Virus record (IMG/VR): IMGVR_UViG_3300045243_000029 | Span: 1 to 38,441 of that record | Reading direction: 5' to 3' (one strand) | DNA: 38,441 nucleotides | Source of the DNA: a virus | Shown: positions 1-38,441 of the stretch, piece after piece | How the letters are laid out: the number at the start of each line of letters is the position of its first letter | How positions within the stretch are numbered: position 1 is the stretch's first letter | Made by a program: the position numbers and the translations under genes | Notes under the pieces: generated by a model | Told to the model about the DNA's origin: nothing | The model's database searches: none | The model's input: the letters and a program-made list of their open reading frames with translations, nothing else

Positions 1-127
1 GTCAGGAAATGATGGCGGATATGTGCTATATGGGCACGCGACTGGCCGAACGGGGCTGGAACGTAGTCTATGGCGGGTCGGGCAAGGGCGTAATGGGAGC
101 TGTAGCGGCCGGTGTCGTGGCGGTCGG
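1..127. repeat. Terminal overlap, left copy: bases 1-127 are identical to 38315-38441
   Basis: Read directly: gtcaggaaatgatggcggatatgtgc...gtcgtggcggtcgg occurs at both window ends. It lies inside a coding sequence. Confidence 0.95.
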
Positions 128-497
128 GGGCAAGGCAGTTGGGGTTCTGCCGGCTAAGATTCATGCCCTGGGATATCATCGGGAACAGTTCGATATCGAA
201 GTTGTAGAGGACATGGTCCAGCGCAAGGCTAGATTCTGGTCATGTGATGCATTCCTGTGCCTGCCTGGTGGGGTCGGTACCATGGACGAGCTGTTCGAGA
301 TTTGGACCCTTATCAAGCTCGGGTATGCGCCGCGCCGGCCTATTGTGGTCTTCAACTGGAAGGGCTTTTACAACCCGTTGAAGGAACAGCTCTTTAACAT
401 GAACAGATACGGGACGATGCCGATGGACCGGGTAGACATGGCCCAGTTCACGGACAATCTGGAACTGGCGGTTACGCTCCTGGGAGATGCAGAATGA
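1..497 (+). CDS. LOG-family protein (nucleotide 5'-monophosphate phosphoribohydrolase type), 3' part. The ORF continues from ATG 38275 across the junction, 178 aa in total.
   Basis: Contains VYGGSGKGVMG and the LOG signature PGGVGTMDELFE (PGGxGTxxE). The frame is continuous with 38275-38314. Stop TGA at 495-497. Confidence 0.85.
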   Translation, partial: QEMMADMCYMGTRLAERGWNVVYGGSGKGVMGAVAAGVVAVGGKAVGVLPAKIHALGYHREQFDIEVVEDMVQRKARFWSCDAFLCLPGGVGTMDELFEIWTLIKLGYAPRRPIVVFNWKGFYNPLKEQLFNMNRYGTMPMDRVDMAQFTDNLELAVTLLGDAE

Positions 498-691
498 AAA
501 AGGACGGGTATATATTTTGGTGTTCCAAGTGCAAGGCTGAGCATGCCGGGGAGTGCAACACATTACAAAACGACATTGACAATCTCTGTAAGCAAATAGC
601 AGAGAACATGGAACGCGCTTCCTGGCCAAGAATTTACTATTATGTCCCTGGATACAACGCCATTATTAAGATTGACGACGATGGCAAGTGA
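494..691 (+). CDS. Small Cys-rich hypothetical protein (65 aa)
   Basis: ATGA start/stop overlap with the LOG gene. Cys cluster WCSKCKAEHAGEC suggests a zinc-ribbon-like fold. Confidence 0.6.
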   Translation: MKKDGYIFWCSKCKAEHAGECNTLQNDIDNLCKQIAENMERASWPRIYYYVPGYNAIIKIDDDGK

Positions 692-1163
692 CCTGGCCCG
701 CAAGGCCGCGGAGATTGCCAGCCATGACGTCGGCATCCGGGAACAGGGACAGAATGACGGGCCCCGTATCCGGCAGTACATGTATACGGTAGGTATCCGG
801 CCGCCGCTACCGTACTGCGCGGCTGCTGTCAGTACCTGGATTCACGAGGCTGCTCAGGAACTGGACATGCCAGAAGATCCGCAGTTCATGCCCAGTGCCA
901 GCGCCTTGCGGATGCTGGCCAAGAATACAAAGCTAGCCTTTGAACCGGAGACGCTAACCCCTGATATGATACCGTGCATTTTTATTCTGAACCATGACGG
1001 TATCCATGGGCACGCTGGTCTTATAGTCGGAATGAACGATACTGGTGGGCTGCAAACCATAGAAGCTAATACCAATGCTGACGGAAGTCGCGAAGGTGAC
1101 GGAGTCTATGCTAAGGCGATTAGAAACATTAATCAACTAGCTGGATGCATTAGAATTCAATGA
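642..1163 (+). CDS. CHAP/NlpC-P60-type peptidoglycan hydrolase (endolysin candidate)
   Basis: Catalytic layout: Cys in PLPYCAAAVSTW, His in IHGHAGLIVG, then TIEANTN. An alternative start is ATG 681, which overlaps the upstream stop. Confidence 0.8.
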   Translation: MSLDTTPLLRLTTMASDLARKAAEIASHDVGIREQGQNDGPRIRQYMYTVGIRPPLPYCAAAVSTWIHEAAQELDMPEDPQFMPSASALRMLAKNTKLAFEPETLTPDMIPCIFILNHDGIHGHAGLIVGMNDTGGLQTIEANTNADGSREGDGVYAKAIRNINQLAGCIRIQ

Positions 1164-1729
1164 CGTTTCATGGATGGAAGCCAACCAGAGAGACAGCGCT
1201 GGTCGGAGCCGCTGCGCGTAAGAGAATTTCCAGGGAGCGGGCTGACTCTATAGTTATGTCACAGGAGAAGGCATGCGCCAACTGTCTGCTAACCAAGCCA
1301 TTTGCTGAGTTCCCGGTTAGGTACAGGGCACAATTGACTGGCCGGCACAGTTGGTGCGGTTCTTGCACTGCTAAAAAGGGAAGAACCGCAAAACTAAGGA
1401 ATTTCTATAATCTAACAGATCAAGATTATGAAACAATCCTGTCTTTTCAGGGTGGAGTCTGCGCTATTTGCAGGCGGCCCCCGGTAAGCAAGAGACATGC
1501 CGTTGACCATGACCATAAGACAGGTCTAATTAGGGGACTTTGCTGCGCAAAATGCAATAGAATCATAGGCTCTCTACGCGATAGCCCTGTACTGGCTATG
1601 GCCTGTGCGGAGTTTTTGCGGAACCCCACTGCCACTACCGCACTGGGAGCGCCTAGGTATGGCATTAAAGGCCGAACTAGCAACAAAGCTGCCACCAGAA
1701 AAAGGCTGAATAAAGTAGTTGCACCGTGA
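1160..1729 (+). CDS. Recombination endonuclease VII family protein (free-standing homing-endonuclease-like)
   Basis: Core GGVCAICRRP...AVDHDHKTGLIRGLCCAKCNRIIG is typical of Endo VII. ATGA overlap with the endolysin stop. Visibly AT-richer than its neighbours. Confidence 0.85.
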   Translation: MTFHGWKPTRETALVGAAARKRISRERADSIVMSQEKACANCLLTKPFAEFPVRYRAQLTGRHSWCGSCTAKKGRTAKLRNFYNLTDQDYETILSFQGGVCAICRRPPVSKRHAVDHDHKTGLIRGLCCAKCNRIIGSLRDSPVLAMACAEFLRNPTATTALGAPRYGIKGRTSNKAATRKRLNKVVAP

Positions 1730-1767
1730 TTCAGGACGCGGTCAGATACTTATCGGGAGGCTAGAAC

Positions 1768-2478
1768 ATGACCAGAGACGAAATTCTGACGAAGGTAAAG
1801 AACGGTGAATCACTGCGCGGCGCGGACCTGCGCGGCGCGGACCTGAGCGGCGCGTACCTGCGCGGCGCGTACCTGCGCGGCGCGTACCTGCGCTACGCGT
1901 ACCTGAGCGGCGCGGACCTGAGCTGCGCGGACCTGGGCTACGCGAACCTGGGCGGCGCGAACCTGAGCGGCGCGGACCTGGGCTACGCGAACCTGCGCAG
2001 CGCGAACCTGCGCAGCGCGAACCTGCGCAGCGCGGACCTGGGCGGCGCGAACCTGCGCGGCGCGAACCTGAGCGGCGCGAACCTGAGCGGCGCGAACCTG
2101 AGCGGCGCGAACCTGAGCGGCGCGAACCTGAGTAATCTTAAGCCAGGGTCAGAGCTTGCTCTTATCCGCACATTAATCGTACCTCAGACTGGACCAGTTA
2201 TTGGCTGGAAAAAGTGTAGAAACGGCGTGATTGTAAAGCTTCAAATCGGCGCTGATACGCCCAGACATAACGCGCATGGGCGCAAGTGCCGAGCTAAGTC
2301 GGCTAAGGTTCTTGCCGTGTACGGCGCTAAGGCCGGGGTGTCAACTTGGCGGGAAGATGTATTTTATAGAAAGGGCAAGACCGTAACCTGCCACCTATGG
2401 GACCCGAACCGCTGGAATGAGTGCAGCGGCGGTATCCACTTTTTCATTACCCGAGAAGAAGCCGAAGCGTATGAGTAG
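1768..2478 (+). CDS. Pentapeptide-repeat protein 1 with a conserved C-terminal domain (236 aa)
   Basis: 21 consecutive A(D/N/Y)LxG-type pentapeptides, then [13 protein letters not shown]...[21 protein letters not shown] lies upstream of the ATG. Confidence 0.9.
1813..2127 (+). repeat. 21 tandem 15-bp units (CTG NGC NGC GCG NAC) encoding the pentapeptide repeats
   Basis: Read directly. Every unit uses CTG for Leu and GCG for Ala, and third codon positions are invariant. Confidence 0.95.
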
Positions 2479-2549
2479 CTTCCCGGACCCGGCCGACATA
2501 GAAGCCGATTACATGGACGAATTACAGGAACAGGAAAGGGAACAGGACT

Positions 2550-2837
2550 ATGACGACTTCGGCGACGACCAGGACTGACCTTACCGATAAGCAGCTCAAG
2601 ATGGCCCTTGGCGCGCTTGTCCGGGCCTGTTACTGGGGCAGCACGCCGCTTATCCGCATCTGGTACGCCCTGCAACAGACCGGCCTGACGCTGCTACAGA
2701 CGCAACAGTTCATTGTCCAGTGCCTGGACGCCAAGGTGCTCGAGTCGCACCGGCTCGGCGCGTGGCTGAGCATGACAGGGGCAGGCCGGCAGTTTTACCG
2801 GGACTTCGACAGCATTAGAAGCCTGGCTTCCGCGTAG
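2550..2837 (+). CDS. Hypothetical protein (95 aa), last gene of the plus-strand arm
   Basis: ORF with an ATG start. Its 3' end overlaps the 3' end of the convergent minus-strand gene by 23 nt. Confidence 0.55.
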   Translation: MTTSATTRTDLTDKQLKMALGALVRACYWGSTPLIRIWYALQQTGLTLLQTQQFIVQCLDAKVLESHRLGAWLSMTGAGRQFYRDFDSIRSLASA

Positions 2838-3123
2838 CTAAGTCAAGTATACGGCCGCACATAGCATCAGCCTGGTCCTGTGGTATGCCGTTCTGTACCA
2901 TCCAGGCACTGGCTTGGCGTATACCGTAGACGGCGCCAGCGTCAAAGGCTTGTCGGTTCATTTGAGCCTCGTCCCAAACCTGACTAGCCCTGCCACAGTA
3001 AAAGCAGCGCGGCGCCGTGTCAGCTTCTTGACTGACAGGCGCCGCGAACAGTGTCGGTTCTGTGTCGGACGGGTCTAGATCTTGAGTCGGCAGCGCCCCA
3101 TGATTAGGGGATAACCTGGTCAT
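2815..3123 (-). CDS. Hypothetical protein (102 aa), last gene of the minus-strand arm
   Basis: ORF whose start overlaps the end of the upstream lipoprotein gene by 20 nt (3104-3123). TAA stop. Confidence 0.6.
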   Translation of the reverse strand: MTRLSPNHGALPTQDLDPSDTEPTLFAAPVSQEADTAPRCFYCGRASQVWDEAQMNRQAFDAGAVYGIRQASAWMVQNGIPQDQADAMCGRILDLATRKPGF

Positions 3124-3391
3124 GGATCAGTGCCAGGGTGCAGGTAAGGACTTCGGACGTCACCGGGTCTAGTACGTTTGTTTGAACGCACTGATTAGCC
3201 CCTGCATCGGTCGTTTCCATGCACTGAATGGACGCCAGGACCTGGGGAAGAATCTTCTTAGCCTCAGCCTTGACTGTATCCGTAGCGCAAGCCGTAACGG
3301 CCTGTCTCAGGTCCTGGTGAGCACAGGATCCGAGCAGCAGCAGCCCGCCAAGGAAGGATACGAGCAGGACGTTGCGGAACAGTCTAAGCAT
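3104..3391 (-). CDS. Predicted lipoprotein (95 aa); o-spanin or surface-exclusion lipoprotein candidate
   Basis: Signal peptide MLRLFRNVLLVSFLGGLLLLGS followed by Cys (lipobox-like LGSC). The mature part has several Cys. Confidence 0.7.
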   Translation of the reverse strand: MLRLFRNVLLVSFLGGLLLLGSCAHQDLRQAVTACATDTVKAEAKKILPQVLASIQCMETTDAGANQCVQTNVLDPVTSEVLTCTLALIHDQVIP

Positions 3392-3653
3392 TGGGCTTGT
3401 CCTTTTTCTTGAGCATCACAGACGCGATATTAGCCGTGACGGCGTCACCCTTGATTCCGACGGCAGCCGCTAGGGCAAGCCCTGCACGCACGGCGTCCAC
3501 CACCGGAAGCCCGATACCAGGAATCAGTAGCGTGGCAGGAATAAAGGACCCGACGGCAACGGTCCCGACAGAAACAGCGACGGTCAAAGCAGTATGCAAC
3601 CAGTTTGGCACGGGATTACCTCTTGAATATAATGTGTAGGACAATGGCGGCAA
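3384..3653 (-). CDS. Holin candidate (89 aa, two predicted TM segments, charged C-terminus)
   Basis: Hydrophobic stretches WLHTALTVAVSVGTVAVGSFI and LLIPGIGLPVVDAVRAGLALAAAV, with C-terminal KKKDKPNA. Confidence 0.6.
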   Translation of the reverse strand: MPPLSYTLYSRGNPVPNWLHTALTVAVSVGTVAVGSFIPATLLIPGIGLPVVDAVRAGLALAAAVGIKGDAVTANIASVMLKKKDKPNA

Positions 3654-3798
3654 TAACAGACGCCAGAACAGTACCCGTCAAGCCCTGTAGCGAGCGGATA
3701 CCGGACTTAACGGCCTTGAATTCGGTTTCAATCACGAGAACACGGTCCCCGAGCTTTTTCAGCTCTTCGGCTAGTTTGTTCGGCGCCGTTCCTGCCAT
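3616..3798 (-). CDS. Small membrane-anchored protein (60 aa, C-terminal TM)
   Basis: Charged helix NKLAEELKKLGDRV, then LTGTVLASVIAAIVLHIIF-KR. Sits in the lysis-type cluster. Confidence 0.6.
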   Translation of the reverse strand: MAGTAPNKLAEELKKLGDRVLVIETEFKAVKSGIRSLQGLTGTVLASVIAAIVLHIIFKR

Positions 3799-3800
3799 GA

Positions 3801-3983
3801 CTAGCTACCGTCACAGTGAACGCCCGCGCGCAGTTCCAGAATCTTTAGGTTATACGCAGCTTGGGTCTTCATGGCGTCTAACTCTCTGTCGCTGTCCCGG
3901 TGCTGTGACAGCCTGTGACCTGCGTAGGTACCGACACAGATAAGATACAGGACGACGCAGTAGCGAACAACGGTTCTAATCAT
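3801..3983 (-). CDS. Small membrane protein (60 aa, N-terminal TM); i-spanin-like or antiholin candidate
   Basis: N-terminal VVRYCVVLYLICVGTYAG followed by a charged helical tail. Confidence 0.6.
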   Translation of the reverse strand: MIRTVVRYCVVLYLICVGTYAGHRLSQHRDSDRELDAMKTQAAYNLKILELRAGVHCDGS

Positions 3984-4131
3984 TGCCTAGTTCCTCCAAT
4001 AGCCGTGACATCCACGGACGGTTACGAGGGTCTAGTATATCATGCCCAGGCTGTGTATCAGGGCCGTTGTGGTAGCTGCCCCGGAATTGTCCTAGGTAAC
4101 TGGACTGGACGGAACTGCAAAAGCCAGCCAT
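3976..4131 (-). CDS. Unlisted small ORF (51 aa, MAGFCSSVQSSYLGQFRG...)
   Basis: Hand-translated. Its ATG shares the TAATG junction with the stop of 4131-4331, and its TAG overlaps the ATG of 3801-3983 by 8 nt. It fills an otherwise empty 147-nt gap in the operon. Confidence 0.4.
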   Translation of the reverse strand: MAGFCSSVQSSYLGQFRGSYHNGPDTQPGHDILDPRNRPWMSRLLEELGND

Positions 4132-4331
4132 TACGCAGTCCTTTGCCACATACGTACTACGATGTACGGGGGCAGGTTGTTATGGGCCAGTCCGCCGCCA
4201 GTGCTGGCCGGCTGAATTGCCGCCGCTCGAGCTGACCCGCCCGTAGCAGTGCTGGCCATTACGTTAGTGCCGGTCGTGGCTGCGGTAGTACCTCCCTGGA
4301 TATTGAGCGCGTGCGTGTGACCAGGAATCAT
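4131..4331 (-). CDS. Short tail-fibre-related protein (66 aa) resembling the segment C-terminal to phage tail-collar domains
   Basis: GHTH...GGGLAHNNLPPYIVV pattern. ATGA overlap with the upstream gene. Confidence 0.6.
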   Translation of the reverse strand: MIPGHTHALNIQGGTTAATTGTNVMASTATGGSARAAAIQPASTGGGLAHNNLPPYIVVRMWQRTA

Positions 4332-4702
4332 AGGTAGTAGCCCCAGGTAATGAACTGTACGACAGCCGTACCGGACGCCAGGGCCGTCCCTACCGTCAAG
4401 GATAGGGCCCCGGTCAGTGGGGTTTGTGGAAGGGTCGGCACTCCCACGGCAATAATATTGCCTGGAGTGACCAGAACGGCAGCCGCGAGGGACGCGGACG
4501 CCGCGACGGCAGTAGCTAGCGAGCCGGTAAGAATTGCAGTCCCGACCGGAGACGATGCTGAGATGAGCTTACAGGTGATTTGCTGGACGACGAATCCGCG
4601 ACCGTTCGAGTCCGGTACAAGTTGAGCAACGGCGCTAACCGTTTGCAGCGCAAGCGTGTCACTGAGAAAGTATTGGGTCCTATTTGCTCTAGTGCTGGCC
4701 AT
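4328..4702 (-). CDS. Hypothetical virion/tail-associated protein (124 aa)
   Basis: ORF coupled by TAATG to the tailspike stop. Ala/Thr/Ser-rich. Confidence 0.65.
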   Translation of the reverse strand: MASTRANRTQYFLSDTLALQTVSAVAQLVPDSNGRGFVVQQITCKLISASSPVGTAILTGSLATAVAASASLAAAVLVTPGNIIAVGVPTLPQTPLTGALSLTVGTALASGTAVVQFITWGYYL

Positions 4703-7155
4703 TACTCGTCCACGTAGGCGCCACCGTTAATACTGACCTGAAAGGTGCCTGTCAGGTTGTTATAGATCCTGGTAGCCTTATTAGCGGCTGATAGCACGGC
4801 AGATTGCCCGTCGGCAAAGTCAACGGCGCCGATCTTAGTGTCGCCGGTAAAGCCAACACCTACCCCGCCATGACCGTAGAACTTTTGTGCTTCCATAGTT
4901 CCGGACGTTCCGGCGGGAAGGTACAGCGCCTGGTGACGGACAGTCCCGACAAGTTCTGCGAAGTCATTGGCATTAACCGTGGAAGGAACGTAAAAGGCCG
5001 TCATCCCCCACATATAGACCGTGGCGTTAGTCGGGACGCCTACGTCAATGATATAGCTTGGGGTAGTGCTGCCAGTGGCAGAAACAGTGCGGTAAGCTGA
5101 CACGAACTGCCACCCGGCAGCGTTGTACGGCACCGGGATAGAATCGCCCTCAGAGAAGGTCAGGCCGTTAGAGGGAATGAGCCGGAAAAGCTCAGTCGAG
5201 ATCATGCCCGCCGGGGCGTCAAAATTCATCCAGCCGCAAATTACTAGACGGCCACCGACAGTCCAGGTATTGCCATCGGCGCCGTTAGGCTTGATCTGGG
5301 TATACTCGTAAAGAGTAGTCGTACTCTTGGCGGCCGTAGTAGTGCCGTCCGGCGCTGTCTCGCCAGTGGTCGTAATGGTAGTGTGAGCGCCGCCAATCCA
5401 GCTACCAGGAGCTGACATGACGTTCTGAAACCGCGCCGCAACTGGGCCGAAAGCACGGGGGCTACCCGGATGCTTTCCGGTGATGCGCCCGTCAGCCCAT
5501 TGCGTAATTTGGCCGTACTGCCAAGGACTGGGGTTGACGGCGCCGCCACTGGCCCACAAAGAAGGGGTATCCCAACGGTCGCCAGCTAGACCCGGAGCAG
5601 TTACCTTGCCGCACCGTAGAATCTCAATCCCGCTAGGTAGCAGACCGGTTACGGTTACGCTGTCGGTGGCAGTAGAAGCGTCGGCATTGTTTACGTTCTC
5701 GCAGTAGATGCTGCAAGAGCTGTTCCCGAGCATGGCTACTGCCGGTAGGTTCAGGGCGATGAAGTTAGATTCGATTACAGCGTACTTGACAGACGTCTGG
5801 CCGTTCCCGCTAGACGGTACGCGGGTACGGATAGAGCCGTTAGTGCCGTATACGTTTGTAGCCCGCACTGAACCGTTACCGGTCTGACCAGGGAAGCAAA
5901 AGACGGCCGCCATACGGTCCTCATCGCGCGGACCGGTACCGTCGCCTACGTAGCCCTCGAACCAGCAGCCGTCTAGCCAGGTCGGATTAGCGTTGTTATG
6001 GCCAATCCAGTAGCTAGGGCCGGAGAATGAATTAGTCTGGTTATTGATAGCGTCGGCGCAGTTGTGAAACTCGATCTGGTTAGACCCGGCCCCTCGAGCC
6101 TCGATATGCGCCAGCGTGCCAGGGTTATTGACGTTCTGGTTACCGTCACCAAACACATCCAGAACCGTAATGGTGTCGACCGTGAAGGCCGTAACCTTGT
6201 ACTGCGTAGATACAAAGTGGGAACTAGAAGACGTTAGAACCAGATATTCGCCGTCATTACCGTCTGCCAGGGTGCCGCCACAGGAGTGTGACTGTACGGT
6301 GCCGATGTTAGCGGTAGGGGCCTGGTCGGCTGCCGTCTCAGCATACTTGATCGTATACGTAGCCTGAGCACCAGGATTACCGTCCACGTCAGTTAGGGTA
6401 TAGTTACCGCTAGCGAAGTTAACGTTAGTGCTAGTGACCTTTACAATCTGGTTCACGCGCCAGGGCGGCCACTTCACTCCCGGGTTAGTAACGGTTAGGG
6501 TGGTGACGTTCGAGGTACGGCTAGCGCTGGCAATACCAAGCCCGGTAGGAAGCGTGACGGTATAGACAGTGCTGGTTCCGGTCCTGGTAGCATTGGTGAC
6601 GGTCAGGTTCAGTACGGTACCGTCCGTCTTGCGGTCGAAGTCAGCGCCGACCATGGCAAAGACCTGCTGCGACCCGCCGAGTTGCATCGACTCAAACCGC
6701 ATTGGGTTATTGCTGCCAACCACCCAAATGCCAGGATTGGTCCTGCCGCCGCCGCCGGTGAACGTCGCCGGCACTGGCCGTTCAAAGGCACGGAATGTGG
6801 ACTTACCGTATCCTTGAATCAGCAGCGGCACGGACGCTAGAAATCCTGGCCGGGCCAGCCCGTCACCTTGAAACCATAGTCCTTGTCCTGACACGGGACC
6901 GCTGACGGAACAGCCCTCGACATAGTTAAGCGTACCGCCGCCGGCAGTAATCAGGACATTGGCAGCAGCGTAAAGGGTCTGCTTAGCCGTAAGCCAGCCT
7001 AGTCCGTCGTGGGAGTCGTTACCGTCTGGGCTAACAAACTGAATAGCATTGTTAACCAGCGATGTGCCGAGGCTAAGCGTGCCAGCAGTATTGATCAGCG
7101 GATAGTCAGCGATGATGCTGGATCCGCCTCCGCCAGGTGATGGAAAGACAGGCAT
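4702..7155 (-). CDS. Tailspike / right-handed beta-helix protein (817 aa); depolymerase candidate
   Basis: N-terminal FVSPDGNDSHDGLGWLTAKQTLYAAA is typical of parallel beta-helix (DUF1565/pectate-lyase-like) proteins. Long Gly/Thr/Asn-rich beta-type sequence. Confidence 0.8.
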   Translation of the reverse strand: MPVFPSPGGGGSSIIADYPLINTAGTLSLGTSLVNNAIQFVSPDGNDSHDGLGWLTAKQTLYAAANVLITAGGGTLNYVEGCSVSGPVSGQGLWFQGDGLARPGFLASVPLLIQGYGKSTFRAFERPVPATFTGGGGRTNPGIWVVGSNNPMRFESMQLGGSQQVFAMVGADFDRKTDGTVLNLTVTNATRTGTSTVYTVTLPTGLGIASASRTSNVTTLTVTNPGVKWPPWRVNQIVKVTSTNVNFASGNYTLTDVDGNPGAQATYTIKYAETAADQAPTANIGTVQSHSCGGTLADGNDGEYLVLTSSSSHFVSTQYKVTAFTVDTITVLDVFGDGNQNVNNPGTLAHIEARGAGSNQIEFHNCADAINNQTNSFSGPSYWIGHNNANPTWLDGCWFEGYVGDGTGPRDEDRMAAVFCFPGQTGNGSVRATNVYGTNGSIRTRVPSSGNGQTSVKYAVIESNFIALNLPAVAMLGNSSCSIYCENVNNADASTATDSVTVTGLLPSGIEILRCGKVTAPGLAGDRWDTPSLWASGGAVNPSPWQYGQITQWADGRITGKHPGSPRAFGPVAARFQNVMSAPGSWIGGAHTTITTTGETAPDGTTTAAKSTTTLYEYTQIKPNGADGNTWTVGGRLVICGWMNFDAPAGMISTELFRLIPSNGLTFSEGDSIPVPYNAAGWQFVSAYRTVSATGSTTPSYIIDVGVPTNATVYMWGMTAFYVPSTVNANDFAELVGTVRHQALYLPAGTSGTMEAQKFYGHGGVGVGFTGDTKIGAVDFADGQSAVLSAANKATRIYNNLTGTFQVSINGGAYVDE

Positions 7156-7158
7156 GGG

Positions 7159-8235
7159 CTACGGCGCTACGTAGCCGTAGCAGACCTGCATAGCAGCGGC
7201 TTGGCCAGCCGTCGTACCGTTAACCATCGGGGCAAGGGCCTCAGCAGTAACGCCCGAAGTCGCGCGGGTAGTGGCGCTGGCGCCATCAATCCACAGGGTC
7301 AATGTAGTCCCATCGCTGGTAAGCGCGAAGTCATGGATACCGCCGTCATTGACAACGCTAGTGGCAGTATTGGAAGCGGCCAGCGATAGGCAGTAATGAG
7401 TCGCGTCAGTGTCGAATTGCGACATGACTCCTCCGTGCCTTGACGCAGCAGAATTGATAATGCCAATTTCAGCGAAAGATCCAGTAATGGTAACGGCCAG
7501 CTTGCCACGGAAAGCGATACCGAATTTACCGGTCTGGCAGTTTTGGAATACGGGGCCGCCAAAGGTGACGGCGCCGCTGGCGGGGTTACCGATTGCGCCG
7601 CCCTCGATAGCCGCCGCATTGGTAAAGGTGGACGCAACGGCCGCTCCTAGCCCGTACTGACCGCACTTGATATAGCCGAACCCGGTTAGTTGACTGACCT
7701 TACTGATCAGGAATGCCTTTTGCTGGTCAAACCAGGTATTGTCAACTGTGCTAACCGCTCCAGCGTCGGAGATTGCCGTAACGATCTTGTTAGCCGTCGT
7801 CATGGACTGGACGCCGTGTTTAACTACTCCGGCATCGTCCTTGACAGCCAAGTTCTTACTGGTACTGTCGACGTAAATAGCGCCCTTGCCAGACGCTGGA
7901 GTCGACGGGGCAGCGATTGCCGTAGCCGTTACCTTGCCGGCCATGGTAGCCGTGGTAGGAATATTCGCGACGGTAGCGGCAGCCGAACCTGGACCGGTAG
8001 CCGTTACGTCGCCGGTCAGGCCGGAAATGGAAGTAGCCGGGTTGGCCGAGATTAGCCAGCGGATGCCACCAATCTTGGCGTCCAGGACCGTCGTATGGTC
8101 GATAGCAGCCGAGCTGACCTCTAGCGTGAAGTTACTGGTCCCGATAACGGCAGTGCTGCCAGCGTCAAAGCCGGCCGCGCCAGGGGCCGCTTCACAGGCA
8201 GCGATAGAAGGGTAGTTTATGCTGACGATTGCCAT
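7159..8235 (-). CDS. Tail fibre protein with a LamG/concanavalin-like C-terminal domain (358 aa)
   Basis: Fibre-type GAIYVDSTSKNLAVKDDAGVV segment. The C-terminal FGIAFRGKL...LTLWIDGAS is laminin-G-like. Confidence 0.7.
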   Translation of the reverse strand: MAIVSINYPSIAACEAAPGAAGFDAGSTAVIGTSNFTLEVSSAAIDHTTVLDAKIGGIRWLISANPATSISGLTGDVTATGPGSAAATVANIPTTATMAGKVTATAIAAPSTPASGKGAIYVDSTSKNLAVKDDAGVVKHGVQSMTTANKIVTAISDAGAVSTVDNTWFDQQKAFLISKVSQLTGFGYIKCGQYGLGAAVASTFTNAAAIEGGAIGNPASGAVTFGGPVFQNCQTGKFGIAFRGKLAVTITGSFAEIGIINSAASRHGGVMSQFDTDATHYCLSLAASNTATSVVNDGGIHDFALTSDGTTLTLWIDGASATTRATSGVTAEALAPMVNGTTAGQAAAMQVCYGYVAP

Positions 8236-8236
8236 G

Positions 8237-8920
8237 TTAAGCCCAGTTCTGGTTCTTCCCGATAGCTAGCGGGTAGCCGCGACCGGAAGTAGAGGTAAAG
8301 GAAACGCGCAGAGCCCTGACAGTCAACTGTCCCTGGGCAAACTGTGATCGAGTAGCGCTAGGCGCGGCGATGACAGCAGCGATAGCGGGAGACGCATACA
8401 GGGCGGTAATGTCAGTCCAGTGACCAGCCGTAGGAGTCTGGCCGAAATTGCCGCCGCCACTGGCCAGGCTGACATCGTTGCTAATCTCGATTTTCCAAGA
8501 GCCGGCCAAGGTATCGTCAGACAGGGATACGGCCACGCCAGGGCCGAACGTCTCATTAACCAGGCCGGTCGTAGCCGTAGTCACATTCGTAGCGCTGACA
8601 CGGGTCAGGATAACAAAGGTCCCGTTATTCCCTGAGTTAGATGCGCCAGTAACCGTAAAGGACCCGCCGACGTCATCGGCGGTAAAGTTTCCGTTAACGA
8701 AATGCCACGTACCGGAGCTGGCCACGACCGAGTCAGCGGCGTTATGGACAATGGTCCTAACGTAAGGGTCCACGACAAGCTGCAATCCCGAGCTGGACAT
8801 CATCTTCATCGGGATAGCGCCGCCCGCCAAGGTGGCAGCGCCGGACAGCAAGTTAGCCGCGATAGGCTCTTGACCTCCTAGAAAGTAACAGTCTTTGCCT
8901 TCGCCGAAAATAAGGGACAT
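8237..8920 (-). CDS. Hypothetical virion protein (227 aa)
   Basis: Long ORF in the operon. AAGGA lies upstream of the ATG, and the 17-nt late motif sits immediately upstream. Confidence 0.7.
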   Translation of the reverse strand: MSLIFGEGKDCYFLGGQEPIAANLLSGAATLAGGAIPMKMMSSSGLQLVVDPYVRTIVHNAADSVVASSGTWHFVNGNFTADDVGGSFTVTGASNSGNNGTFVILTRVSATNVTTATTGLVNETFGPGVAVSLSDDTLAGSWKIEISNDVSLASGGGNFGQTPTAGHWTDITALYASPAIAAVIAAPSATRSQFAQGQLTVRALRVSFTSTSGRGYPLAIGKNQNWA

Positions 8921-8931
8921 GCGTATCCTTA

Positions 8932-8948
8932 GAAGTGGGTTTAGTTCG
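8932..8948 (-). promoter_or_regulatory. Late-arm motif copy 1 (minus-strand sense CGAACTAAACCCACTTC)
   Basis: Plus strand reads GAAGTGGGTTTAGTTCG, 12 nt upstream of start codon 8920. Confidence 0.6.
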
Positions 8949-8950
8949 AA

Positions 8951-9766
8951 CTACTGAATAGCGCCGTACTGTGCGCGCTGTGACGGGCTGGCGCTGGTCT
9001 GTCCAGGCGGCTCAGGCCCTTGCGGATTCTGTTTAGCCATGGCTGCTGCCTGGTTAGCCATGATATGCATAGACTGGGCACGGCGCAGCATATCAGGTGG
9101 CATTGGGCTACCCTCGAACCAGGCGGCCAAGCCCTTGTTAAGTATCCAATTAGGCCGGTAATCGGCCTTGACTGCTTTGTGGCTAATCCAGCACGTGGTT
9201 AGCGCGGTCGTAATCGCTTCGGCTACGGACGGGTAAATGGCTTTGACGGCTAGTGCCTGTTTCTTTAGGAGCTGCCCATTAGCGATAAGGCGAAAGACCG
9301 TAAGAGGTTCGTCGATGACCTGTAGAATGGAAAGAAACTTCCAAAACTTTAGATCACTAGGCGGCGCAGTTTCGGTGCCGCCAATGCCCTGCCAGGTCTG
9401 TACCGGCATCATCTTGAGGATTTCGGCCTGGAGCTGGTGCAGCAGGATATTGTAACTGATTCCGAGCCGCGTATACCCGGACGGGAACCGTTCCATACGG
9501 TCCGCGTGCTTGCCATGGTCCTGAATAGAACTAAGCTGTCTAAGACTGCGCCGGAAGTTGATAGGAGCGGGCGCGCGGCTGTCCAGCGACTGATTAAACG
9601 TGGCCTTAGCCTTCATCTCGATTGTGTCGGCCAGGACAGCAGCACGCTTGATCTCGTCAGTGCTAATGTCGGCCTTGCGCTCGCCAGTCAACAGGCCAAC
9701 ACCGGTAATGGTCAATAGGGCTTCGGCCGGGTCAAGCTGGGCGGGAGCATAGCCAAGCGCCGGCAT
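8951..9766 (-). CDS. Hypothetical virion protein (271 aa)
   Basis: Long ORF with a TAATG junction to the upstream gene. Confidence 0.7.
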   Translation of the reverse strand: MPALGYAPAQLDPAEALLTITGVGLLTGERKADISTDEIKRAAVLADTIEMKAKATFNQSLDSRAPAPINFRRSLRQLSSIQDHGKHADRMERFPSGYTRLGISYNILLHQLQAEILKMMPVQTWQGIGGTETAPPSDLKFWKFLSILQVIDEPLTVFRLIANGQLLKKQALAVKAIYPSVAEAITTALTTCWISHKAVKADYRPNWILNKGLAAWFEGSPMPPDMLRRAQSMHIMANQAAAMAKQNPQGPEPPGQTSASPSQRAQYGAIQ

Positions 9767-11412
9767 TACATCCCCTCAGTCAAGCTATGGGCATGCAGTC
9801 CGGCCAGCCGGGACATGATTTGCGGGCTACCATGAATCGCGTGTAGCAGCGCCTTGGCATGTACGTCACCGGCCGCCGCTCGAGCCGCAAGCTCGGCTAT
9901 CTTACTGTGCGCGTTAGCCAGGGTCTTAGTCGCGGACTGTCCCGCTCCGGCCAGACCAGAAGCCGCCTTAGCGCCTACAGCGCCGCCAACGGCCGCCCCG
10001 ATAGCGTGTCCGACACCGGGGATAGGAATAGCCCCGCCAGCCAAGGCGCCGATACCGGCCCCGATAAGCTGAGCTGCATGTCCCTTGCCGGAACTGTTCC
10101 CTGCATTCTCTTTCCAGAACCGCGATTCTACGGCGTCCTGGATATTGGCAAGTGCGGAGTATTCCCGATTATTGGCTGCCAGTTTTTCAACCGAGATTCC
10201 CGCGTCCGGGTGCCGCTCTGCCAGGGCTTCTAGGTCCGACATGAGGAAATCGCGCAGGTTCGTGCCAAGCTTCATCTTGGCAGCCTGAGCAGCTTTCATG
10301 TCCATAATAGTCCGGGTACCGTTCGTTCCTTCCTTCTGTAGGTGGCTGACCCAGGACCGGAAATCCTGGTACGGGATACGGACCTCGTCCAGGTTCTTGA
10401 ACATCTGCCCTACAAGGCCCAGCTTGTTAGCCGTGGCGTTGCTAGCTAGCTTCTGTTCAAGCTCCGGAGCCCATGCCTTTAGCGCGCTGCGCTTAGCGTC
10501 GGCCAAGGTCTCTACAAGCTTCTCGTTTTCAGGGTTCTTAGACAGCGTCGCGATTTCGTCGTCAACGTGGTTGATGAAGTTGTGCAGGCTTAGACCGCCC
10601 TCTACCTTGTCCGCTGCTTTGTAGACGGGGCCGAGCTTGGCGGCAACTTGGCTGGCCCGTTCCTCAACTACCGGTAGCACGTCCTTAGCCGACTCGCGCA
10701 TGATACGCTCTAGCGCGATCGGTTTCTTGCTGGTTTCGGATTCGAACGAAGTAGTAAGTGCCTTGTCAATGGCTTCCGGGTCACGGGCTAGCGCTTTCTT
10801 GATCGTAAGCGTTGCCGAGCCTTTCGTGCCCGACCCTTGCGCGACGTTAGCGGCCCGGTCAGCCATGGCCTTTTCAGGGGCAGACGCCAGTACAGAACTT
10901 AGCCCGTGCGCGGCGGCACCGATACCGGCCCCTAGGCCGAACCCTACAGCCGTGTCCTTGATTGCGCCGCCAATGTCCCGGTTAGGGCCGGTAAGTTCAG
11001 CGGTAGACCCACCAAGAGCAGCGGCGCCACCTTGCGCGCCAAGGGTTAGAGCAGTTTTAGCCAGTCCCGCCCCTTTGGCAATGCCCAGCCCAGGAACAAA
11101 AGCAGAAGCAATACCGCCACCGATCTCACCGCCGCCATATAGGAAAGGATGCGCGGCTTTGGCCTGTTCATTGGCTGCCCTCGACTCGTCCCGGGCTTGC
11201 TGGTAAGTCTTATCGCTGAACAGCGATTCAATGGCTCCGCTAATCTCGTCACTGTATCCGAGCGTAGCCCCTTGGATGACGCCACGACCTAGGCTAGCAA
11301 AGCCACCGGGCTGTTGTGGGGCTGGGGCGGTCTGGGGCTGGCCCGGGGCCTGAATAGACCCAGGGTCCGGCGCAAGCTGGATACTGCCATCGTCAGGAAC
11401 TAGATCGGGCAT
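9766..11412 (-). CDS. Internal virion / ejection-type protein candidate (548 aa)
   Basis: Gly/Ala-rich hydrophobic stretches near both ends (GGGIASAFVPGLGIAKGAGLA, IGAGIGALAGGAIPIPGVGHAIGAAVGG). TAATG junctions at both ends. Confidence 0.65.
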   Translation of the reverse strand: MPDLVPDDGSIQLAPDPGSIQAPGQPQTAPAPQQPGGFASLGRGVIQGATLGYSDEISGAIESLFSDKTYQQARDESRAANEQAKAAHPFLYGGGEIGGGIASAFVPGLGIAKGAGLAKTALTLGAQGGAAALGGSTAELTGPNRDIGGAIKDTAVGFGLGAGIGAAAHGLSSVLASAPEKAMADRAANVAQGSGTKGSATLTIKKALARDPEAIDKALTTSFESETSKKPIALERIMRESAKDVLPVVEERASQVAAKLGPVYKAADKVEGGLSLHNFINHVDDEIATLSKNPENEKLVETLADAKRSALKAWAPELEQKLASNATANKLGLVGQMFKNLDEVRIPYQDFRSWVSHLQKEGTNGTRTIMDMKAAQAAKMKLGTNLRDFLMSDLEALAERHPDAGISVEKLAANNREYSALANIQDAVESRFWKENAGNSSGKGHAAQLIGAGIGALAGGAIPIPGVGHAIGAAVGGAVGAKAASGLAGAGQSATKTLANAHSKIAELAARAAAGDVHAKALLHAIHGSPQIMSRLAGLHAHSLTEGM

Positions 11413-13142
11413 TACTTAGCCGCCTCCCACACTGAGCCGTTCCATACAATAGGCTTACCGCCAGAAGTGGCGCGGGTACCAACTGGGTATTGACTAGCCG
11501 GCGCTGTATGGGTCTGCGCGGCGCCGCCCTCACCATAGCGCGGTACCTCGCCTTGTGGCGTCCGTACCGTCTGGGTACCGAATAGCCCACCGAGCCGCCC
11601 CTCGACGTGCTTAGCCTGAGCAGAAGTAGAAGCAATGCCCCTACCTGTAGCCTGATACTTGTTTATGAGTCCCTGTCTAGCGGCGTCAATCTGCTTAACA
11701 GCATGTTCGTCGGACTGGTCTACTAGGTTAACGATAGCGGTCAGGGTCTGCTTAGACTTTTCAGTGCTGCCCAGTAGCCGGCTAATCTTCTCTCGGGTCT
11801 TAGACGGGTCAGACGTAAGGTCGTCCAGGAGCTGCATCTGTTGATGCGACGGAGCAGCGCCGGTATTGAATCGCGCAATCTGTTCCTTGACGGCAGCCAC
11901 AGCAGGAGCAATCTTGTCCGGGTCATTAGTGGCAATGGCTTCGCGCAGTCCGTTACCAAGCTCGCGGATACCCTGCTGCTTCATGATTAGGCCCGGGGCT
12001 CGAGCCGTGCCCATTAGACGGGATTCGTCCTTATCAAACTCTGCACTGATAGATTTAACGGCCTTTTCGTTAGCGGCTGCTTCCTTCTGCGCTACAGCAG
12101 CGATACGGGCCGTCTGGGCGTTGAACCCTTCAATGCCCAGCTTTCGCTTCTGTATCTGATTCTCATAGGCACGTTGCCTCGCAGCATCCTGCAAGTTAAC
12201 TGACGCTTGCTGTTGGGTCTGGGCCAGGACCTGAGCTTGTGCCTGGTCTACGCGGCCCTTGGCAGCGGCGGATACCTCAAGGACATGGTCAGCAACTGAC
12301 TGATGCAGCGCGGCCATCTGGAACTGTAGGTCATTTAGCTTCGACGCCCAGTTAGCTTTCTGTTCCTCGCCAAGCTGGTTACGGGCAGCGGCGTACTTGA
12401 ACAGGTTATCTATCTTTTCCTTCTGCTGAGTCGCATAGAGCCGAATCTGATTGTCAATTACGTCCTTGGCCGTATTCCCGACGTTCGCGCCCGTAGCAAA
12501 AGCGGTAAGGCCCCGCCCAGCTTCGCCCAGTGCCATGCTGATAGCGGCGGCAACGTGCCGGCCTGAACTGCCATCGTAAAAGTCCGGGATAGTCGTCTTA
12601 TGCGCTTCGTCATAGACCCGTTGCTGGTCCTCGTTAATCCGCTGCACATCCGCATCGCGCTGGGCTTGCAGAGCCTTGATCTTCTCCTGCTGAATCTGCA
12701 TCTGCGCGGCGCCGTGCTCGCGCGCCATGGCTTCGGCTGCTGACTGAGCGGCTAGGGCGTTGCCCTGTTCGGTCTCGGCGCCCTGGATAGCGTTAGACGC
12801 GGCCTGTTGCCGGGCTACTTCCTGGTCAAGTGCTGGTACTTTAATCCCGCCGCCGCCCGTCCCTGTAGCCACATTGGGCGTTTCCTGGACAGGAACCATA
12901 CCGTTGCTGACCGGTGCGACCGGAGCGCTAGTAGGTGCTTGCTGGGGAGGCGCCGGGACGGGCGGTGCGAGGCTTGGAGCGACTACCGGCGGCGGCTGAT
13001 AAGCAGCGGCCTGGGCGGCGGCGGTATCGGTAGCGGACTGGACTACGGGCCGCGCGTTAGGGTCGGTAGGGGCCAGTTGCGGCGCGAACGGGTCTAGGGG
13101 CAGCGGCGCATCGGGAATCCAGTTACCGTTCTGGTCGAGCAT
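11412..13142 (-). CDS. Internal virion protein candidate with a long coiled-coil region (576 aa)
   Basis: Pro/Ala-rich N-terminus, then heptad-like QMQIQQEKIKALQAQRDADVQRINEDQQR and further coiled-coil stretches. Confidence 0.65.
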   Translation of the reverse strand: MLDQNGNWIPDAPLPLDPFAPQLAPTDPNARPVVQSATDTAAAQAAAYQPPPVVAPSLAPPVPAPPQQAPTSAPVAPVSNGMVPVQETPNVATGTGGGGIKVPALDQEVARQQAASNAIQGAETEQGNALAAQSAAEAMAREHGAAQMQIQQEKIKALQAQRDADVQRINEDQQRVYDEAHKTTIPDFYDGSSGRHVAAAISMALGEAGRGLTAFATGANVGNTAKDVIDNQIRLYATQQKEKIDNLFKYAAARNQLGEEQKANWASKLNDLQFQMAALHQSVADHVLEVSAAAKGRVDQAQAQVLAQTQQQASVNLQDAARQRAYENQIQKRKLGIEGFNAQTARIAAVAQKEAAANEKAVKSISAEFDKDESRLMGTARAPGLIMKQQGIRELGNGLREAIATNDPDKIAPAVAAVKEQIARFNTGAAPSHQQMQLLDDLTSDPSKTREKISRLLGSTEKSKQTLTAIVNLVDQSDEHAVKQIDAARQGLINKYQATGRGIASTSAQAKHVEGRLGGLFGTQTVRTPQGEVPRYGEGGAAQTHTAPASQYPVGTRATSGGKPIVWNGSVWEAAK

Positions 13143-13145
13143 GGG

Positions 13146-13973
13146 CTAGTACTGCCCCGGCCCGCTATTACCTGCTCTCGGCGGGTTATACACGCCATTG
13201 CTGTAACTGGACTGGTACGGGTCCTGAGGCTGATCGCCAGCCGTCAAGGACGCGCCGTAGCCGGGCTGGGCAGCGCTGTAAGCGTTAGGGGTGGCGCCGC
13301 CATACCCCGCCTGCTGAGACGCAGCGTAGCCGGGCTGGGCAGCGCTGTAAGCGGCGCCGGCATTGCCAGCAGCGGTACCAACCGCACCGGCAGCAGGGCC
13401 GCCCAGGGCAGCAGCTCCAAGGGTCCCGGCCGTGGACAGGAGCGTGCCAGTAGCGGCCATTTGGGCGCGCTGGTTAGCCTGGGCAATGGACGTAGCCATG
13501 CCGGCATAGTTCTGGGCCCCGCCCAGGGCCGTACCGTACCCGCCCATGCTGCGCTGACCCATTGAACTGTACAGGCCCCCGAGTTGATTCTGAGCGGACT
13601 GGATCTCCTGGGCCCTAAGCACGGCCTGTTGCTGGTTCATCTGGGCGCCGGCCTGTCCCGCTTGCAGCATGGCGCCGTAATTGGCTAGCGCGGCGTTAGA
13701 GCCGGACGCGCCGGCTACTTGACTGGCCTGGTTACGGTTCTGCTGGTCAAGACCGGCGACAAGTTGGCGCTGGGCAACGCTGGGCGCGCCGGTCCCGGCA
13801 ATCTGATTTTGCAGCATCTGGCCGTAGCCGAGCTGCCGCTGATAGTCCTGCTGTTCTCGAGCGGCGTACTGCGCGGACTGCTGCTGCAACAGCGCTTCCT
13901 GTTGCTTGACGTTGGAGTCACTGATCGGGTCAGCGCCGAACAACCAGGACGCAAGTCCGTCAAACACACCCAT
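13146..13973 (-). CDS. Gln/Ala/Gly-rich low-complexity virion protein (275 aa)
   Basis: Long ORF with the late motif directly upstream of its ATG. Confidence 0.65.
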   Translation of the reverse strand: MGVFDGLASWLFGADPISDSNVKQQEALLQQQSAQYAAREQQDYQRQLGYGQMLQNQIAGTGAPSVAQRQLVAGLDQQNRNQASQVAGASGSNAALANYGAMLQAGQAGAQMNQQQAVLRAQEIQSAQNQLGGLYSSMGQRSMGGYGTALGGAQNYAGMATSIAQANQRAQMAATGTLLSTAGTLGAAALGGPAAGAVGTAAGNAGAAYSAAQPGYAASQQAGYGGATPNAYSAAQPGYGASLTAGDQPQDPYQSSYSNGVYNPPRAGNSGPGQY

Positions 13974-13979
13974 GCTTAT

Positions 13980-13996
13980 GAAGTGGGTTTAGTTCG
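13980..13996 (-). promoter_or_regulatory. Late-arm motif copy 2
   Basis: GAAGTGGGTTTAGTTCG on the plus strand, 6 nt upstream of start codon 13973. Confidence 0.6.
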
Positions 13997-14205
13997 GGCA
14001 AGGCGATAGCCCTGCTTAGAGTCACATTACAGTAACCCAAAGTCATACTACCATGAAGCATTTATTCAGCCTTCCCAGGCGCCCGTCTTACCGGGCCAGC
14101 GCTGATCTGGCCTATGTACCGTGGCCCCCCGGAGCGTTCTAGCGCGGTTCCTGCTATCTTACGGACCCGGCCAGGCTAGGGGAATTCATTGGCGGCGGCT
14201 ACTGT

Positions 14206-14222
14206 GAAGTGTGTTTAGTTCG
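14206..14222 (-). promoter_or_regulatory. Late-arm motif copy 3 (one mismatch)
   Basis: GAAGTGTGTTTAGTTCG on the plus strand, in the 300-nt intergenic gap. Confidence 0.5.
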
Positions 14223-14271
14223 GTGTCTATTAAGATAGACAATTGCCTTTGAAAGCAACTGTATGTTATCT

Positions 14272-14562
14272 TTAAACATTCCTAACCCCCATGTTACAGA
14301 ATCGGCACAACAACTGCCTATCTCGTCCTGTATAATGGAAGTGATCTCGAGCAAGTCTTTCCGGACCGGGCGCTAGTTCGCAAATAGCACAGCAACCGTC
14401 CTGCGCCCTAAGTCTGGTCTCATATTCCAGGTCTGTTAGTCGTCGCAGCTTAGACGGAAACTTGGTTTTTACCGTACGCGCCTTACGCCTAACTGGACCT
14501 GGGCGCATCCGATGCTTTAAACAACCACTGGGGACGGCCATGCATCTATTATACCATAGCAT
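14272..14562 (-). CDS. Endonuclease VII-like HNH protein (up to 96 aa)
   Basis: DGCCAICELAPGP...ARDHFHYTGRDRQLLCRFCNMG core. AT-richer than the flanks. The start is uncertain (M1, M8 or M19). Confidence 0.7.
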   Translation of the reverse strand: MLWYNRCMAVPSGCLKHRMRPGPVRRKARTVKTKFPSKLRRLTDLEYETRLRAQDGCCAICELAPGPERLARDHFHYTGRDRQLLCRFCNMGVRNV

Positions 14563-14656
14563 CGGGATGGCGCTTCATACACGAACCTGCCCTGTGTATC
14601 GCGAAAGTTCTTGTACTGTACAGGAACAGGGTAGTTTAGGCACAGGAGAAATTGCC

Positions 14657-15277
14657 ATGCTCGCCTACCACAACGACCCCGCAGTCAAAGCGAAGTACCT
14701 CCGTCGTGTACGCGCCCACGCCAAAGCTGACCGTATCATCCAGGGAACAGGCTGGGACAACGGCCGAGGCTGCGCCATTGGCTGTACGCTAGAGGCTTAC
14801 GACCATGCGCGGTACCCGATCGAGTTGGGAATCCCGGTGGGGTTGGCGCGGCTGGAAGATCAGATCTTCGAGCGACTGCCCGAGTCCGAGGCGATGAAGT
14901 GGCCAGCGGCGTTCCTGTCTGCGATTCCAGTGGGGGCGGACCTCACGCTGGTCTGGCCGCGGTTCGCACTGTGGCTGCTGCGGGGGGGTCCGGAGCGGTC
15001 GCTTGAGCTACCAGCCGTCAAGTCAGCGGTGGATGGCGTGGCCGCGCTGTTTGAGCGGTGGGTGAATACGGGCGATAAACCGCCAGTCGCGGACTGGCGG
15101 GCAGCACGATCCGCCTCCTCCTCCTCCTCCGCCTACGCCGCCGGCACCGACTACGACGCCTACGCCGCCTACGCCGTGGACGCCGCCTACGCCCATCGTA
15201 GCTTCTGGAATGCAGCAGCCAAGGAACTACTGCGGCTCTTGCGGGCGCCCTCACCCGAAGAGGGAGAGCGGACGTGA
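14657..15277 (+). CDS. Hypothetical protein (206 aa) on the opposite strand inside the structural operon
   Basis: AGGAG lies 8 nt upstream of ATG 14657. Sequence MLAYHNDPAVKAKYLRRVRAHAKADR..., with an SSSSS-AYAAGTDYDAYAAYAVDAAYA low-complexity stretch near the C-terminus. The longer listed ORF from 14462 overlaps the Endo VII gene. Confidence 0.7.
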   Translation: MLAYHNDPAVKAKYLRRVRAHAKADRIIQGTGWDNGRGCAIGCTLEAYDHARYPIELGIPVGLARLEDQIFERLPESEAMKWPAAFLSAIPVGADLTLVWPRFALWLLRGGPERSLELPAVKSAVDGVAALFERWVNTGDKPPVADWRAARSASSSSSAYAAGTDYDAYAAYAVDAAYAHRSFWNAAAKELLRLLRAPSPEEGERT

Positions 15278-15334
15278 CGCGATGTGCACCTATCTGGGAA
15301 ATGGGCAGGTTAGGTACGATGTCGAAATCACTAC

Positions 15335-18300
15335 CTAGACCCGGTGTCCGCTCGGGACCTGCTTCTGTCCCGGCTGCAACCCGACCTTAGCCGCTAGTAA
15401 CTCTAGCGTACAGGACGCGCCCGGGTCTAGCCCGTCATGGTTGATGCTGATATGTACCCCAAACTGACTTGCCTTGCCATGTCCAGGAATAGCCTCAATT
15501 AGATAAGGCTGGCCCGCAACCGGCACGAACCTAGGGCAGTCCGTAGGGTCATCCGGGAAGTCATCCGGGTACGTAAACGTCAGGTCCATGTTATGCGCGG
15601 CGCGGTACTGGCCGATAACCTGTATGCGCCAAAGCCGCTGAAAGGCACGAACAGAGCCGAAGCTAATTCCGGCCATGTCCACGTCCCAGTCAATCGGGGT
15701 TACGCCGTTATCGGTAGTGTCATTGACGGCGCTGGACTGCTGCATAACGAACGTGCCCATACGGGCAATCAATGCGCCGTTGAAGACCGTCAACTTACCG
15801 ACGTTACCAGGCAAGGTCTGTTCCGACCACAGGCCAGATACAGCGTCGTAGACGATAATGGTCGTCCCGGTACCAAACGCAATGCGCTGGTCCCGGTCAA
15901 TGACGATAGAGGTAACTTTCCGACCAGACGCTGTCATGGCCTTGAATTGGTTAACCATGGGCTGAGACAGGAAGTCATTAGTTAAGGACCTAGTATCAGT
16001 CCAGATACCTCCCGCGCTAGAGGCGTACATGACCCCTGCCGCAGTAGTCAGGGCCTGTCCAGTACAGCCGTTAGTAAAGGGTAGTGGAATAAGGGTCGGG
16101 ATAGGAATCTGACCGACATCAATCAGGGCCGCGCTTGGCAGCGCCGTTGCCGGTAGGTACCAATGGCTACGCTCGCCAAGCACAATCAGGAACTGTTGCA
16201 TGCCCCGAACAGCGACGGCGCGGTCACCGGGCGGCGCGGACACAATGAAGCCAGGGAACCAGTTAGGCCGTGTCCCATCGGTCAGTGGCGTACTAAAGCC
16301 GATGCTTCCATCGGGCAGGACAAACCAAAGCCGGTCGTTCCAGGTCTCCATGTCAGAGCAGGCCGGGAAGCCGAACCGAGGCAGGAACGACAAGGAATAG
16401 TCCTGTTCATTCTTCTGGATAATCTGGTCCGTGTTCTGGTCCAGGTAAGTGAACTGGATATGACTGGTGCCAGTGAAGTTAAAGCCCGACGGGTTGCTGG
16501 CACTAATCGGAGCCGTAGCATTCGGCAACAGGTCGTTAGTAATCTTGTACCGGGTAGTAGTCGGTATGCCATTGACGTAACTGGTACGCTCTACGTTAAG
16601 CGTAAGCGGGGACCGGTTCGTAATCCCGTACTGTCCCGTAATCTGGTCCGGTGTAGTATTCCACGGCATCGGCAAGTCCCCGCCGATTACGATTTGCGCG
16701 TCAGTACCGGTCAAGGACACTTCCAGTGGCGGGCTAGGAGGGGAGAAGACCCGGTTACCCTGGCTGTCCTTGCCTTCCCAGATAAAGGTATAGACATACG
16801 TCCCGCCAGTTTTTAGCGCCAGGTCGGTAATGCCACCGGCCGGACCGACGCTTACCAGCCACGGGGCTTCCGGTGCCAGGGCAAAGCCGTCTTCTGGAAA
16901 TGCGTCCTGCTCGAAGCTGACCGTAGCCGTACCAGACAGATAATGTCCGGTTCCAAGTCCGGTATCAGTTTGGATAGTCCAGCACTTGATTCCGACAGTA
17001 CCGGAACCGGCTAACTGCTGGTTATCATTGACGGTACTGACCCGCTCCTGGGCCGTCGGGCACATGACGGTATAGGTGCCGGACACGTTCAAAACGTCCG
17101 TGATATGTCCCATAAACTGGTTAGCGCCGAGCTGCCGCCAGTTGTTATAGGCCGTCAACCGATCAAACATGCCCACGAACGCGCGCTTACCAGTGGCAGG
17201 TACAAAGAAGAACGTGGGCTGAAACGGGCTGGTATTGGCGACGGGAAGGTAAATGGTTACGTTGTCCGGGGGGTCAACCAGCGCTTGAGCCTGGATGTCG
17301 TCCGCCTGGACTACTCTTTCAGTGTAGATGACGCCGCTCAGGTCAGGCTTGTACCCGGTAATCCGGTACGTTCCAGTAGCAGCCGGGTTGCTGGAATTGA
17401 ACAGCAACAGCGCTCCAATGAACCGAAAAGGGTTAGTAGTCAACTCAGCAGTCAAGTCCTGTAGCAGGAACGTGAACGGCGGGCTGTCAACGCCAAGCTC
17501 GAGGCTTACTGTCGGGAGATGACCAGCAACAAACTTTTCCGTTACCTGTCCAGGTTCGGAGCCGGTTACGATGGTAGTCGAAGTATAGGACGTAACCGGG
17601 AACGAGCCGTTATTCCCGTCGTTAACGTCGCCTGACACGTCAAGCGTGGCGCCGGTCCCGGTGCTAGAAAAGTCATTGCCGCCGTCCAGGAACCAGCTAT
17701 TCGGTACCAGCGGAGTCAAGACACGGGTACCGGCCGTACTTGCCGTGGTCTGTGCCGACCAGGGAACCCAGACGCCGCTAATCGGGAATCCGGTACTGCC
17801 CCATACGGTAGTAGGGTCGGAGTCGTCAACGCCAGTCACGCGCGTAATCAGAGCGTTACTAATGTTGTTTCCGGAACTGGTTCCAGTGGCCGTCAAGTGA
17901 CCGCCTACGAAGATGTCACTGGACGTGCTGCCAAGCTTGGAAATGACATCGTCAGGACCTGCTCCGGTAGCTTGCGTGCTATAAGCCGCCTGGGCAATGA
18001 CCTGGAACAGTCCAGCCGCATTGAACGTACCAGGAGTCAATCCCGTTCCGGTTCTAGCAACGGTACGGGTATAGATATGTCCGCCCGCGCCGCTGCTGCT
18101 GCCCATGACGGTCCAATGCCCATTAGCACCGGTCACGCCAGTACTACCCACCACTGCCAAGTCACCGCCTCTTGACGTTACGGTGCTGATACCCGGCCAG
18201 TTTCCCATGTGCCAGTCAAGTAACGGGGTGCCGGCGGGAATGCCCGCGAAGTCACCGGCTCCGGTACTAGTCGTGGCGGCTACCGTGTCGGTGTTAAGAA

Positions 18301-19786
18301 TGGCCACGGCCGCGCCTTGGCCGACAGTAGCCACGACTCCGGCAAGTTGCGCCGTCATGCTGGCGCCGGTCGTATAGTCGCCGGTAAGAACGGTAATGGA
18401 CTGCTTAGCGCTACCAGTAAAGTAGTCGCCCCCCTGAATCTCAGGGTTAATCACTGTGGCGGTATTGTCCAGGCCAGACCCGGATTGATAGAACGTGGTC
18501 TCGATCCAGTCAGTACCGACAAGGAAGCTACGGCTAACCAGCGCCTGGCTAGTACTGCGCCGGGGCAGCGTTACGCCGCCGCCGTCAACGCGGTAGGTTT
18601 GAATAAAGCGCAGTTGGGGGTCATACTGTGGCCCCGTATCCTGCTGTGGCTCGAGAAAGCCGATGACGGCATAGATAGCAATGGCGCTGGATTCGGACGT
18701 GACATAGCCGGCGATTGCGTCAACGTCCAGGGAAGGATCGTCAATGTCCCATTCCGCAGTTTGGGCCAGGCTGGTCCCGATACGGTAAGCCCTGAGCCGC
18801 ATATTAACCGACCCGGGGCCAGTCGTGACTAGGTAGTTATTAGTCGTGTCAAAGGCGTTCTTGAGCCACTGGCAGCGACTGTTACAGATTACTGTTGCGT
18901 CGCTGGTCCCGGACAGGGTAATGCCGGAAGAGTAGCCGATACGGGTGAACCGGACATGTACGTCCGTAGCTGGAACGGCCGTGCTAGCCAGGGGCTGGGC
19001 ATGGATAAGGCTGGCGCTGTTATGCGCGTCGACGGTCGTGTCCCAATACCCGGGAACCTTATTGCCGTCAAGCTTAGCGAAGCTGTCACTATCCAGCAGG
19101 ACACCGTGCGTGTCGTAAGCCTTGACCCGGAACAGTCCTGCCCCGTCGTCGTTATAGATCAGGAAGAACACAGTCCCGTCGGTCAGGACATGGCTAACGC
19201 TATTGCCGGTCAGATTGCCCGTGACGTTGAATGGCGGGATAATCCAGGGGCCGGTCAGCTTACTGGCATTGGACGGGTCAGCATCCGAGCCGTTAGCCTC
19301 GCGGAAGCCAAGCCAAATCTGGTTCAGGTTCAGGGTAAAGCATACGGCCTGGACATTCCCGATAACCGCGTGGTCCGGGCACTGGATAGTCCCGTACCCG
19401 CCTACTAGCGTATCTTCCCTGAGCTTGTTAGTGAGGACCGTAGTTGTGTCGCGGTAGTCCACCCAATAGTCAAAGCCGTTCCAGACCCGGGGATGCCGGT
19501 TCTCTACCGTGACAAGGCTGTCCCCAACCGTTCCTAGATAGCTCGGGTCATCCCAGGTCGGTTGCAGTTCCGTCCCGGCCGTGTCCCGGCAAGCAATAGC
19601 CAGGTTCGTAAAGCCCCCGCGCGGCTCGAGGCTGAACCGGGGAGGCATCGTCGGGGTGCCGTGCTGGAAATGCGTAGACATCGCATTAGACAGGGCCTGG
19701 ATGCGCCCCTGTACGCCCTGGTGCGGCGCGGGCTGGCTGTCGTTATTAGACAGGAAGACGTCGACGCTTTGCGGTGTAAGTGCCAT
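15335..19786 (-). CDS. Very large virion (tail/nozzle or host-recognition) protein, 1483 aa
   Basis: Uninterrupted 4.4-kb ORF with Thr/Ser/Gly-rich beta-type composition. It sits between the head and internal-protein genes. Confidence 0.8.
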   Translation of the reverse strand: MALTPQSVDVFLSNNDSQPAPHQGVQGRIQALSNAMSTHFQHGTPTMPPRFSLEPRGGFTNLAIACRDTAGTELQPTWDDPSYLGTVGDSLVTVENRHPRVWNGFDYWVDYRDTTTVLTNKLREDTLVGGYGTIQCPDHAVIGNVQAVCFTLNLNQIWLGFREANGSDADPSNASKLTGPWIIPPFNVTGNLTGNSVSHVLTDGTVFFLIYNDDGAGLFRVKAYDTHGVLLDSDSFAKLDGNKVPGYWDTTVDAHNSASLIHAQPLASTAVPATDVHVRFTRIGYSSGITLSGTSDATVICNSRCQWLKNAFDTTNNYLVTTGPGSVNMRLRAYRIGTSLAQTAEWDIDDPSLDVDAIAGYVTSESSAIAIYAVIGFLEPQQDTGPQYDPQLRFIQTYRVDGGGVTLPRRSTSQALVSRSFLVGTDWIETTFYQSGSGLDNTATVINPEIQGGDYFTGSAKQSITVLTGDYTTGASMTAQLAGVVATVGQGAAVAILNTDTVAATTSTGAGDFAGIPAGTPLLDWHMGNWPGISTVTSRGGDLAVVGSTGVTGANGHWTVMGSSSGAGGHIYTRTVARTGTGLTPGTFNAAGLFQVIAQAAYSTQATGAGPDDVISKLGSTSSDIFVGGHLTATGTSSGNNISNALITRVTGVDDSDPTTVWGSTGFPISGVWVPWSAQTTASTAGTRVLTPLVPNSWFLDGGNDFSSTGTGATLDVSGDVNDGNNGSFPVTSYTSTTIVTGSEPGQVTEKFVAGHLPTVSLELGVDSPPFTFLLQDLTAELTTNPFRFIGALLLFNSSNPAATGTYRITGYKPDLSGVIYTERVVQADDIQAQALVDPPDNVTIYLPVANTSPFQPTFFFVPATGKRAFVGMFDRLTAYNNWRQLGANQFMGHITDVLNVSGTYTVMCPTAQERVSTVNDNQQLAGSGTVGIKCWTIQTDTGLGTGHYLSGTATVSFEQDAFPEDGFALAPEAPWLVSVGPAGGITDLALKTGGTYVYTFIWEGKDSQGNRVFSPPSPPLEVSLTGTDAQIVIGGDLPMPWNTTPDQITGQYGITNRSPLTLNVERTSYVNGIPTTTRYKITNDLLPNATAPISASNPSGFNFTGTSHIQFTYLDQNTDQIIQKNEQDYSLSFLPRFGFPACSDMETWNDRLWFVLPDGSIGFSTPLTDGTRPNWFPGFIVSAPPGDRAVAVRGMQQFLIVLGERSHWYLPATALPSAALIDVGQIPIPTLIPLPFTNGCTGQALTTAAGVMYASSAGGIWTDTRSLTNDFLSQPMVNQFKAMTASGRKVTSIVIDRDQRIAFGTGTTIIVYDAVSGLWSEQTLPGNVGKLTVFNGALIARMGTFVMQQSSAVNDTTDNGVTPIDWDVDMAGISFGSVRAFQRLWRIQVIGQYRAAHNMDLTFTYPDDFPDDPTDCPRFVPVAGQPYLIEAIPGHGKASQFGVHISINHDGLDPGASCTLELLAAKVGLQPGQKQVPSGHRV

Positions 19787-19791
19787 GGCGG

Positions 19792-20046
19792 CTAAAAATA
19801 GTTCTTGACGGCTACGGGGACGATGTCATTCTGTCCTTGGAGGATACGAACATGACCTTGAGCCAGACGGTAGAGCGGATTTTTCTGTCGTATTCCAGCC
19901 TTGGAATAGTCTCCATGAACTGGGGCAAGTTCAGAGATATTTGCAGGAAAATACTGAAGTCGACAGGGACTGCCGAGCCCAGTTCTAGAATGGTTAACGA
20001 GCTTGCCTTGGCTGCGCATAGCCGAGCCGTCCAGGAAGAGCTTCAT
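19792..20046 (-). CDS. Hypothetical 84-aa protein; strand assignment is ambiguous
   Basis: Fits the operon gap exactly: its ATG is 2 nt after the upstream stop, and its stop is 5 nt before ATG 19786. No SD. GC3 counted by hand is about 48%. Confidence 0.4.
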   Translation of the reverse strand: MKLFLDGSAMRSQGKLVNHSRTGLGSPCRLQYFPANISELAPVHGDYSKAGIRQKNPLYRLAQGHVRILQGQNDIVPVAVKNYF

Positions 20047-20052
20047 CGCTAA
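19852..20052 (+). CDS. Alternative antisense 66-aa ORF in the same gap
   Basis: GGAGGA lies 7 nt upstream of ATG 19852. GC3 counted by hand is about 62%. Amphipathic-helix-like sequence. Confidence 0.4.
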   Translation: MTLSQTVERIFLSYSSLGIVSMNWGKFRDICRKILKSTGTAEPSSRMVNELALAAHSRAVQEELHR

Positions 20053-20411
20053 GCCGACCAGCGCTTTCCATCTGCGTTAACAGTCAGGCTCGAGCCGGGC
20101 TGTACCGCGCCGAATACGGTCAGGCTGTCAGCCGTCCGGACACTAACCGGGTAAGCGCTGTTATTGACAATGCGCGTCGACTGATTAGACGGGGGCTGGT
20201 TCGGCAAGGTCAAGGTCACGGGCTTGAAGGCTTCAGCCGTCACTGTAACCGTCGTCTGGCGGCCCAGGATAGCGCTGGACGAGATAGTCAGTGACTGGGG
20301 GGGCCGGAGCTGTTCTTGTAGGCCCCGCACAGCCTGGGCCACGTCCTGGCTCAGCCTGTCGATGTCCTGGTTACCGGTGCGCCGGTCCTGGAAGGGAACT
20401 GTAACTGGCAT
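20049..20411 (-). CDS. Hypothetical virion protein (120 aa)
   Basis: ORF in the late operon. Confidence 0.65.
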   Translation of the reverse strand: MPVTVPFQDRRTGNQDIDRLSQDVAQAVRGLQEQLRPPQSLTISSSAILGRQTTVTVTAEAFKPVTLTLPNQPPSNQSTRIVNNSAYPVSVRTADSLTVFGAVQPGSSLTVNADGKRWSA

Positions 20412-20489
20412 TAGAAGTGAACCAGGTAATCAATGGCGCCTTGCAATACGCCGATGCAAGGACGAAGATTCATGGCTAATTCTACCACG

Positions 20490-21749
20490 TTACCAACCTC
20501 CATCACCATACACGCCACTATCAAAGTTAGGACTGTCAATGCCCTGGCCGAATGGGCCGCCGGCAATAATCGGGACCTGACGCAGGTCGGAGTCGCGCTT
20601 TTCCGACATACGAACGGCTCGAGCCATTTCCCGGTCAAGCCTAGCCTGTAGCTCGCCTACCCCTTCTTCGTACTTTATCCGTACCGAGATTGACGCGAAC
20701 GTCTTTAGGTAAAGCTGCCACGGGGTCAAGACCTGGGGCAGGTCGGCACGGGTACCCGGGGCAGGAGTAGCTACGGCTACGGTCCCGGTCGGCGGGGTCT
20801 GGAACGTCCCGAGCGATTCAGGGTCAGGAGTGACTTCGATCTGCTGACCGGACAGGACGGCCGTAATCGTATATGGAACGTTAAAGACCGAGTTAGACAG
20901 GGCAGCAATAGAAGCGGTACCACTAGGCGGGGACGTGAAAGCACCGAACGTCCCTGTAGCTGGAACCGTCGTAATTGTAGTTGGGCTTAGCACTGAAGCA
21001 ATCGTCCAAGCAACATTGAAAGCAGTATTAGGGGCAGCGAAGTTAGGCGTGATAGTCCCGCCGACATCCCCGGCCGTGAAGTTAGCGTTAGACATGGCCC
21101 AGCCAATCCCGCCGGCAGTAGTATCAGCCGCGTCAATAGCAAAGGACCGGGTCACCTGGGTAAAGGACGGGGTTAGTACCGACCCGACCTCACCAGCAAC
21201 GAAGTTAGCGTTATTGAACGTCCAGCCGAAGGGCTGCGTAATGTCCGAAGCGTTAACCGCAAAGGTCCTGGTATCTGGCACTGCCAGGTCCAGAATCTGT
21301 TTCTGGTACCAAAGCCGATACTGTCCCGAGCTTTGGCTGTACGGGTACAACCTGATATTCGTGTCCTGCACTTCATACTGCCGGGAATAGAAAGCGCTGC
21401 CCGGCACAAGTACCGCGCCGTAAACGTACTTGTTACGGTCAAGGAACGTGGGCAGCCGACGGATAGTCAAGGGCCCGATAAAGCCGGGCGGGTTCAGCCA
21501 ATCCAGGCCCAGGTCTACCTGGAAGTCGTCCGGGACAGCAGTGAAACAGGTAGCAGCCGTATCGCCGGCAAGTGTGAAGTCAAAGCTGGACTGGAACCAG
21601 TGCGGGAACGCGTCCAGGAAGATATCGTACAGGGACTTAGCCCCGTCGGACAGGTACTGCGCTACTTCGGCACGGGGCAGCGTCGGGTCAGATACCCGGT
21701 CAGTCTGCTCAAGGACCTGGTCAATCAGGGAGTCAACAGAAACGGACAT
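20490..21749 (-). CDS. Hypothetical head-tail/virion protein (419 aa) with internal repeats
   Basis: Long ORF. Repeated FxxNANFxAG(D/E)VGxxxTPxF segments. TAATG junction with the upstream small ORF. Confidence 0.75.
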   Translation of the reverse strand: MSVSVDSLIDQVLEQTDRVSDPTLPRAEVAQYLSDGAKSLYDIFLDAFPHWFQSSFDFTLAGDTAATCFTAVPDDFQVDLGLDWLNPPGFIGPLTIRRLPTFLDRNKYVYGAVLVPGSAFYSRQYEVQDTNIRLYPYSQSSGQYRLWYQKQILDLAVPDTRTFAVNASDITQPFGWTFNNANFVAGEVGSVLTPSFTQVTRSFAIDAADTTAGGIGWAMSNANFTAGDVGGTITPNFAAPNTAFNVAWTIASVLSPTTITTVPATGTFGAFTSPPSGTASIAALSNSVFNVPYTITAVLSGQQIEVTPDPESLGTFQTPPTGTVAVATPAPGTRADLPQVLTPWQLYLKTFASISVRIKYEEGVGELQARLDREMARAVRMSEKRDSDLRQVPIIAGGPFGQGIDSPNFDSGVYGDGGW

Positions 21750-21910
21750 TATCGGTCAGCTACCGTTCTGCCGCTGCTACGTTCCTTGCGGGCCTTGCGC
21801 TGTACCGCGTAGCCGATAGCCACGGCCTGTTTCACGGGCCGGCCCGCTTCAATCTCCCGCTTGGTATTGGCTACTCGAGCGGCGTTCTTGGCACTGTTAA
21901 TGAGCGGCAT
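21749..21910 (-). CDS. Unlisted small basic ORF (53 aa, MPLINSAKNAARVANTKREIEAGRPVKQAVAIGYAVQRKARKE...)
   Basis: Hand-translated. GAGGA lies 5 nt upstream of ATG 21910. The TAA stop overlaps the ATG of 20490-21749 (TAATG). Confidence 0.55.
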   Translation of the reverse strand: MPLINSAKNAARVANTKREIEAGRPVKQAVAIGYAVQRKARKERSSGRTVADR

Positions 21911-21917
21911 AGGTCCT

Positions 21918-21958
21918 CAAAAGAAACGGGCCGGCCAGTTTACAAGGCTGACCGGCCC
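21918..21958 (-). terminator. Intrinsic terminator after the capsid gene pair
   Basis: In the minus-strand transcript: an 11-bp stem GGGCCGGUCAG/CUGGCCGGCCC (one G-U pair), a 9-nt loop, then GUUUCUUUUG. Confidence 0.7.
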
Positions 21959-21982
21959 GGGTCGGAGACAAGTTAGGCTAGT

Positions 21983-22384
21983 CTAGTTACTGGCCATCTT
22001 GCGAACGATAAGATGAACGCGGATAATGTCGCCGCTGGTCAGCGCGGCAGCAGTCCCAGCCAGGTTACGAATCTGGAACGACACAAGCGGGTCAGACCCG
22101 GAAGTAATGCTGTTCGTGACCAGGTTAGCAAGGTACCCGTGCGTGGCATCGAACGTGCCCTGTTGGACAGTGACGTTATAGTCAGCCAGTGCCACCCACG
22201 GGTCCGACAAGTGGAAGGTATACAGACCGGTGCCGGACAGCACAGGCTCGCCAAACCCGTTAGACTGGGTCAGGCTAGCATGGGTCGGAACAGCGCCGGA
22301 CGTGCCGGCAGTGAACTGACAGAACAGGTCAGCTAGGCCCTTGTCTAGGCTGCCCCTGTCAGTGAAAAGGAATCGGTTAGCCAT
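21983..22384 (-). CDS. Hypothetical capsid-associated protein (133 aa; decoration or minor head protein candidate)
   Basis: Immediately follows the major capsid gene and precedes the terminator. Confidence 0.7.
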   Translation of the reverse strand: MANRFLFTDRGSLDKGLADLFCQFTAGTSGAVPTHASLTQSNGFGEPVLSGTGLYTFHLSDPWVALADYNVTVQQGTFDATHGYLANLVTNSITSGSDPLVSFQIRNLAGTAAALTSGDIIRVHLIVRKMASN

Positions 22385-22402
22385 GATTAGTCCTTGCCGC
22401 TA

Positions 22403-23647
22403 TTACGCGCGAACGGTAAGCATGCCGTTATGGCCCGGCGCGGTGCAGTAAATGAATGCCTGGCTACGGAACCGGGTAATACAAGTGTCCGACGCAGGGT
22501 CTTCCACGATCGGGCTTCCGTTGCTGTTGATGGGCCGAATCGGCGTGTTACCCGGGCTCGAGATGAACCAGGTAGAACGGTCAAGCACCGCGACAAGGTT
22601 ATCCGGCCAGTTGCTGGACTCGACGATATCGAGCAGGCCAGTAACGCCCTGGATAGAAACCGTCTTAAAGTAGACCGTAATACCAGGGCCCTGAATCTCG
22701 CGGGTCTCGACGTAACGCTTCTGCGTCTGACAGTCGCTGAGAATCTTGGCCTTGTTATTGGTCGACATCAGGAGCGTATCCGGCATCGCGCCGGGGACGT
22801 TCGCAATCTGAGCCTCAAGGGTAAGAACCCCCTCGAGAATGGTCCCGGCAGTGCCGTCCAGGTACGACCCGGCAAGCTTCTGCTCGTCAACCGACCGATC
22901 AACGCCATACAGCGTGGTAGCCGAAACGGGGCGGGACGCGGCCGGGGGGATCCAAACAGGAATGCCAGGGTAAGTCGTGAAGGCGGTACCGGTCGCCTGA
23001 GTACCGGACTGGCCCATAAAGTACGTAGCGGTAGGCGTGAAGCTGGACCGCGCCGTCAGGGTAATGGTCTTGGTCCCAACGTTCACGTTCGTGATAAGGC
23101 CCGTGCCGACCTGGAGCGTGCCAGCAGCCGTGTCCTTCTGGGTCACGACCATGTTAGGACGGAACCGGAGCACTTCCGACTGAAGCGCGAAAGTAACAGT
23201 CCAGGTAGAGCCGGACGTATTCGTCGGGGTGACGATAACGCCCAGGGTACCGTAGCCGTCGCTGGCCAGCGCAACGTCCATGCCGTTCTTAGCACTGTTG
23301 ATGGCCTTTTCCGACTCGTCCATAAGCAGGACGGCCGCAGACTCGGGACCCTTCGTGAACTGGTTCTGGTCCAGAGGGACCCGCGACAGCCCGTAGCCCT
23401 TAAAGGGCGTGACAAGGAACTGAGCTCGGTTGACAAGGCTGGTATTGGCCAGTGCCGTCGCGTAATCAGCCGACTGCCCGCCGCCAAAGCTGAGGTCAAT
23501 CACGACCGCGTGGCTCGAACCAGACTCGTCACTCTTCTGCATCAGGCCGAAGATCGCGCCGTAACGCGATCCCCAGGTCATGTCGGCTAGTCCCTCGTGC
23601 AGCGACGGGATAAGCAGGTCGTTAACTGCGGTATCGAAAAATGCCAT
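22403..23647 (-). CDS. Major capsid protein candidate (414 aa)
   Basis: Positioned after portal and scaffold. Size and composition are typical. No motif-level proof. Confidence 0.75.
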   Translation of the reverse strand: MAFFDTAVNDLLIPSLHEGLADMTWGSRYGAIFGLMQKSDESGSSHAVVIDLSFGGGQSADYATALANTSLVNRAQFLVTPFKGYGLSRVPLDQNQFTKGPESAAVLLMDESEKAINSAKNGMDVALASDGYGTLGVIVTPTNTSGSTWTVTFALQSEVLRFRPNMVVTQKDTAAGTLQVGTGLITNVNVGTKTITLTARSSFTPTATYFMGQSGTQATGTAFTTYPGIPVWIPPAASRPVSATTLYGVDRSVDEQKLAGSYLDGTAGTILEGVLTLEAQIANVPGAMPDTLLMSTNNKAKILSDCQTQKRYVETREIQGPGITVYFKTVSIQGVTGLLDIVESSNWPDNLVAVLDRSTWFISSPGNTPIRPINSNGSPIVEDPASDTCITRFRSQAFIYCTAPGHNGMLTVRA

Positions 23648-23665
23648 CTAAGTTACCTTTGCTAA

Positions 23666-24574
23666 TTAGTTGCTGCGCTTAGCAGCGCCGGCCTTAAGGT
23701 CGGCCTTAATCTGTTGCCAGGACCGTTTGGTACCGGCAGGAGCGGCCACTACGTTAGTCTTAACGGTGCTGGTCACGCTTCCCTTAGGAAGTGGGTTTAG
23801 TTCGGCAGGAACGGCGCTGGCAAGCTTCTGATCCTGTTTCTTGAGGTGATAAGCTACAAGCTTGTCCTTCTCAGTCTCGTTAAGGTCCCTACCCAGGTCA
23901 GTAACTAGAATCTTGTAAGCTGACTGAGCGTACTTGAACGCAGCGGCAACCTTGTCAGGGCTGTTCACGTTCGGGTAAGCCGGGTCGGCAATGATGGCAG
24001 CGACGGTCGCTTGCTTGTTAGCTTCGGCCTGAGCCTGTGCCGTCGCTGCCAGGGACTTAGCGTTATCGGCGGCGCGGTCAGCTCGTTCCTTTTCTAGTTC
24101 AGCCCTGAGCTTGTCAGCCTCGGTAGGCTCCGACGGGTCCCCGCCAGTTGCTTGCTTGATAACCTTGTCCAGGGGCATGCCCAGGACTTCCATTGCCTTG
24201 AGCGGATCGGTCTTGAATAGCTCGGCAGCCTTAGCGGCGCGTTGCTCGAACGTTTCAGGCTCAGTGACTACGGCTGTTTTGGTTTCGGCAAGCTCCGTAG
24301 CTTTGGCGGACGCAGCTGCGATAGCAGCATCGTCCAGAGCGGCACCAGCGCCGGGTCCTGTCCCAGGTGCGGCCACGGCCGGCGCAGTCGCGGCAGCAGT
24401 ACCGGCAGGGGTAGCCGCTTTGGCGGCAACGGTGGCGGCAATGCGCTCCGCGTTAGTCTTAACGGGCTGGTCATGTACCTCACCAGTGACTTTAGGAGTA
24501 AGGCTAGTCGGTTCATTAGGGGTAAATACAGGCTTGCCAGCTTCGGGAGTAACGGTAGCGGTATCAGGCATCAC
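23666..24574 (-). CDS. Scaffolding protein candidate (302 aa)
   Basis: Ala/Lys/Glu-rich helical low-complexity protein between portal and capsid genes. Confidence 0.7.
   Translation of the reverse strand: MMPDTATVTPEAGKPVFTPNEPTSLTPKVTGEVHDQPVKTNAERIAATVAAKAATPAGTAAATAPAVAAPGTGPGAGAALDDAAIAAASAKATELAETKTAVVTEPETFEQRAAKAAELFKTDPLKAMEVLGMPLDKVIKQATGGDPSEPTEADKLRAELEKERADRAADNAKSLAATAQAQAEANKQATVAAIIADPAYPNVNSPDKVAAAFKYAQSAYKILVTDLGRDLNETEKDKLVAYHLKKQDQKLASAVPAELNPLPKGSVTSTVKTNVVAAPAGTKRSWQQIKADLKAGAAKRSN
23788..23804 (-). promoter_or_regulatory. Late-arm motif copy 4, inside the 3' end of the scaffold gene and about 140 nt upstream of the capsid ATG
   Basis: GAAGTGGGTTTAGTTCG on the plus strand. 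In the scaffold frame it encodes AELNPLP. Confidence 0.55.
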
Positions 24575-24582
24575 TATCCTTG

Positions 24583-26424
24583 TTATTGGGTCGGGATATT
24601 AGCGGGAAGGGTCGGGCCTTCCGGAGCGGCGCCGCCAGGAGGAGGAACAGCGCCAGGGCCGGCCATACCAGGCGCCATAACAGGCGGCGGCTCGGCATCG
24701 GCCAGCATTTCGTCGACGCTGGCCAGGTATTGATAGAGCAGTGACAGGCGGTCCGGGTCTAGTTCGTGGCGGGTCTCATACTGGATGCGGGTCTGGCACT
24801 TGGTGAACGCTAGGCGCAAGTCACCAACGCCGGTCGGGGGCAAGTACTTGCCCGTTTCGATGATCTGGTCTAGCTGCCACGTAACCAGGTCGGAACTGGC
24901 CGTCATCTGGTCTACTTCGCCATCAATATCCGGCATGCCCTCTAGGCGGGTCTTAGTCTCGGCACTGATACGGTTCTGCGCAAAGGCCCGGTCAATCCAG
25001 TCCTGCCGGCCTGCAACGGACTGGGGAATGGACGACATCGGGAAAGCCCGAATCTTTACGTCCTTGCTAAAGCCGGGGTAGTCAATAGCCTGCTTAGCCT
25101 TGCCGACCAGGACCAGTTTAGGCTTGATCTTGCGGGCTGCTGCAATCTCGAGATAGCCACAGTCCTCGATAAAATCTTCTAGGTGCTGTAACAGCGGGAC
25201 ATGGCGCCGGTCATCAATCTGGTCCTGTGCTAGACGGGCCCGGCCTGATGCATCGGCGCCGACACCGGTACCGGCAACCTGCTGTTCCGACACACCCCAT
25301 TGGTCCAGGATGCCCCGCTCTAGTTCAGCGTGGTAACGGAACTGGTCTTCAGTGATAACGGTCGGGGCAATGAAAGCCGGGGCCATGTCCTTGTTATAGT
25401 GAAAGAACATGCTCGAGCCGGCGGCAATCTCTCCCTCGTTAACGCCGCTGTTCTTGATAATGCCGACCCGTGGCCAGCCCGACCTAACCATGTTCTCTTC
25501 AATGGCCCGGCTAAGCCTGTTGTGGGCCCGCTGCATTGGCAGACTGTCCTCGACTAGTCCCTTACCCCAGTAGCCCAGGGGCTGACAGACCAGCTCGGCC
25601 CAGGGGAAGCGCTCGATCTCTTCCCGTTCGCACTTGAGCAGGCAGTCACCAACGGTCAGAGCATGAACTCCACAGTCCTTGTCGCCCTTGTGATAGCCGT
25701 CGCGAAGCACAATGACGTCGCTGGTATCGACAGCGCCGGAATAAGCAAAGCCTAGTTCGGCCGGGGGCGCGAGCAGTATTTCCTTGGCCTTGTCCGGGAA
25801 CATGTCGGCCACGACGTAGCGGTTACAGAACAGGCGAATAACAGCCGTCTGGACGTCATTAACGCTGGCTTCGGTCGGGTCAATGATTAGCTCGTCAGGC
25901 TTAATGACGGTGCGGCAAATCTCTTTACCGTCCAGACCGGTATCAATCTTGAGAAAGCCCTTGCCGGCACAGACACTGTCAAAGCCGCATTCCTCTACTT
26001 TGTCCCAGAAACCGTTCGCATGCAGCGCGTCCAGGTAACGGGTTTGGGTCTTAGCTTCATCCCGGCTGTCCTGGTTACCGGCATCGGGACAGACCTGGAG
26101 CGCTACCCGGTTCTTATAGACCCGCGCGTTAAGGGCCGAATAGGCCATGGCCAGAATGTTCTTGACTGGCGCCGTCCACTTAGCCCGGCCGTACCGGTTA
26201 GCCTCGACTGGCCGGGTAACGCAACTGTAGTTGTAAGAGAAGTACCCGGGCCGGCCTGTTAGGTAACGGTAGTAGCTGAGCAGGTCAAAGCGGCGGCCCC
26301 ACTGGTTAGCTTCAATCTTGTTACACCATGCCGTCATCTCGGCGCCGATATTGGCGTCTAACGCGAGCCACCACCGTACCGTAGGGGCTACAGTCTTGTT
26401 CCCGATCCGATACGGCAGGGCCAT
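24583..26424 (-). CDS. Portal protein candidate (613 aa)
   Basis: About 600-aa ORF lying between the large terminase and scaffold genes, separated from the terminase gene by the 91-aa ORF 26427-26702. Confidence 0.75.
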   Translation of the reverse strand: MALPYRIGNKTVAPTVRWWLALDANIGAEMTAWCNKIEANQWGRRFDLLSYYRYLTGRPGYFSYNYSCVTRPVEANRYGRAKWTAPVKNILAMAYSALNARVYKNRVALQVCPDAGNQDSRDEAKTQTRYLDALHANGFWDKVEECGFDSVCAGKGFLKIDTGLDGKEICRTVIKPDELIIDPTEASVNDVQTAVIRLFCNRYVVADMFPDKAKEILLAPPAELGFAYSGAVDTSDVIVLRDGYHKGDKDCGVHALTVGDCLLKCEREEIERFPWAELVCQPLGYWGKGLVEDSLPMQRAHNRLSRAIEENMVRSGWPRVGIIKNSGVNEGEIAAGSSMFFHYNKDMAPAFIAPTVITEDQFRYHAELERGILDQWGVSEQQVAGTGVGADASGRARLAQDQIDDRRHVPLLQHLEDFIEDCGYLEIAAARKIKPKLVLVGKAKQAIDYPGFSKDVKIRAFPMSSIPQSVAGRQDWIDRAFAQNRISAETKTRLEGMPDIDGEVDQMTASSDLVTWQLDQIIETGKYLPPTGVGDLRLAFTKCQTRIQYETRHELDPDRLSLLYQYLASVDEMLADAEPPPVMAPGMAGPGAVPPPGGAAPEGPTLPANIPTQ

Positions 26425-26426
26425 AG

Positions 26427-26702
26427 CTAGTTAACCTGTCCCTCACCGAGTAGGCCAGGCAGGACACTGTCCCCGACCATGTCCCAAGCTTCCGTCTCTT
26501 CTTCGGCGCTGGGCCGGCGCGGTTCCTGTGACAGGTCAGCCCGGGGCGATGCTAGTCCGGGAAAGGCCGACTTAGCCGGCCCGTCTAGTTCCAGCGTCAG
26601 GCCATGCCAGGAAACTGACCGGATCGTGACGGGACTTGCGGCGATTACGCGCAGAAACTTAGCGAACGCGCGCGGATCTGGTAGCTTTGTCGGTCCCGCC
26701 AC
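26427..26702 (-). CDS. Hypothetical protein (91 aa), GTG start
   Basis: ORF between terminase and portal. The late motif fills the spacer upstream of it. Confidence 0.55.
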   Translation of the reverse strand: MAGPTKLPDPRAFAKFLRVIAASPVTIRSVSWHGLTLELDGPAKSAFPGLASPRADLSQEPRRPSAEEETEAWDMVGDSVLPGLLGEGQVN

Positions 26703-26705
26703 ATA

Positions 26706-26722
26706 GAAGTGGGTTTAGTTCG
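26706..26722 (-). promoter_or_regulatory. Late-arm motif copy 5
   Basis: GAAGTGGGTTTAGTTCG on the plus strand. It occupies nearly all of the 24-nt spacer between the terminase stop and GTG 26702. Confidence 0.6.
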
Positions 26723-26726
26723 GGAC

Positions 26727-28205
26727 CTAACCGAACGGATTGAACCCGTCGCCGCTACTGACATCGCCCCAGTCCGTACAGTCCTGCCCCAAGACAGCCC
26801 CTGAGCTTTGTTCGCGCTGTATCTGCTCGAGCAGGAGCTGGTCTAGTTGCTGCTCGGTTAGGTCCACAGCCTTATCGGTAGGTGCCTTGCTGGGCAGGAC
26901 CGTACCCTTGTCGGGCAGGAACGGCCGAGCGGAGATTAGGCCGTAGCGGATGCCAGGGACGATATCGGACTTGCGCGGGCCGTCCTCGTTAACCTTGCCG
27001 CCTACTTTCCCGTCCTGCCAGACCGGTAGCCGTACCTCTTTCGCGAATCGCGAACTGCGAAGGCACTTGAACTGTCCGGTGCGAAGGAAGTTATTAGTCT
27101 CGGCAATCTGCTGGTTAATGGCCGGCTTTATCGCTGCCTCGATAGGAATATCGCGGTACCGGTTCTGTAGGGTCAAGATACTTTTCAGGTTCGCCCCGGC
27201 GTCCAGGACAATCTTGATAGGCTTGTACTCGGCCCAGAGCTGTACCAGGATCTGCGCTAGGTCGTCCACGTCCTGGCCGCGCTTGATGAATTCCTTGACC
27301 AGGTAGACGGTCGGGTCCGTGGCAGACCAGCCAAGCACCCCAAGCGCGTCGGCATCCTTAACCCCGGTGTCCCCACATACAAGGAATGAGGTAAGGCTAC
27401 TGGGCAGGACCGTATACAGGTTCTTCTCTTCGCTGAACTGGTAGACCCGTTCGGACAGGTCGATGGCAAACTCTGCCAGGTACTCACGGAGGAAGTACGC
27501 GGACTGCCTGGTAAAACCTTGACTGGCTAGGTCCTCGTCAATGAGCTGCTCAGCATCTGCGAAGGAAGGAACCCGGTCATTGTCCCGGTAGTCGAAGTAA
27601 TGTTGCTTGAACTTGTCTGACTGGGTTATGTCGTACCAGGTTCCATGCGGACCGTCCAGGCTCGGGGTTCCGCCGACCCAGAGCAGACCAGCGCGGGGTC
27701 GTAGCCCGGGCCGTACCGCCTGGATAATGGCTTTCAGCGTGTCTGACTTATATACCCCGGCTTCGTCAATGCCACAACTGATTAGGTTCGGGGTCCCGCG
27801 CAGGCGCCCGATGGTTTTGGGATTGTCCGCTCCAAGGTAGTAGACGTTACTGCCATTGGCAAACTTGATACTGTGGTTGTTATAGTACGGCCTACAGTCC
27901 AGTTCGTAATCGGTAACTAGCTTGGCCGCCGGGTCAAAGGCCATTTTCTGGCAGGACTCTGACGTGGCCGTGACGTAGATAAGGTTCGTCCCTGGGTTAG
28001 CCATAGCCAGCAATGGGAAGGCAATGGCGCCGACCCCGTGGCTTTTACCGGACTGGCGACCGGCCCGGGTACAGATGTTACGGTATTGTCTCGAGACGAT
28101 ATCGTCGACTAGCAGGCGCTGCTTTGGGTGGCACAGGTTAGCGCTGGTAAAGAGCGCTTGCCGATCCAGCCTGGCCAGGGCCTTACGTGCGGCAGCGGGG
28201 GTCAT
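26727..28205 (-). CDS. terL: Terminase large subunit
   Basis: Walker A-like AGRQSGKSHG and Walker B-like SCGIDEAGVY. ATG 28205 forms an ATGA overlap with the upstream stop; the listed ORF begins 2 codons earlier at a TTG. Confidence 0.85.
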   Translation of the reverse strand: MTPAAARKALARLDRQALFTSANLCHPKQRLLVDDIVSRQYRNICTRAGRQSGKSHGVGAIAFPLLAMANPGTNLIYVTATSESCQKMAFDPAAKLVTDYELDCRPYYNNHSIKFANGSNVYYLGADNPKTIGRLRGTPNLISCGIDEAGVYKSDTLKAIIQAVRPGLRPRAGLLWVGGTPSLDGPHGTWYDITQSDKFKQHYFDYRDNDRVPSFADAEQLIDEDLASQGFTRQSAYFLREYLAEFAIDLSERVYQFSEEKNLYTVLPSSLTSFLVCGDTGVKDADALGVLGWSATDPTVYLVKEFIKRGQDVDDLAQILVQLWAEYKPIKIVLDAGANLKSILTLQNRYRDIPIEAAIKPAINQQIAETNNFLRTGQFKCLRSSRFAKEVRLPVWQDGKVGGKVNEDGPRKSDIVPGIRYGLISARPFLPDKGTVLPSKAPTDKAVDLTEQQLDQLLLEQIQREQSSGAVLGQDCTDWGDVSSGDGFNPFG

Positions 28206-28525
28206 TCCCAAATCGGCTCAGCGTTAGGCAGGTCCCAACAGGAATAGTCATGCTTGGTACAGAGCTTTTCCGGTCGGATCTTGTATCTCAATAGCGAACG
28301 GTCTATCTGGACTACTCTCCATCGGTTATTTTCAGTACCGAGAAGTACGACGCTGCCACAGATTGGCATAGGCGTGAATGTGTCATTAATGCTAAAGTTC
28401 TTATCGGATGCCGTCCTGTCCCGCTCCGGTTCGGCGCCGACTAAGTGTGTTAGGTGCGTCTCAATAATGTTTTTGAACCCGCAGGAAATGCAGTCGATGT
28501 CTAGCGTAAGCTTCTCTCTTCGCAT
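28202..28525 (-). CDS. Cys-rich hypothetical protein (107 aa), AT-richer insert between terminase-region genes
   Basis: CISCGF...PICG...C...C pattern. TGATG and ATGA junctions at its two ends. Confidence 0.6.
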   Translation of the reverse strand: MRREKLTLDIDCISCGFKNIIETHLTHLVGAEPERDRTASDKNFSINDTFTPMPICGSVVLLGTENNRWRVVQIDRSLLRYKIRPEKLCTKHDYSCWDLPNAEPIWE

Positions 28526-28902
28526 CACTTCCCCTTGTTAGCAATGGCTTCTAGTTCTGCCCTGGTCGGCGCGGCCTTGGGCGGTACATCTTCAGCGGCT
28601 GCCCAGGACTTGGCAATGGAGCTGAGCCGGGCTAGCATGCCCAGGACCTGGTCGTCAATGACCCCTGCGTCAATTAGCGCGGCAGTCCGGGCCAGGACCC
28701 GGCCATTTAGGCGCCTTATAGATTCTGACTGCTCGGTCCAGGTCTGTTTCTGGTATTCGGCTTTAGTGGCCTGTTCCAGGTCCTGTGCAAGCGTGGTCGG
28801 TTCGTTAGGTTTCATGACTGCTATTTCTTCCCTGCTCAGGCGCTTTACGGGGCCGTTCCTAGCCATTGCGGCGCAGCTCCTGTAGCCGCCTGTCGTAGTC
28901 AC
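28525..28902 (-). CDS. Hypothetical protein; small-terminase candidate by position only
   Basis: Helical charged protein just upstream of terL. The likely start is ATG 28866 (MARNGPVKRLSREE). Confidence 0.5.
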   Translation of the reverse strand: MTTTGGYRSCAAMARNGPVKRLSREEIAVMKPNEPTTLAQDLEQATKAEYQKQTWTEQSESIRRLNGRVLARTAALIDAGVIDDQVLGMLARLSSIAKSWAAAEDVPPKAAPTRAELEAIANKGK

Positions 28903-29563
28903 GCAGATACTGTTGCCGGTCCTGTTTAGGCGGGATAGCCCGGTGGCCGGTGTGTCCCGACCTGTACTTGGCTACTTTCTTGGCGGCGCCGTGGCGGGAA
29001 TGGGGGCCGAGCCGTTTAGAGCAGACAGGGTCCTGGCAAAGCAGCGGGTCCGCTTCTGCCTGGACCTGTTCACTAGTCTTCCTTGAGTAGGGATTGACAA
29101 GGCCGGACCAGGCAAGGAACTTCTGGATAAGGTCATGGGCCGTGACGGGCCGGAATCCGTTCCTCTTAGCCGCTGCCTTGGCATTTCCTGTTTCGGCCCA
29201 ATCCTGGATTAGCCGGCAGTGGCCGCAGAAGTCTGGGAGAAGTCTAGCGGCATCACAGAGTCGGTCAACGGCACAGGCGGTGTCCGTATCTGCCACGGTC
29301 CCGTCCCCGCCAAATGTCCGTCTTGCGGCAGCATTGTCCAGGTCAAGTCCCAGGACGTGTCCACCCTCTGAATCTGTACGGTCCGGACTGTAACTGAGAA
29401 TAGTGGCGCTGTCCCCGTTCGACGGGCGCGCGAAGGTCCAGCCAGTAGCGTCAATGTTAGCATCTATCGCGCCTAGTCCTTCCCGCTGTAGTTGCTTCTC
29501 GAGGCGGCGCCATGTCTTGTACTCGGCTTTACTGAGCGGCCGGGTTAGGCGGGTCCGTTGCAT
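28859..29563 (-). CDS. Hypothetical Cys/His-containing protein (about 234 aa)
   Basis: AAGGA lies about 8 nt upstream of ATG 29563 (MQRTRLTRPLSKAEYK). The listed ORF extends to 29623. Confidence 0.6.
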   Translation of the reverse strand: MQRTRLTRPLSKAEYKTWRRLEKQLQREGLGAIDANIDATGWTFARPSNGDSATILSYSPDRTDSEGGHVLGLDLDNAAARRTFGGDGTVADTDTACAVDRLCDAARLLPDFCGHCRLIQDWAETGNAKAAAKRNGFRPVTAHDLIQKFLAWSGLVNPYSRKTSEQVQAEADPLLCQDPVCSKRLGPHSRHGAAKKVAKYRSGHTGHRAIPPKQDRQQYLRDYDRRLQELRRNG

Positions 29564-29978
29564 CGGCGGATCCTTTCTCGGGCGGCAGCGGCGGCATAGC
29601 AGCCACGGCAATAGCCTTGTCAATGTCGGCCTGGGTTAGTCCGCCGCCGTCTGGCACCGGCACAGGCTGTGCCTGCTGCTGCGCCTGAACATGTGCTAGG
29701 ACTAGCTTGTCAATAGATTCCTTGAATTGGAAAGCAGCGAAAGCCTTAGCCTTATTTGGGTCGTCAACGGCAATCTTCTGATCGTGATAGTCCTGCAAGG
29801 ACTGTACCGTAGCCATTTGGACGACGCTTACCCCATTTAGCCAGTCCGCTAGCCGGTTCAGGTCCTTAACTATCAGGTCCAGTACCTTTAGGCGCCGTGC
29901 TAGGCTGACTGCGCGCCGTACGTTACGGTTATGGCCGCCGGCCCGGCCCGACTTGTTCCGTTTCTTGTCCTTGCCCAT
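29529..29978 (-). CDS. Hypothetical protein with a basic N-terminus (149 aa), first gene of the late arm
   Basis: MGKDKKRNKSGRAGGHNRNVRR..., then helical and Pro-rich segments. Confidence 0.6.
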   Translation of the reverse strand: MGKDKKRNKSGRAGGHNRNVRRAVSLARRLKVLDLIVKDLNRLADWLNGVSVVQMATVQSLQDYHDQKIAVDDPNKAKAFAAFQFKESIDKLVLAHVQAQQQAQPVPVPDGGGLTQADIDKAIAVAAMPPLPPEKGSADATDPPNPAAQ

Positions 29979-29996
29979 ACGCTAAGTATAGCACGG

Positions 29997-30014
29997 CACA
30001 GGATTTGCCCTGTG
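29997..30014. promoter_or_regulatory. Palindrome CACAGG-ATTTGC-CCTGTG just upstream of the first late gene; a third CACAGG lies at 30018-30023
   Basis: Read directly. Confidence 0.5.
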
Positions 30015-30234
30015 ATACACAGGTAAGATACTGTACAGTCCCGGGCTGGACTGCAGAGAACACTTACTTCATGGTGGGAGGTCAGGCGGAACGTGAGATT
30101 GACTGCGCTGTTATCAGAACCCCACGACAAGCTCCCCTAGCAAAACGCCGTAACTTGTCATAATAATTGCTGATTCAGGGCATAGCGTTAAACTACATGT
30201 ATGATACGTCTCGAGTCTTATTAGGTACTTGGAT

Positions 30235-30264
30235 ATATGGTCACATATGGTCACATATGGTCAC
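30235..30264. repeat. Three perfect tandem 10-bp repeats, ATATGGTCAC
   Basis: Read directly, in the divergent intergenic region. Confidence 0.95.
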
Positions 30265-30308
30265 TTAGTACTATTCGGCAATGATAATCGCACGATACGA
30301 TAGCTAAT

Positions 30309-30343
30309 GACAATTGGTGACAATTAAGACAATTGGTGACAAT
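30309..30343. repeat. Two copies of GACAATTGGTGACAAT separated by TAA, giving four GACAAT half-sites about 10 bp apart
   Basis: Read directly. GGTGAC at 30335-30340 is inverted relative to GTCACC at 30356-30361. Confidence 0.9.
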
Positions 30344-30428
30344 CTGGGGTCTAGAGTCACCATGTAGCCGCACCGCGCCGTTAGCCGTGTATCCCATAGC
30401 CGTCCTGTTCTGTGTTATCTTAGTCCCC

Positions 30429-30698
30429 ATGCAGACCAGTGAAAGAGCCGCCGCCTGGCTTCGGTCAGTCGCGGACCTTGTTATTGAAAAGGGCAAGGCG
30501 TACGGGGACAGCCTAGGTAAGCCCGTGAACGTGTTCAGCAACTTGTCTGTAGCCGATGGTATCCGGGTCCGCCTGGACGATAAAATCGCCCGAGTAGCCC
30601 GGGGCGGAGTCTACCCCGGCGACGACAATCTTAAGGACCTGGCCGGGTATCTTGCGCTACTAGCTACAGTCGAGCAGGAACCTGCCGGGGTTAAATAG
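30429..30698 (+). CDS. DUF1599-like small helical protein (89 aa)
   Basis: KGKAYGDS...GIRVRLDDKIARV...DDNLKDLAGYLALL matches my recollection of the DUF1599 pattern. The listed ORF's N-terminal extension covers the repeats and is probably not coding. Confidence 0.65.
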   Translation: MQTSERAAAWLRSVADLVIEKGKAYGDSLGKPVNVFSNLSVADGIRVRLDDKIARVARGGVYPGDDNLKDLAGYLALLATVEQEPAGVK

Positions 30699-30699
30699 C

Positions 30700-30849
30700 A
30701 TGCGCACCGAAAAGAAGACCGTACCGGTTCGGCCCCTGTCCATGCGAGAAACGCAGGAACAGTTCTTGCCTGACGGGACGCCGCGACCGACATTAGCAGA
30801 CCTAGAACAGTCACAGGAGGAAGATGAAGAGCATGGACATACCAATTGA
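30700..30849 (+). CDS. Possible unlisted 49-aa acidic ORF
   Basis: Hand-translated (MRTEKKTVPVRPLSMRETQEQF...EEDEEHGHTN). It fills the gap between two genes. No clear SD. Confidence 0.3.
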   Translation: MRTEKKTVPVRPLSMRETQEQFLPDGTPRPTLADLEQSQEEDEEHGHTN

Positions 30850-31609
30850 GCCACGAGAAGTCCCGCGCCTTAGCCCCAGCATCGCCAAGATCTTACTCGA
30901 TAAGTCGCCGAAGCATGCCCATGCAGCTCATAGACTGCTCGGTAACGCACCTAAGCCGGAGCCGTCCCCGTCAACGCTACTGGGCAAGGCCGTTGACGCC
31001 CTGGTATTCGGGACCGTCTCTGTCAAGGTCAAGAACAAGGGCGAGACCTATGACGATACCGATATTGTCCTGACGCCAGCGCCGTATATGACAGCGCTGG
31101 GAGTGGCTGGTTCGGTCCGGGCGGCTATTGATAGCAAGTGGGGTCGCAGTTTAGGCGGAAAGCCACAGCACAGGGTAGAATGGAACAGTATGGGTGTCCA
31201 GTGCAGCGGCGTGATTGATCTGTACTGGGTTAATGGCATTGTGGTTGAGCTTAAGACGGCACACGATCTGTCCGACGCTGGCATCGTCAAAGCGATTGAA
31301 CTATACCGGTACGACCTGCAACTGTGCGGGGCCTATAATGAATCCGTTACGGAGCTTTATGGCGTCAGTAAGCCGGAATTACTGTTCCTGTTCGCCGAGA
31401 CGGCCGCTCCGTACGATACGCGCTGGATTACCCCGGACAGCCGCATGATCGGCAACGGTACCGCCGATTGGCTTCGCGCTGTTACGCTTTGGAAGCAATG
31501 CCTAGACAGCGGGGTCTGGCCGGGAAGGGGGAACGCCACGCTTGGTCCGTCCCGCTGGAAAGAGGACAAGCAACGTGCCGAAGCTTGGCTAAACTCTTCT
31601 CAGCAGTAA
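30824..31609 (+). CDS. PD-(D/E)XK family nuclease (261 aa)
   Basis: GVIDLYWVNGIVVELKTAHD gives the D...E-x-K motif. AGGAGG lies upstream; the alternative ATG is 30833. Confidence 0.75.
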   Translation: MKSMDIPIEPREVPRLSPSIAKILLDKSPKHAHAAHRLLGNAPKPEPSPSTLLGKAVDALVFGTVSVKVKNKGETYDDTDIVLTPAPYMTALGVAGSVRAAIDSKWGRSLGGKPQHRVEWNSMGVQCSGVIDLYWVNGIVVELKTAHDLSDAGIVKAIELYRYDLQLCGAYNESVTELYGVSKPELLFLFAETAAPYDTRWITPDSRMIGNGTADWLRAVTLWKQCLDSGVWPGRGNATLGPSRWKEDKQRAEAWLNSSQQ

Positions 31610-31611
31610 CT

Positions 31612-32037
31612 ATGCCGGACGTTAGCAATAGATTTCTGTCCAAGGTATTTCAGGCTGATTCTGGCTGTCTGGAATGGACCGGTGCCGTAACCAGTGCTGG
31701 CTACGGAAACTTCTGGGACGGGAACAGATACCGGTCGGCGCACCTCTATTCATATGAGATTAATCGCGGAGAGGTTCCCACCGGTCAGGTTCTTGACCAT
31801 CTTTGCAGAAACAGACTGTGTATCAATTCTGACCATCTAGACGTGGTATCTTGCAGGGAGAACACGCTTCGAGGAAAATCCTTTTCGGCAAAGCACAGCA
31901 AACAAGCTAAATGCCTTAACGGTCACTTGTTTGACGAGGAGAATACAAGAACTTATAGGAATAGACGTTATTGTAATCAGTGCGCTAGAGACAGATACCG
32001 AAACAGAATCCGAACCGAACCCAAACAAGGAGAATGA
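31612..32037 (+). CDS. HNH homing endonuclease (141 aa)
   Basis: CLEWTG...GYG...DHLCRNRLCINSDHLDVVS is the classic phage HNH_3-type core. AT-richer than the flanks. Confidence 0.85.
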   Translation: MPDVSNRFLSKVFQADSGCLEWTGAVTSAGYGNFWDGNRYRSAHLYSYEINRGEVPTGQVLDHLCRNRLCINSDHLDVVSCRENTLRGKSFSAKHSKQAKCLNGHLFDEENTRTYRNRRYCNQCARDRYRNRIRTEPKQGE

Positions 32038-32381
32038 AATTGTCAGACACTTGGGCAGATCTGAAACCGTCCCGATTCCTTAAGCAGGAGGATGTTGCTA
32101 CTCCGGTCACGTACACTATCAAATCCCTCACGCGCGAATCCGTCACGTTCCAGGACAAGGCCGATATCGGGACGATCGTGCGTTTCGAGGAAACCGAACG
32201 GGAAGTGTTTGCCAAGACGGCATTGGTCAGTCAGCTTGCCGAACTGTTCCCGGCCGGTCCTGGTACCGCCGTCGGACAGAAGGTGGAGCTGTTCCAGGAC
32301 AAGTCTGTCATGATGGGAGCAAAGAAGGTCGGCGGGTTGCGGTTCCGGACCCCGAGCCAGGGAAGTGCCGCGCCGTTCTAA
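32034..32381 (+). CDS. Hypothetical protein (115 aa)
   Basis: ATGA overlap with the HNH stop. Confidence 0.65.
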   Translation: MKLSDTWADLKPSRFLKQEDVATPVTYTIKSLTRESVTFQDKADIGTIVRFEETEREVFAKTALVSQLAELFPAGPGTAVGQKVELFQDKSVMMGAKKVGGLRFRTPSQGSAAPF

Positions 32382-32457
32382 GGCGAGTACCGGTGACGGG
32401 TCAAGACACGTTGCCGTTCTGTCCAGTCAGGATGACAGCCGGGAAAGACCGGCCCTT

Positions 32458-32530
32458 ACCCGAATAGCCCAAAAGGAGAGGCACAGGACTTAGAATCCTG
32501 CAAGTGCTGGTGCAAGTCCAGCTTCGGGTA
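32458..32530 (+). tRNA. tRNA-like gene, anticodon UAG (Leu by the code), class-I architecture
   Basis: Hand-folded. 7-bp acceptor ACCCGAA/TTCGGGT, U8, D-loop with GG, anticodon stem CAGGA/TCCTG with loop CTTAGAA, T stem GCTGG/CCAGC, discriminator A. The T-loop TGCAAGT has G where U55 is expected. Confidence 0.55.
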
Positions 32531-32532
32531 CT

Positions 32533-32608
32533 TCCCGGTAACGCAAACGTGAATAGCGGCTGCCTGTTAGAGGCAGTGATCTAATCGGTTCGACTCCGAT
32601 ACCGGGGA
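32533..32608 (+). tRNA. tRNA-like gene with a non-canonical anticodon loop; the nominal anticodon is UUA
   Basis: Hand-folded. Acceptor TCCCGGT/ACCGGGG (U1-G72), anticodon stem CTGCC/GGCAG with loop TGTTAGA (G at position 33), canonical T arm ATCGG-TTCGACT-CCGAT, 7-nt variable region, D-loop lacks GG. Confidence 0.4.
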
Positions 32609-32673
32609 CGGATAGCACAGGTACCAGCGCTTGATAAACAACGGCTAAGTATGGGCCATTAGTACCCTAGCCT

Positions 32674-34362
32674 GTGCGTTCCACCAATTTGAATCAATTA
32701 AGCCTCATACAGGATACGGAGCCAACGGTATCTGAGCAGCATTCGCCCCACGTGGGTCAAAACGCACTCAGACCCTATCAGTCACGGATCTTGGATGAGG
32801 CCCTTTCCTTAATCGGCCTGGGGAAGTCGCCGCTAATCGAAATGGCAACCGGAACGGGCAAGACCCGTCTAGCTGCTGAACTGGTGCGGCGGCTTCCCCA
32901 GGCACGGACGTTATGGTTAGCTGAGCGGCGCGAATGGCTCGAACAAGCGCGCGGTTCTTTGCTGTATCTGGACGAGCCGATAGGGTGGGAAGCACCAGGC
33001 AGATACAGCTCCAACGAACGGATTGTGCTGGCAAGCAAGGATACAATCCGGCAACCAGACAGGTTAGAACGGCTCAGGGACTTTCGGCCGTTCGACCTGA
33101 TCGTAACAGATGAGGCGCATCACAGTGCAGCGCGAACCTATACGGTGGTACGACAGACTTACCCTGGCGCTGTGTTGGTTGGGCTTAGCGCTACTCCTGA
33201 CCGCTTTGATAAGCGCGGTCTGGATATGTTTTCTGCTCGCACGACACCATACGGAATTGTTCAAGCTGTTGGCGATGCCTGGCTAGTCCGGCCCATGGCC
33301 AAGCGCTGTAAGGTCAAGTCAGTAGACCTGAGCGGTATCGGTTACCGGGCTGGTGACTTTGCTGTCAACGAACTGGACAACCTATTTGCAGGGGAGGAAA
33401 CGATACATGGATGCGTCCGAGGCATTTTGGAGAACGTACAGAGCCGCCCTACAATCGTCTTCTGTCCAGGAATTAGCAGCGCGCACAGAACGGCTGAAGT
33501 CCTTGACCGTTACAGTGGCAGACTGGTTTCCCGGGTTGTCACTGGTCGAAGCAGTCCAGACTTTAGAACTGACGCGTTTAAACATTTTGGCAAAAGCTAT
33601 CAGTTTCTCGTCAACGTTGCAGTAGCTACAGAAGGGACGGACCTGCCCGATGCCGCGTGTATCTCATTCCTCCGACCGACGCACAGTCCGGCGCTGTTCC
33701 GGCAAATGTTGGGGCGAGGTCTCAGGCCAGCCCTGTCTATGCATGTGGACTCCACAAGAGAAGAAAGGGAGGCCATTCTTCGGGACGGACCGAAGCCTAA
33801 CTGTCTTGTTCTTGACTTCGTGGGAGTCACGGGACGGCACTCAGTGGTCACTGTTGCGGACGTCTTTAGCACCGGGCCGGCCGCTAAACTGGTTGGAAAT
33901 CGTATCGATACTGAAGCGGATACCGGAACTGCAATCGACGTATTCGAAGCGATCCGGACCGAAGAAGAAAAGGAACAAGCCGCCAAGGAAGCGAAAGAAC
34001 GGCGCCGACAGCGCGAAAAAGACAAGCGCCAAGCCATTACAGGGAAAGTCACTGTCGAAGTCACAGAAGCGGCGCTTATTGGCCTCGGTAGCCTGTCCGT
34101 ACGGGATGATCAATTGTCGATGCGGCCGGTCAGCCCAGGTCAAGCGCAAGAGCTAACGCGGTTAGGCATTAGTATAGGCGACGGCCCCAGGACGGCCGCG
34201 TACGCACGAAAACTAATCCTTGACCGCAGAGAACAGCTCGGGTTAATGTCAGAGAAACAGGCGGCGTTCCTGCTGAGGCATGGACAGGGCGGGCCTGAAA
34301 CTACAAAAGCACAAGCAAGGGGGCTGACATGGAAATTGCTAAAGCGATGGAAGAGATTGTAA
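32674..34362 (+). CDS. Superfamily-2 DEAD/DEAH (ResIII-type) helicase (562 aa)
   Basis: Walker [13 protein letters not shown] box IVTDEAHH, motif III LSATP, and a later QMLGRGLR motif. GTG start. Confidence 0.85.
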
Positions 34363-35159
34363 GTGCGAATAAAGAGAAGCGCTGCGCGGACCTGAGCTGC
34401 GCGGACCTGAGCTGCGCGTACCTGCGCGGCGCGGACCTGAGCTGCGCGGACCTGAGCTGCGCGGACCTGCGCTGCGCGAACCTGAGCGGCGCGAACCTGA
34501 GCGGCGCGAACCTGAGCGGCGCGAACCTGAGCGGCGCGAACCTGCGCGGCGCGGACCTGAGCTGCGCGGACCTGAGCTGCGCGAACCTGCGCGGCGCGAA
34601 CCTGAGCGGCGCGAACCTGAGCGGCGCGAACCTGAGCGGCGCGTACCTGAGCGGCGCGAACCTGAGCGGCGCGAACCTGAGCGGCGCGAACCTGAGCTGC
34701 GCGGACCTGATCTGCGCGGACCTGAGCTGCGCGGACCTGCGCTGCGCGAACCTGAGCGGCGCGAACCTGAGCGGCGCGTACCTGAGCGGCGCGGACCTGA
34801 GCGGCGCGTACCTGAGCGGCGCGGAAAACTTACCGGATATGTCATGGACTTTGATTGTGCCAGAAACAGGTACAGTAACGGGCTGGAAAAAGTGTCGCCA
34901 CGGAGTGATCGTAAAGTTGCTGATTCCAGCGTCGGCCAAGAGACATAACGCCACTGGACGTAAATGCAGGGCAGAGCGGGCTAAGGTTCTTGAGGTAATC
35001 GGCGCTGACGAGGGAATTTCTTTTCAGGACGGTTCTGTTAGGTACGTAAAGGGTAAGACCGTGAAGGCTGTCGATTACGAGCCTGACAGGTGGCAGGAAT
35101 GCGCTGGGGGTATCCATTTCTTTATCACCCGCAAGGAAGCAGAAGACTATGTTATGTAA
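34329..35159 (+). CDS. Pentapeptide-repeat protein 2 with the same C-terminal domain as protein 1 (276 aa)
   Basis: 29 consecutive pentapeptides, then [13 protein letters not shown]...[15 protein letters not shown]. Overlaps the helicase 3' end by 34 nt. Confidence 0.9.
34386..34820 (+). repeat. 29 tandem 15-bp units (GCG NAC CTG NGC NGC)
   Basis: Read directly. Same unit and same codons as the array at 1813-2127. Confidence 0.95.
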
Positions 35160-35559
35160 TACCGTGCCCGACCTGTCCAAGTTAACCGACCTGCAATGTT
35201 CGGTTTGGCTTAAGGACCAGGACGGGCTAAGGCCGATTGAGATAGGGGAACAGCTTGGGCTTACGCCGCGCCGGGTCTGTAATATTAAGGCCAGACTCCG
35301 GGTCCTGGGCTTTCCGGTAAACGACCTGTGGAGCGCTAAGCGGCTACAGGCTGAGATGTACGGTCCTAGCCAGTTTGAGCCGGAAGACGATGAAGAGCCG
35401 GACCGGGACGAACCGGTGCAGATGGGGCCGGTCCAGCGCTGTGCCTGTGGATTGGTGATGCCCTGCAATGACCATGATAGTATTAATCCTTACCTAGTAG
35501 GAGTTAAGAACAGAAATAACACGACCTATCCGGACGGGGACGAGGACGATTCTTGGTAA
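35149..35559 (+). CDS. HTH protein resembling sigma-70 region 4 / LuxR-type DNA-binding domains (136 aa)
   Basis: [39 protein letters not shown], followed by an acidic tail and a Cys cluster. Confidence 0.6.
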
Positions 35560-36386
35560 GCCCTGAACAGGTAGAGCAGGCCCGGTGCTACTCCATTCTG
35601 AGGCTTATCCCGGGAAGCGCTAAGCTGAAACGGCACGGACGCGGTTACATGACAAACTGTACCTTCCATGACGACACAACCCCGTCTATGTCGCTTATCA
35701 AGTTTGACGATGGCCACTGGCGGTATAAGTGCTTTGGGTGCGGTGCCAGCGGAGACCCGGTTACGTACCTGGCCAAGACAAGGGGAGTCGACTTCATGAA
35801 AGCAGTCAAGCAACTGTCCGATGCGGCTCGAGCGGCGCCGGTCAAGCCTCAGCCTGTGGCCTATTACGACTACTTCGACGAGCACGGCGTGTTACTGTAC
35901 CAGTCGATCCGGTACGAGCCGAAAAGCTTCCGACTGCGCAGGCCTAACCCGGAGAACACCGGGGACGGGCCTAAACTGGCTTGGATCTGGGACCTGTGCG
36001 GCGTCAGGCGGGTCCTGTATCGGCTGCCTAAGCTGATTTGGGACGGCGGCGTAAAGGACATCACCGGAGAAGAAAAGGCTACGATCTATTACGTCGAAGG
36101 GGAAAAGGATGTTGAGACACTGGAAAAGTACGGCCTACTGGCCACTACGCACGCTGGCGGCGCTGGCGCGTTCCGTGAGGAACTGCTACAGCCGCTTAAG
36201 GGCCGCCGTATCGTTGTGGTACCGGACAGGGATGACCCAGGCATGCAGCTCGGCCGACGGGTCTTTGCTGCCGCTAGATCGCAGGGCAGCCAGATCGGTT
36301 TTATCCTACTGCCGCGCGGGAAGGACGTTACGGATTTCTTCGGAGAAAATGGAACAGTTAAGGAACTCTTGTCGCTGGTCAAATAA
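35553..36386 (+). CDS. DNA primase (CHC2 zinc finger plus TOPRIM), 277 aa, TTG start
   Basis: CTFHDDTTPSMSL...CFGCGASGD zinc finger; YYVEGEKDVETL and VVVPDRDDPG TOPRIM acidic motifs. Confidence 0.85.
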   Translation: MVSPEQVEQARCYSILRLIPGSAKLKRHGRGYMTNCTFHDDTTPSMSLIKFDDGHWRYKCFGCGASGDPVTYLAKTRGVDFMKAVKQLSDAARAAPVKPQPVAYYDYFDEHGVLLYQSIRYEPKSFRLRRPNPENTGDGPKLAWIWDLCGVRRVLYRLPKLIWDGGVKDITGEEKATIYYVEGEKDVETLEKYGLLATTHAGGAGAFREELLQPLKGRRIVVVPDRDDPGMQLGRRVFAAARSQGSQIGFILLPRGKDVTDFFGENGTVKELLSLVK

Positions 36387-36422
36387 TGGAATGCATCCAA
36401 AGGAAAGGCGGAAGGGAACATA

Positions 36423-36530
36423 ATGCACAGTCTAACGTTCGTTGACGGCCTGGTATTCGGTCTTGGCATGCAAGTTGCTGGCCTTATCGTAGGCATTGTA
36501 AGTGCCTGGACGGGACAGGTGACGAAATGA
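36423..36530 (+). CDS. Unlisted 35-aa single-TM peptide
   Basis: Hand-translated MHSLTFVDGLVFGLGMQVAGLIVGIVSAWTGQVTK. ATGA junction to the next ORF. Confidence 0.4.
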   Translation: MHSLTFVDGLVFGLGMQVAGLIVGIVSAWTGQVTK

Positions 36531-36631
36531 TTCGGCGGTACCTAATCGGATTCGGTCTGGACCTGTTAGCCGGGCTGTGTATGACCTTTGCGGCCCTGTG
36601 CGTGGTATATTGGGTAGTGAACAGATGGTAA
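36527..36631 (+). CDS. Unlisted 34-aa single-TM peptide
   Basis: Hand-translated MIRRYLIGFGLDLLAGLCMTFAALCVVYWVVNRW. Its stop lies within the duplicated junction sequence. Confidence 0.4.
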   Translation: MIRRYLIGFGLDLLAGLCMTFAALCVVYWVVNRW

Positions 36632-36909
36632 CCGTACTGGATAGCATCCACGATCTGGCCATGGCAGTTGCAGACTCAGGTGGCGTGCTAACTTCGGTTA
36701 CACTAAGCGAACGTGGATATTCCGCGCTGTCAAAGTACCTGAACAGCAGGATGCCTGTTGATATACATGAGGCATGCGGCGACTATGACCGGCCCAGTTC
36801 GCCATGGTACGGTAGCCGGCCGAGTGAAACCGAGTTCCGTTCTATCATGATTAATACCAATGCCGGAGCCGTCAGGGTAATGCAGGAAAGGGTAGTGAAC
36901 AGATGGTAG
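36625..36909 (+). CDS. Hypothetical protein (94 aa)
   Basis: ATG 36625 lies inside the AGATGGTAA junction. Sequence MVTVLDSIHDLAMAV..., ending in VVNRW like the preceding peptide. Confidence 0.6.
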   Translation: MVTVLDSIHDLAMAVADSGGVLTSVTLSERGYSALSKYLNSRMPVDIHEACGDYDRPSSPWYGSRPSETEFRSIMINTNAGAVRVMQERVVNRW

Positions 36910-36998
36910 ACGGACCGTTAGTTACCGTTCTGTCACTGTCCCTGTGCTTTATCGTGGTGTGCCTGCTAGGTCGAAAGGATGACGATGGCAACGGTTAA
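36903..36998 (+). CDS. Unlisted 31-aa single-TM peptide
   Basis: Hand-translated MVDGPLVTVLSLSLCFIVVCLLGRKDDDGNG. It starts in the second copy of the junction sequence. Confidence 0.35.
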   Translation: MVDGPLVTVLSLSLCFIVVCLLGRKDDDGNG

Positions 36999-37743
36999 GT
37001 TCAGGCTAGATATGGTAAAGTCGCGTACCCACCTTGTAATCCCTGACTGCCAGGTCCGGCCTGGTGTCGATATCAGTCACATGGGCTGGATCGGCAATTA
37101 CATCGCCGAAAAGCGACCGAACGTTATCGTCTGTCTCGGGGACTTCGCGGACATGGCCAGCCTTAACGGGTACGGCGTAGGCAAGGCTAGCGCCGAGGGA
37201 AAGCGGTACGTAGACGACCTAGCCAGCGTCAGGACGGCCATGGATAAGCTGACGAAGCCGTGGCGGAAACGGTATAGCCCTAAACAGGTCATGACCCTGG
37301 GCAATCATGAGGACAGGATTACCCGTGAAGCCGAAGCGAATCCTAAGTTTGTCGGAGCACTCTCAGTTTCTGATCTCGACTATGAAAGCTTCGGTTGGGA
37401 CCAGTACCAATTCCTTAGAGTCGTCGAGATTGACCGGGTATCCTACTCGCATTACTTCACGTCAGGGGTTATGGGCAGACCGGTTTCAAGTGCCGCTGCT
37501 TTGCTCCGAACCAGGCACGCATCTAGCGTTATGGGCCATGTACAGATGCTAGACTTAGCTATTCATCCCAAGACACAACATATCGGGCTGTTTGCTGGTC
37601 TGTGTACGCTCCATAATGAGAACTATCTAGGACCGCAAGGTAACGACACTAAGCGCGGTATTTGGATGCTACATGAAGTGCACGACGGTACATTTGACCC
37701 TATGTTTGTCAGTCTTGGATTCCTCAAACGCCGGTACAGCTAG
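36979..37743 (+). CDS. Calcineurin-like metallophosphoesterase (254 aa)
   Basis: Motifs VCLGDFAD and LGNHEDRI (GD...GNHE). Confidence 0.75.
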   Translation: MTMATVKFRLDMVKSRTHLVIPDCQVRPGVDISHMGWIGNYIAEKRPNVIVCLGDFADMASLNGYGVGKASAEGKRYVDDLASVRTAMDKLTKPWRKRYSPKQVMTLGNHEDRITREAEANPKFVGALSVSDLDYESFGWDQYQFLRVVEIDRVSYSHYFTSGVMGRPVSSAAALLRTRHASSVMGHVQMLDLAIHPKTQHIGLFAGLCTLHNENYLGPQGNDTKRGIWMLHEVHDGTFDPMFVSLGFLKRRYS

Positions 37744-37751
37744 GAGCTAAT

Positions 37752-38066
37752 GTGGCCAAGAAAATCTACAAGTGGTTTGTCTCCGCATACGACCAGAACG
37801 ACCGCTGTATCAGCCCCAAGGACTTGAACGTCGGGCAACAGCACTTTGCCAGCCTGGACGACGCGCAGACGGAATGTCACAGGCTGTTACAGCGCTTTAA
37901 CGACCCTGACGGGCCGGAGCCGTCTATCTCTTACTGTAACATCCTGGTAGCCGTGGGCAAGGCTGAGCGGCAAGTGGTTGAGACGGTTGCTACCAGGATT
38001 ACGCCGCTCGATGACGGGGCAGAGATTGACGATAACGATTCGGGTACTAACAAGAACTGGAACTGA
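37752..38066 (+). CDS. Hypothetical protein (104 aa), GTG start
   Basis: AGGAG lies 5 nt upstream of GTG 37752. Confidence 0.6.
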   Translation: MAKKIYKWFVSAYDQNDRCISPKDLNVGQQHFASLDDAQTECHRLLQRFNDPDGPEPSISYCNILVAVGKAERQVVETVATRITPLDDGAEIDDNDSGTNKNWN

Positions 38067-38068
38067 CC

Positions 38069-38275
38069 GTGAAGTATTGTAAGGGAAGCCGGGTAATGAT
38101 TCGTGACGGCAAACGGAACCTGTACCGGATGCATGCCGGCCCGGAGTCGCTGCTGCCTAGGACCATTATCCACGCGGACCAGGTACAGAAACGGGTACGG
38201 TACTGGCTGGACGGGCCGCCGGTGATGGCCTGGGCGGGAGATGTTAAATTGGCAACCGATAAGAAGGGGCTCTAA
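38069..38275 (+). CDS. Hypothetical protein (68 aa, or 59 aa from ATG 38096)
   Basis: ORF with a TAATG junction to the LOG start. Confidence 0.55.
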   Translation: MKYCKGSRVMIRDGKRNLYRMHAGPESLLPRTIIHADQVQKRVRYWLDGPPVMAWAGDVKLATDKKGL

Positions 38276-38441
38276 TGAGTAAGTCGGTCTGTGTCTTTGC
38301 CGGGGCCCGTGGCGGTCAGGAAATGATGGCGGATATGTGCTATATGGGCACGCGACTGGCCGAACGGGGCTGGAACGTAGTCTATGGCGGGTCGGGCAAG
38401 GGCGTAATGGGAGCTGTAGCGGCCGGTGTCGTGGCGGTCGG
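38275..38441 (+). CDS. LOG-family protein, 5' part, truncated by the window end. Same gene as 1-497.
   Basis: ATG 38275 (MSKSVCVFAGARGGQEMMADM...). From 38315 the sequence repeats bases 1-127. Confidence 0.85.
   Translation, partial: MSKSVCVFAGARGGQEMMADMCYMGTRLAERGWNVVYGGSGKGVMGAVAAGVVAV
38315..38441. repeat. Terminal overlap, right copy; unit genome length is 38314 bp
   Basis: Same 127-nt string as 1-127. Confidence 0.95.

Follow-up and report, generated by a model that had tools for sequence, protein, structure and literature searches.

The pentapeptide-repeat proteins MfpA, Qnr and AlbG are mimics of B-form DNA and bind DNA gyrase. It is well established that loops A and B break the beta-helix in the Qnr family, and known pentapeptide-repeat proteins dimerise at the C-terminal end of the helix (PMC10886550). 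Phage proteins that combine pentapeptide repeats with the Pfam domain DUF5758 carry the annotation 'pentapeptide repeat protein' in some 150 cluster-E mycobacteriophages (Cjw1 gp59) and a few other phages, their genes always lying among early or DNA-metabolism genes. A literature search returned no paper on DUF5758 under that name, and no functional study of phage proteins combining pentapeptide repeats (PRP) with this domain. The PRP+DUF5758 architecture is already catalogued but uncharacterised, and it is carried twice in the window analysed here (the whole 38,441-nt stretch of viral DNA), in what appears to be a phage of a new lineage.

We compared the two genes to each other and to the known families. 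PRP1 (1768..2478, + strand, 236 aa) consists of a capping helix followed by 21 pentapeptides and by DUF5758, as concluded from its ORF, Pfam matches and an AlphaFold2 model. PRP2 (34329..35159, + strand, 276 aa) has 29 repeats followed by DUF5758 (ORF and Pfam), and its N-terminal helix-like segment is assigned by analogy with PRP1. This is the common architecture that a preliminary description had read from the two ORFs, and in BLASTP the full proteins are 61% identical along 230 aa (E 3e-81). The Pentapeptide family (PF00805; cut-off 20.2) matches PRP1 with 191.3 bits (E 1.2e-57) and PRP2 with 158.3 bits (E 2.8e-47). DUF5758 (PF19062; gathering threshold 26.9) is found at aa 137-232 of PRP1 (2176..2463, + strand; 91.7 bits, E 3.4e-26; also phrog_9562) and at aa 175-271 of PRP2 (34851..35141, + strand; 101.9 bits, E 2.3e-29), the matches covering model positions 3/4-105. 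The profile search thus puts a name to a domain that the preliminary description had tentatively mentioned as recurring after pentapeptide repeats. Its two other estimates agree with our values: about 60-65% identity by eye between the C-terminal domains (62-65% computed), and about 4% of the genome spent on the two proteins ((711+831)/38,314 = 4.0%). Shine-Dalgarno-like sequences, GGGAGG for PRP1 and AGGGGG for PRP2, are located 6-8 nt before the ATG. The analysis establishes that PRP1 and PRP2 are genuine phage proteins, cytoplasmic and non-structural, and that they belong to the PRP+DUF5758 family (Cjw1 gp59-like).

The PRP1 array comprises aa 19-123 (1822..2136, + strand), with the consensus ANLRG and a net charge of +2, and the PRP2 array aa 20-164 (34386..34820, + strand), with a net charge of -6. 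A regular-expression parse resolves both into A(D/N/Y)Lxx units without interruption; in PRP2, blocks of ADLSC alternate with blocks of ANLSG, and 12 cysteines occupy unit position five. Tandem Repeats Finder located 15-bp arrays at 1813-2130 (21.2 copies, 90% match) and at 34384-34823 (29.3 copies, 92% match). Both methods return the 21 and 29 uninterrupted pentapeptides counted previously, numbers that are provisional, since they come from near-perfect arrays of 318 and 440 bp, where assemblies often break; some differences in repeat number may be assembly artefacts. The full-length AlphaFold2 model of PRP1 (pLDDT 96.9, pTM 0.85) has a beta bridge at each fifth residue along aa 20-120, and Foldseek matches its helix to solved pentapeptide-repeat proteins with E values down to 4e-10. 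The closest relatives of the arrays by sequence and fold are consensus-type cyanobacterial and synthetic pentapeptide-repeat proteins. At the level of prediction, model and structural search bear out the right-handed quadrilateral beta-helix proposed earlier for PRP1; the rods would have about 5 coils in PRP1 and about 7 in PRP2. The array DNA is 90-92% homogeneous, as against ~62% identity between the C-domain DNAs, and among 50 gene pairs with C-domains at least 90% identical but N-terminal regions of unequal length, the difference is a multiple of 5 aa in 37. These findings together indicate that the rod evolves fast.

DUF5758 is a basic, all-beta domain of roughly 100 aa. Both C-domains are basic by composition, the C-terminal region of PRP1 carrying a net charge of +9. 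An AlphaFold2 model of the PRP2 domain alone (pLDDT 87.8, pTM 0.80) shows nine strands and a C-terminal helix. No fold relative was found in the PDB (best Foldseek E 0.42, TM below 0.25), where scattered OB-fold proteins were at chance level, and a profile of the C-domain only gave no link to PDB sequences (best E 2.3). The domain contains the near-invariant motifs RK(C)R, Tyr, CxxGIHFF and (D/E)A..Y. Among 402 unique DUF5758 domains, R45, Y70 and G92 are 99.8% conserved, H94 98.8%, C44 97.5% and C89 97%, and K18, R36, R42 and K43 are near-invariant as well. Readings of the conserved residues as R-S-ExE (ADP-ribosyltransferase-like), SET-like or sortase-like were dropped, as no fold match supported them. 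A simple Cys3His zinc site is not universal, because C20 is retained in just 84% of domains, with Leu, Ala or Val in its place in about 15% of members, and C44 is replaced by Met in paralogs of Acidovorax phage ACP17; the candidate of a strict site is thus weakened. The Cys and His residues ascribed to the C-terminal domain in the preliminary description are present, but only one of each, in CxxGIHFF, is kept to distant paralogs. The suggested role of the domain as an effector or docking module is plausible.

DUF5758 is always found at the extreme C-terminus, with a median of 1 aa following it in 268 proteins, and stand-alone proteins of 100-120 aa occur. It is ~50-68% identical among phages infecting Actinobacteria, Alpha-, Beta- and Gammaproteobacteria and members of other phyla. 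Such unusually high conservation argues for a universal ligand or catalysis rather than for a fast-evolving host protein partner; a role in structure or oligomerisation could account for it too. In BFVD the DUF5758 fold has 30 matches with E < 1e-3, the top 30 having query-normalised TM-scores of 0.60-0.80, and the same C-terminal fold closes MORN-, HEAT-, RING-finger- and pentapeptide-annotated proteins of giant viruses and phages. Phage ACP17 encodes at least nine DUF5758 paralogs without pentapeptide repeats.

The PRP+DUF5758 family is virus-associated and comprises about 3,400 clusters at 50% identity. Cjw1 gp59, Ralstonia phage BOESR1 gp9 and EVB67_031 of Rhizobium phage RHph_TM3_3_14B have the same domain order as our proteins (PF00805 + PF19062) and C-domains 43-55% identical to theirs, with BOESR1 gp9 being 58% identical across 90% of PRP2. 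All 158 phage records with DUF5758 contain one copy apiece, whereas our phage has two diverged copies, and more than one copy is seen in only 3-4 of about 150 metagenomic or genomic DUF5758 loci (tandem pairs at L063, L124 and L130). No further, more diverged copies were detected in the window. A recent in-genome duplication was considered and rejected, since many family members are as close as the two are to each other: the PRP2 C-domain has an 82%-identical relative elsewhere, and the PRP1 C-domain ranks 51 among its matches. The split is old, or the two copies were acquired separately.

A 127-bp direct terminal repeat (1..127, exact match to 38315-38441) reduces the genome unit to 38,314 bp when counted once. 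The preliminary description had placed the two genes in a replication module and a separate accessory arm. Owing to the terminal repeat, these form one continuous + strand arm (30824..38314/1..2837), along which PRP1 and PRP2 are about 4.9 kb apart. The gene contacts given there do hold: PRP2 is directly preceded by an SF2 DNA helicase gene (32674..34362, + strand; phrog_16 DNA helicase, E 5e-56), whose 3' end its start overlaps by 34 nt, and PRP1 directly follows an endonuclease VII gene (1160..1729, + strand; phrog_307, phrog_2633 and phrog_2914, E 1e-29 to 5e-31). The relatives in BOESR1, a Thiohalocapsa phage, Cjw1 and the Rhizobium phage likewise have an early or DNA-metabolism position, outside annotated virion clusters. 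In metagenomic relatives, the commonest PHROGs of 150 neighbouring genes are helicase, primase, HNH endonuclease, endonuclease VII, RecT/Erf and methyltransferase, and the 25 commonest neighbour families include no virion structural family, only the small terminase, twice. This supports the view that the proteins have no structural role and that their genes belong to the early or replication set, here and in relatives. No neighbour is constant, the most frequent family accounting for 4 of the 150 genes. An acidic ORF at 2417-2578 and the acidic tail of the ORF at 35149-35559 had prompted the idea of a small conserved acidic partner downstream. This idea was discarded after a survey of 148 loci, in which acidic proteins are not enriched among the downstream ORFs (median charge +1).

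The carrier phage appears to have no close relative and to represent a new lineage. Megablast against phage records gave no match, a helicase-based scan of IMG/VR recovered only a 41-aa fragment, an exact-protein look-up found no identical window protein on record, and tblastn of 39 window proteins against 156 loci detected no locus with more than two genes in common.

Our preferred reading, held tentatively and with slightly less than even confidence, is that DUF5758 is a constant core attached to a variable rod for recognition or spacing, and that the proteins are not mimics of the Qnr/MfpA type. DUF5758 would be the functional part common to all members; it would probably either dock on some highly conserved machine or bind or modify a universal ligand that carries phosphate (nucleic acid or nucleotide). 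The pentapeptide beta-helix would represent a rigid rod of variable length and surface, generated from a slippage-prone 15-bp array, that supplies target recognition or spacing. With a common core and unlike rods (about 5 versus 7 coils; +2 versus -6), PRP1 and PRP2 may act on two different targets met during early infection or DNA metabolism, and neither would bind gyrase as a DNA mimic. The stand-alone forms, the extreme C-terminal position and the fusions to MORN, HEAT, RING and pentapeptide proteins indicate that DUF5758 is autonomous. Its role as an enzyme or ligand binder is one that we infer from conservation pattern and charge only, as structural and profile searches provide no link to characterised domains.

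Alternatively, the rod or the whole protein may block DNA-targeting immunity (restriction-modification, BREX, Gabija) as a decoy or inhibitor like Ocr and ArdA, which we consider improbable. The BOESR1 gene belongs to the early region, where it precedes the RNA polymerase gene and is surrounded by small hypothetical genes. In T7-like phages, ocr has an early position upstream of the RNA polymerase gene. Paralog expansion and fast rod variation are, moreover, typical of arms-race genes. The C-domain is, however, far too conserved across phyla to bind fast-evolving defence proteins, its fold is also present in giant viruses of eukaryotes, and pentapeptide-repeat proteins are unmentioned in the anti-defence papers and catalogues we found. 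With Ocr and ArdA the proteins have in common only the early phage function proposed for them; those two are strongly acidic, whereas PRP1 is basic and PRP2 near neutral overall, and no sequence or fold relation was found. PRP1, PRP2 and either C-domain gave no match to the PADLOC-DB models, which describe defence systems, so that this result has no bearing on an anti-defence function.

The rods might instead act as mimics of B-form DNA that bind the host's gyrase or topoisomerase IV like Qnr, MfpA and AlbG, with DUF5758 as an accessory. This is close to the preliminary description, which had proposed DNA mimics, and we now give it a slim chance. Qnr, MfpA, AlbG and McbG share the right-handed quadrilateral beta-helix with PRP1 and PRP2 (Foldseek E 5e-5 to 1e-3 for MfpA, Qnr and AlbG), the genes are located in the replication arm, and small phage gyrase inhibitors, Igy and Gip, are known (PMC10886550). 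Membership in either family was rejected on NCBIfam scores 5-8 times under the cut-offs: PRP1 and PRP2 reach 32.7 and 46.1 bits for Qnr (NF033086; cut-off 240), and 45.3 and 53.0 bits for MfpA (NF000349; cut-off 360). Their arrays, nearest to consensus-type proteins as outlined above, are uninterrupted and so lack Qnr-type loops A and B, and Pfam and the models place the all-beta DUF5758 where MfpA, Qnr and AlbG have a C-terminal dimerisation helix. By composition, PRP1 is basic (pI 9.65; whole protein +12, array +2) and gives no sign of the DNA-like acidic surface whose absence, according to the preliminary description, would count against its idea. PRP2 (pI 5.7; whole protein -3, array -6) is only mildly acidic and weakly compatible with an electronegative surface. 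The net charge of the N-terminal region is near zero across the family (centre -1, interquartile range -3 to +1 in 268 members), and the same C-domain is also found on repeats that do not mimic DNA. Gyrase-binding mimicry of the Qnr/MfpA type is thus a weak explanation for PRP1 and PRP2, and pentapeptide-repeat proteins of phages should not be labelled Qnr-like quinolone-resistance factors or gyrase factors from their fold alone.

The beta-helix could also be the functional part in itself, with DUF5758 only a C-terminal cap or oligomerisation domain in place of the dimerisation helix. The position of the domain on the helix is indeed always that of the dimer contact in known pentapeptide-repeat proteins (PMC10886550), and the pTM of the full-length PRP1 model suggests a fixed two-domain arrangement. 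Stand-alone DUF5758 proteins, fusions to unrelated scaffolds and the nine repeat-free ACP17 paralogs make such a role doubtful to us, as do near-invariant R, K, Y, C, H and E residues that exceed the needs of a cap.

We regard it as very unlikely that the proteins provide phage-borne defence or superinfection exclusion against competing phages. In the temperate relatives Cjw1 and the Rhizobium phage, the gene adjoins the repressor and integrase region, but in Cjw1 it is on the opposite strand to the annotated repressor, two small genes into a divergent gene set, and no integrase or repressor family was matched among the scanned window ORFs. The Hailong defence system includes a pentapeptide-repeat protein (PMC13586616), which has another architecture with an ion-channel domain, and the absence of PADLOC matches also argues against this function. 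A virion or injected structural protein, suggested by one weak PHROG match to a tail-fibre family via the repeats only (E 1.4e-3), is hardly credible given the early or DNA-metabolism position in the window and the four phages named above, the neighbour families described there, and the lack of an evident signal peptide or transmembrane segment on reading the PRP1 and PRP2 sequences.

DUF5758 is widespread in viruses, strongly conserved and structurally orphan, and it is common to bacteriophages and giant viruses. If it acts as an enzyme or binds nucleic acids or nucleotides, it would represent a new class of viral host-manipulation module, and this would explain why the gene is kept in about 150 cluster-E mycobacteriophages whose genomes are sequenced. 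The proteins of giant viruses (Klosneuvirinae, Mimivirus, Pithovirus) share the C-terminal fold with PRP1 and PRP2 (query-normalised TM-score 0.60-0.80); together with those of ACP17 they contain the same RKxR...Y...CxxGIHFF...(D/E)A..Y motifs and, like our pair, occur in multiple copies. They differ in having MORN, HEAT, RING or no N-terminal partner, in their low identity to the PRP1/PRP2 domain (14-30%), and in that C44 is not conserved. It is possible, if rather unlikely, that DUF5758 is an unrecognised effector fold on swappable scaffolds (pentapeptide, MORN, HEAT), expanded into paralog sets in phages and in giant viruses of eukaryotes, with Cys-x-x-Gly-Ile-His, RKxR and Tyr forming a catalytic or ligand centre that manipulates a universal host nucleic-acid or nucleotide process. 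If so, PRP1 and PRP2, with a common core and oppositely charged rods, would be a natural minimal pair for separating the targeting from the effector module. The design logic resembles that of NleL and SopA, which are among the Foldseek neighbours of the helix (E about 1e-5) and in which a pentapeptide beta-helix recognition scaffold is followed by a C-terminal effector domain. In NleL and SopA, this is a HECT-like E3 ligase domain in secreted type III effectors, whereas the C-domain of PRP1 and PRP2 has about 100 aa, is unrelated to HECT and belongs to cytoplasmic phage proteins.

PRP1 (ORF 1768-2478, + strand, 236 amino acids) and PRP2 (34329-35159, + strand, 276 amino acids) share 61% identity across 230 residues in BLASTP (E 3e-81). 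Parsing of their sequences reveals 21 uninterrupted A(D/N/Y)Lxx pentapeptides in PRP1 (residues 19-123) and 29 in PRP2 (residues 20-164), and the Pfam Pentapeptide profile PF00805 matches both proteins (E 1e-57 and 3e-47, respectively). The repeats are encoded by near-perfect tandem arrays of 15-bp units (1813-2130, 21.2 copies, 90% matches; 34384-34823, 29.3 copies, 92% matches); antisense ORFs that span them are incidental to the repeats. Shine-Dalgarno-like sequences are located 5' of both genes. The common C-terminal domain scores 92 bits (PRP1) and 102 bits (PRP2) against DUF5758 (PF19062; Pfam cut-off 27), which is the domain of unknown function after pentapeptide repeats to which the preliminary description had tentatively pointed. 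The shared architecture described there is borne out as well, as is the portion of the genome, about 4%, spent on the two proteins (4.0%). PRP1 and PRP2 are two real, diverged, non-structural genes of the PRP-DUF5758 family in the DNA-metabolism arm of this phage.

An exact 127-bp direct terminal repeat (window 1-127 and 38315-38441) defines a genome unit of 38,314 bp, and the window represents this complete genome, either terminally redundant or as a circular assembly. Because of the repeat, the + strand genes from 30824 via the end to 2837 form a single continuous arm, in the order exonuclease VIII-like protein, HNH endonuclease, tRNA-Leu, SF2 helicase, PRP2, an ORF with a weak helix-turn-helix match, primase, metallophosphoesterase, LOG/SLOG protein, endolysin, endonuclease VII, PRP1 and small ORFs. 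The two PRP genes, previously assigned to separate replication and accessory modules, thus belong to one arm, with about 4.9 kb separating them. The tRNA-Leu (anticodon TAG; 32458-32531, + strand) is flanked by the HNH-endonuclease region and the helicase gene. The LOG/SLOG gene (9-497, + strand) begins within the terminal repeat, and its product matches 'possible lysine decarboxylase' (PF03641, E 1.6e-28; SLOG cluster 4), a nucleotide-processing family unusual for a small phage. PHROGs matched no DNA polymerase family among the + strand ORFs scanned. The − strand virion module (2815-30541) is very divergent and almost unrecognisable to PHROGs, which identifies only the portal (24583-26424, − strand) and the large terminase (26727-28211, − strand); a 1483-residue ORF (15335-19786) and ORFs of 817, 576, 419 and 414 residues, all on the − strand, have no PHROGs match at E ≤ 1e-5. 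Just 3' of the 1483-residue ORF we find a 9-bp repeat (CCGCCTACG, 9.2 copies, 15110-15193) that can also be read with a 6-bp period. Two clusters of 10-bp tandem repeats, at 30235-30264 (ATATGGTCAC, three copies) and 30308-30343 (TGACAATTGG, 3.7 copies), lie in the interval that separates the main block of − strand genes from the beginning of the + arm and may be origin or regulatory iterons. No close relative of the phage was found in the collections searched, and the lineage itself looks new. A lytic lifestyle is plausible, not proven; the subset of ORFs scanned contained no integrase or repressor.

Used alone as a query, the C-terminal domain matched 909 clusters when sequences were grouped at 90% identity and 3,430 representatives (E ≤ 1e-3) when they were grouped at 50%; almost all of the matches combine pentapeptide repeats with DUF5758. 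The domain occurs, in one copy each, in 158 of 50,697 phage records, namely 152 cluster-E mycobacteriophages (Cjw1 gp59 and relatives, usually annotated as 'pentapeptide repeat protein'), two Synechococcus phages, and one Rhizobium, one Ralstonia (BOESR1), one Thiohalocapsa and one faecal phage. A motif-anchored scan of 185,579 species genomes located 68 loci scattered across many phyla, many of them on contigs of phage size. DUF5758 is a viral domain that is widespread, crosses kingdoms and is structurally an orphan; its family is known but uncharacterised, and we found no published study of the domain. The interest of the two proteins is moderate and stems mainly from this domain; they add members to the family, in an apparently novel carrier phage.

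The predicted model of the isolated PRP2 C-terminal domain (pLDDT 87.8, pTM 0.80) consists of nine short strands and a terminal helix. It has no significant relative in the PDB by fold (best E 0.42, TM <0.25) or by sequence profile (best E 2.3). Thirty predicted viral structures match it at E < 1e-3, and the query-normalised TM-scores of the top 30 range from 0.60 to 0.80; the matched proteins are giant-virus proteins annotated as MORN-repeat, pentapeptide-repeat or RING-finger, one phage protein annotated as HEAT-repeat, and four from Acidovorax phage ACP17. At 3591-8609 and 23906-27853 this phage (KY979132) encodes nine or more DUF5758-like paralogs (177-204 residues), mostly in tandem in an early-type region, all annotated as hypothetical proteins and lacking pentapeptide repeats. 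They score 21-51 bits, and a reciprocal HMM built from them matches PRP1 and PRP2 with 36 bits each. Across 402 unique DUF5758 domains (numbered from window 34836-35156), Arg-45, Tyr-70 and Gly-92 are each 99.8% conserved, followed by Glu-101 (99%), His-94 (98.8%), Arg-36 (98.5%), Cys-44 (97.5%), Cys-89 and Lys-18 (97%), and Arg-42 and Lys-43 (95-96%). Cys-20 is present in 84% and otherwise replaced by Leu, Ala or Val, and the ACP17 paralogs carry RKMRA in place of RKCRA while keeping CxxGIHFF, RKxR and the tyrosine; a universal Cys3His zinc site is therefore unlikely. What is really conserved appears to be a pocket centred on Cys and His, with a tyrosine and invariant basic residues on its flanks. 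Phages of unrelated phyla share 50-68% identity in the domain, and giant viruses of eukaryotes have it too; both observations would favor a universal ligand or reaction over a lineage-specific host protein. We tentatively favor a model in which DUF5758 would be a constant functional core, probably binding or modifying a phosphate-bearing universal ligand or else docking on a conserved machine, combined with a variable rod that directs different copies to different targets.

Other roles were considered. PRP1 is basic (pI 9.65, net charge +12, array +2, C-terminal region +9), PRP2 mildly acidic (pI 5.7, net charge -3, array -6, C-terminal region +3), and the N-terminal regions of the family have a mean charge of -1.2 (interquartile range -3 to +1). 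Judged by these compositions, functional DNA mimicry is weakly possible for PRP2 only. An anti-defence decoy seems unlikely, and a gyrase-binding DNA mimic is improbable too. The full-length PRP1 model (pLDDT 96.9, pTM 0.85) comprises a helix (residues 3-11), a beta bridge every five residues (20-120), a short helix (129-133) and the C-terminal domain, the bridge periodicity being the predicted signature of a quadrilateral beta-helix of about 5 coils. The solved structures closest to it in the PDB are pentapeptide-repeat proteins of cyanobacterial and synthetic consensus type (E 4e-10); NleL and SopA come next (about 1e-5), and then Qnr, MfpA and AlbG (5e-5 to 1e-3). The NCBIfam scores are only 33 and 46 bits for Qnr (cut-off 240) and 45 and 53 bits for MfpA (cut-off 360), neither array contains Qnr-type loops, and both proteins lack the C-terminal dimerisation helix described for Qnr/MfpA-type families (PMC10886550). 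Together with the charges, these findings lead us to reject membership in the Qnr/MfpA group. The preliminary proposal of DNA-mimic effectors acting on host topoisomerase or on DNA-targeting defences is mostly unsupported: the expected beta-helix is predicted, but an acidic composition is absent from PRP1 and weak in PRP2.

A very acidic small ORF (2417-2578, + strand, 53 residues, net charge about -11, C terminus ...EQEREQDYDDFGDDQD) runs over the 3' end of PRP1 in a different reading frame; translation places an internal Met codon near 2471, where it would share bases with the stop codon of PRP1. The ORF has no family match, and its charge makes it a stronger candidate for a DNA mimic than PRP1. 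Across the family, a test for acidic partners encoded downstream was negative.

That DUF5758 merely caps the beta-helix or mediates oligomerisation is about as improbable as gyrase binding. The domain is always found at the extreme C terminus (median tail 1 residue), and some matches are stand-alone domains of 100-120 residues. A phage-borne defence gene is quite improbable, and PADLOC returned no defence-system match. The PRP-DUF5758 gene is non-structural in all annotated relatives examined: within the early region of BOESR1 it precedes the RNA polymerase gene, in the Thiohalocapsa phage it is found just upstream of a DNA polymerase/primase gene, in Cjw1 it is third in a gene set divergent from the annotated repressor, and in the Rhizobium phage it follows the repressor region. 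When 150 neighbouring genes from 50 loci were compared with PHROGs, the commonest matches were DnaB-like and other helicases, primase, HNH endonucleases, endonuclease VII, RecT/Erf and methyltransferases, with no family recurring in more than 4 of the 150, which argues against a conserved partner gene. A virion protein is very improbable, as the 25 commonest neighbour families include no structural family except small terminase, twice.

The model of a constant core and a variable rod draws on how the repeats change. N-region length differs in 50 gene pairs whose C-terminal domains are ≥90% identical, by a multiple of five residues in 37 of them, some with identical C-terminal domains; in a published P22-like example from a different pentapeptide-repeat gene, the difference is one 15-bp unit. 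In 22 of 80 IMG/VR loci (among them L011, L014, L016, L018, L021, L025, L026, L033 and L040) the contig breaks off inside the array, 40-450 bp before the C-terminal domain, indicating that assemblers struggle there, so that some length differences and the counts of 21 and 29 in the window could be artefacts. Because short-read assemblies break at the 15-bp arrays, many family members in the databases are cut short and the numbers of repeats recorded for them are unreliable. Two copies less than 10 kb apart are rare, occurring as adjacent tandem pairs at L063 (8395-10303), L124 (7488-9060) and L130 (7287-9058) among about 150 loci. The L063 pair, with C-terminal domains 93% identical and N-terminal regions differing by 40 residues, or eight repeat units, looks like a recent duplication followed by repeat-number change. 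In PRP1 and PRP2 the arrays are homogenised within each gene (consensus ANLRG versus ANLSG), and the C-terminal domains have diverged to about 62% identity in DNA and 65% in protein. Dozens of other members are at least as close, and the C-terminal domain of PRP2 has an 82% relative outside the window; the pair is therefore old or was independently acquired.

With a common core and rods unlike in length and charge, PRP1 and PRP2 would address different targets. By analogy with NleL and SopA, the beta-helix may serve as a fast-evolving rigid recognition or spacer element; there it is joined to a HECT domain, whereas in PRP1 and PRP2 it is joined to DUF5758.

Follow-up and report, generated by a model that had tools for sequence, protein, structure and literature searches.

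Several kinds of phage control element resemble the repeated motif analyzed here. The class III promoters of T7 (phi6.5/phi9, phi10, phi13, and phi17), reportedly set out by Dunn and Studier in 1983, have a placement that is copied in the window, by which we mean the whole 38,441-nucleotide stretch of viral DNA under analysis. Promoters of the T7 type serve a single-subunit RNA polymerase encoded by the phage; they are contiguous, ~17-23 bp long, and span the start site, with several near-identical sense copies preceding late gene blocks. On the sense strand of T7-group promoters, a stretch poor in G is succeeded by bases that include G. In lambda, the Q gene lies before the Q binding element, and ops/RfaH is an example of antiterminator loading. 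The stoperators of Cluster A mycobacteriophages belong to temperate phages, are associated with the immunity repressor, occur in both arms, and are oriented with transcription.

Experiments on phiEco32 and 7-11 showed that their sigma-dependent late promoters have different motifs at the same genome positions; in the single-element promoters of phiEco32, transcription starts 6-8 bp past the element (PMC8948821). The SAS repeats of Cluster K mycobacteriophages, whose function is still unknown, are 13 bp long and lie in one orientation 3-7 bp before starts; they number 93 sites across Cluster K genomes, in the non-structural arm, have the Shine-Dalgarno core AGGAG, which pairs with 16S rRNA, and are conserved across subclusters (PMC3203893). 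Phages of the phiKMV-like group carry four copies of a 19-20 nt nick consensus, and co-evolution of nickase and site has been proposed for phage tf and LUZ24-like phages (PMC3517423). In LUZ19, the only repeated intergenic motif found was the core of the nick consensus, and its presence showed no evident link with how abundant transcripts were (PMC3604761).

A repeated motif tied to late gene units

The ends of the window are identical over 127 bp, indicating a circularly closed assembly, and the gene inventory was therefore taken as complete (~38.3 kb). The motif CGAACTAAACCCACTTC was found four times exactly and once with a single mismatch, every time in the sense of the late genes, as the initial annotation had described. 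On the plus strand the exact copies read GAAGTGGGTTTAGTTCG and the one-mismatch copy reads GAAGTGTGTTTAGTTCG (sense CGAACTAAACACACTTC); 5/5 of these plus-strand matches are in the sense orientation for the late genes, which are encoded on the minus strand. The copies and their neighboring features are as follows.

26706-26722, minus strand: exact motif copy, starting 4 nt past the TerL stop and ending 3 nt before GTG 26702
23788-23804, minus strand: exact motif copy within the 3' end of the scaffold gene (23666-24574), 140 nt from the capsid ATG 23647
23648-23787, minus strand: presumed leader of the capsid transcript, 140 nt, overlapping the scaffold C-terminal codons
21918-21958, minus strand: intrinsic terminator after the capsid gene and a 133-aa gene, closing the capsid unit
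14206-14222, minus strand: one-mismatch motif copy, bordering a conserved non-coding stretch on its 5' side
13997-14205, minus strand: conserved non-coding RNA, probably structured, exactly between two motif copies
13980-13996, minus strand: exact motif copy, 6 nt before ATG 13973 of a 275-aa protein
8932-8948, minus strand: exact motif copy, 11 nt before ATG 8920 of a 227-aa protein, followed by TAAGGA

A scan of both strands at up to 3 mismatches revealed no copies beyond these five and none in the early arm, again in agreement with the earlier observation. When the scan was widened, 5 sites had 0-1 mismatch, none had 2-4, and background appeared on both strands from at least 5 mismatches. 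The chance expectation is 0.06 copies, and 0/100 shuffles reached five. The analysis supports a real signal: a functional, phage-specific cis element tied to late gene units. Antisense or small-RNA pairing by the motif was ruled out, because no copy of its complement is present in the window genome.

The abutment of three copies on start codons was confirmed, with gaps of 11 nt (8920), 6 nt (13973), and 3 nt (26702). GTG 26702 opens a 91-aa gene preceding the portal gene, the 275-aa protein gene is presumed to be the first of the internal-virion-protein block, and the 227-aa protein gene presumably opens the block that ends with the tail-fibre genes. The one-mismatch copy lies in the gap between an HNH gene (14272-14562) and 13973. 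The terminator at 21918-21958 proved to be real, with a 12-bp GC stem followed by GUUUCUUUU (z = -2.6).

The analogy with T7 phi10/Tphi drawn by the initial annotation is good by position: copies precede the portal, capsid, internal-protein, and fibre blocks, and a terminator follows the capsid unit. As with the T7 class III promoters and Tphi, the element is contiguous and asymmetric (~17-23 bp), repeated identically several times in a genome and different between relatives, with copies before the portal/scaffold, capsid, internal-protein, and fibre blocks and a terminator right after the capsid unit. Unlike T7, the closed 38.3-kb genome has no single-subunit RNA polymerase gene, and its motif copy for the capsid is embedded in the scaffold gene. 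Its copies directly adjoin start codons, in contrast to the longer leaders of T7, which contain a Shine-Dalgarno sequence.

The stretch between the two adjacent copies, 13997-14205, is 75% identical to its counterpart in one relative (L006), and the two sequences show 14 compensatory pairs, compared with 0-2 in slid controls; it is probably a conserved structured non-coding RNA. Its terminal stem begins 4 nt past the motif copy at 14206-14222. Membership in a known RNA family was ruled out, as no Rfam match was obtained. L006 itself carries tandem motif copies at 8486 and 8711, 225 nt apart, like the window pair at 14206 and 13980.

Conserved positions and changing sequence in related lineages

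The comparison set comprised 12 related metagenomic phage lineages, with major capsid protein (MCP) identities to the window of 42-90%. Each of the 12 has its own repeated motif of 9-20 nt at shared places: just past TerL, 80-160 nt before the capsid ATG, and just before the first internal-virion-protein gene, with additional copies in some lineages before tail-fibre or small-terminase-like genes. Genomes carry 2-5 copies, and 40/40 sites are on the sense strand. Conservation at equivalent junctions, which the initial annotation had named as a check, thus holds for position in 12 lineages and fails for sequence, which changes from lineage to lineage.

A lineage's own motif occupies the TerL junction in L002/3, L004, L005, L007, L008, L009, L137, L140, and L142-144, and precedes the homologue of the 275-aa protein in L002/3, L004, L007, L008, L009, L131, L140, and L144. 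The L006 copy at 14204 precedes its 227-aa homologue, matching the window copy at 8932-8948. At the third site, opposite-strand or mobile genes form an island that the motif follows, both in the window and in L002/3, L006, L007, and L008, and the motifs of L004 and L009 lie in tight junctions of co-directional genes.

Beyond these lineages, an exact 17-mer search of IMG/VR gave no match, and a search of metagenome contigs with the 15-mer core gave at least 120 chance matches, all single copies, with no relative among them. INPHARED phages yielded no match by DNA, capsid protein, or portal protein, and GTDB genomes no relative by capsid profile or by the 1483-aa protein. The capsid gene of one relative lies in a MAG labelled Terrimesophilobacter, which is weak evidence on the host.

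Start codons were taken as confirmed where conserved N-termini of the downstream proteins fixed them. By this measure, a real start codon follows the end of the motif by -1 to 11 nt (mode 6 nt) at 27/40 sites; it is GTG in 13 cases and ATG in 14. The sites that are not start-adjacent are the 11 conserved capsid-site copies and the 2 copies ahead of the non-coding RNA. There is mostly too little room between motif and start codon for a Shine-Dalgarno sequence, and no AGGAG core occurs in the motif sequences themselves. The sense strand of the motif is A- and C-rich and poor in G (15% versus 30%, p = 2e-5), and G-containing bases such as TAAGG, AGG, or TGG often follow, a look shared with T7-group promoters. 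The motif is unpaired in 3/5 predicted local folds; a hairpin signal in RNA was ruled out, since the copies have no common fold.

The copy equivalent to 23788-23804 sits 80-160 nt before the MCP ATG in 12 lineages, and the stretch from motif to ATG measures 90-141 nt in the 10/10 lineages in which it was examined. This copy adjoins no start codon in L004, L005, L007, L008, L009, L140, and L144, and it falls within a translated gene in five lineages. In L007, L008, L140, and L144, the 90-119 nt between motif and ATG are non-coding and strongly folded. Comparison of the window with its 90%-identical relative (L001) demonstrated that 15/15 motif nucleotides are kept inside the scaffold gene, while flanking indels of +1 and -1 place them in different reading frames (AELNPLP versus GTKPTLS), indicating that selection acts on the nucleic acid. 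An in-frame internal start after the scaffold copy was rejected as an explanation: it occurs in the window and L001 and is absent in L004, L005, and L009.

Candidate readers of the motif

Consistent with the initial annotation, no phage RNA polymerase was recognizable with Pfam and PHROGs among the scanned ORFs of the closed genome, which included all those above 300 aa. The largest protein, of 1483 aa, was rejected as a hidden polymerase: it is Thr/Gly/Ser-rich, 13.6% charged, and has no conserved DxDxD. No Sigma70 domain matched the scanned proteins at E <= 0.1, and PHROGs likewise gave no sigma factor; this does not prove that a sigma factor is absent, because known phage sigmas may share as little as 15% identity with each other (PMC8948821). 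Two helix-turn-helix (HTH) proteins were considered.

28859-29563, minus strand: 234-aa HTH protein, candidate motif reader
35149-35559, plus strand: 136-aa HTH protein, the reader first proposed, not supported

The 136-aa protein has a sub-threshold HTH_23 match, homologues in 0/25 related loci, including the unbroken primase-to-terminase stretch of L004, and no relative found in IMG/VR. The 234-aa family is present in 13 related loci, 1-3 genes upstream of TerL, and in L007, L008, L140, and L142/144 the first motif copy stands directly before a small-terminase-like gene, downstream of the family's HTH gene. Some members carry a Cys/His cluster, and 3/28 match HTH_28. The AlphaFold model of the 234-aa protein has a pLDDT of 56 overall and ~80 in residues 100-150; with this poor-quality model Foldseek gave no significant structural match, and sequence searches of the PDB gave no match for either HTH protein or for a profile built on the 1483-aa protein. 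We regard the 234-aa protein as the best candidate reader, better than the 136-aa protein and as yet unproven; it could alternatively have a packaging-related role.

A putative late promoter and its alternatives

The initial annotation had called the motif a late promoter or activator site. The late cis signal stands, whereas an activator fits the start-adjacent copies badly: an upstream activator site was rejected for these, given how little distance separates motif and start codon. This leaves a core promoter or an RNA-borne signal. We favor, as a reading about evenly poised between right and wrong, the core of a phage-specific late promoter, a single element with T7-like placement that would act on DNA. 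The element would be contiguous, ~13-20 bp long, and read in one orientation, with transcription starting ~0-7 nt past its 3' end. Start codons -1 to 11 nt past the motif imply that transcripts encoding these proteins would begin within or just after it; at most sites, the transcript would begin at or just before the ATG or GTG of the next gene, giving leaderless or near-leaderless mRNAs, which would explain the missing Shine-Dalgarno sequences. Initiation of transcription at the start codon's purine would predict the near-equal use of GTG and ATG (13/14). The transcript from the capsid site would comprise a folded leader of ~90-160 nt and the capsid gene and end at the terminator at 21918-21958; this copy adjoins no start codon and in four lineages precedes a folded leader, which suits the 5' end of a transcript more than it suits a signal for translation. 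Together, the five copies would define separate boosted late units for portal and scaffold, the capsid, a small non-coding RNA, internal virion proteins, and tail fibres. The island of opposite-strand or mobile genes before the third site also supports a promoter, since late transcription would need to restart there.

With no RNA polymerase recognizable in the complete genome, transcription most likely depends on the host polymerase, redirected by a small phage protein co-evolving with the motif, in the sigma pattern of phiEco32 and 7-11. The proposed redirection of host polymerase by a phage factor is a likeness to the promoters of phiEco32 gp36 and 7-11 gp47, as are the SU10-type capsid and adaptor families common to both and the fixed positions with unrelated motifs in relatives. 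The modal gap of 6 nt to the start codon would be compatible with the start site of this promoter type, 6-9 bp downstream. The differences are that the elements here measure 9-20 nt rather than 9 nt and are known from sequence alone, that there is no detectable sigma-70-family protein, and that the genome is half as large and differs in its early region. We consider it doubtful, though conceivable, that the system represents an undescribed T7-like specificity, in which a small co-evolving phage protein, possibly of the 234-aa HTH family, would make host RNA polymerase read a ~13-20 bp element abutting the start site, with leaderless late mRNAs and a small RNA bounded by two copies, or, as a variant, in which an unrecognized phage polymerase would do so.

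Several observations count against a promoter. Pfam and PHROGs yielded neither an RNA polymerase nor a sigma factor. Sigma-dependent promoters of bacteria do not typically consist of one contiguous 13-20 bp element abutting the start site. Within the window, the motif stands at differing distances from the start codon (3, 6, and 11 nt), and the motifs in the tight co-directional junctions of L004 and L009 would also be present in read-through RNA. The last point also suits an action in RNA within long late transcripts, where the motif would recruit ribosomes or a phage translational regulator at starts, or be cleaved by an endoribonuclease, freeing downstream cistrons, the capsid mRNA, and a small RNA between the 14206 and 13980 copies. 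This is a possibility of some weight that we nonetheless judge unlikely. The position of 27/40 sites is that of a ribosome binding site, mostly lacking a Shine-Dalgarno sequence; the motifs are sense-only, G-poor, A/C-rich, and unpaired in most of the predicted folds, and two copies bracketing a structured RNA are what two processing sites would also give. The SAS repeats offer a known parallel (PMC3203893), being likewise short, asymmetric, in one orientation, a few bases before starts, and conserved across relatives. Unlike SAS, however, the motif has no AGGAG or other Shine-Dalgarno core and occurs in 2-5 copies in the structural arm, with one conserved copy far from any start. That capsid-site copy, 80-160 nt from the capsid ATG and adjoining no start in the seven lineages named above, argues against an RNA-level role, as does its location in five lineages inside a translated gene, where ribosomes would displace a bound factor. 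The genome contains no complementary sequence, the copies have no common RNA structure, and no RNA-binding protein or ribonuclease was recognized in the Pfam and PHROGs scans.

The repeated intergenic motif of phiKMV-like phages, which marked DNA nicks, calls for caution in inferring a promoter (PMC3604761). That the motifs are sites of a phage nicking enzyme, producing localized single-strand interruptions in packaged DNA as in T5, phiKMV-like phages, and phage tf, is in our judgment improbable. Such sites too are few (3-5 here), lie on one strand, measure ~9-20 nt, and keep similar positions with a shifted, lineage-specific consensus in relatives, as in tf and LUZ24-like phages (PMC3517423); the intergenic position of phiKMV-like nick sites is a further likeness, and the window encodes His-Me finger nucleases (the HNH gene at 14272-14562 and an Endonuclease VII at 1160-1729), the former adjoining the copies at 14206-14222 and 13980-13996. 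However, the HNH gene has no synteny to the motif across lineages, and the sites here are tied tightly to gene starts and T7-like unit boundaries; nicking gives no reason for the start-codon placement, for holding the spacing from the capsid ATG, or for the T7 promoter layout and confinement to the late arm. Still less probable are DNA sites for a factor acting on elongating polymerase, such as a repressor roadblock or an antiterminator loading site. The asymmetry and orientation dependence of the motif, its several copies along one operon at gene junctions, and the conserved HTH gene, with a Cys/His cluster in part of its family, that shortly precedes the first copy in four lineages, recalling lambda Q, would suit such a factor. 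Unlike the stoperator-bearing phages, the window revealed no integrase or immunity repressor in Pfam and PHROGs scans and has no early-arm copies; this explanation also leaves the lack of Shine-Dalgarno sequences and the near-equal GTG/ATG split unaccounted for, and the site after the opposite-strand island would need an initiation signal anyway.

Should the motif prove to be a late promoter, the uncultured family to which this phage belongs would constitute a natural series of at least 9 promoter specificities at fixed genome positions, a compact system for promoter-reader co-evolution that might also supply orthogonal parts for expression. Should it mark nicks or act in RNA instead, so strict a coupling with start codons would be a novelty in either class. 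For metagenomic phages, the layout provides an annotation rule for late units: a genome's own repeated word behind TerL, ~100-150 nt ahead of the capsid gene, and ahead of the internal-protein block.

The late arm and its repeated motif

Genes on the minus strand of the window extend from about 30.1 kb to 2.8 kb; among them are the following late genes.

26727-28211, minus: large terminase (TerL) gene
24583-26424, minus: portal gene
23666-24574, minus: scaffold gene
22403-23647, minus: SU10-type capsid gene
Late arm, minus: presumed nozzle protein, 1483 aa
Late arm, minus: presumed internal proteins and fibres

Positions 1-127 are identical to 38315-38441 (127 bp), apparently an overlap of the kind left by assembling a circle. 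The genome, about 38.3 kb long, is therefore probably complete, and the analysis took it to be closed and no gene to be missing.

Four exact copies of the 17-nt motif GAAGTGGGTTTAGTTCG were located on the plus strand at 8932, 13980, 23788 and 26706, and a fifth with one mismatch at 14206, against a chance expectation of 0.06. Scanning both strands with up to three mismatches recovered no site beyond these five, and a wider scan yielded zero sites at 2-4 mismatches, with background on both strands from five mismatches upwards; the set is therefore discrete. These scans confirmed the five sense-strand late-arm copies reported in the initial annotation, and the exhaustive both-strand search it had suggested gave no extra copies above background. 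Because the late genes lie on the minus strand, the motif reads CGAACTAAACCCACTTC in the late sense. Three copies end 3, 6 and 11 nt before start codons, bearing out the adjacency described there; one lies inside the scaffold gene, 140 nt ahead of the capsid ATG, and one in the gap upstream of 13973.

Along the late arm, one motif heads a small gene, portal and scaffold, and another heads the capsid gene, which is followed by a terminator; adaptor and nozzle come without a motif, after which one or more motifs precede the internal proteins and a further one the fibres. The terminator claimed at 21918-21958 is real. The T7 class III promoters (phi6.5/9, phi10-Tphi, phi13 and phi17) have the same layout as these motif-headed units, and the earlier likeness to T7 phi10/Tphi holds, with the terminator behind the capsid gene.

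An AT-rich divergent region divides the early from the late arm and contains iteron-like tandem repeats at about 30235-30265 and 30309-30343 (ATATGGTCAC three times; GACAATTGGTGACAAT-type), together with a sigma-70-like promoter at 30313-30284 directed into the late strand; the region may be an origin or operator. The minus-strand TTG ORF at 30251-30541 looks spurious, and by eye a plus-strand ORF at about 30429-30698 is the likelier gene, so that the early arm would start about 400 nt left of its first large ORF. The early arm also carries a tRNA-Leu gene (anticodon TAG, 32458-32531, plus) and two paralogous plus-strand genes for pentapeptide-repeat proteins, 1768-2478 and 34329-35159, both containing a 15-nt repeat in long arrays; the former has a DUF5758 C-terminal domain (Pfam) and the latter a similar C-terminal sequence. 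Within the late arm, the opposite-strand ORF 14462-15277 (plus), with a 9-nt tandem repeat in a C-rich stretch (repeats at 15102-15193), is 55% identical to a gene at another location, on the late-sense strand, in the related locus L002, and is probably a mobile accessory gene.

Lineage-specific motifs at shared junctions

No similar isolated phage was found in INPHARED by DNA, capsid protein or portal protein. The capsid protein had 43 metagenomic homologues, and 25 related loci were retrieved for comparison. Three junctions are marked by a repeated word in every lineage, and the word differs from one lineage to the next; conservation at equivalent junctions, proposed as a check in the initial annotation, thus proved to be one of position, with lineage-specific sequence.

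Table. Motifs of the window and of related metagenomic phage loci (L handles)
Window, L001, L006: SGAACTAAACCCACTTY
L002/3: GCGGGGAATTCGGCA
L004: CCCAAAYAGCAATCAACACA
L005: GACTAAGCATACC
L007, L135, L136: CTCAGTTCCGCTGTTTAGG
L008: GCAACAAATCCC
L009, L145: CAACCACTTAACCGTTC
L140: CCACGWAATCCCTR
L142-144: CCACGAATCCCCTA; close variants in L138 and L139
L131/132: AAAAGCCGAW
L137: CGAACGCAA

The shared sites lie right behind the TerL stop, ahead of the small gene preceding portal; 80-160 nt ahead of the capsid ATG; and immediately ahead of the homologue of window 13146-13973. The window and L006 each have an additional copy ahead of the fibre block, and L007, L008, L140 and L142/144 one ahead of a small-terminase-like gene. 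The tabulated set comprises 40 sites, every one in the late sense. Of these, 27 end -1 to 11 nt ahead of a genuine start codon, 11 belong to the capsid site and two stand before a non-coding stretch. The window GAACTAAACCC and L008 CAACAAATCCC have 8 of 11 positions in common, and AATCCC is common to the motifs of L008, L140 and L144; as some motifs are visibly related, specificity seems to drift rather than jump. Beside their own motif, L002 (9987-10000) and L003 (5125-5138) contain GGAACTAAACCCAC, which agrees with the window-type motif over 14 nt, a match too long for chance, directly beside the capsid ATG and overlapping the stop codon of the scaffold gene.

Within the scaffold gene, GAACTAAACCCACTT is identical in the window and L001, whose capsids are 90% identical. 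The motif is flanked by indels, +1 ahead of it and -1 behind it, that change the frame in which it is read, so that one phage encodes AELNPLP there and the other GTKPTLS, with the rest of the protein conserved. This comparison indicates that selection on the scaffold-gene copy acts on nucleotides.

Proposed promoter function and its alternatives

The reading we favour is that the motif would be a single-element core late promoter, whose start-adjacent copies would give leaderless transcripts beginning at the purine of the start codon. The downstream proteins have conserved N-termini (MGVFDGL in the window, similar in L004 and L002), which confirms the start codons. RNA encoding these proteins must begin within or just after the motif; of the initial proposal of a late promoter or activator, the promoter is the best-supported reading, and an activator bound upstream would not easily suit copies so near to start codons. 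The gap between motif and start codon is most frequently 6 nt, and within a lineage it often does not vary (6, 6, 6 in three of four L144 copies; 6, 6 in L009; 4, 4 in L131; 8, 8 in two of three L008 copies), and the start codons comprise 13 GTG versus 14 ATG, as expected from leaderless transcripts starting on that purine. The distance agrees with that of phiEco32 gp36 promoters, whose start site is 6-8 bp from the element (PMC8948821), and experiments reported there showed that the late-promoter motifs of related phages with SU10-type capsids can be unrelated although they occupy the same places in the genome (PMC8948821). In several lineages the third shared site is downstream of an opposite-strand or mobile gene island, after which late transcription would need to restart.

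An RNA-level signal, either a start-associated sequence or a processing site, is a lesser possibility that would explain the placement at the ribosome-binding site position, the G-poor, A/C-rich composition (15% G versus 30%, p = 2e-5) and the close packing of co-directional genes at the L004 and L009 junctions, and it has a parallel in the cluster K start-associated sequences (PMC3203893). The capsid copies speak against it, as do the searches for a shared fold or a complementary sequence, which found neither. The capsid-site copy adjoins no start codon and, in L007, L008, L140 and L144, is followed by a 90-119-nt non-coding, strongly folded leader, which argues against a pure translation signal. 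Nick sites have real precedent: the sole repeated intergenic motif of the phiKMV-like LUZ19 marks nicks with no apparent relation to transcript levels (PMC3604761), and those of the tf/LUZ24 group lie on one strand, are similarly placed in relatives and are thought to co-evolve with a nickase (PMC3517423). Such a role would leave both the start-codon link and the T7-like unit boundaries unexplained and is improbable here; elongation control by stoperator-like or Q/ops-like sites is less likely again.

Strong hairpins are predicted in the non-coding capsid leaders of L007 (9886-9931), L008, L140 and L144. The predicted fold in L140/L144 pairs the bases before the capsid ATG, including a Shine-Dalgarno-like AAAGGAC, with an upstream segment; these hairpins may control capsid translation or mRNA stability.

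The motif copies at 14206-14222 and 13980-13996 are spaced 226 nt apart (225 nt in L006) and exactly bound one further feature.

13997-14205, minus (L006: 8503-8710): inter-motif non-coding stretch

Its sequence is 75% identical between the window and L006, with no conserved ORF and no Rfam match. The consensus fold, derived from these same two sequences, has 47 pairs, 14 of them compensatory, versus 0-2 in slid controls; its terminal stem reaches from 4 nt past the first copy to about 10 nt short of the second. The window stretch alone folds no better than shuffles (z = -0.9). The stretch is probably a small structured RNA with ends set by the motif, an arrangement compatible with initiation as well as with cleavage just past the motif. 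The window has a small HNH/Endonuclease-VII-like gene immediately upstream of this pair of copies (14272-14562, minus), and L006 a related one immediately downstream (8735-9199), which suggests a mobile nuclease gene that inserted on opposite sides of one regulatory position.

Candidate readers of the motif

No RNA polymerase or sigma factor was recognisable by Pfam or PHROGs in the scanned ORFs, including every ORF >300 aa, in line with the initial annotation, which saw no phage RNA polymerase. The 1483-aa protein was rejected as a hidden polymerase: it has a beta-rich tail-protein composition, no conserved DxDxD and no PDB relative. The 136-aa HTH protein (35149-35559), earlier put forward as the reader, was not upheld, with a sub-threshold HTH_23 match only and no homologue in the related loci or IMG/VR.

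Clustering all ORFs of all loci yielded one conserved non-structural family upstream of TerL.

28859-29563: window member of the HTH family

Its pattern, LPxxYxxRxFLIxWAxxGxxxxAARxxGxxxxxxRxxxxRF, by eye resembles sigma region 4, and part of the family has a Cys/His cluster. It is a rare family, with 20 representatives in a set of 1.8 billion proteins, and matches generic HTH_28 only; the protein's model contains one confident helical domain, and Foldseek returned no significant structural match for the model. In L007, L008, L140 and L142/144 the first motif copy is downstream of the family's gene, directly before the small-terminase-like gene. L008, L140 and L142 combine similar recognition helices with similar motifs and are also close relatives overall. 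As motif reader the protein is a lead, not a finding; a role in packaging is just as plausible.

Phage-specific late signals are a known kind of element; the variant here is unusual in having no recognisable polymerase or sigma factor alongside, in copies that abut start codons, and in the turnover of its sequence across the family at fixed positions.

Follow-up and report, generated by a model that had tools for sequence, protein, structure and literature searches.

Why do two protein-coding arrays of 15-nucleotide (nt) repeats in one viral genome differ from unit to unit only in ways that change the protein? The arrays lie in an uncultivated virus record of 38,441 bp, rated complete (CheckV 100%); the whole of this stretch was analyzed and is called the window here. 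Our answer, to which we assign a probability of about 0.75, is that concerted evolution acts on both arrays as coding tandem repeats, with the exposed residues kept diverse by selection and the scaffold fixed.

The two genes and their setting

Genes A and B (Table 1) encode proteins of the same architecture. Both proteins matched the PF00805 profile (Pfam E = 2.8e-47 and 1.2e-57, the latter for gene A) with tandem A(D/N)LXX units, and both matched PF19062 (DUF5758; 101.9 and 91.7 bits versus a cutoff of 26.9; E = 3.4e-26 for gene A). Among PDB sequences, the repeat part matched solved pentapeptide repeat proteins (PRPs), namely, designed beta1, All3740, Np275/276, QnrB1 (3.9e-14), and MfpA (3.6e-05). 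A single-sequence AF2 model of the repeat had pLDDT values of ~90 over residues 20 to 120 and a beta bridge at each five residues, and we predict with high confidence a beta-solenoid, specifically a right-handed quadrilateral beta-helix with four units per coil. The DUF5758 domain of gene B was modeled as a small, beta-rich fold (pLDDT 86); comparison of this model with the PDB gave no fold neighbor (best E = 0.5), and DUF5758 was not mentioned in any paper of the literature searched. In both proteins the domain has invariant Cys, Arg, and His residues in the motifs GWKKC, RKCRA, and GIHFF.

Gene B is flanked by genes for an SF2 helicase and a DnaG-type primase, and gene A is preceded by an endonuclease VII gene and occupies the distal end of that transcription arm. 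A megablast search of 24 kb of the window against cultured phages found no close whole-genome relative, and for the helicase and primase neighbors of gene B only distant relatives were found in IMG/VR. The next open reading frame (ORF), at 35149-35559 (136 aa, no Pfam match), begins before gene B has ended, so that its start and the gene B stop codon overlap (35149-35159); its counterpart also adjoins the gene B ortholog in contig L005 (described below). This arrangement suggests translational coupling of gene B with the ORF within the helicase-PRP-primase block.

Table 1. Positions of the features discussed. Coordinates are those of the window, except in the last row.
Feature	Coordinates	Strand	Description
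Gene A	1768..2478	+	236 aa; short N-terminal leader, pentapeptide repeat array, C-terminal DUF5758 (ORF and Pfam)
Array A	1813..2127	+	21 15-nt units, a single codon for each residue
71-nt exact repeat, copy in array A	2060..2130	+	Identical to 34474-34544; longest between the loci
Decayed edge unit of array A	2122..2136	+	GCG AAC CTG AGT AAT; only site of a synonymous variant (AGT)
DUF5758 domain of gene A	2176..2463	+	Residues 137-232 (Pfam)
SF2 helicase	32674-34362		On one side of gene B
Gene B	34329..35159	+	276 aa; architecture as gene A (ORF and Pfam)
Array B	34386..34820	+	29 units GCG-NAC-CTG-NGC-NGC, no synonymous variation
Array B units 5-8	34446..34505	+	Identical to units 23-26 (multi-unit block duplication)
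71-nt exact repeat, copy in array B	34474..34544	+	Identical to 2060-2130
Array B units 23-26	34716..34775	+	Second copy of the 60-nt block
DUF5758 domain of gene B	34851..35141	+	Residues 175-271 (Pfam)
DnaG-type primase	35553-36386		On the other side of gene B
Pentapeptide genes of RW, GB2A, and RLK	L107 6489-7559, L108 992-1687, L109 993-2063		

One codon per residue in both arrays

An initial annotation, made from the letters of the window, described 50 repeat units that follow the scheme GCG-NAC-CTG-NGC-NGC, with invariant Ala and Leu codons, fixed third positions, and exclusively nonsynonymous differences, in a genome that elsewhere uses mixed Ala and Leu codons and is less GC rich. Each of these statements held. 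The 21 and 29 units comprise 250 codons; array A may be read as 21 units of CTG-NGC-NGC-GCG-NAC or as 20 full units in the GCG register from position 1822. Neither array has an indel, and the 15-nt period is strict throughout (TRF scores, 412 and 656). Ala is GCG 50 times and Leu is CTG 50 times, and the other residues also have a single codon each: Asn AAC, Asp GAC, Tyr TAC, Ser AGC, Arg CGC, Gly GGC, and Cys TGC. The variable columns of the unit are 4 (A/G/T), 10 (A/C/G), and 13 (G/T/A), all of which are first codon positions. Changes at second positions are rare: column 14 changes from G to A in three TAC codons of array A, and column 11 changes from G to T once, giving the one Ile codon (ATC) in the arrays. 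Units 4 and 22 of array B, which lie just before the duplicated blocks (Table 1), are one base apart (AGC>ATC). Third positions are fixed and all differences are nonsynonymous throughout both arrays as delimited in Table 1. The codons AGT, AAT, and CTT occur in the edge unit of array A; it is typical of tandem arrays that terminal units escape homogenization.

Across the whole genome, GCGNACCTGNGCNGC with no more than one mismatch occurred 49 times versus 0.49 expected, and all occurrences were confined to the two arrays. In the genome GCG makes up 20% of the Ala codons and CTG 38% of the Leu codons, and the nonrepeat parts of genes A and B also have mixed codons. Under genome usage, the codon choices in the arrays have a log10 probability of -105.7. 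The GC content of the arrays is 74%, versus about 57% for the rest.

Because variants shared among units count as single events, the evidence for nonsynonymous-only variation is modest when the window is considered alone. If the variants are shuffled among the units, they require a minimum of only ~8 to 11 independent mutations. Counting the single-step neighbors that are present gave 0 of 26 synonymous and 11 of 42 nonsynonymous, P ~0.005.

Three frames on the opposite strand run across the arrays, at 34301-34954 (-), 34339-34845 (-), and 1983-2171 (-), with lengths of 217, 168, and 62 aa; they encode repeated peptides of the FAPLR or RRSGS type. We judged these frames to be by-products of the stop-free 15-nt repeat and not genes.

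Homogeneity and copy number in related arrays

The closest relatives of gene B were two metagenome genes, P0001 (contig L005) and P0002 (contig L006). Their leaders and flanks are 83 to 86% identical to those of gene B at the nucleotide level, with many third-position differences. For the C-terminal domain, pS was 0.72 to 0.73 between gene B and either relative, which is saturated, and 0.42 between the two relatives, whereas pS within the arrays of the window was 0 over the 250 codons. The arrays of L005 and L006 are themselves perfectly homogeneous, with no internal synonymous variation, but their unit is GCG-NAC-CTG-T(A/C/T)C-(G/A)GG; they have Ser TCC, Gly GGG, and Arg AGG where the window has AGC, GGC, and CGC. 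The number of units also varies, from 29 in gene B to 13 and 9 in the orthologs. Identity within arrays, replacement of codons between orthologs, and change in copy number form the classical signature of concerted evolution. The comparison with related genomes thus supports both the concerted evolution and the rapid change in repeat number that the initial annotation had proposed.

The L005 and L006 arrays, which differ from each other in unit number and order, have no synonymous differences in ~42 synonymous sites; if the units were independent, ~18 would be predicted. This result excludes a single old burst of amplification and means that homogenization (or constraint) must continue.

Similar arrays are found in cultured phages. 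The array is the same in Caulobacter phages RW and RLK: 46 units of GCG-RAC-CTC-(AGC/CGC/CAC)-(GGC/AGC), with no synonymous variant. The array of phage GB2A lacks exactly 25 of RW's units (375 bp), leaving 21 versus 46, and a stretch of 134 identical nt spans the deletion junction; the RW array resembles a duplication of a ~25-unit block. Apart from this deletion, the differences between the RW and GB2A genomes amount to two single-base changes and two extra Cs (PMC11053796). Since the end domain of the RW protein is not DUF5758, the behavior is general to phage pentapeptide arrays and not specific to DUF5758. The arrays of Ralstonia phage BOESR1 and of a Thiohalocapsa phage are nearly homogeneous, with few synonymous variants, those of BOESR1 sitting inside a duplicated five-unit block. 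In more distant relatives, the cluster E mycobacteriophages such as DrDrey, the arrays are ordinary and their codons mixed. Thus, homogenization is common in the family but not universal.

For a wider view, we extracted the arrays from 80 IMG/VR loci and 15 metagenome loci with DUF5758. Together with the window, this survey (L001-L106) gave 79 distinct arrays of at least 8 units each, which are not phylogenetically independent. There was no synonymous variant in 40 of the 79. The consensus unit was specific to the lineage, being, for example, GCG-AAC-CTG, GCC-AAC-CTC, GCT-AAC-TTG, or GCA-GAT-TTA, and across the arrays the fixed codons included all four Ala codons and six Leu codons.

These comparisons also bear on a simpler history, in which a single recent burst amplified one unit, positive selection followed, and no homogenization continued. 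[quoted passage not shown] That history is hard to reconcile with L005 and L006, the flanks of which have had time to reach a pS of 0.42 while their arrays changed in unit number and order and acquired no synonymous differences. With about half of the 79 lineages in the homogeneous state, bursts would have to be universal and always recent, and RW and GB2A already show one event of unit gain or loss. We therefore consider a lone burst to be improbable.

Variation at exposed and buried residues

In the pentapeptide fold, as reportedly described by Vetting, Hegde, Blanchard, and colleagues, the Ala (i-2) and Leu (i) residues point inward and the other three point outward. Diversification at the outward-facing residues had been proposed from the window, and we analyzed each codon position across units with the single-step neighbor test applied to the 79 arrays. 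At the exposed codons, 342 of 1,638 possible nonsynonymous neighbors of the consensus were present versus 73 of 980 for all synonymous neighbors, a ratio of 2.8 (Fisher P = 2.5e-21, for arrays that lack phylogenetic independence). The buried codons gave the opposite result: the fractions were 0.057 nonsynonymous versus 0.089 synonymous for Ala and 0.021 versus 0.108 for Leu. Because Ala and Leu point inward, the buried codons serve as an internal control, and the nonsynonymous excess is limited to the three variable, exposed codons, which supports the proposal. The mixtures of D and N, S and R, and G and C could be old polymorphisms kept by selection and not the result of continuing positive selection.

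In one close pair the array also outpaces the C-terminal domain. Two loci that are 95% identical at the nucleotide level (L103 and L104) differ in 16 of 72 array codons versus 6 of 109 codons of the C-terminal domain.

Descent of whole units and the bias toward G/C-ending codons

One genome, G037 (L110, G037:C1:12878-14786), has two tandem, recently duplicated Pentapeptide+DUF5758 genes. Their leaders and end domains are nearly identical, and their arrays share nucleotide columns, yet at the same position one gene has 22 Asp-rich units and the other 30 Tyr-rich units. For Ala, column 1 has GCC without exception and column 4 likewise GCG; for Asp, columns 2 and 5 have invariant GAC and GAT, respectively. 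Because the codons are specific to the column, homogeneity reflects the descent of whole units and not a codon preference. The two copies also show that the surface diverged fast once the gene was duplicated.

A lack of synonymous variation might instead be due to constraint on the nucleotides, that is, purifying selection on synonymous sites for translation kinetics, for mRNA or DNA structure, or for a protein-binding motif. The codon bias of the arrays is what such a constraint might produce. Compared to the C-terminal domains of the same genes, the arrays are richer in codons ending in G or C (mean GC3, 0.78 versus 0.54); the enrichment was present in 73 of the 79 arrays (Wilcoxon P = 4e-13, with arrays that are not phylogenetically independent). 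Of 78 arrays, 64 have GCG or GCC fixed for Ala, compared with 50% of C-terminal Ala codons that have G or C at the third position, and GCG-NAC-CTG is common to the window and the L005 and L006 orthologs despite saturated flanks. A constraint of this kind, however, should not give a fixed unit that varies by lineage through every Ala codon and six Leu codons, nor different invariant codons for the same residue in different columns, as in G037. Furthermore, GCG is merely the third-ranked Ala codon in the genome, shuffled sequence folds as well as the array DNA does (z = 0.57), and close relatives differ in the number and order of their units. We regard nucleotide-level constraint as very unlikely to be the explanation.

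The G/C-ending enrichment and the retention of GCG-NAC-CTG do imply that homogenization is not purely drift-like and that a directional force acts as well. This force may be selection on the DNA or mRNA, or it may lie in repair or conversion that is biased; the family-wide occurrence of the enrichment points tentatively to the latter, operating on phage DNA.

We also rejected hairpin-promoted slippage, given the folding result (z = 0.57); translational codon optimization, given the 20% share of GCG among the genome's Ala codons and the column-specific codons of G037; and a phase-variable contingency locus, given that the unit is 15 nt and all changes are in frame, so that length and surface are all that changes.

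Probable exchange between the two loci

Arrays A and B use the same codon set, and the identical 15-mers noted earlier as common to both loci number six. The longest exact repeat between the loci is 71 nt, in spite of the divergence of the C-terminal domains, which are saturated at synonymous sites (pS = 0.72) and 62% identical in amino acids. Among 2,943 pairs of arrays with C-terminal identity of <70%, A and B were the only pair with at least six identical units; all other pairs had four or fewer. This sharing supports the suggestion in the initial annotation of recombination between the loci. We consider it more likely than not that the loci exchanged sequence, through gene conversion or replacement of an array; convergence within one genome could have given the same likeness. 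Gene A has no close ortholog among 5.8 billion proteins (the best was 69% identical) that would polarize the exchange.

Shared sequence of this kind raises the possibility that the arrays were collapsed, expanded, or cross-threaded during assembly, in which case the unit number, unit order, and sharing between loci would not be real. The contig is from an uncultivated virus, the arrays consist of 315 and 435 bp of near-identical 15-mers, and 71 nt are exactly common to both loci. The 127-bp overlap of the contig ends suggests a de Bruijn assembly with k = 127; the longest exact repeat touching the arrays is 71 nt, all 127-mers are unique, and in such an assembly the path through the arrays would be unambiguous. 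Nor do assemblers recode codons, and homogeneity is also present in independently sequenced cultured phages (RW = RLK, and BOESR1). We think it highly improbable that the pattern is an assembly artifact. Minority length variants would be lost even in an unambiguous k = 127 assembly, and in general unit numbers from short-read phage assemblies call for long-read confirmation.

The two ends of the window, 1-127 and 38315-38441, are a terminal repeat of exactly 127 bp. This overlap may be the k = 127 de Bruijn overlap of a circular or circularly permuted molecule, and perhaps no biological terminal repeat exists.

Targeted hypermutation by a diversity-generating retroelement or a similar system, although it would suit the restriction of variation to a few columns and the adenines that begin AAC and AGC, is hardly credible as the source of the nonsynonymous variants: the complete 38-kb genome has no reverse transcriptase (RVT_1), the varying columns are not adenine specific (column 13 varies among G, T, and A, and the second adenine of AAC never varies), there is no template/variable repeat pair, and relatives vary at different bases.

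A proposed mechanism for unit turnover

Concerted evolution of coding repeats could work here as follows. Slippage during replication, or unequal homologous recombination, would copy and remove single 15-nt units and multi-unit blocks. The gains and losses would always be in frame and would occur much faster than point mutations accrue. Such turnover would erase neutral synonymous differences, so that an array collapses onto one nucleotide unit. At the same time, selection would keep or favor a mix of residues at the three outward positions of A(D/N)LXX and hold the inward Ala and Leu fixed. Arrays A and B probably swapped sequence by gene conversion or array replacement. The outcome would be a rod that changes rapidly in length and surface on a conserved scaffold with a conserved DUF5758 end domain. 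A fast-evolving host partner may be the selective agent.

Relation to known systems

The pattern in the window is a known mode of evolution, concerted evolution with diversified surface positions. In the WD40 repeats of Podospora HET-E/D/R and the repeats of Xanthomonas TAL effectors, the units are nearly identical in DNA and are homogenized and reshuffled by recombination; in these fungal NLR and TAL-effector repeats, variation is concentrated at a few positions of the binding surface. Those units are longer (126 bp for WD40 and 102 bp for TALE), have other folds, and belong to cellular genes with known ligands, whereas the units in the window are 15 bp long and belong to a phage.

Repeats within proteins have been reported to diverge under positive or relaxed selection faster than orthologs do, with beneficial changes spreading (Persi, Wolf and Koonin 2016, PMC5120217). 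This "horizontal" evolution of repeats is biphasic and ends in conserved individual repeats (PMC5120217). The phage arrays, in contrast, appear to stay in the turnover phase.

Several phage proteins have the same two-domain architecture, Pentapeptide plus DUF5758, including those of BOESR1 (WLW40576.1), Thiohalocapsa phage LS06-2018-MD04 (TPMD04_58), and DrDrey (gp57). The window differs from these PF00805 and PF19062 examples in having two diverged paralogs with arrays of one codon set. Like behavior is seen in RW gp016 and GB2A gp015, in the Riverwalk cluster (PMC11053796), which are homogeneous and show a unit indel as the window arrays do; they differ in their end domain and in coming from cultured phages. 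The GB2A deletion is mentioned in passing in that paper, in which codon homogeneity is not discussed (PMC11053796). Beyond this remark, we found no published description of such behavior in phage pentapeptide arrays. The present analysis adds the comparison of gene B orthologs, the neighbor test on 79 arrays, the G037 columns, the sharing between A and B, the G/C-ending bias, and the k-mer argument.

The DNA mimics Qnr, MfpA, and AlbG have the same repeat fold as the window arrays; Qnr and MfpA lack the DUF5758 end domain. Acidic and basic residues number 6 and 8 in array A (net charge, ~+2) and 11 and 5 in array B (net charge, ~-6), and the window arrays are not consistently acidic. A strongly electronegative, DNA-like surface and interaction with gyrase characterize the DNA mimics of the Qnr and MfpA type.

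Possible roles and uses of the arrays

Proteins with Pentapeptide and DUF5758 domains form a large phage family of no known function, with thousands of members of 153 to 298 aa, whose genes typically lie in early regions or those for replication. When scaffold and end domain are conserved but surface and length outpace the genome, the molecule bears the usual mark of an arms race, and the array genes are reasonable candidates for host-takeover or counter-defense factors. We infer an arms-race role only from this evolutionary pattern. The variable positions show which residues matter for testing such a role, and the arrays could be sensitive markers of very recent phage divergence.

A more speculative proposal, which we consider unlikely, is that the arrays are "evolvability cassettes." Standing variation in rod length and surface, G/C-biased homogenization by which units would stay perfect and prone to recombine, and exchange of units between A and B would together provide an inhibitor or decoy that can be retuned against a fast-evolving host defense or replication protein, a phage counterpart of the hypervariable repeats of fungal and bacterial NLRs.

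The window contains one other coding tandem repeat, a degenerate 9-bp repeat at 15111-15193 with the consensus CCGCCTACG (9.2 copies, 72% matches). It encodes an Ala/Tyr/Asp-rich stretch near the C terminus of the ORF at 14462-15277 (+).
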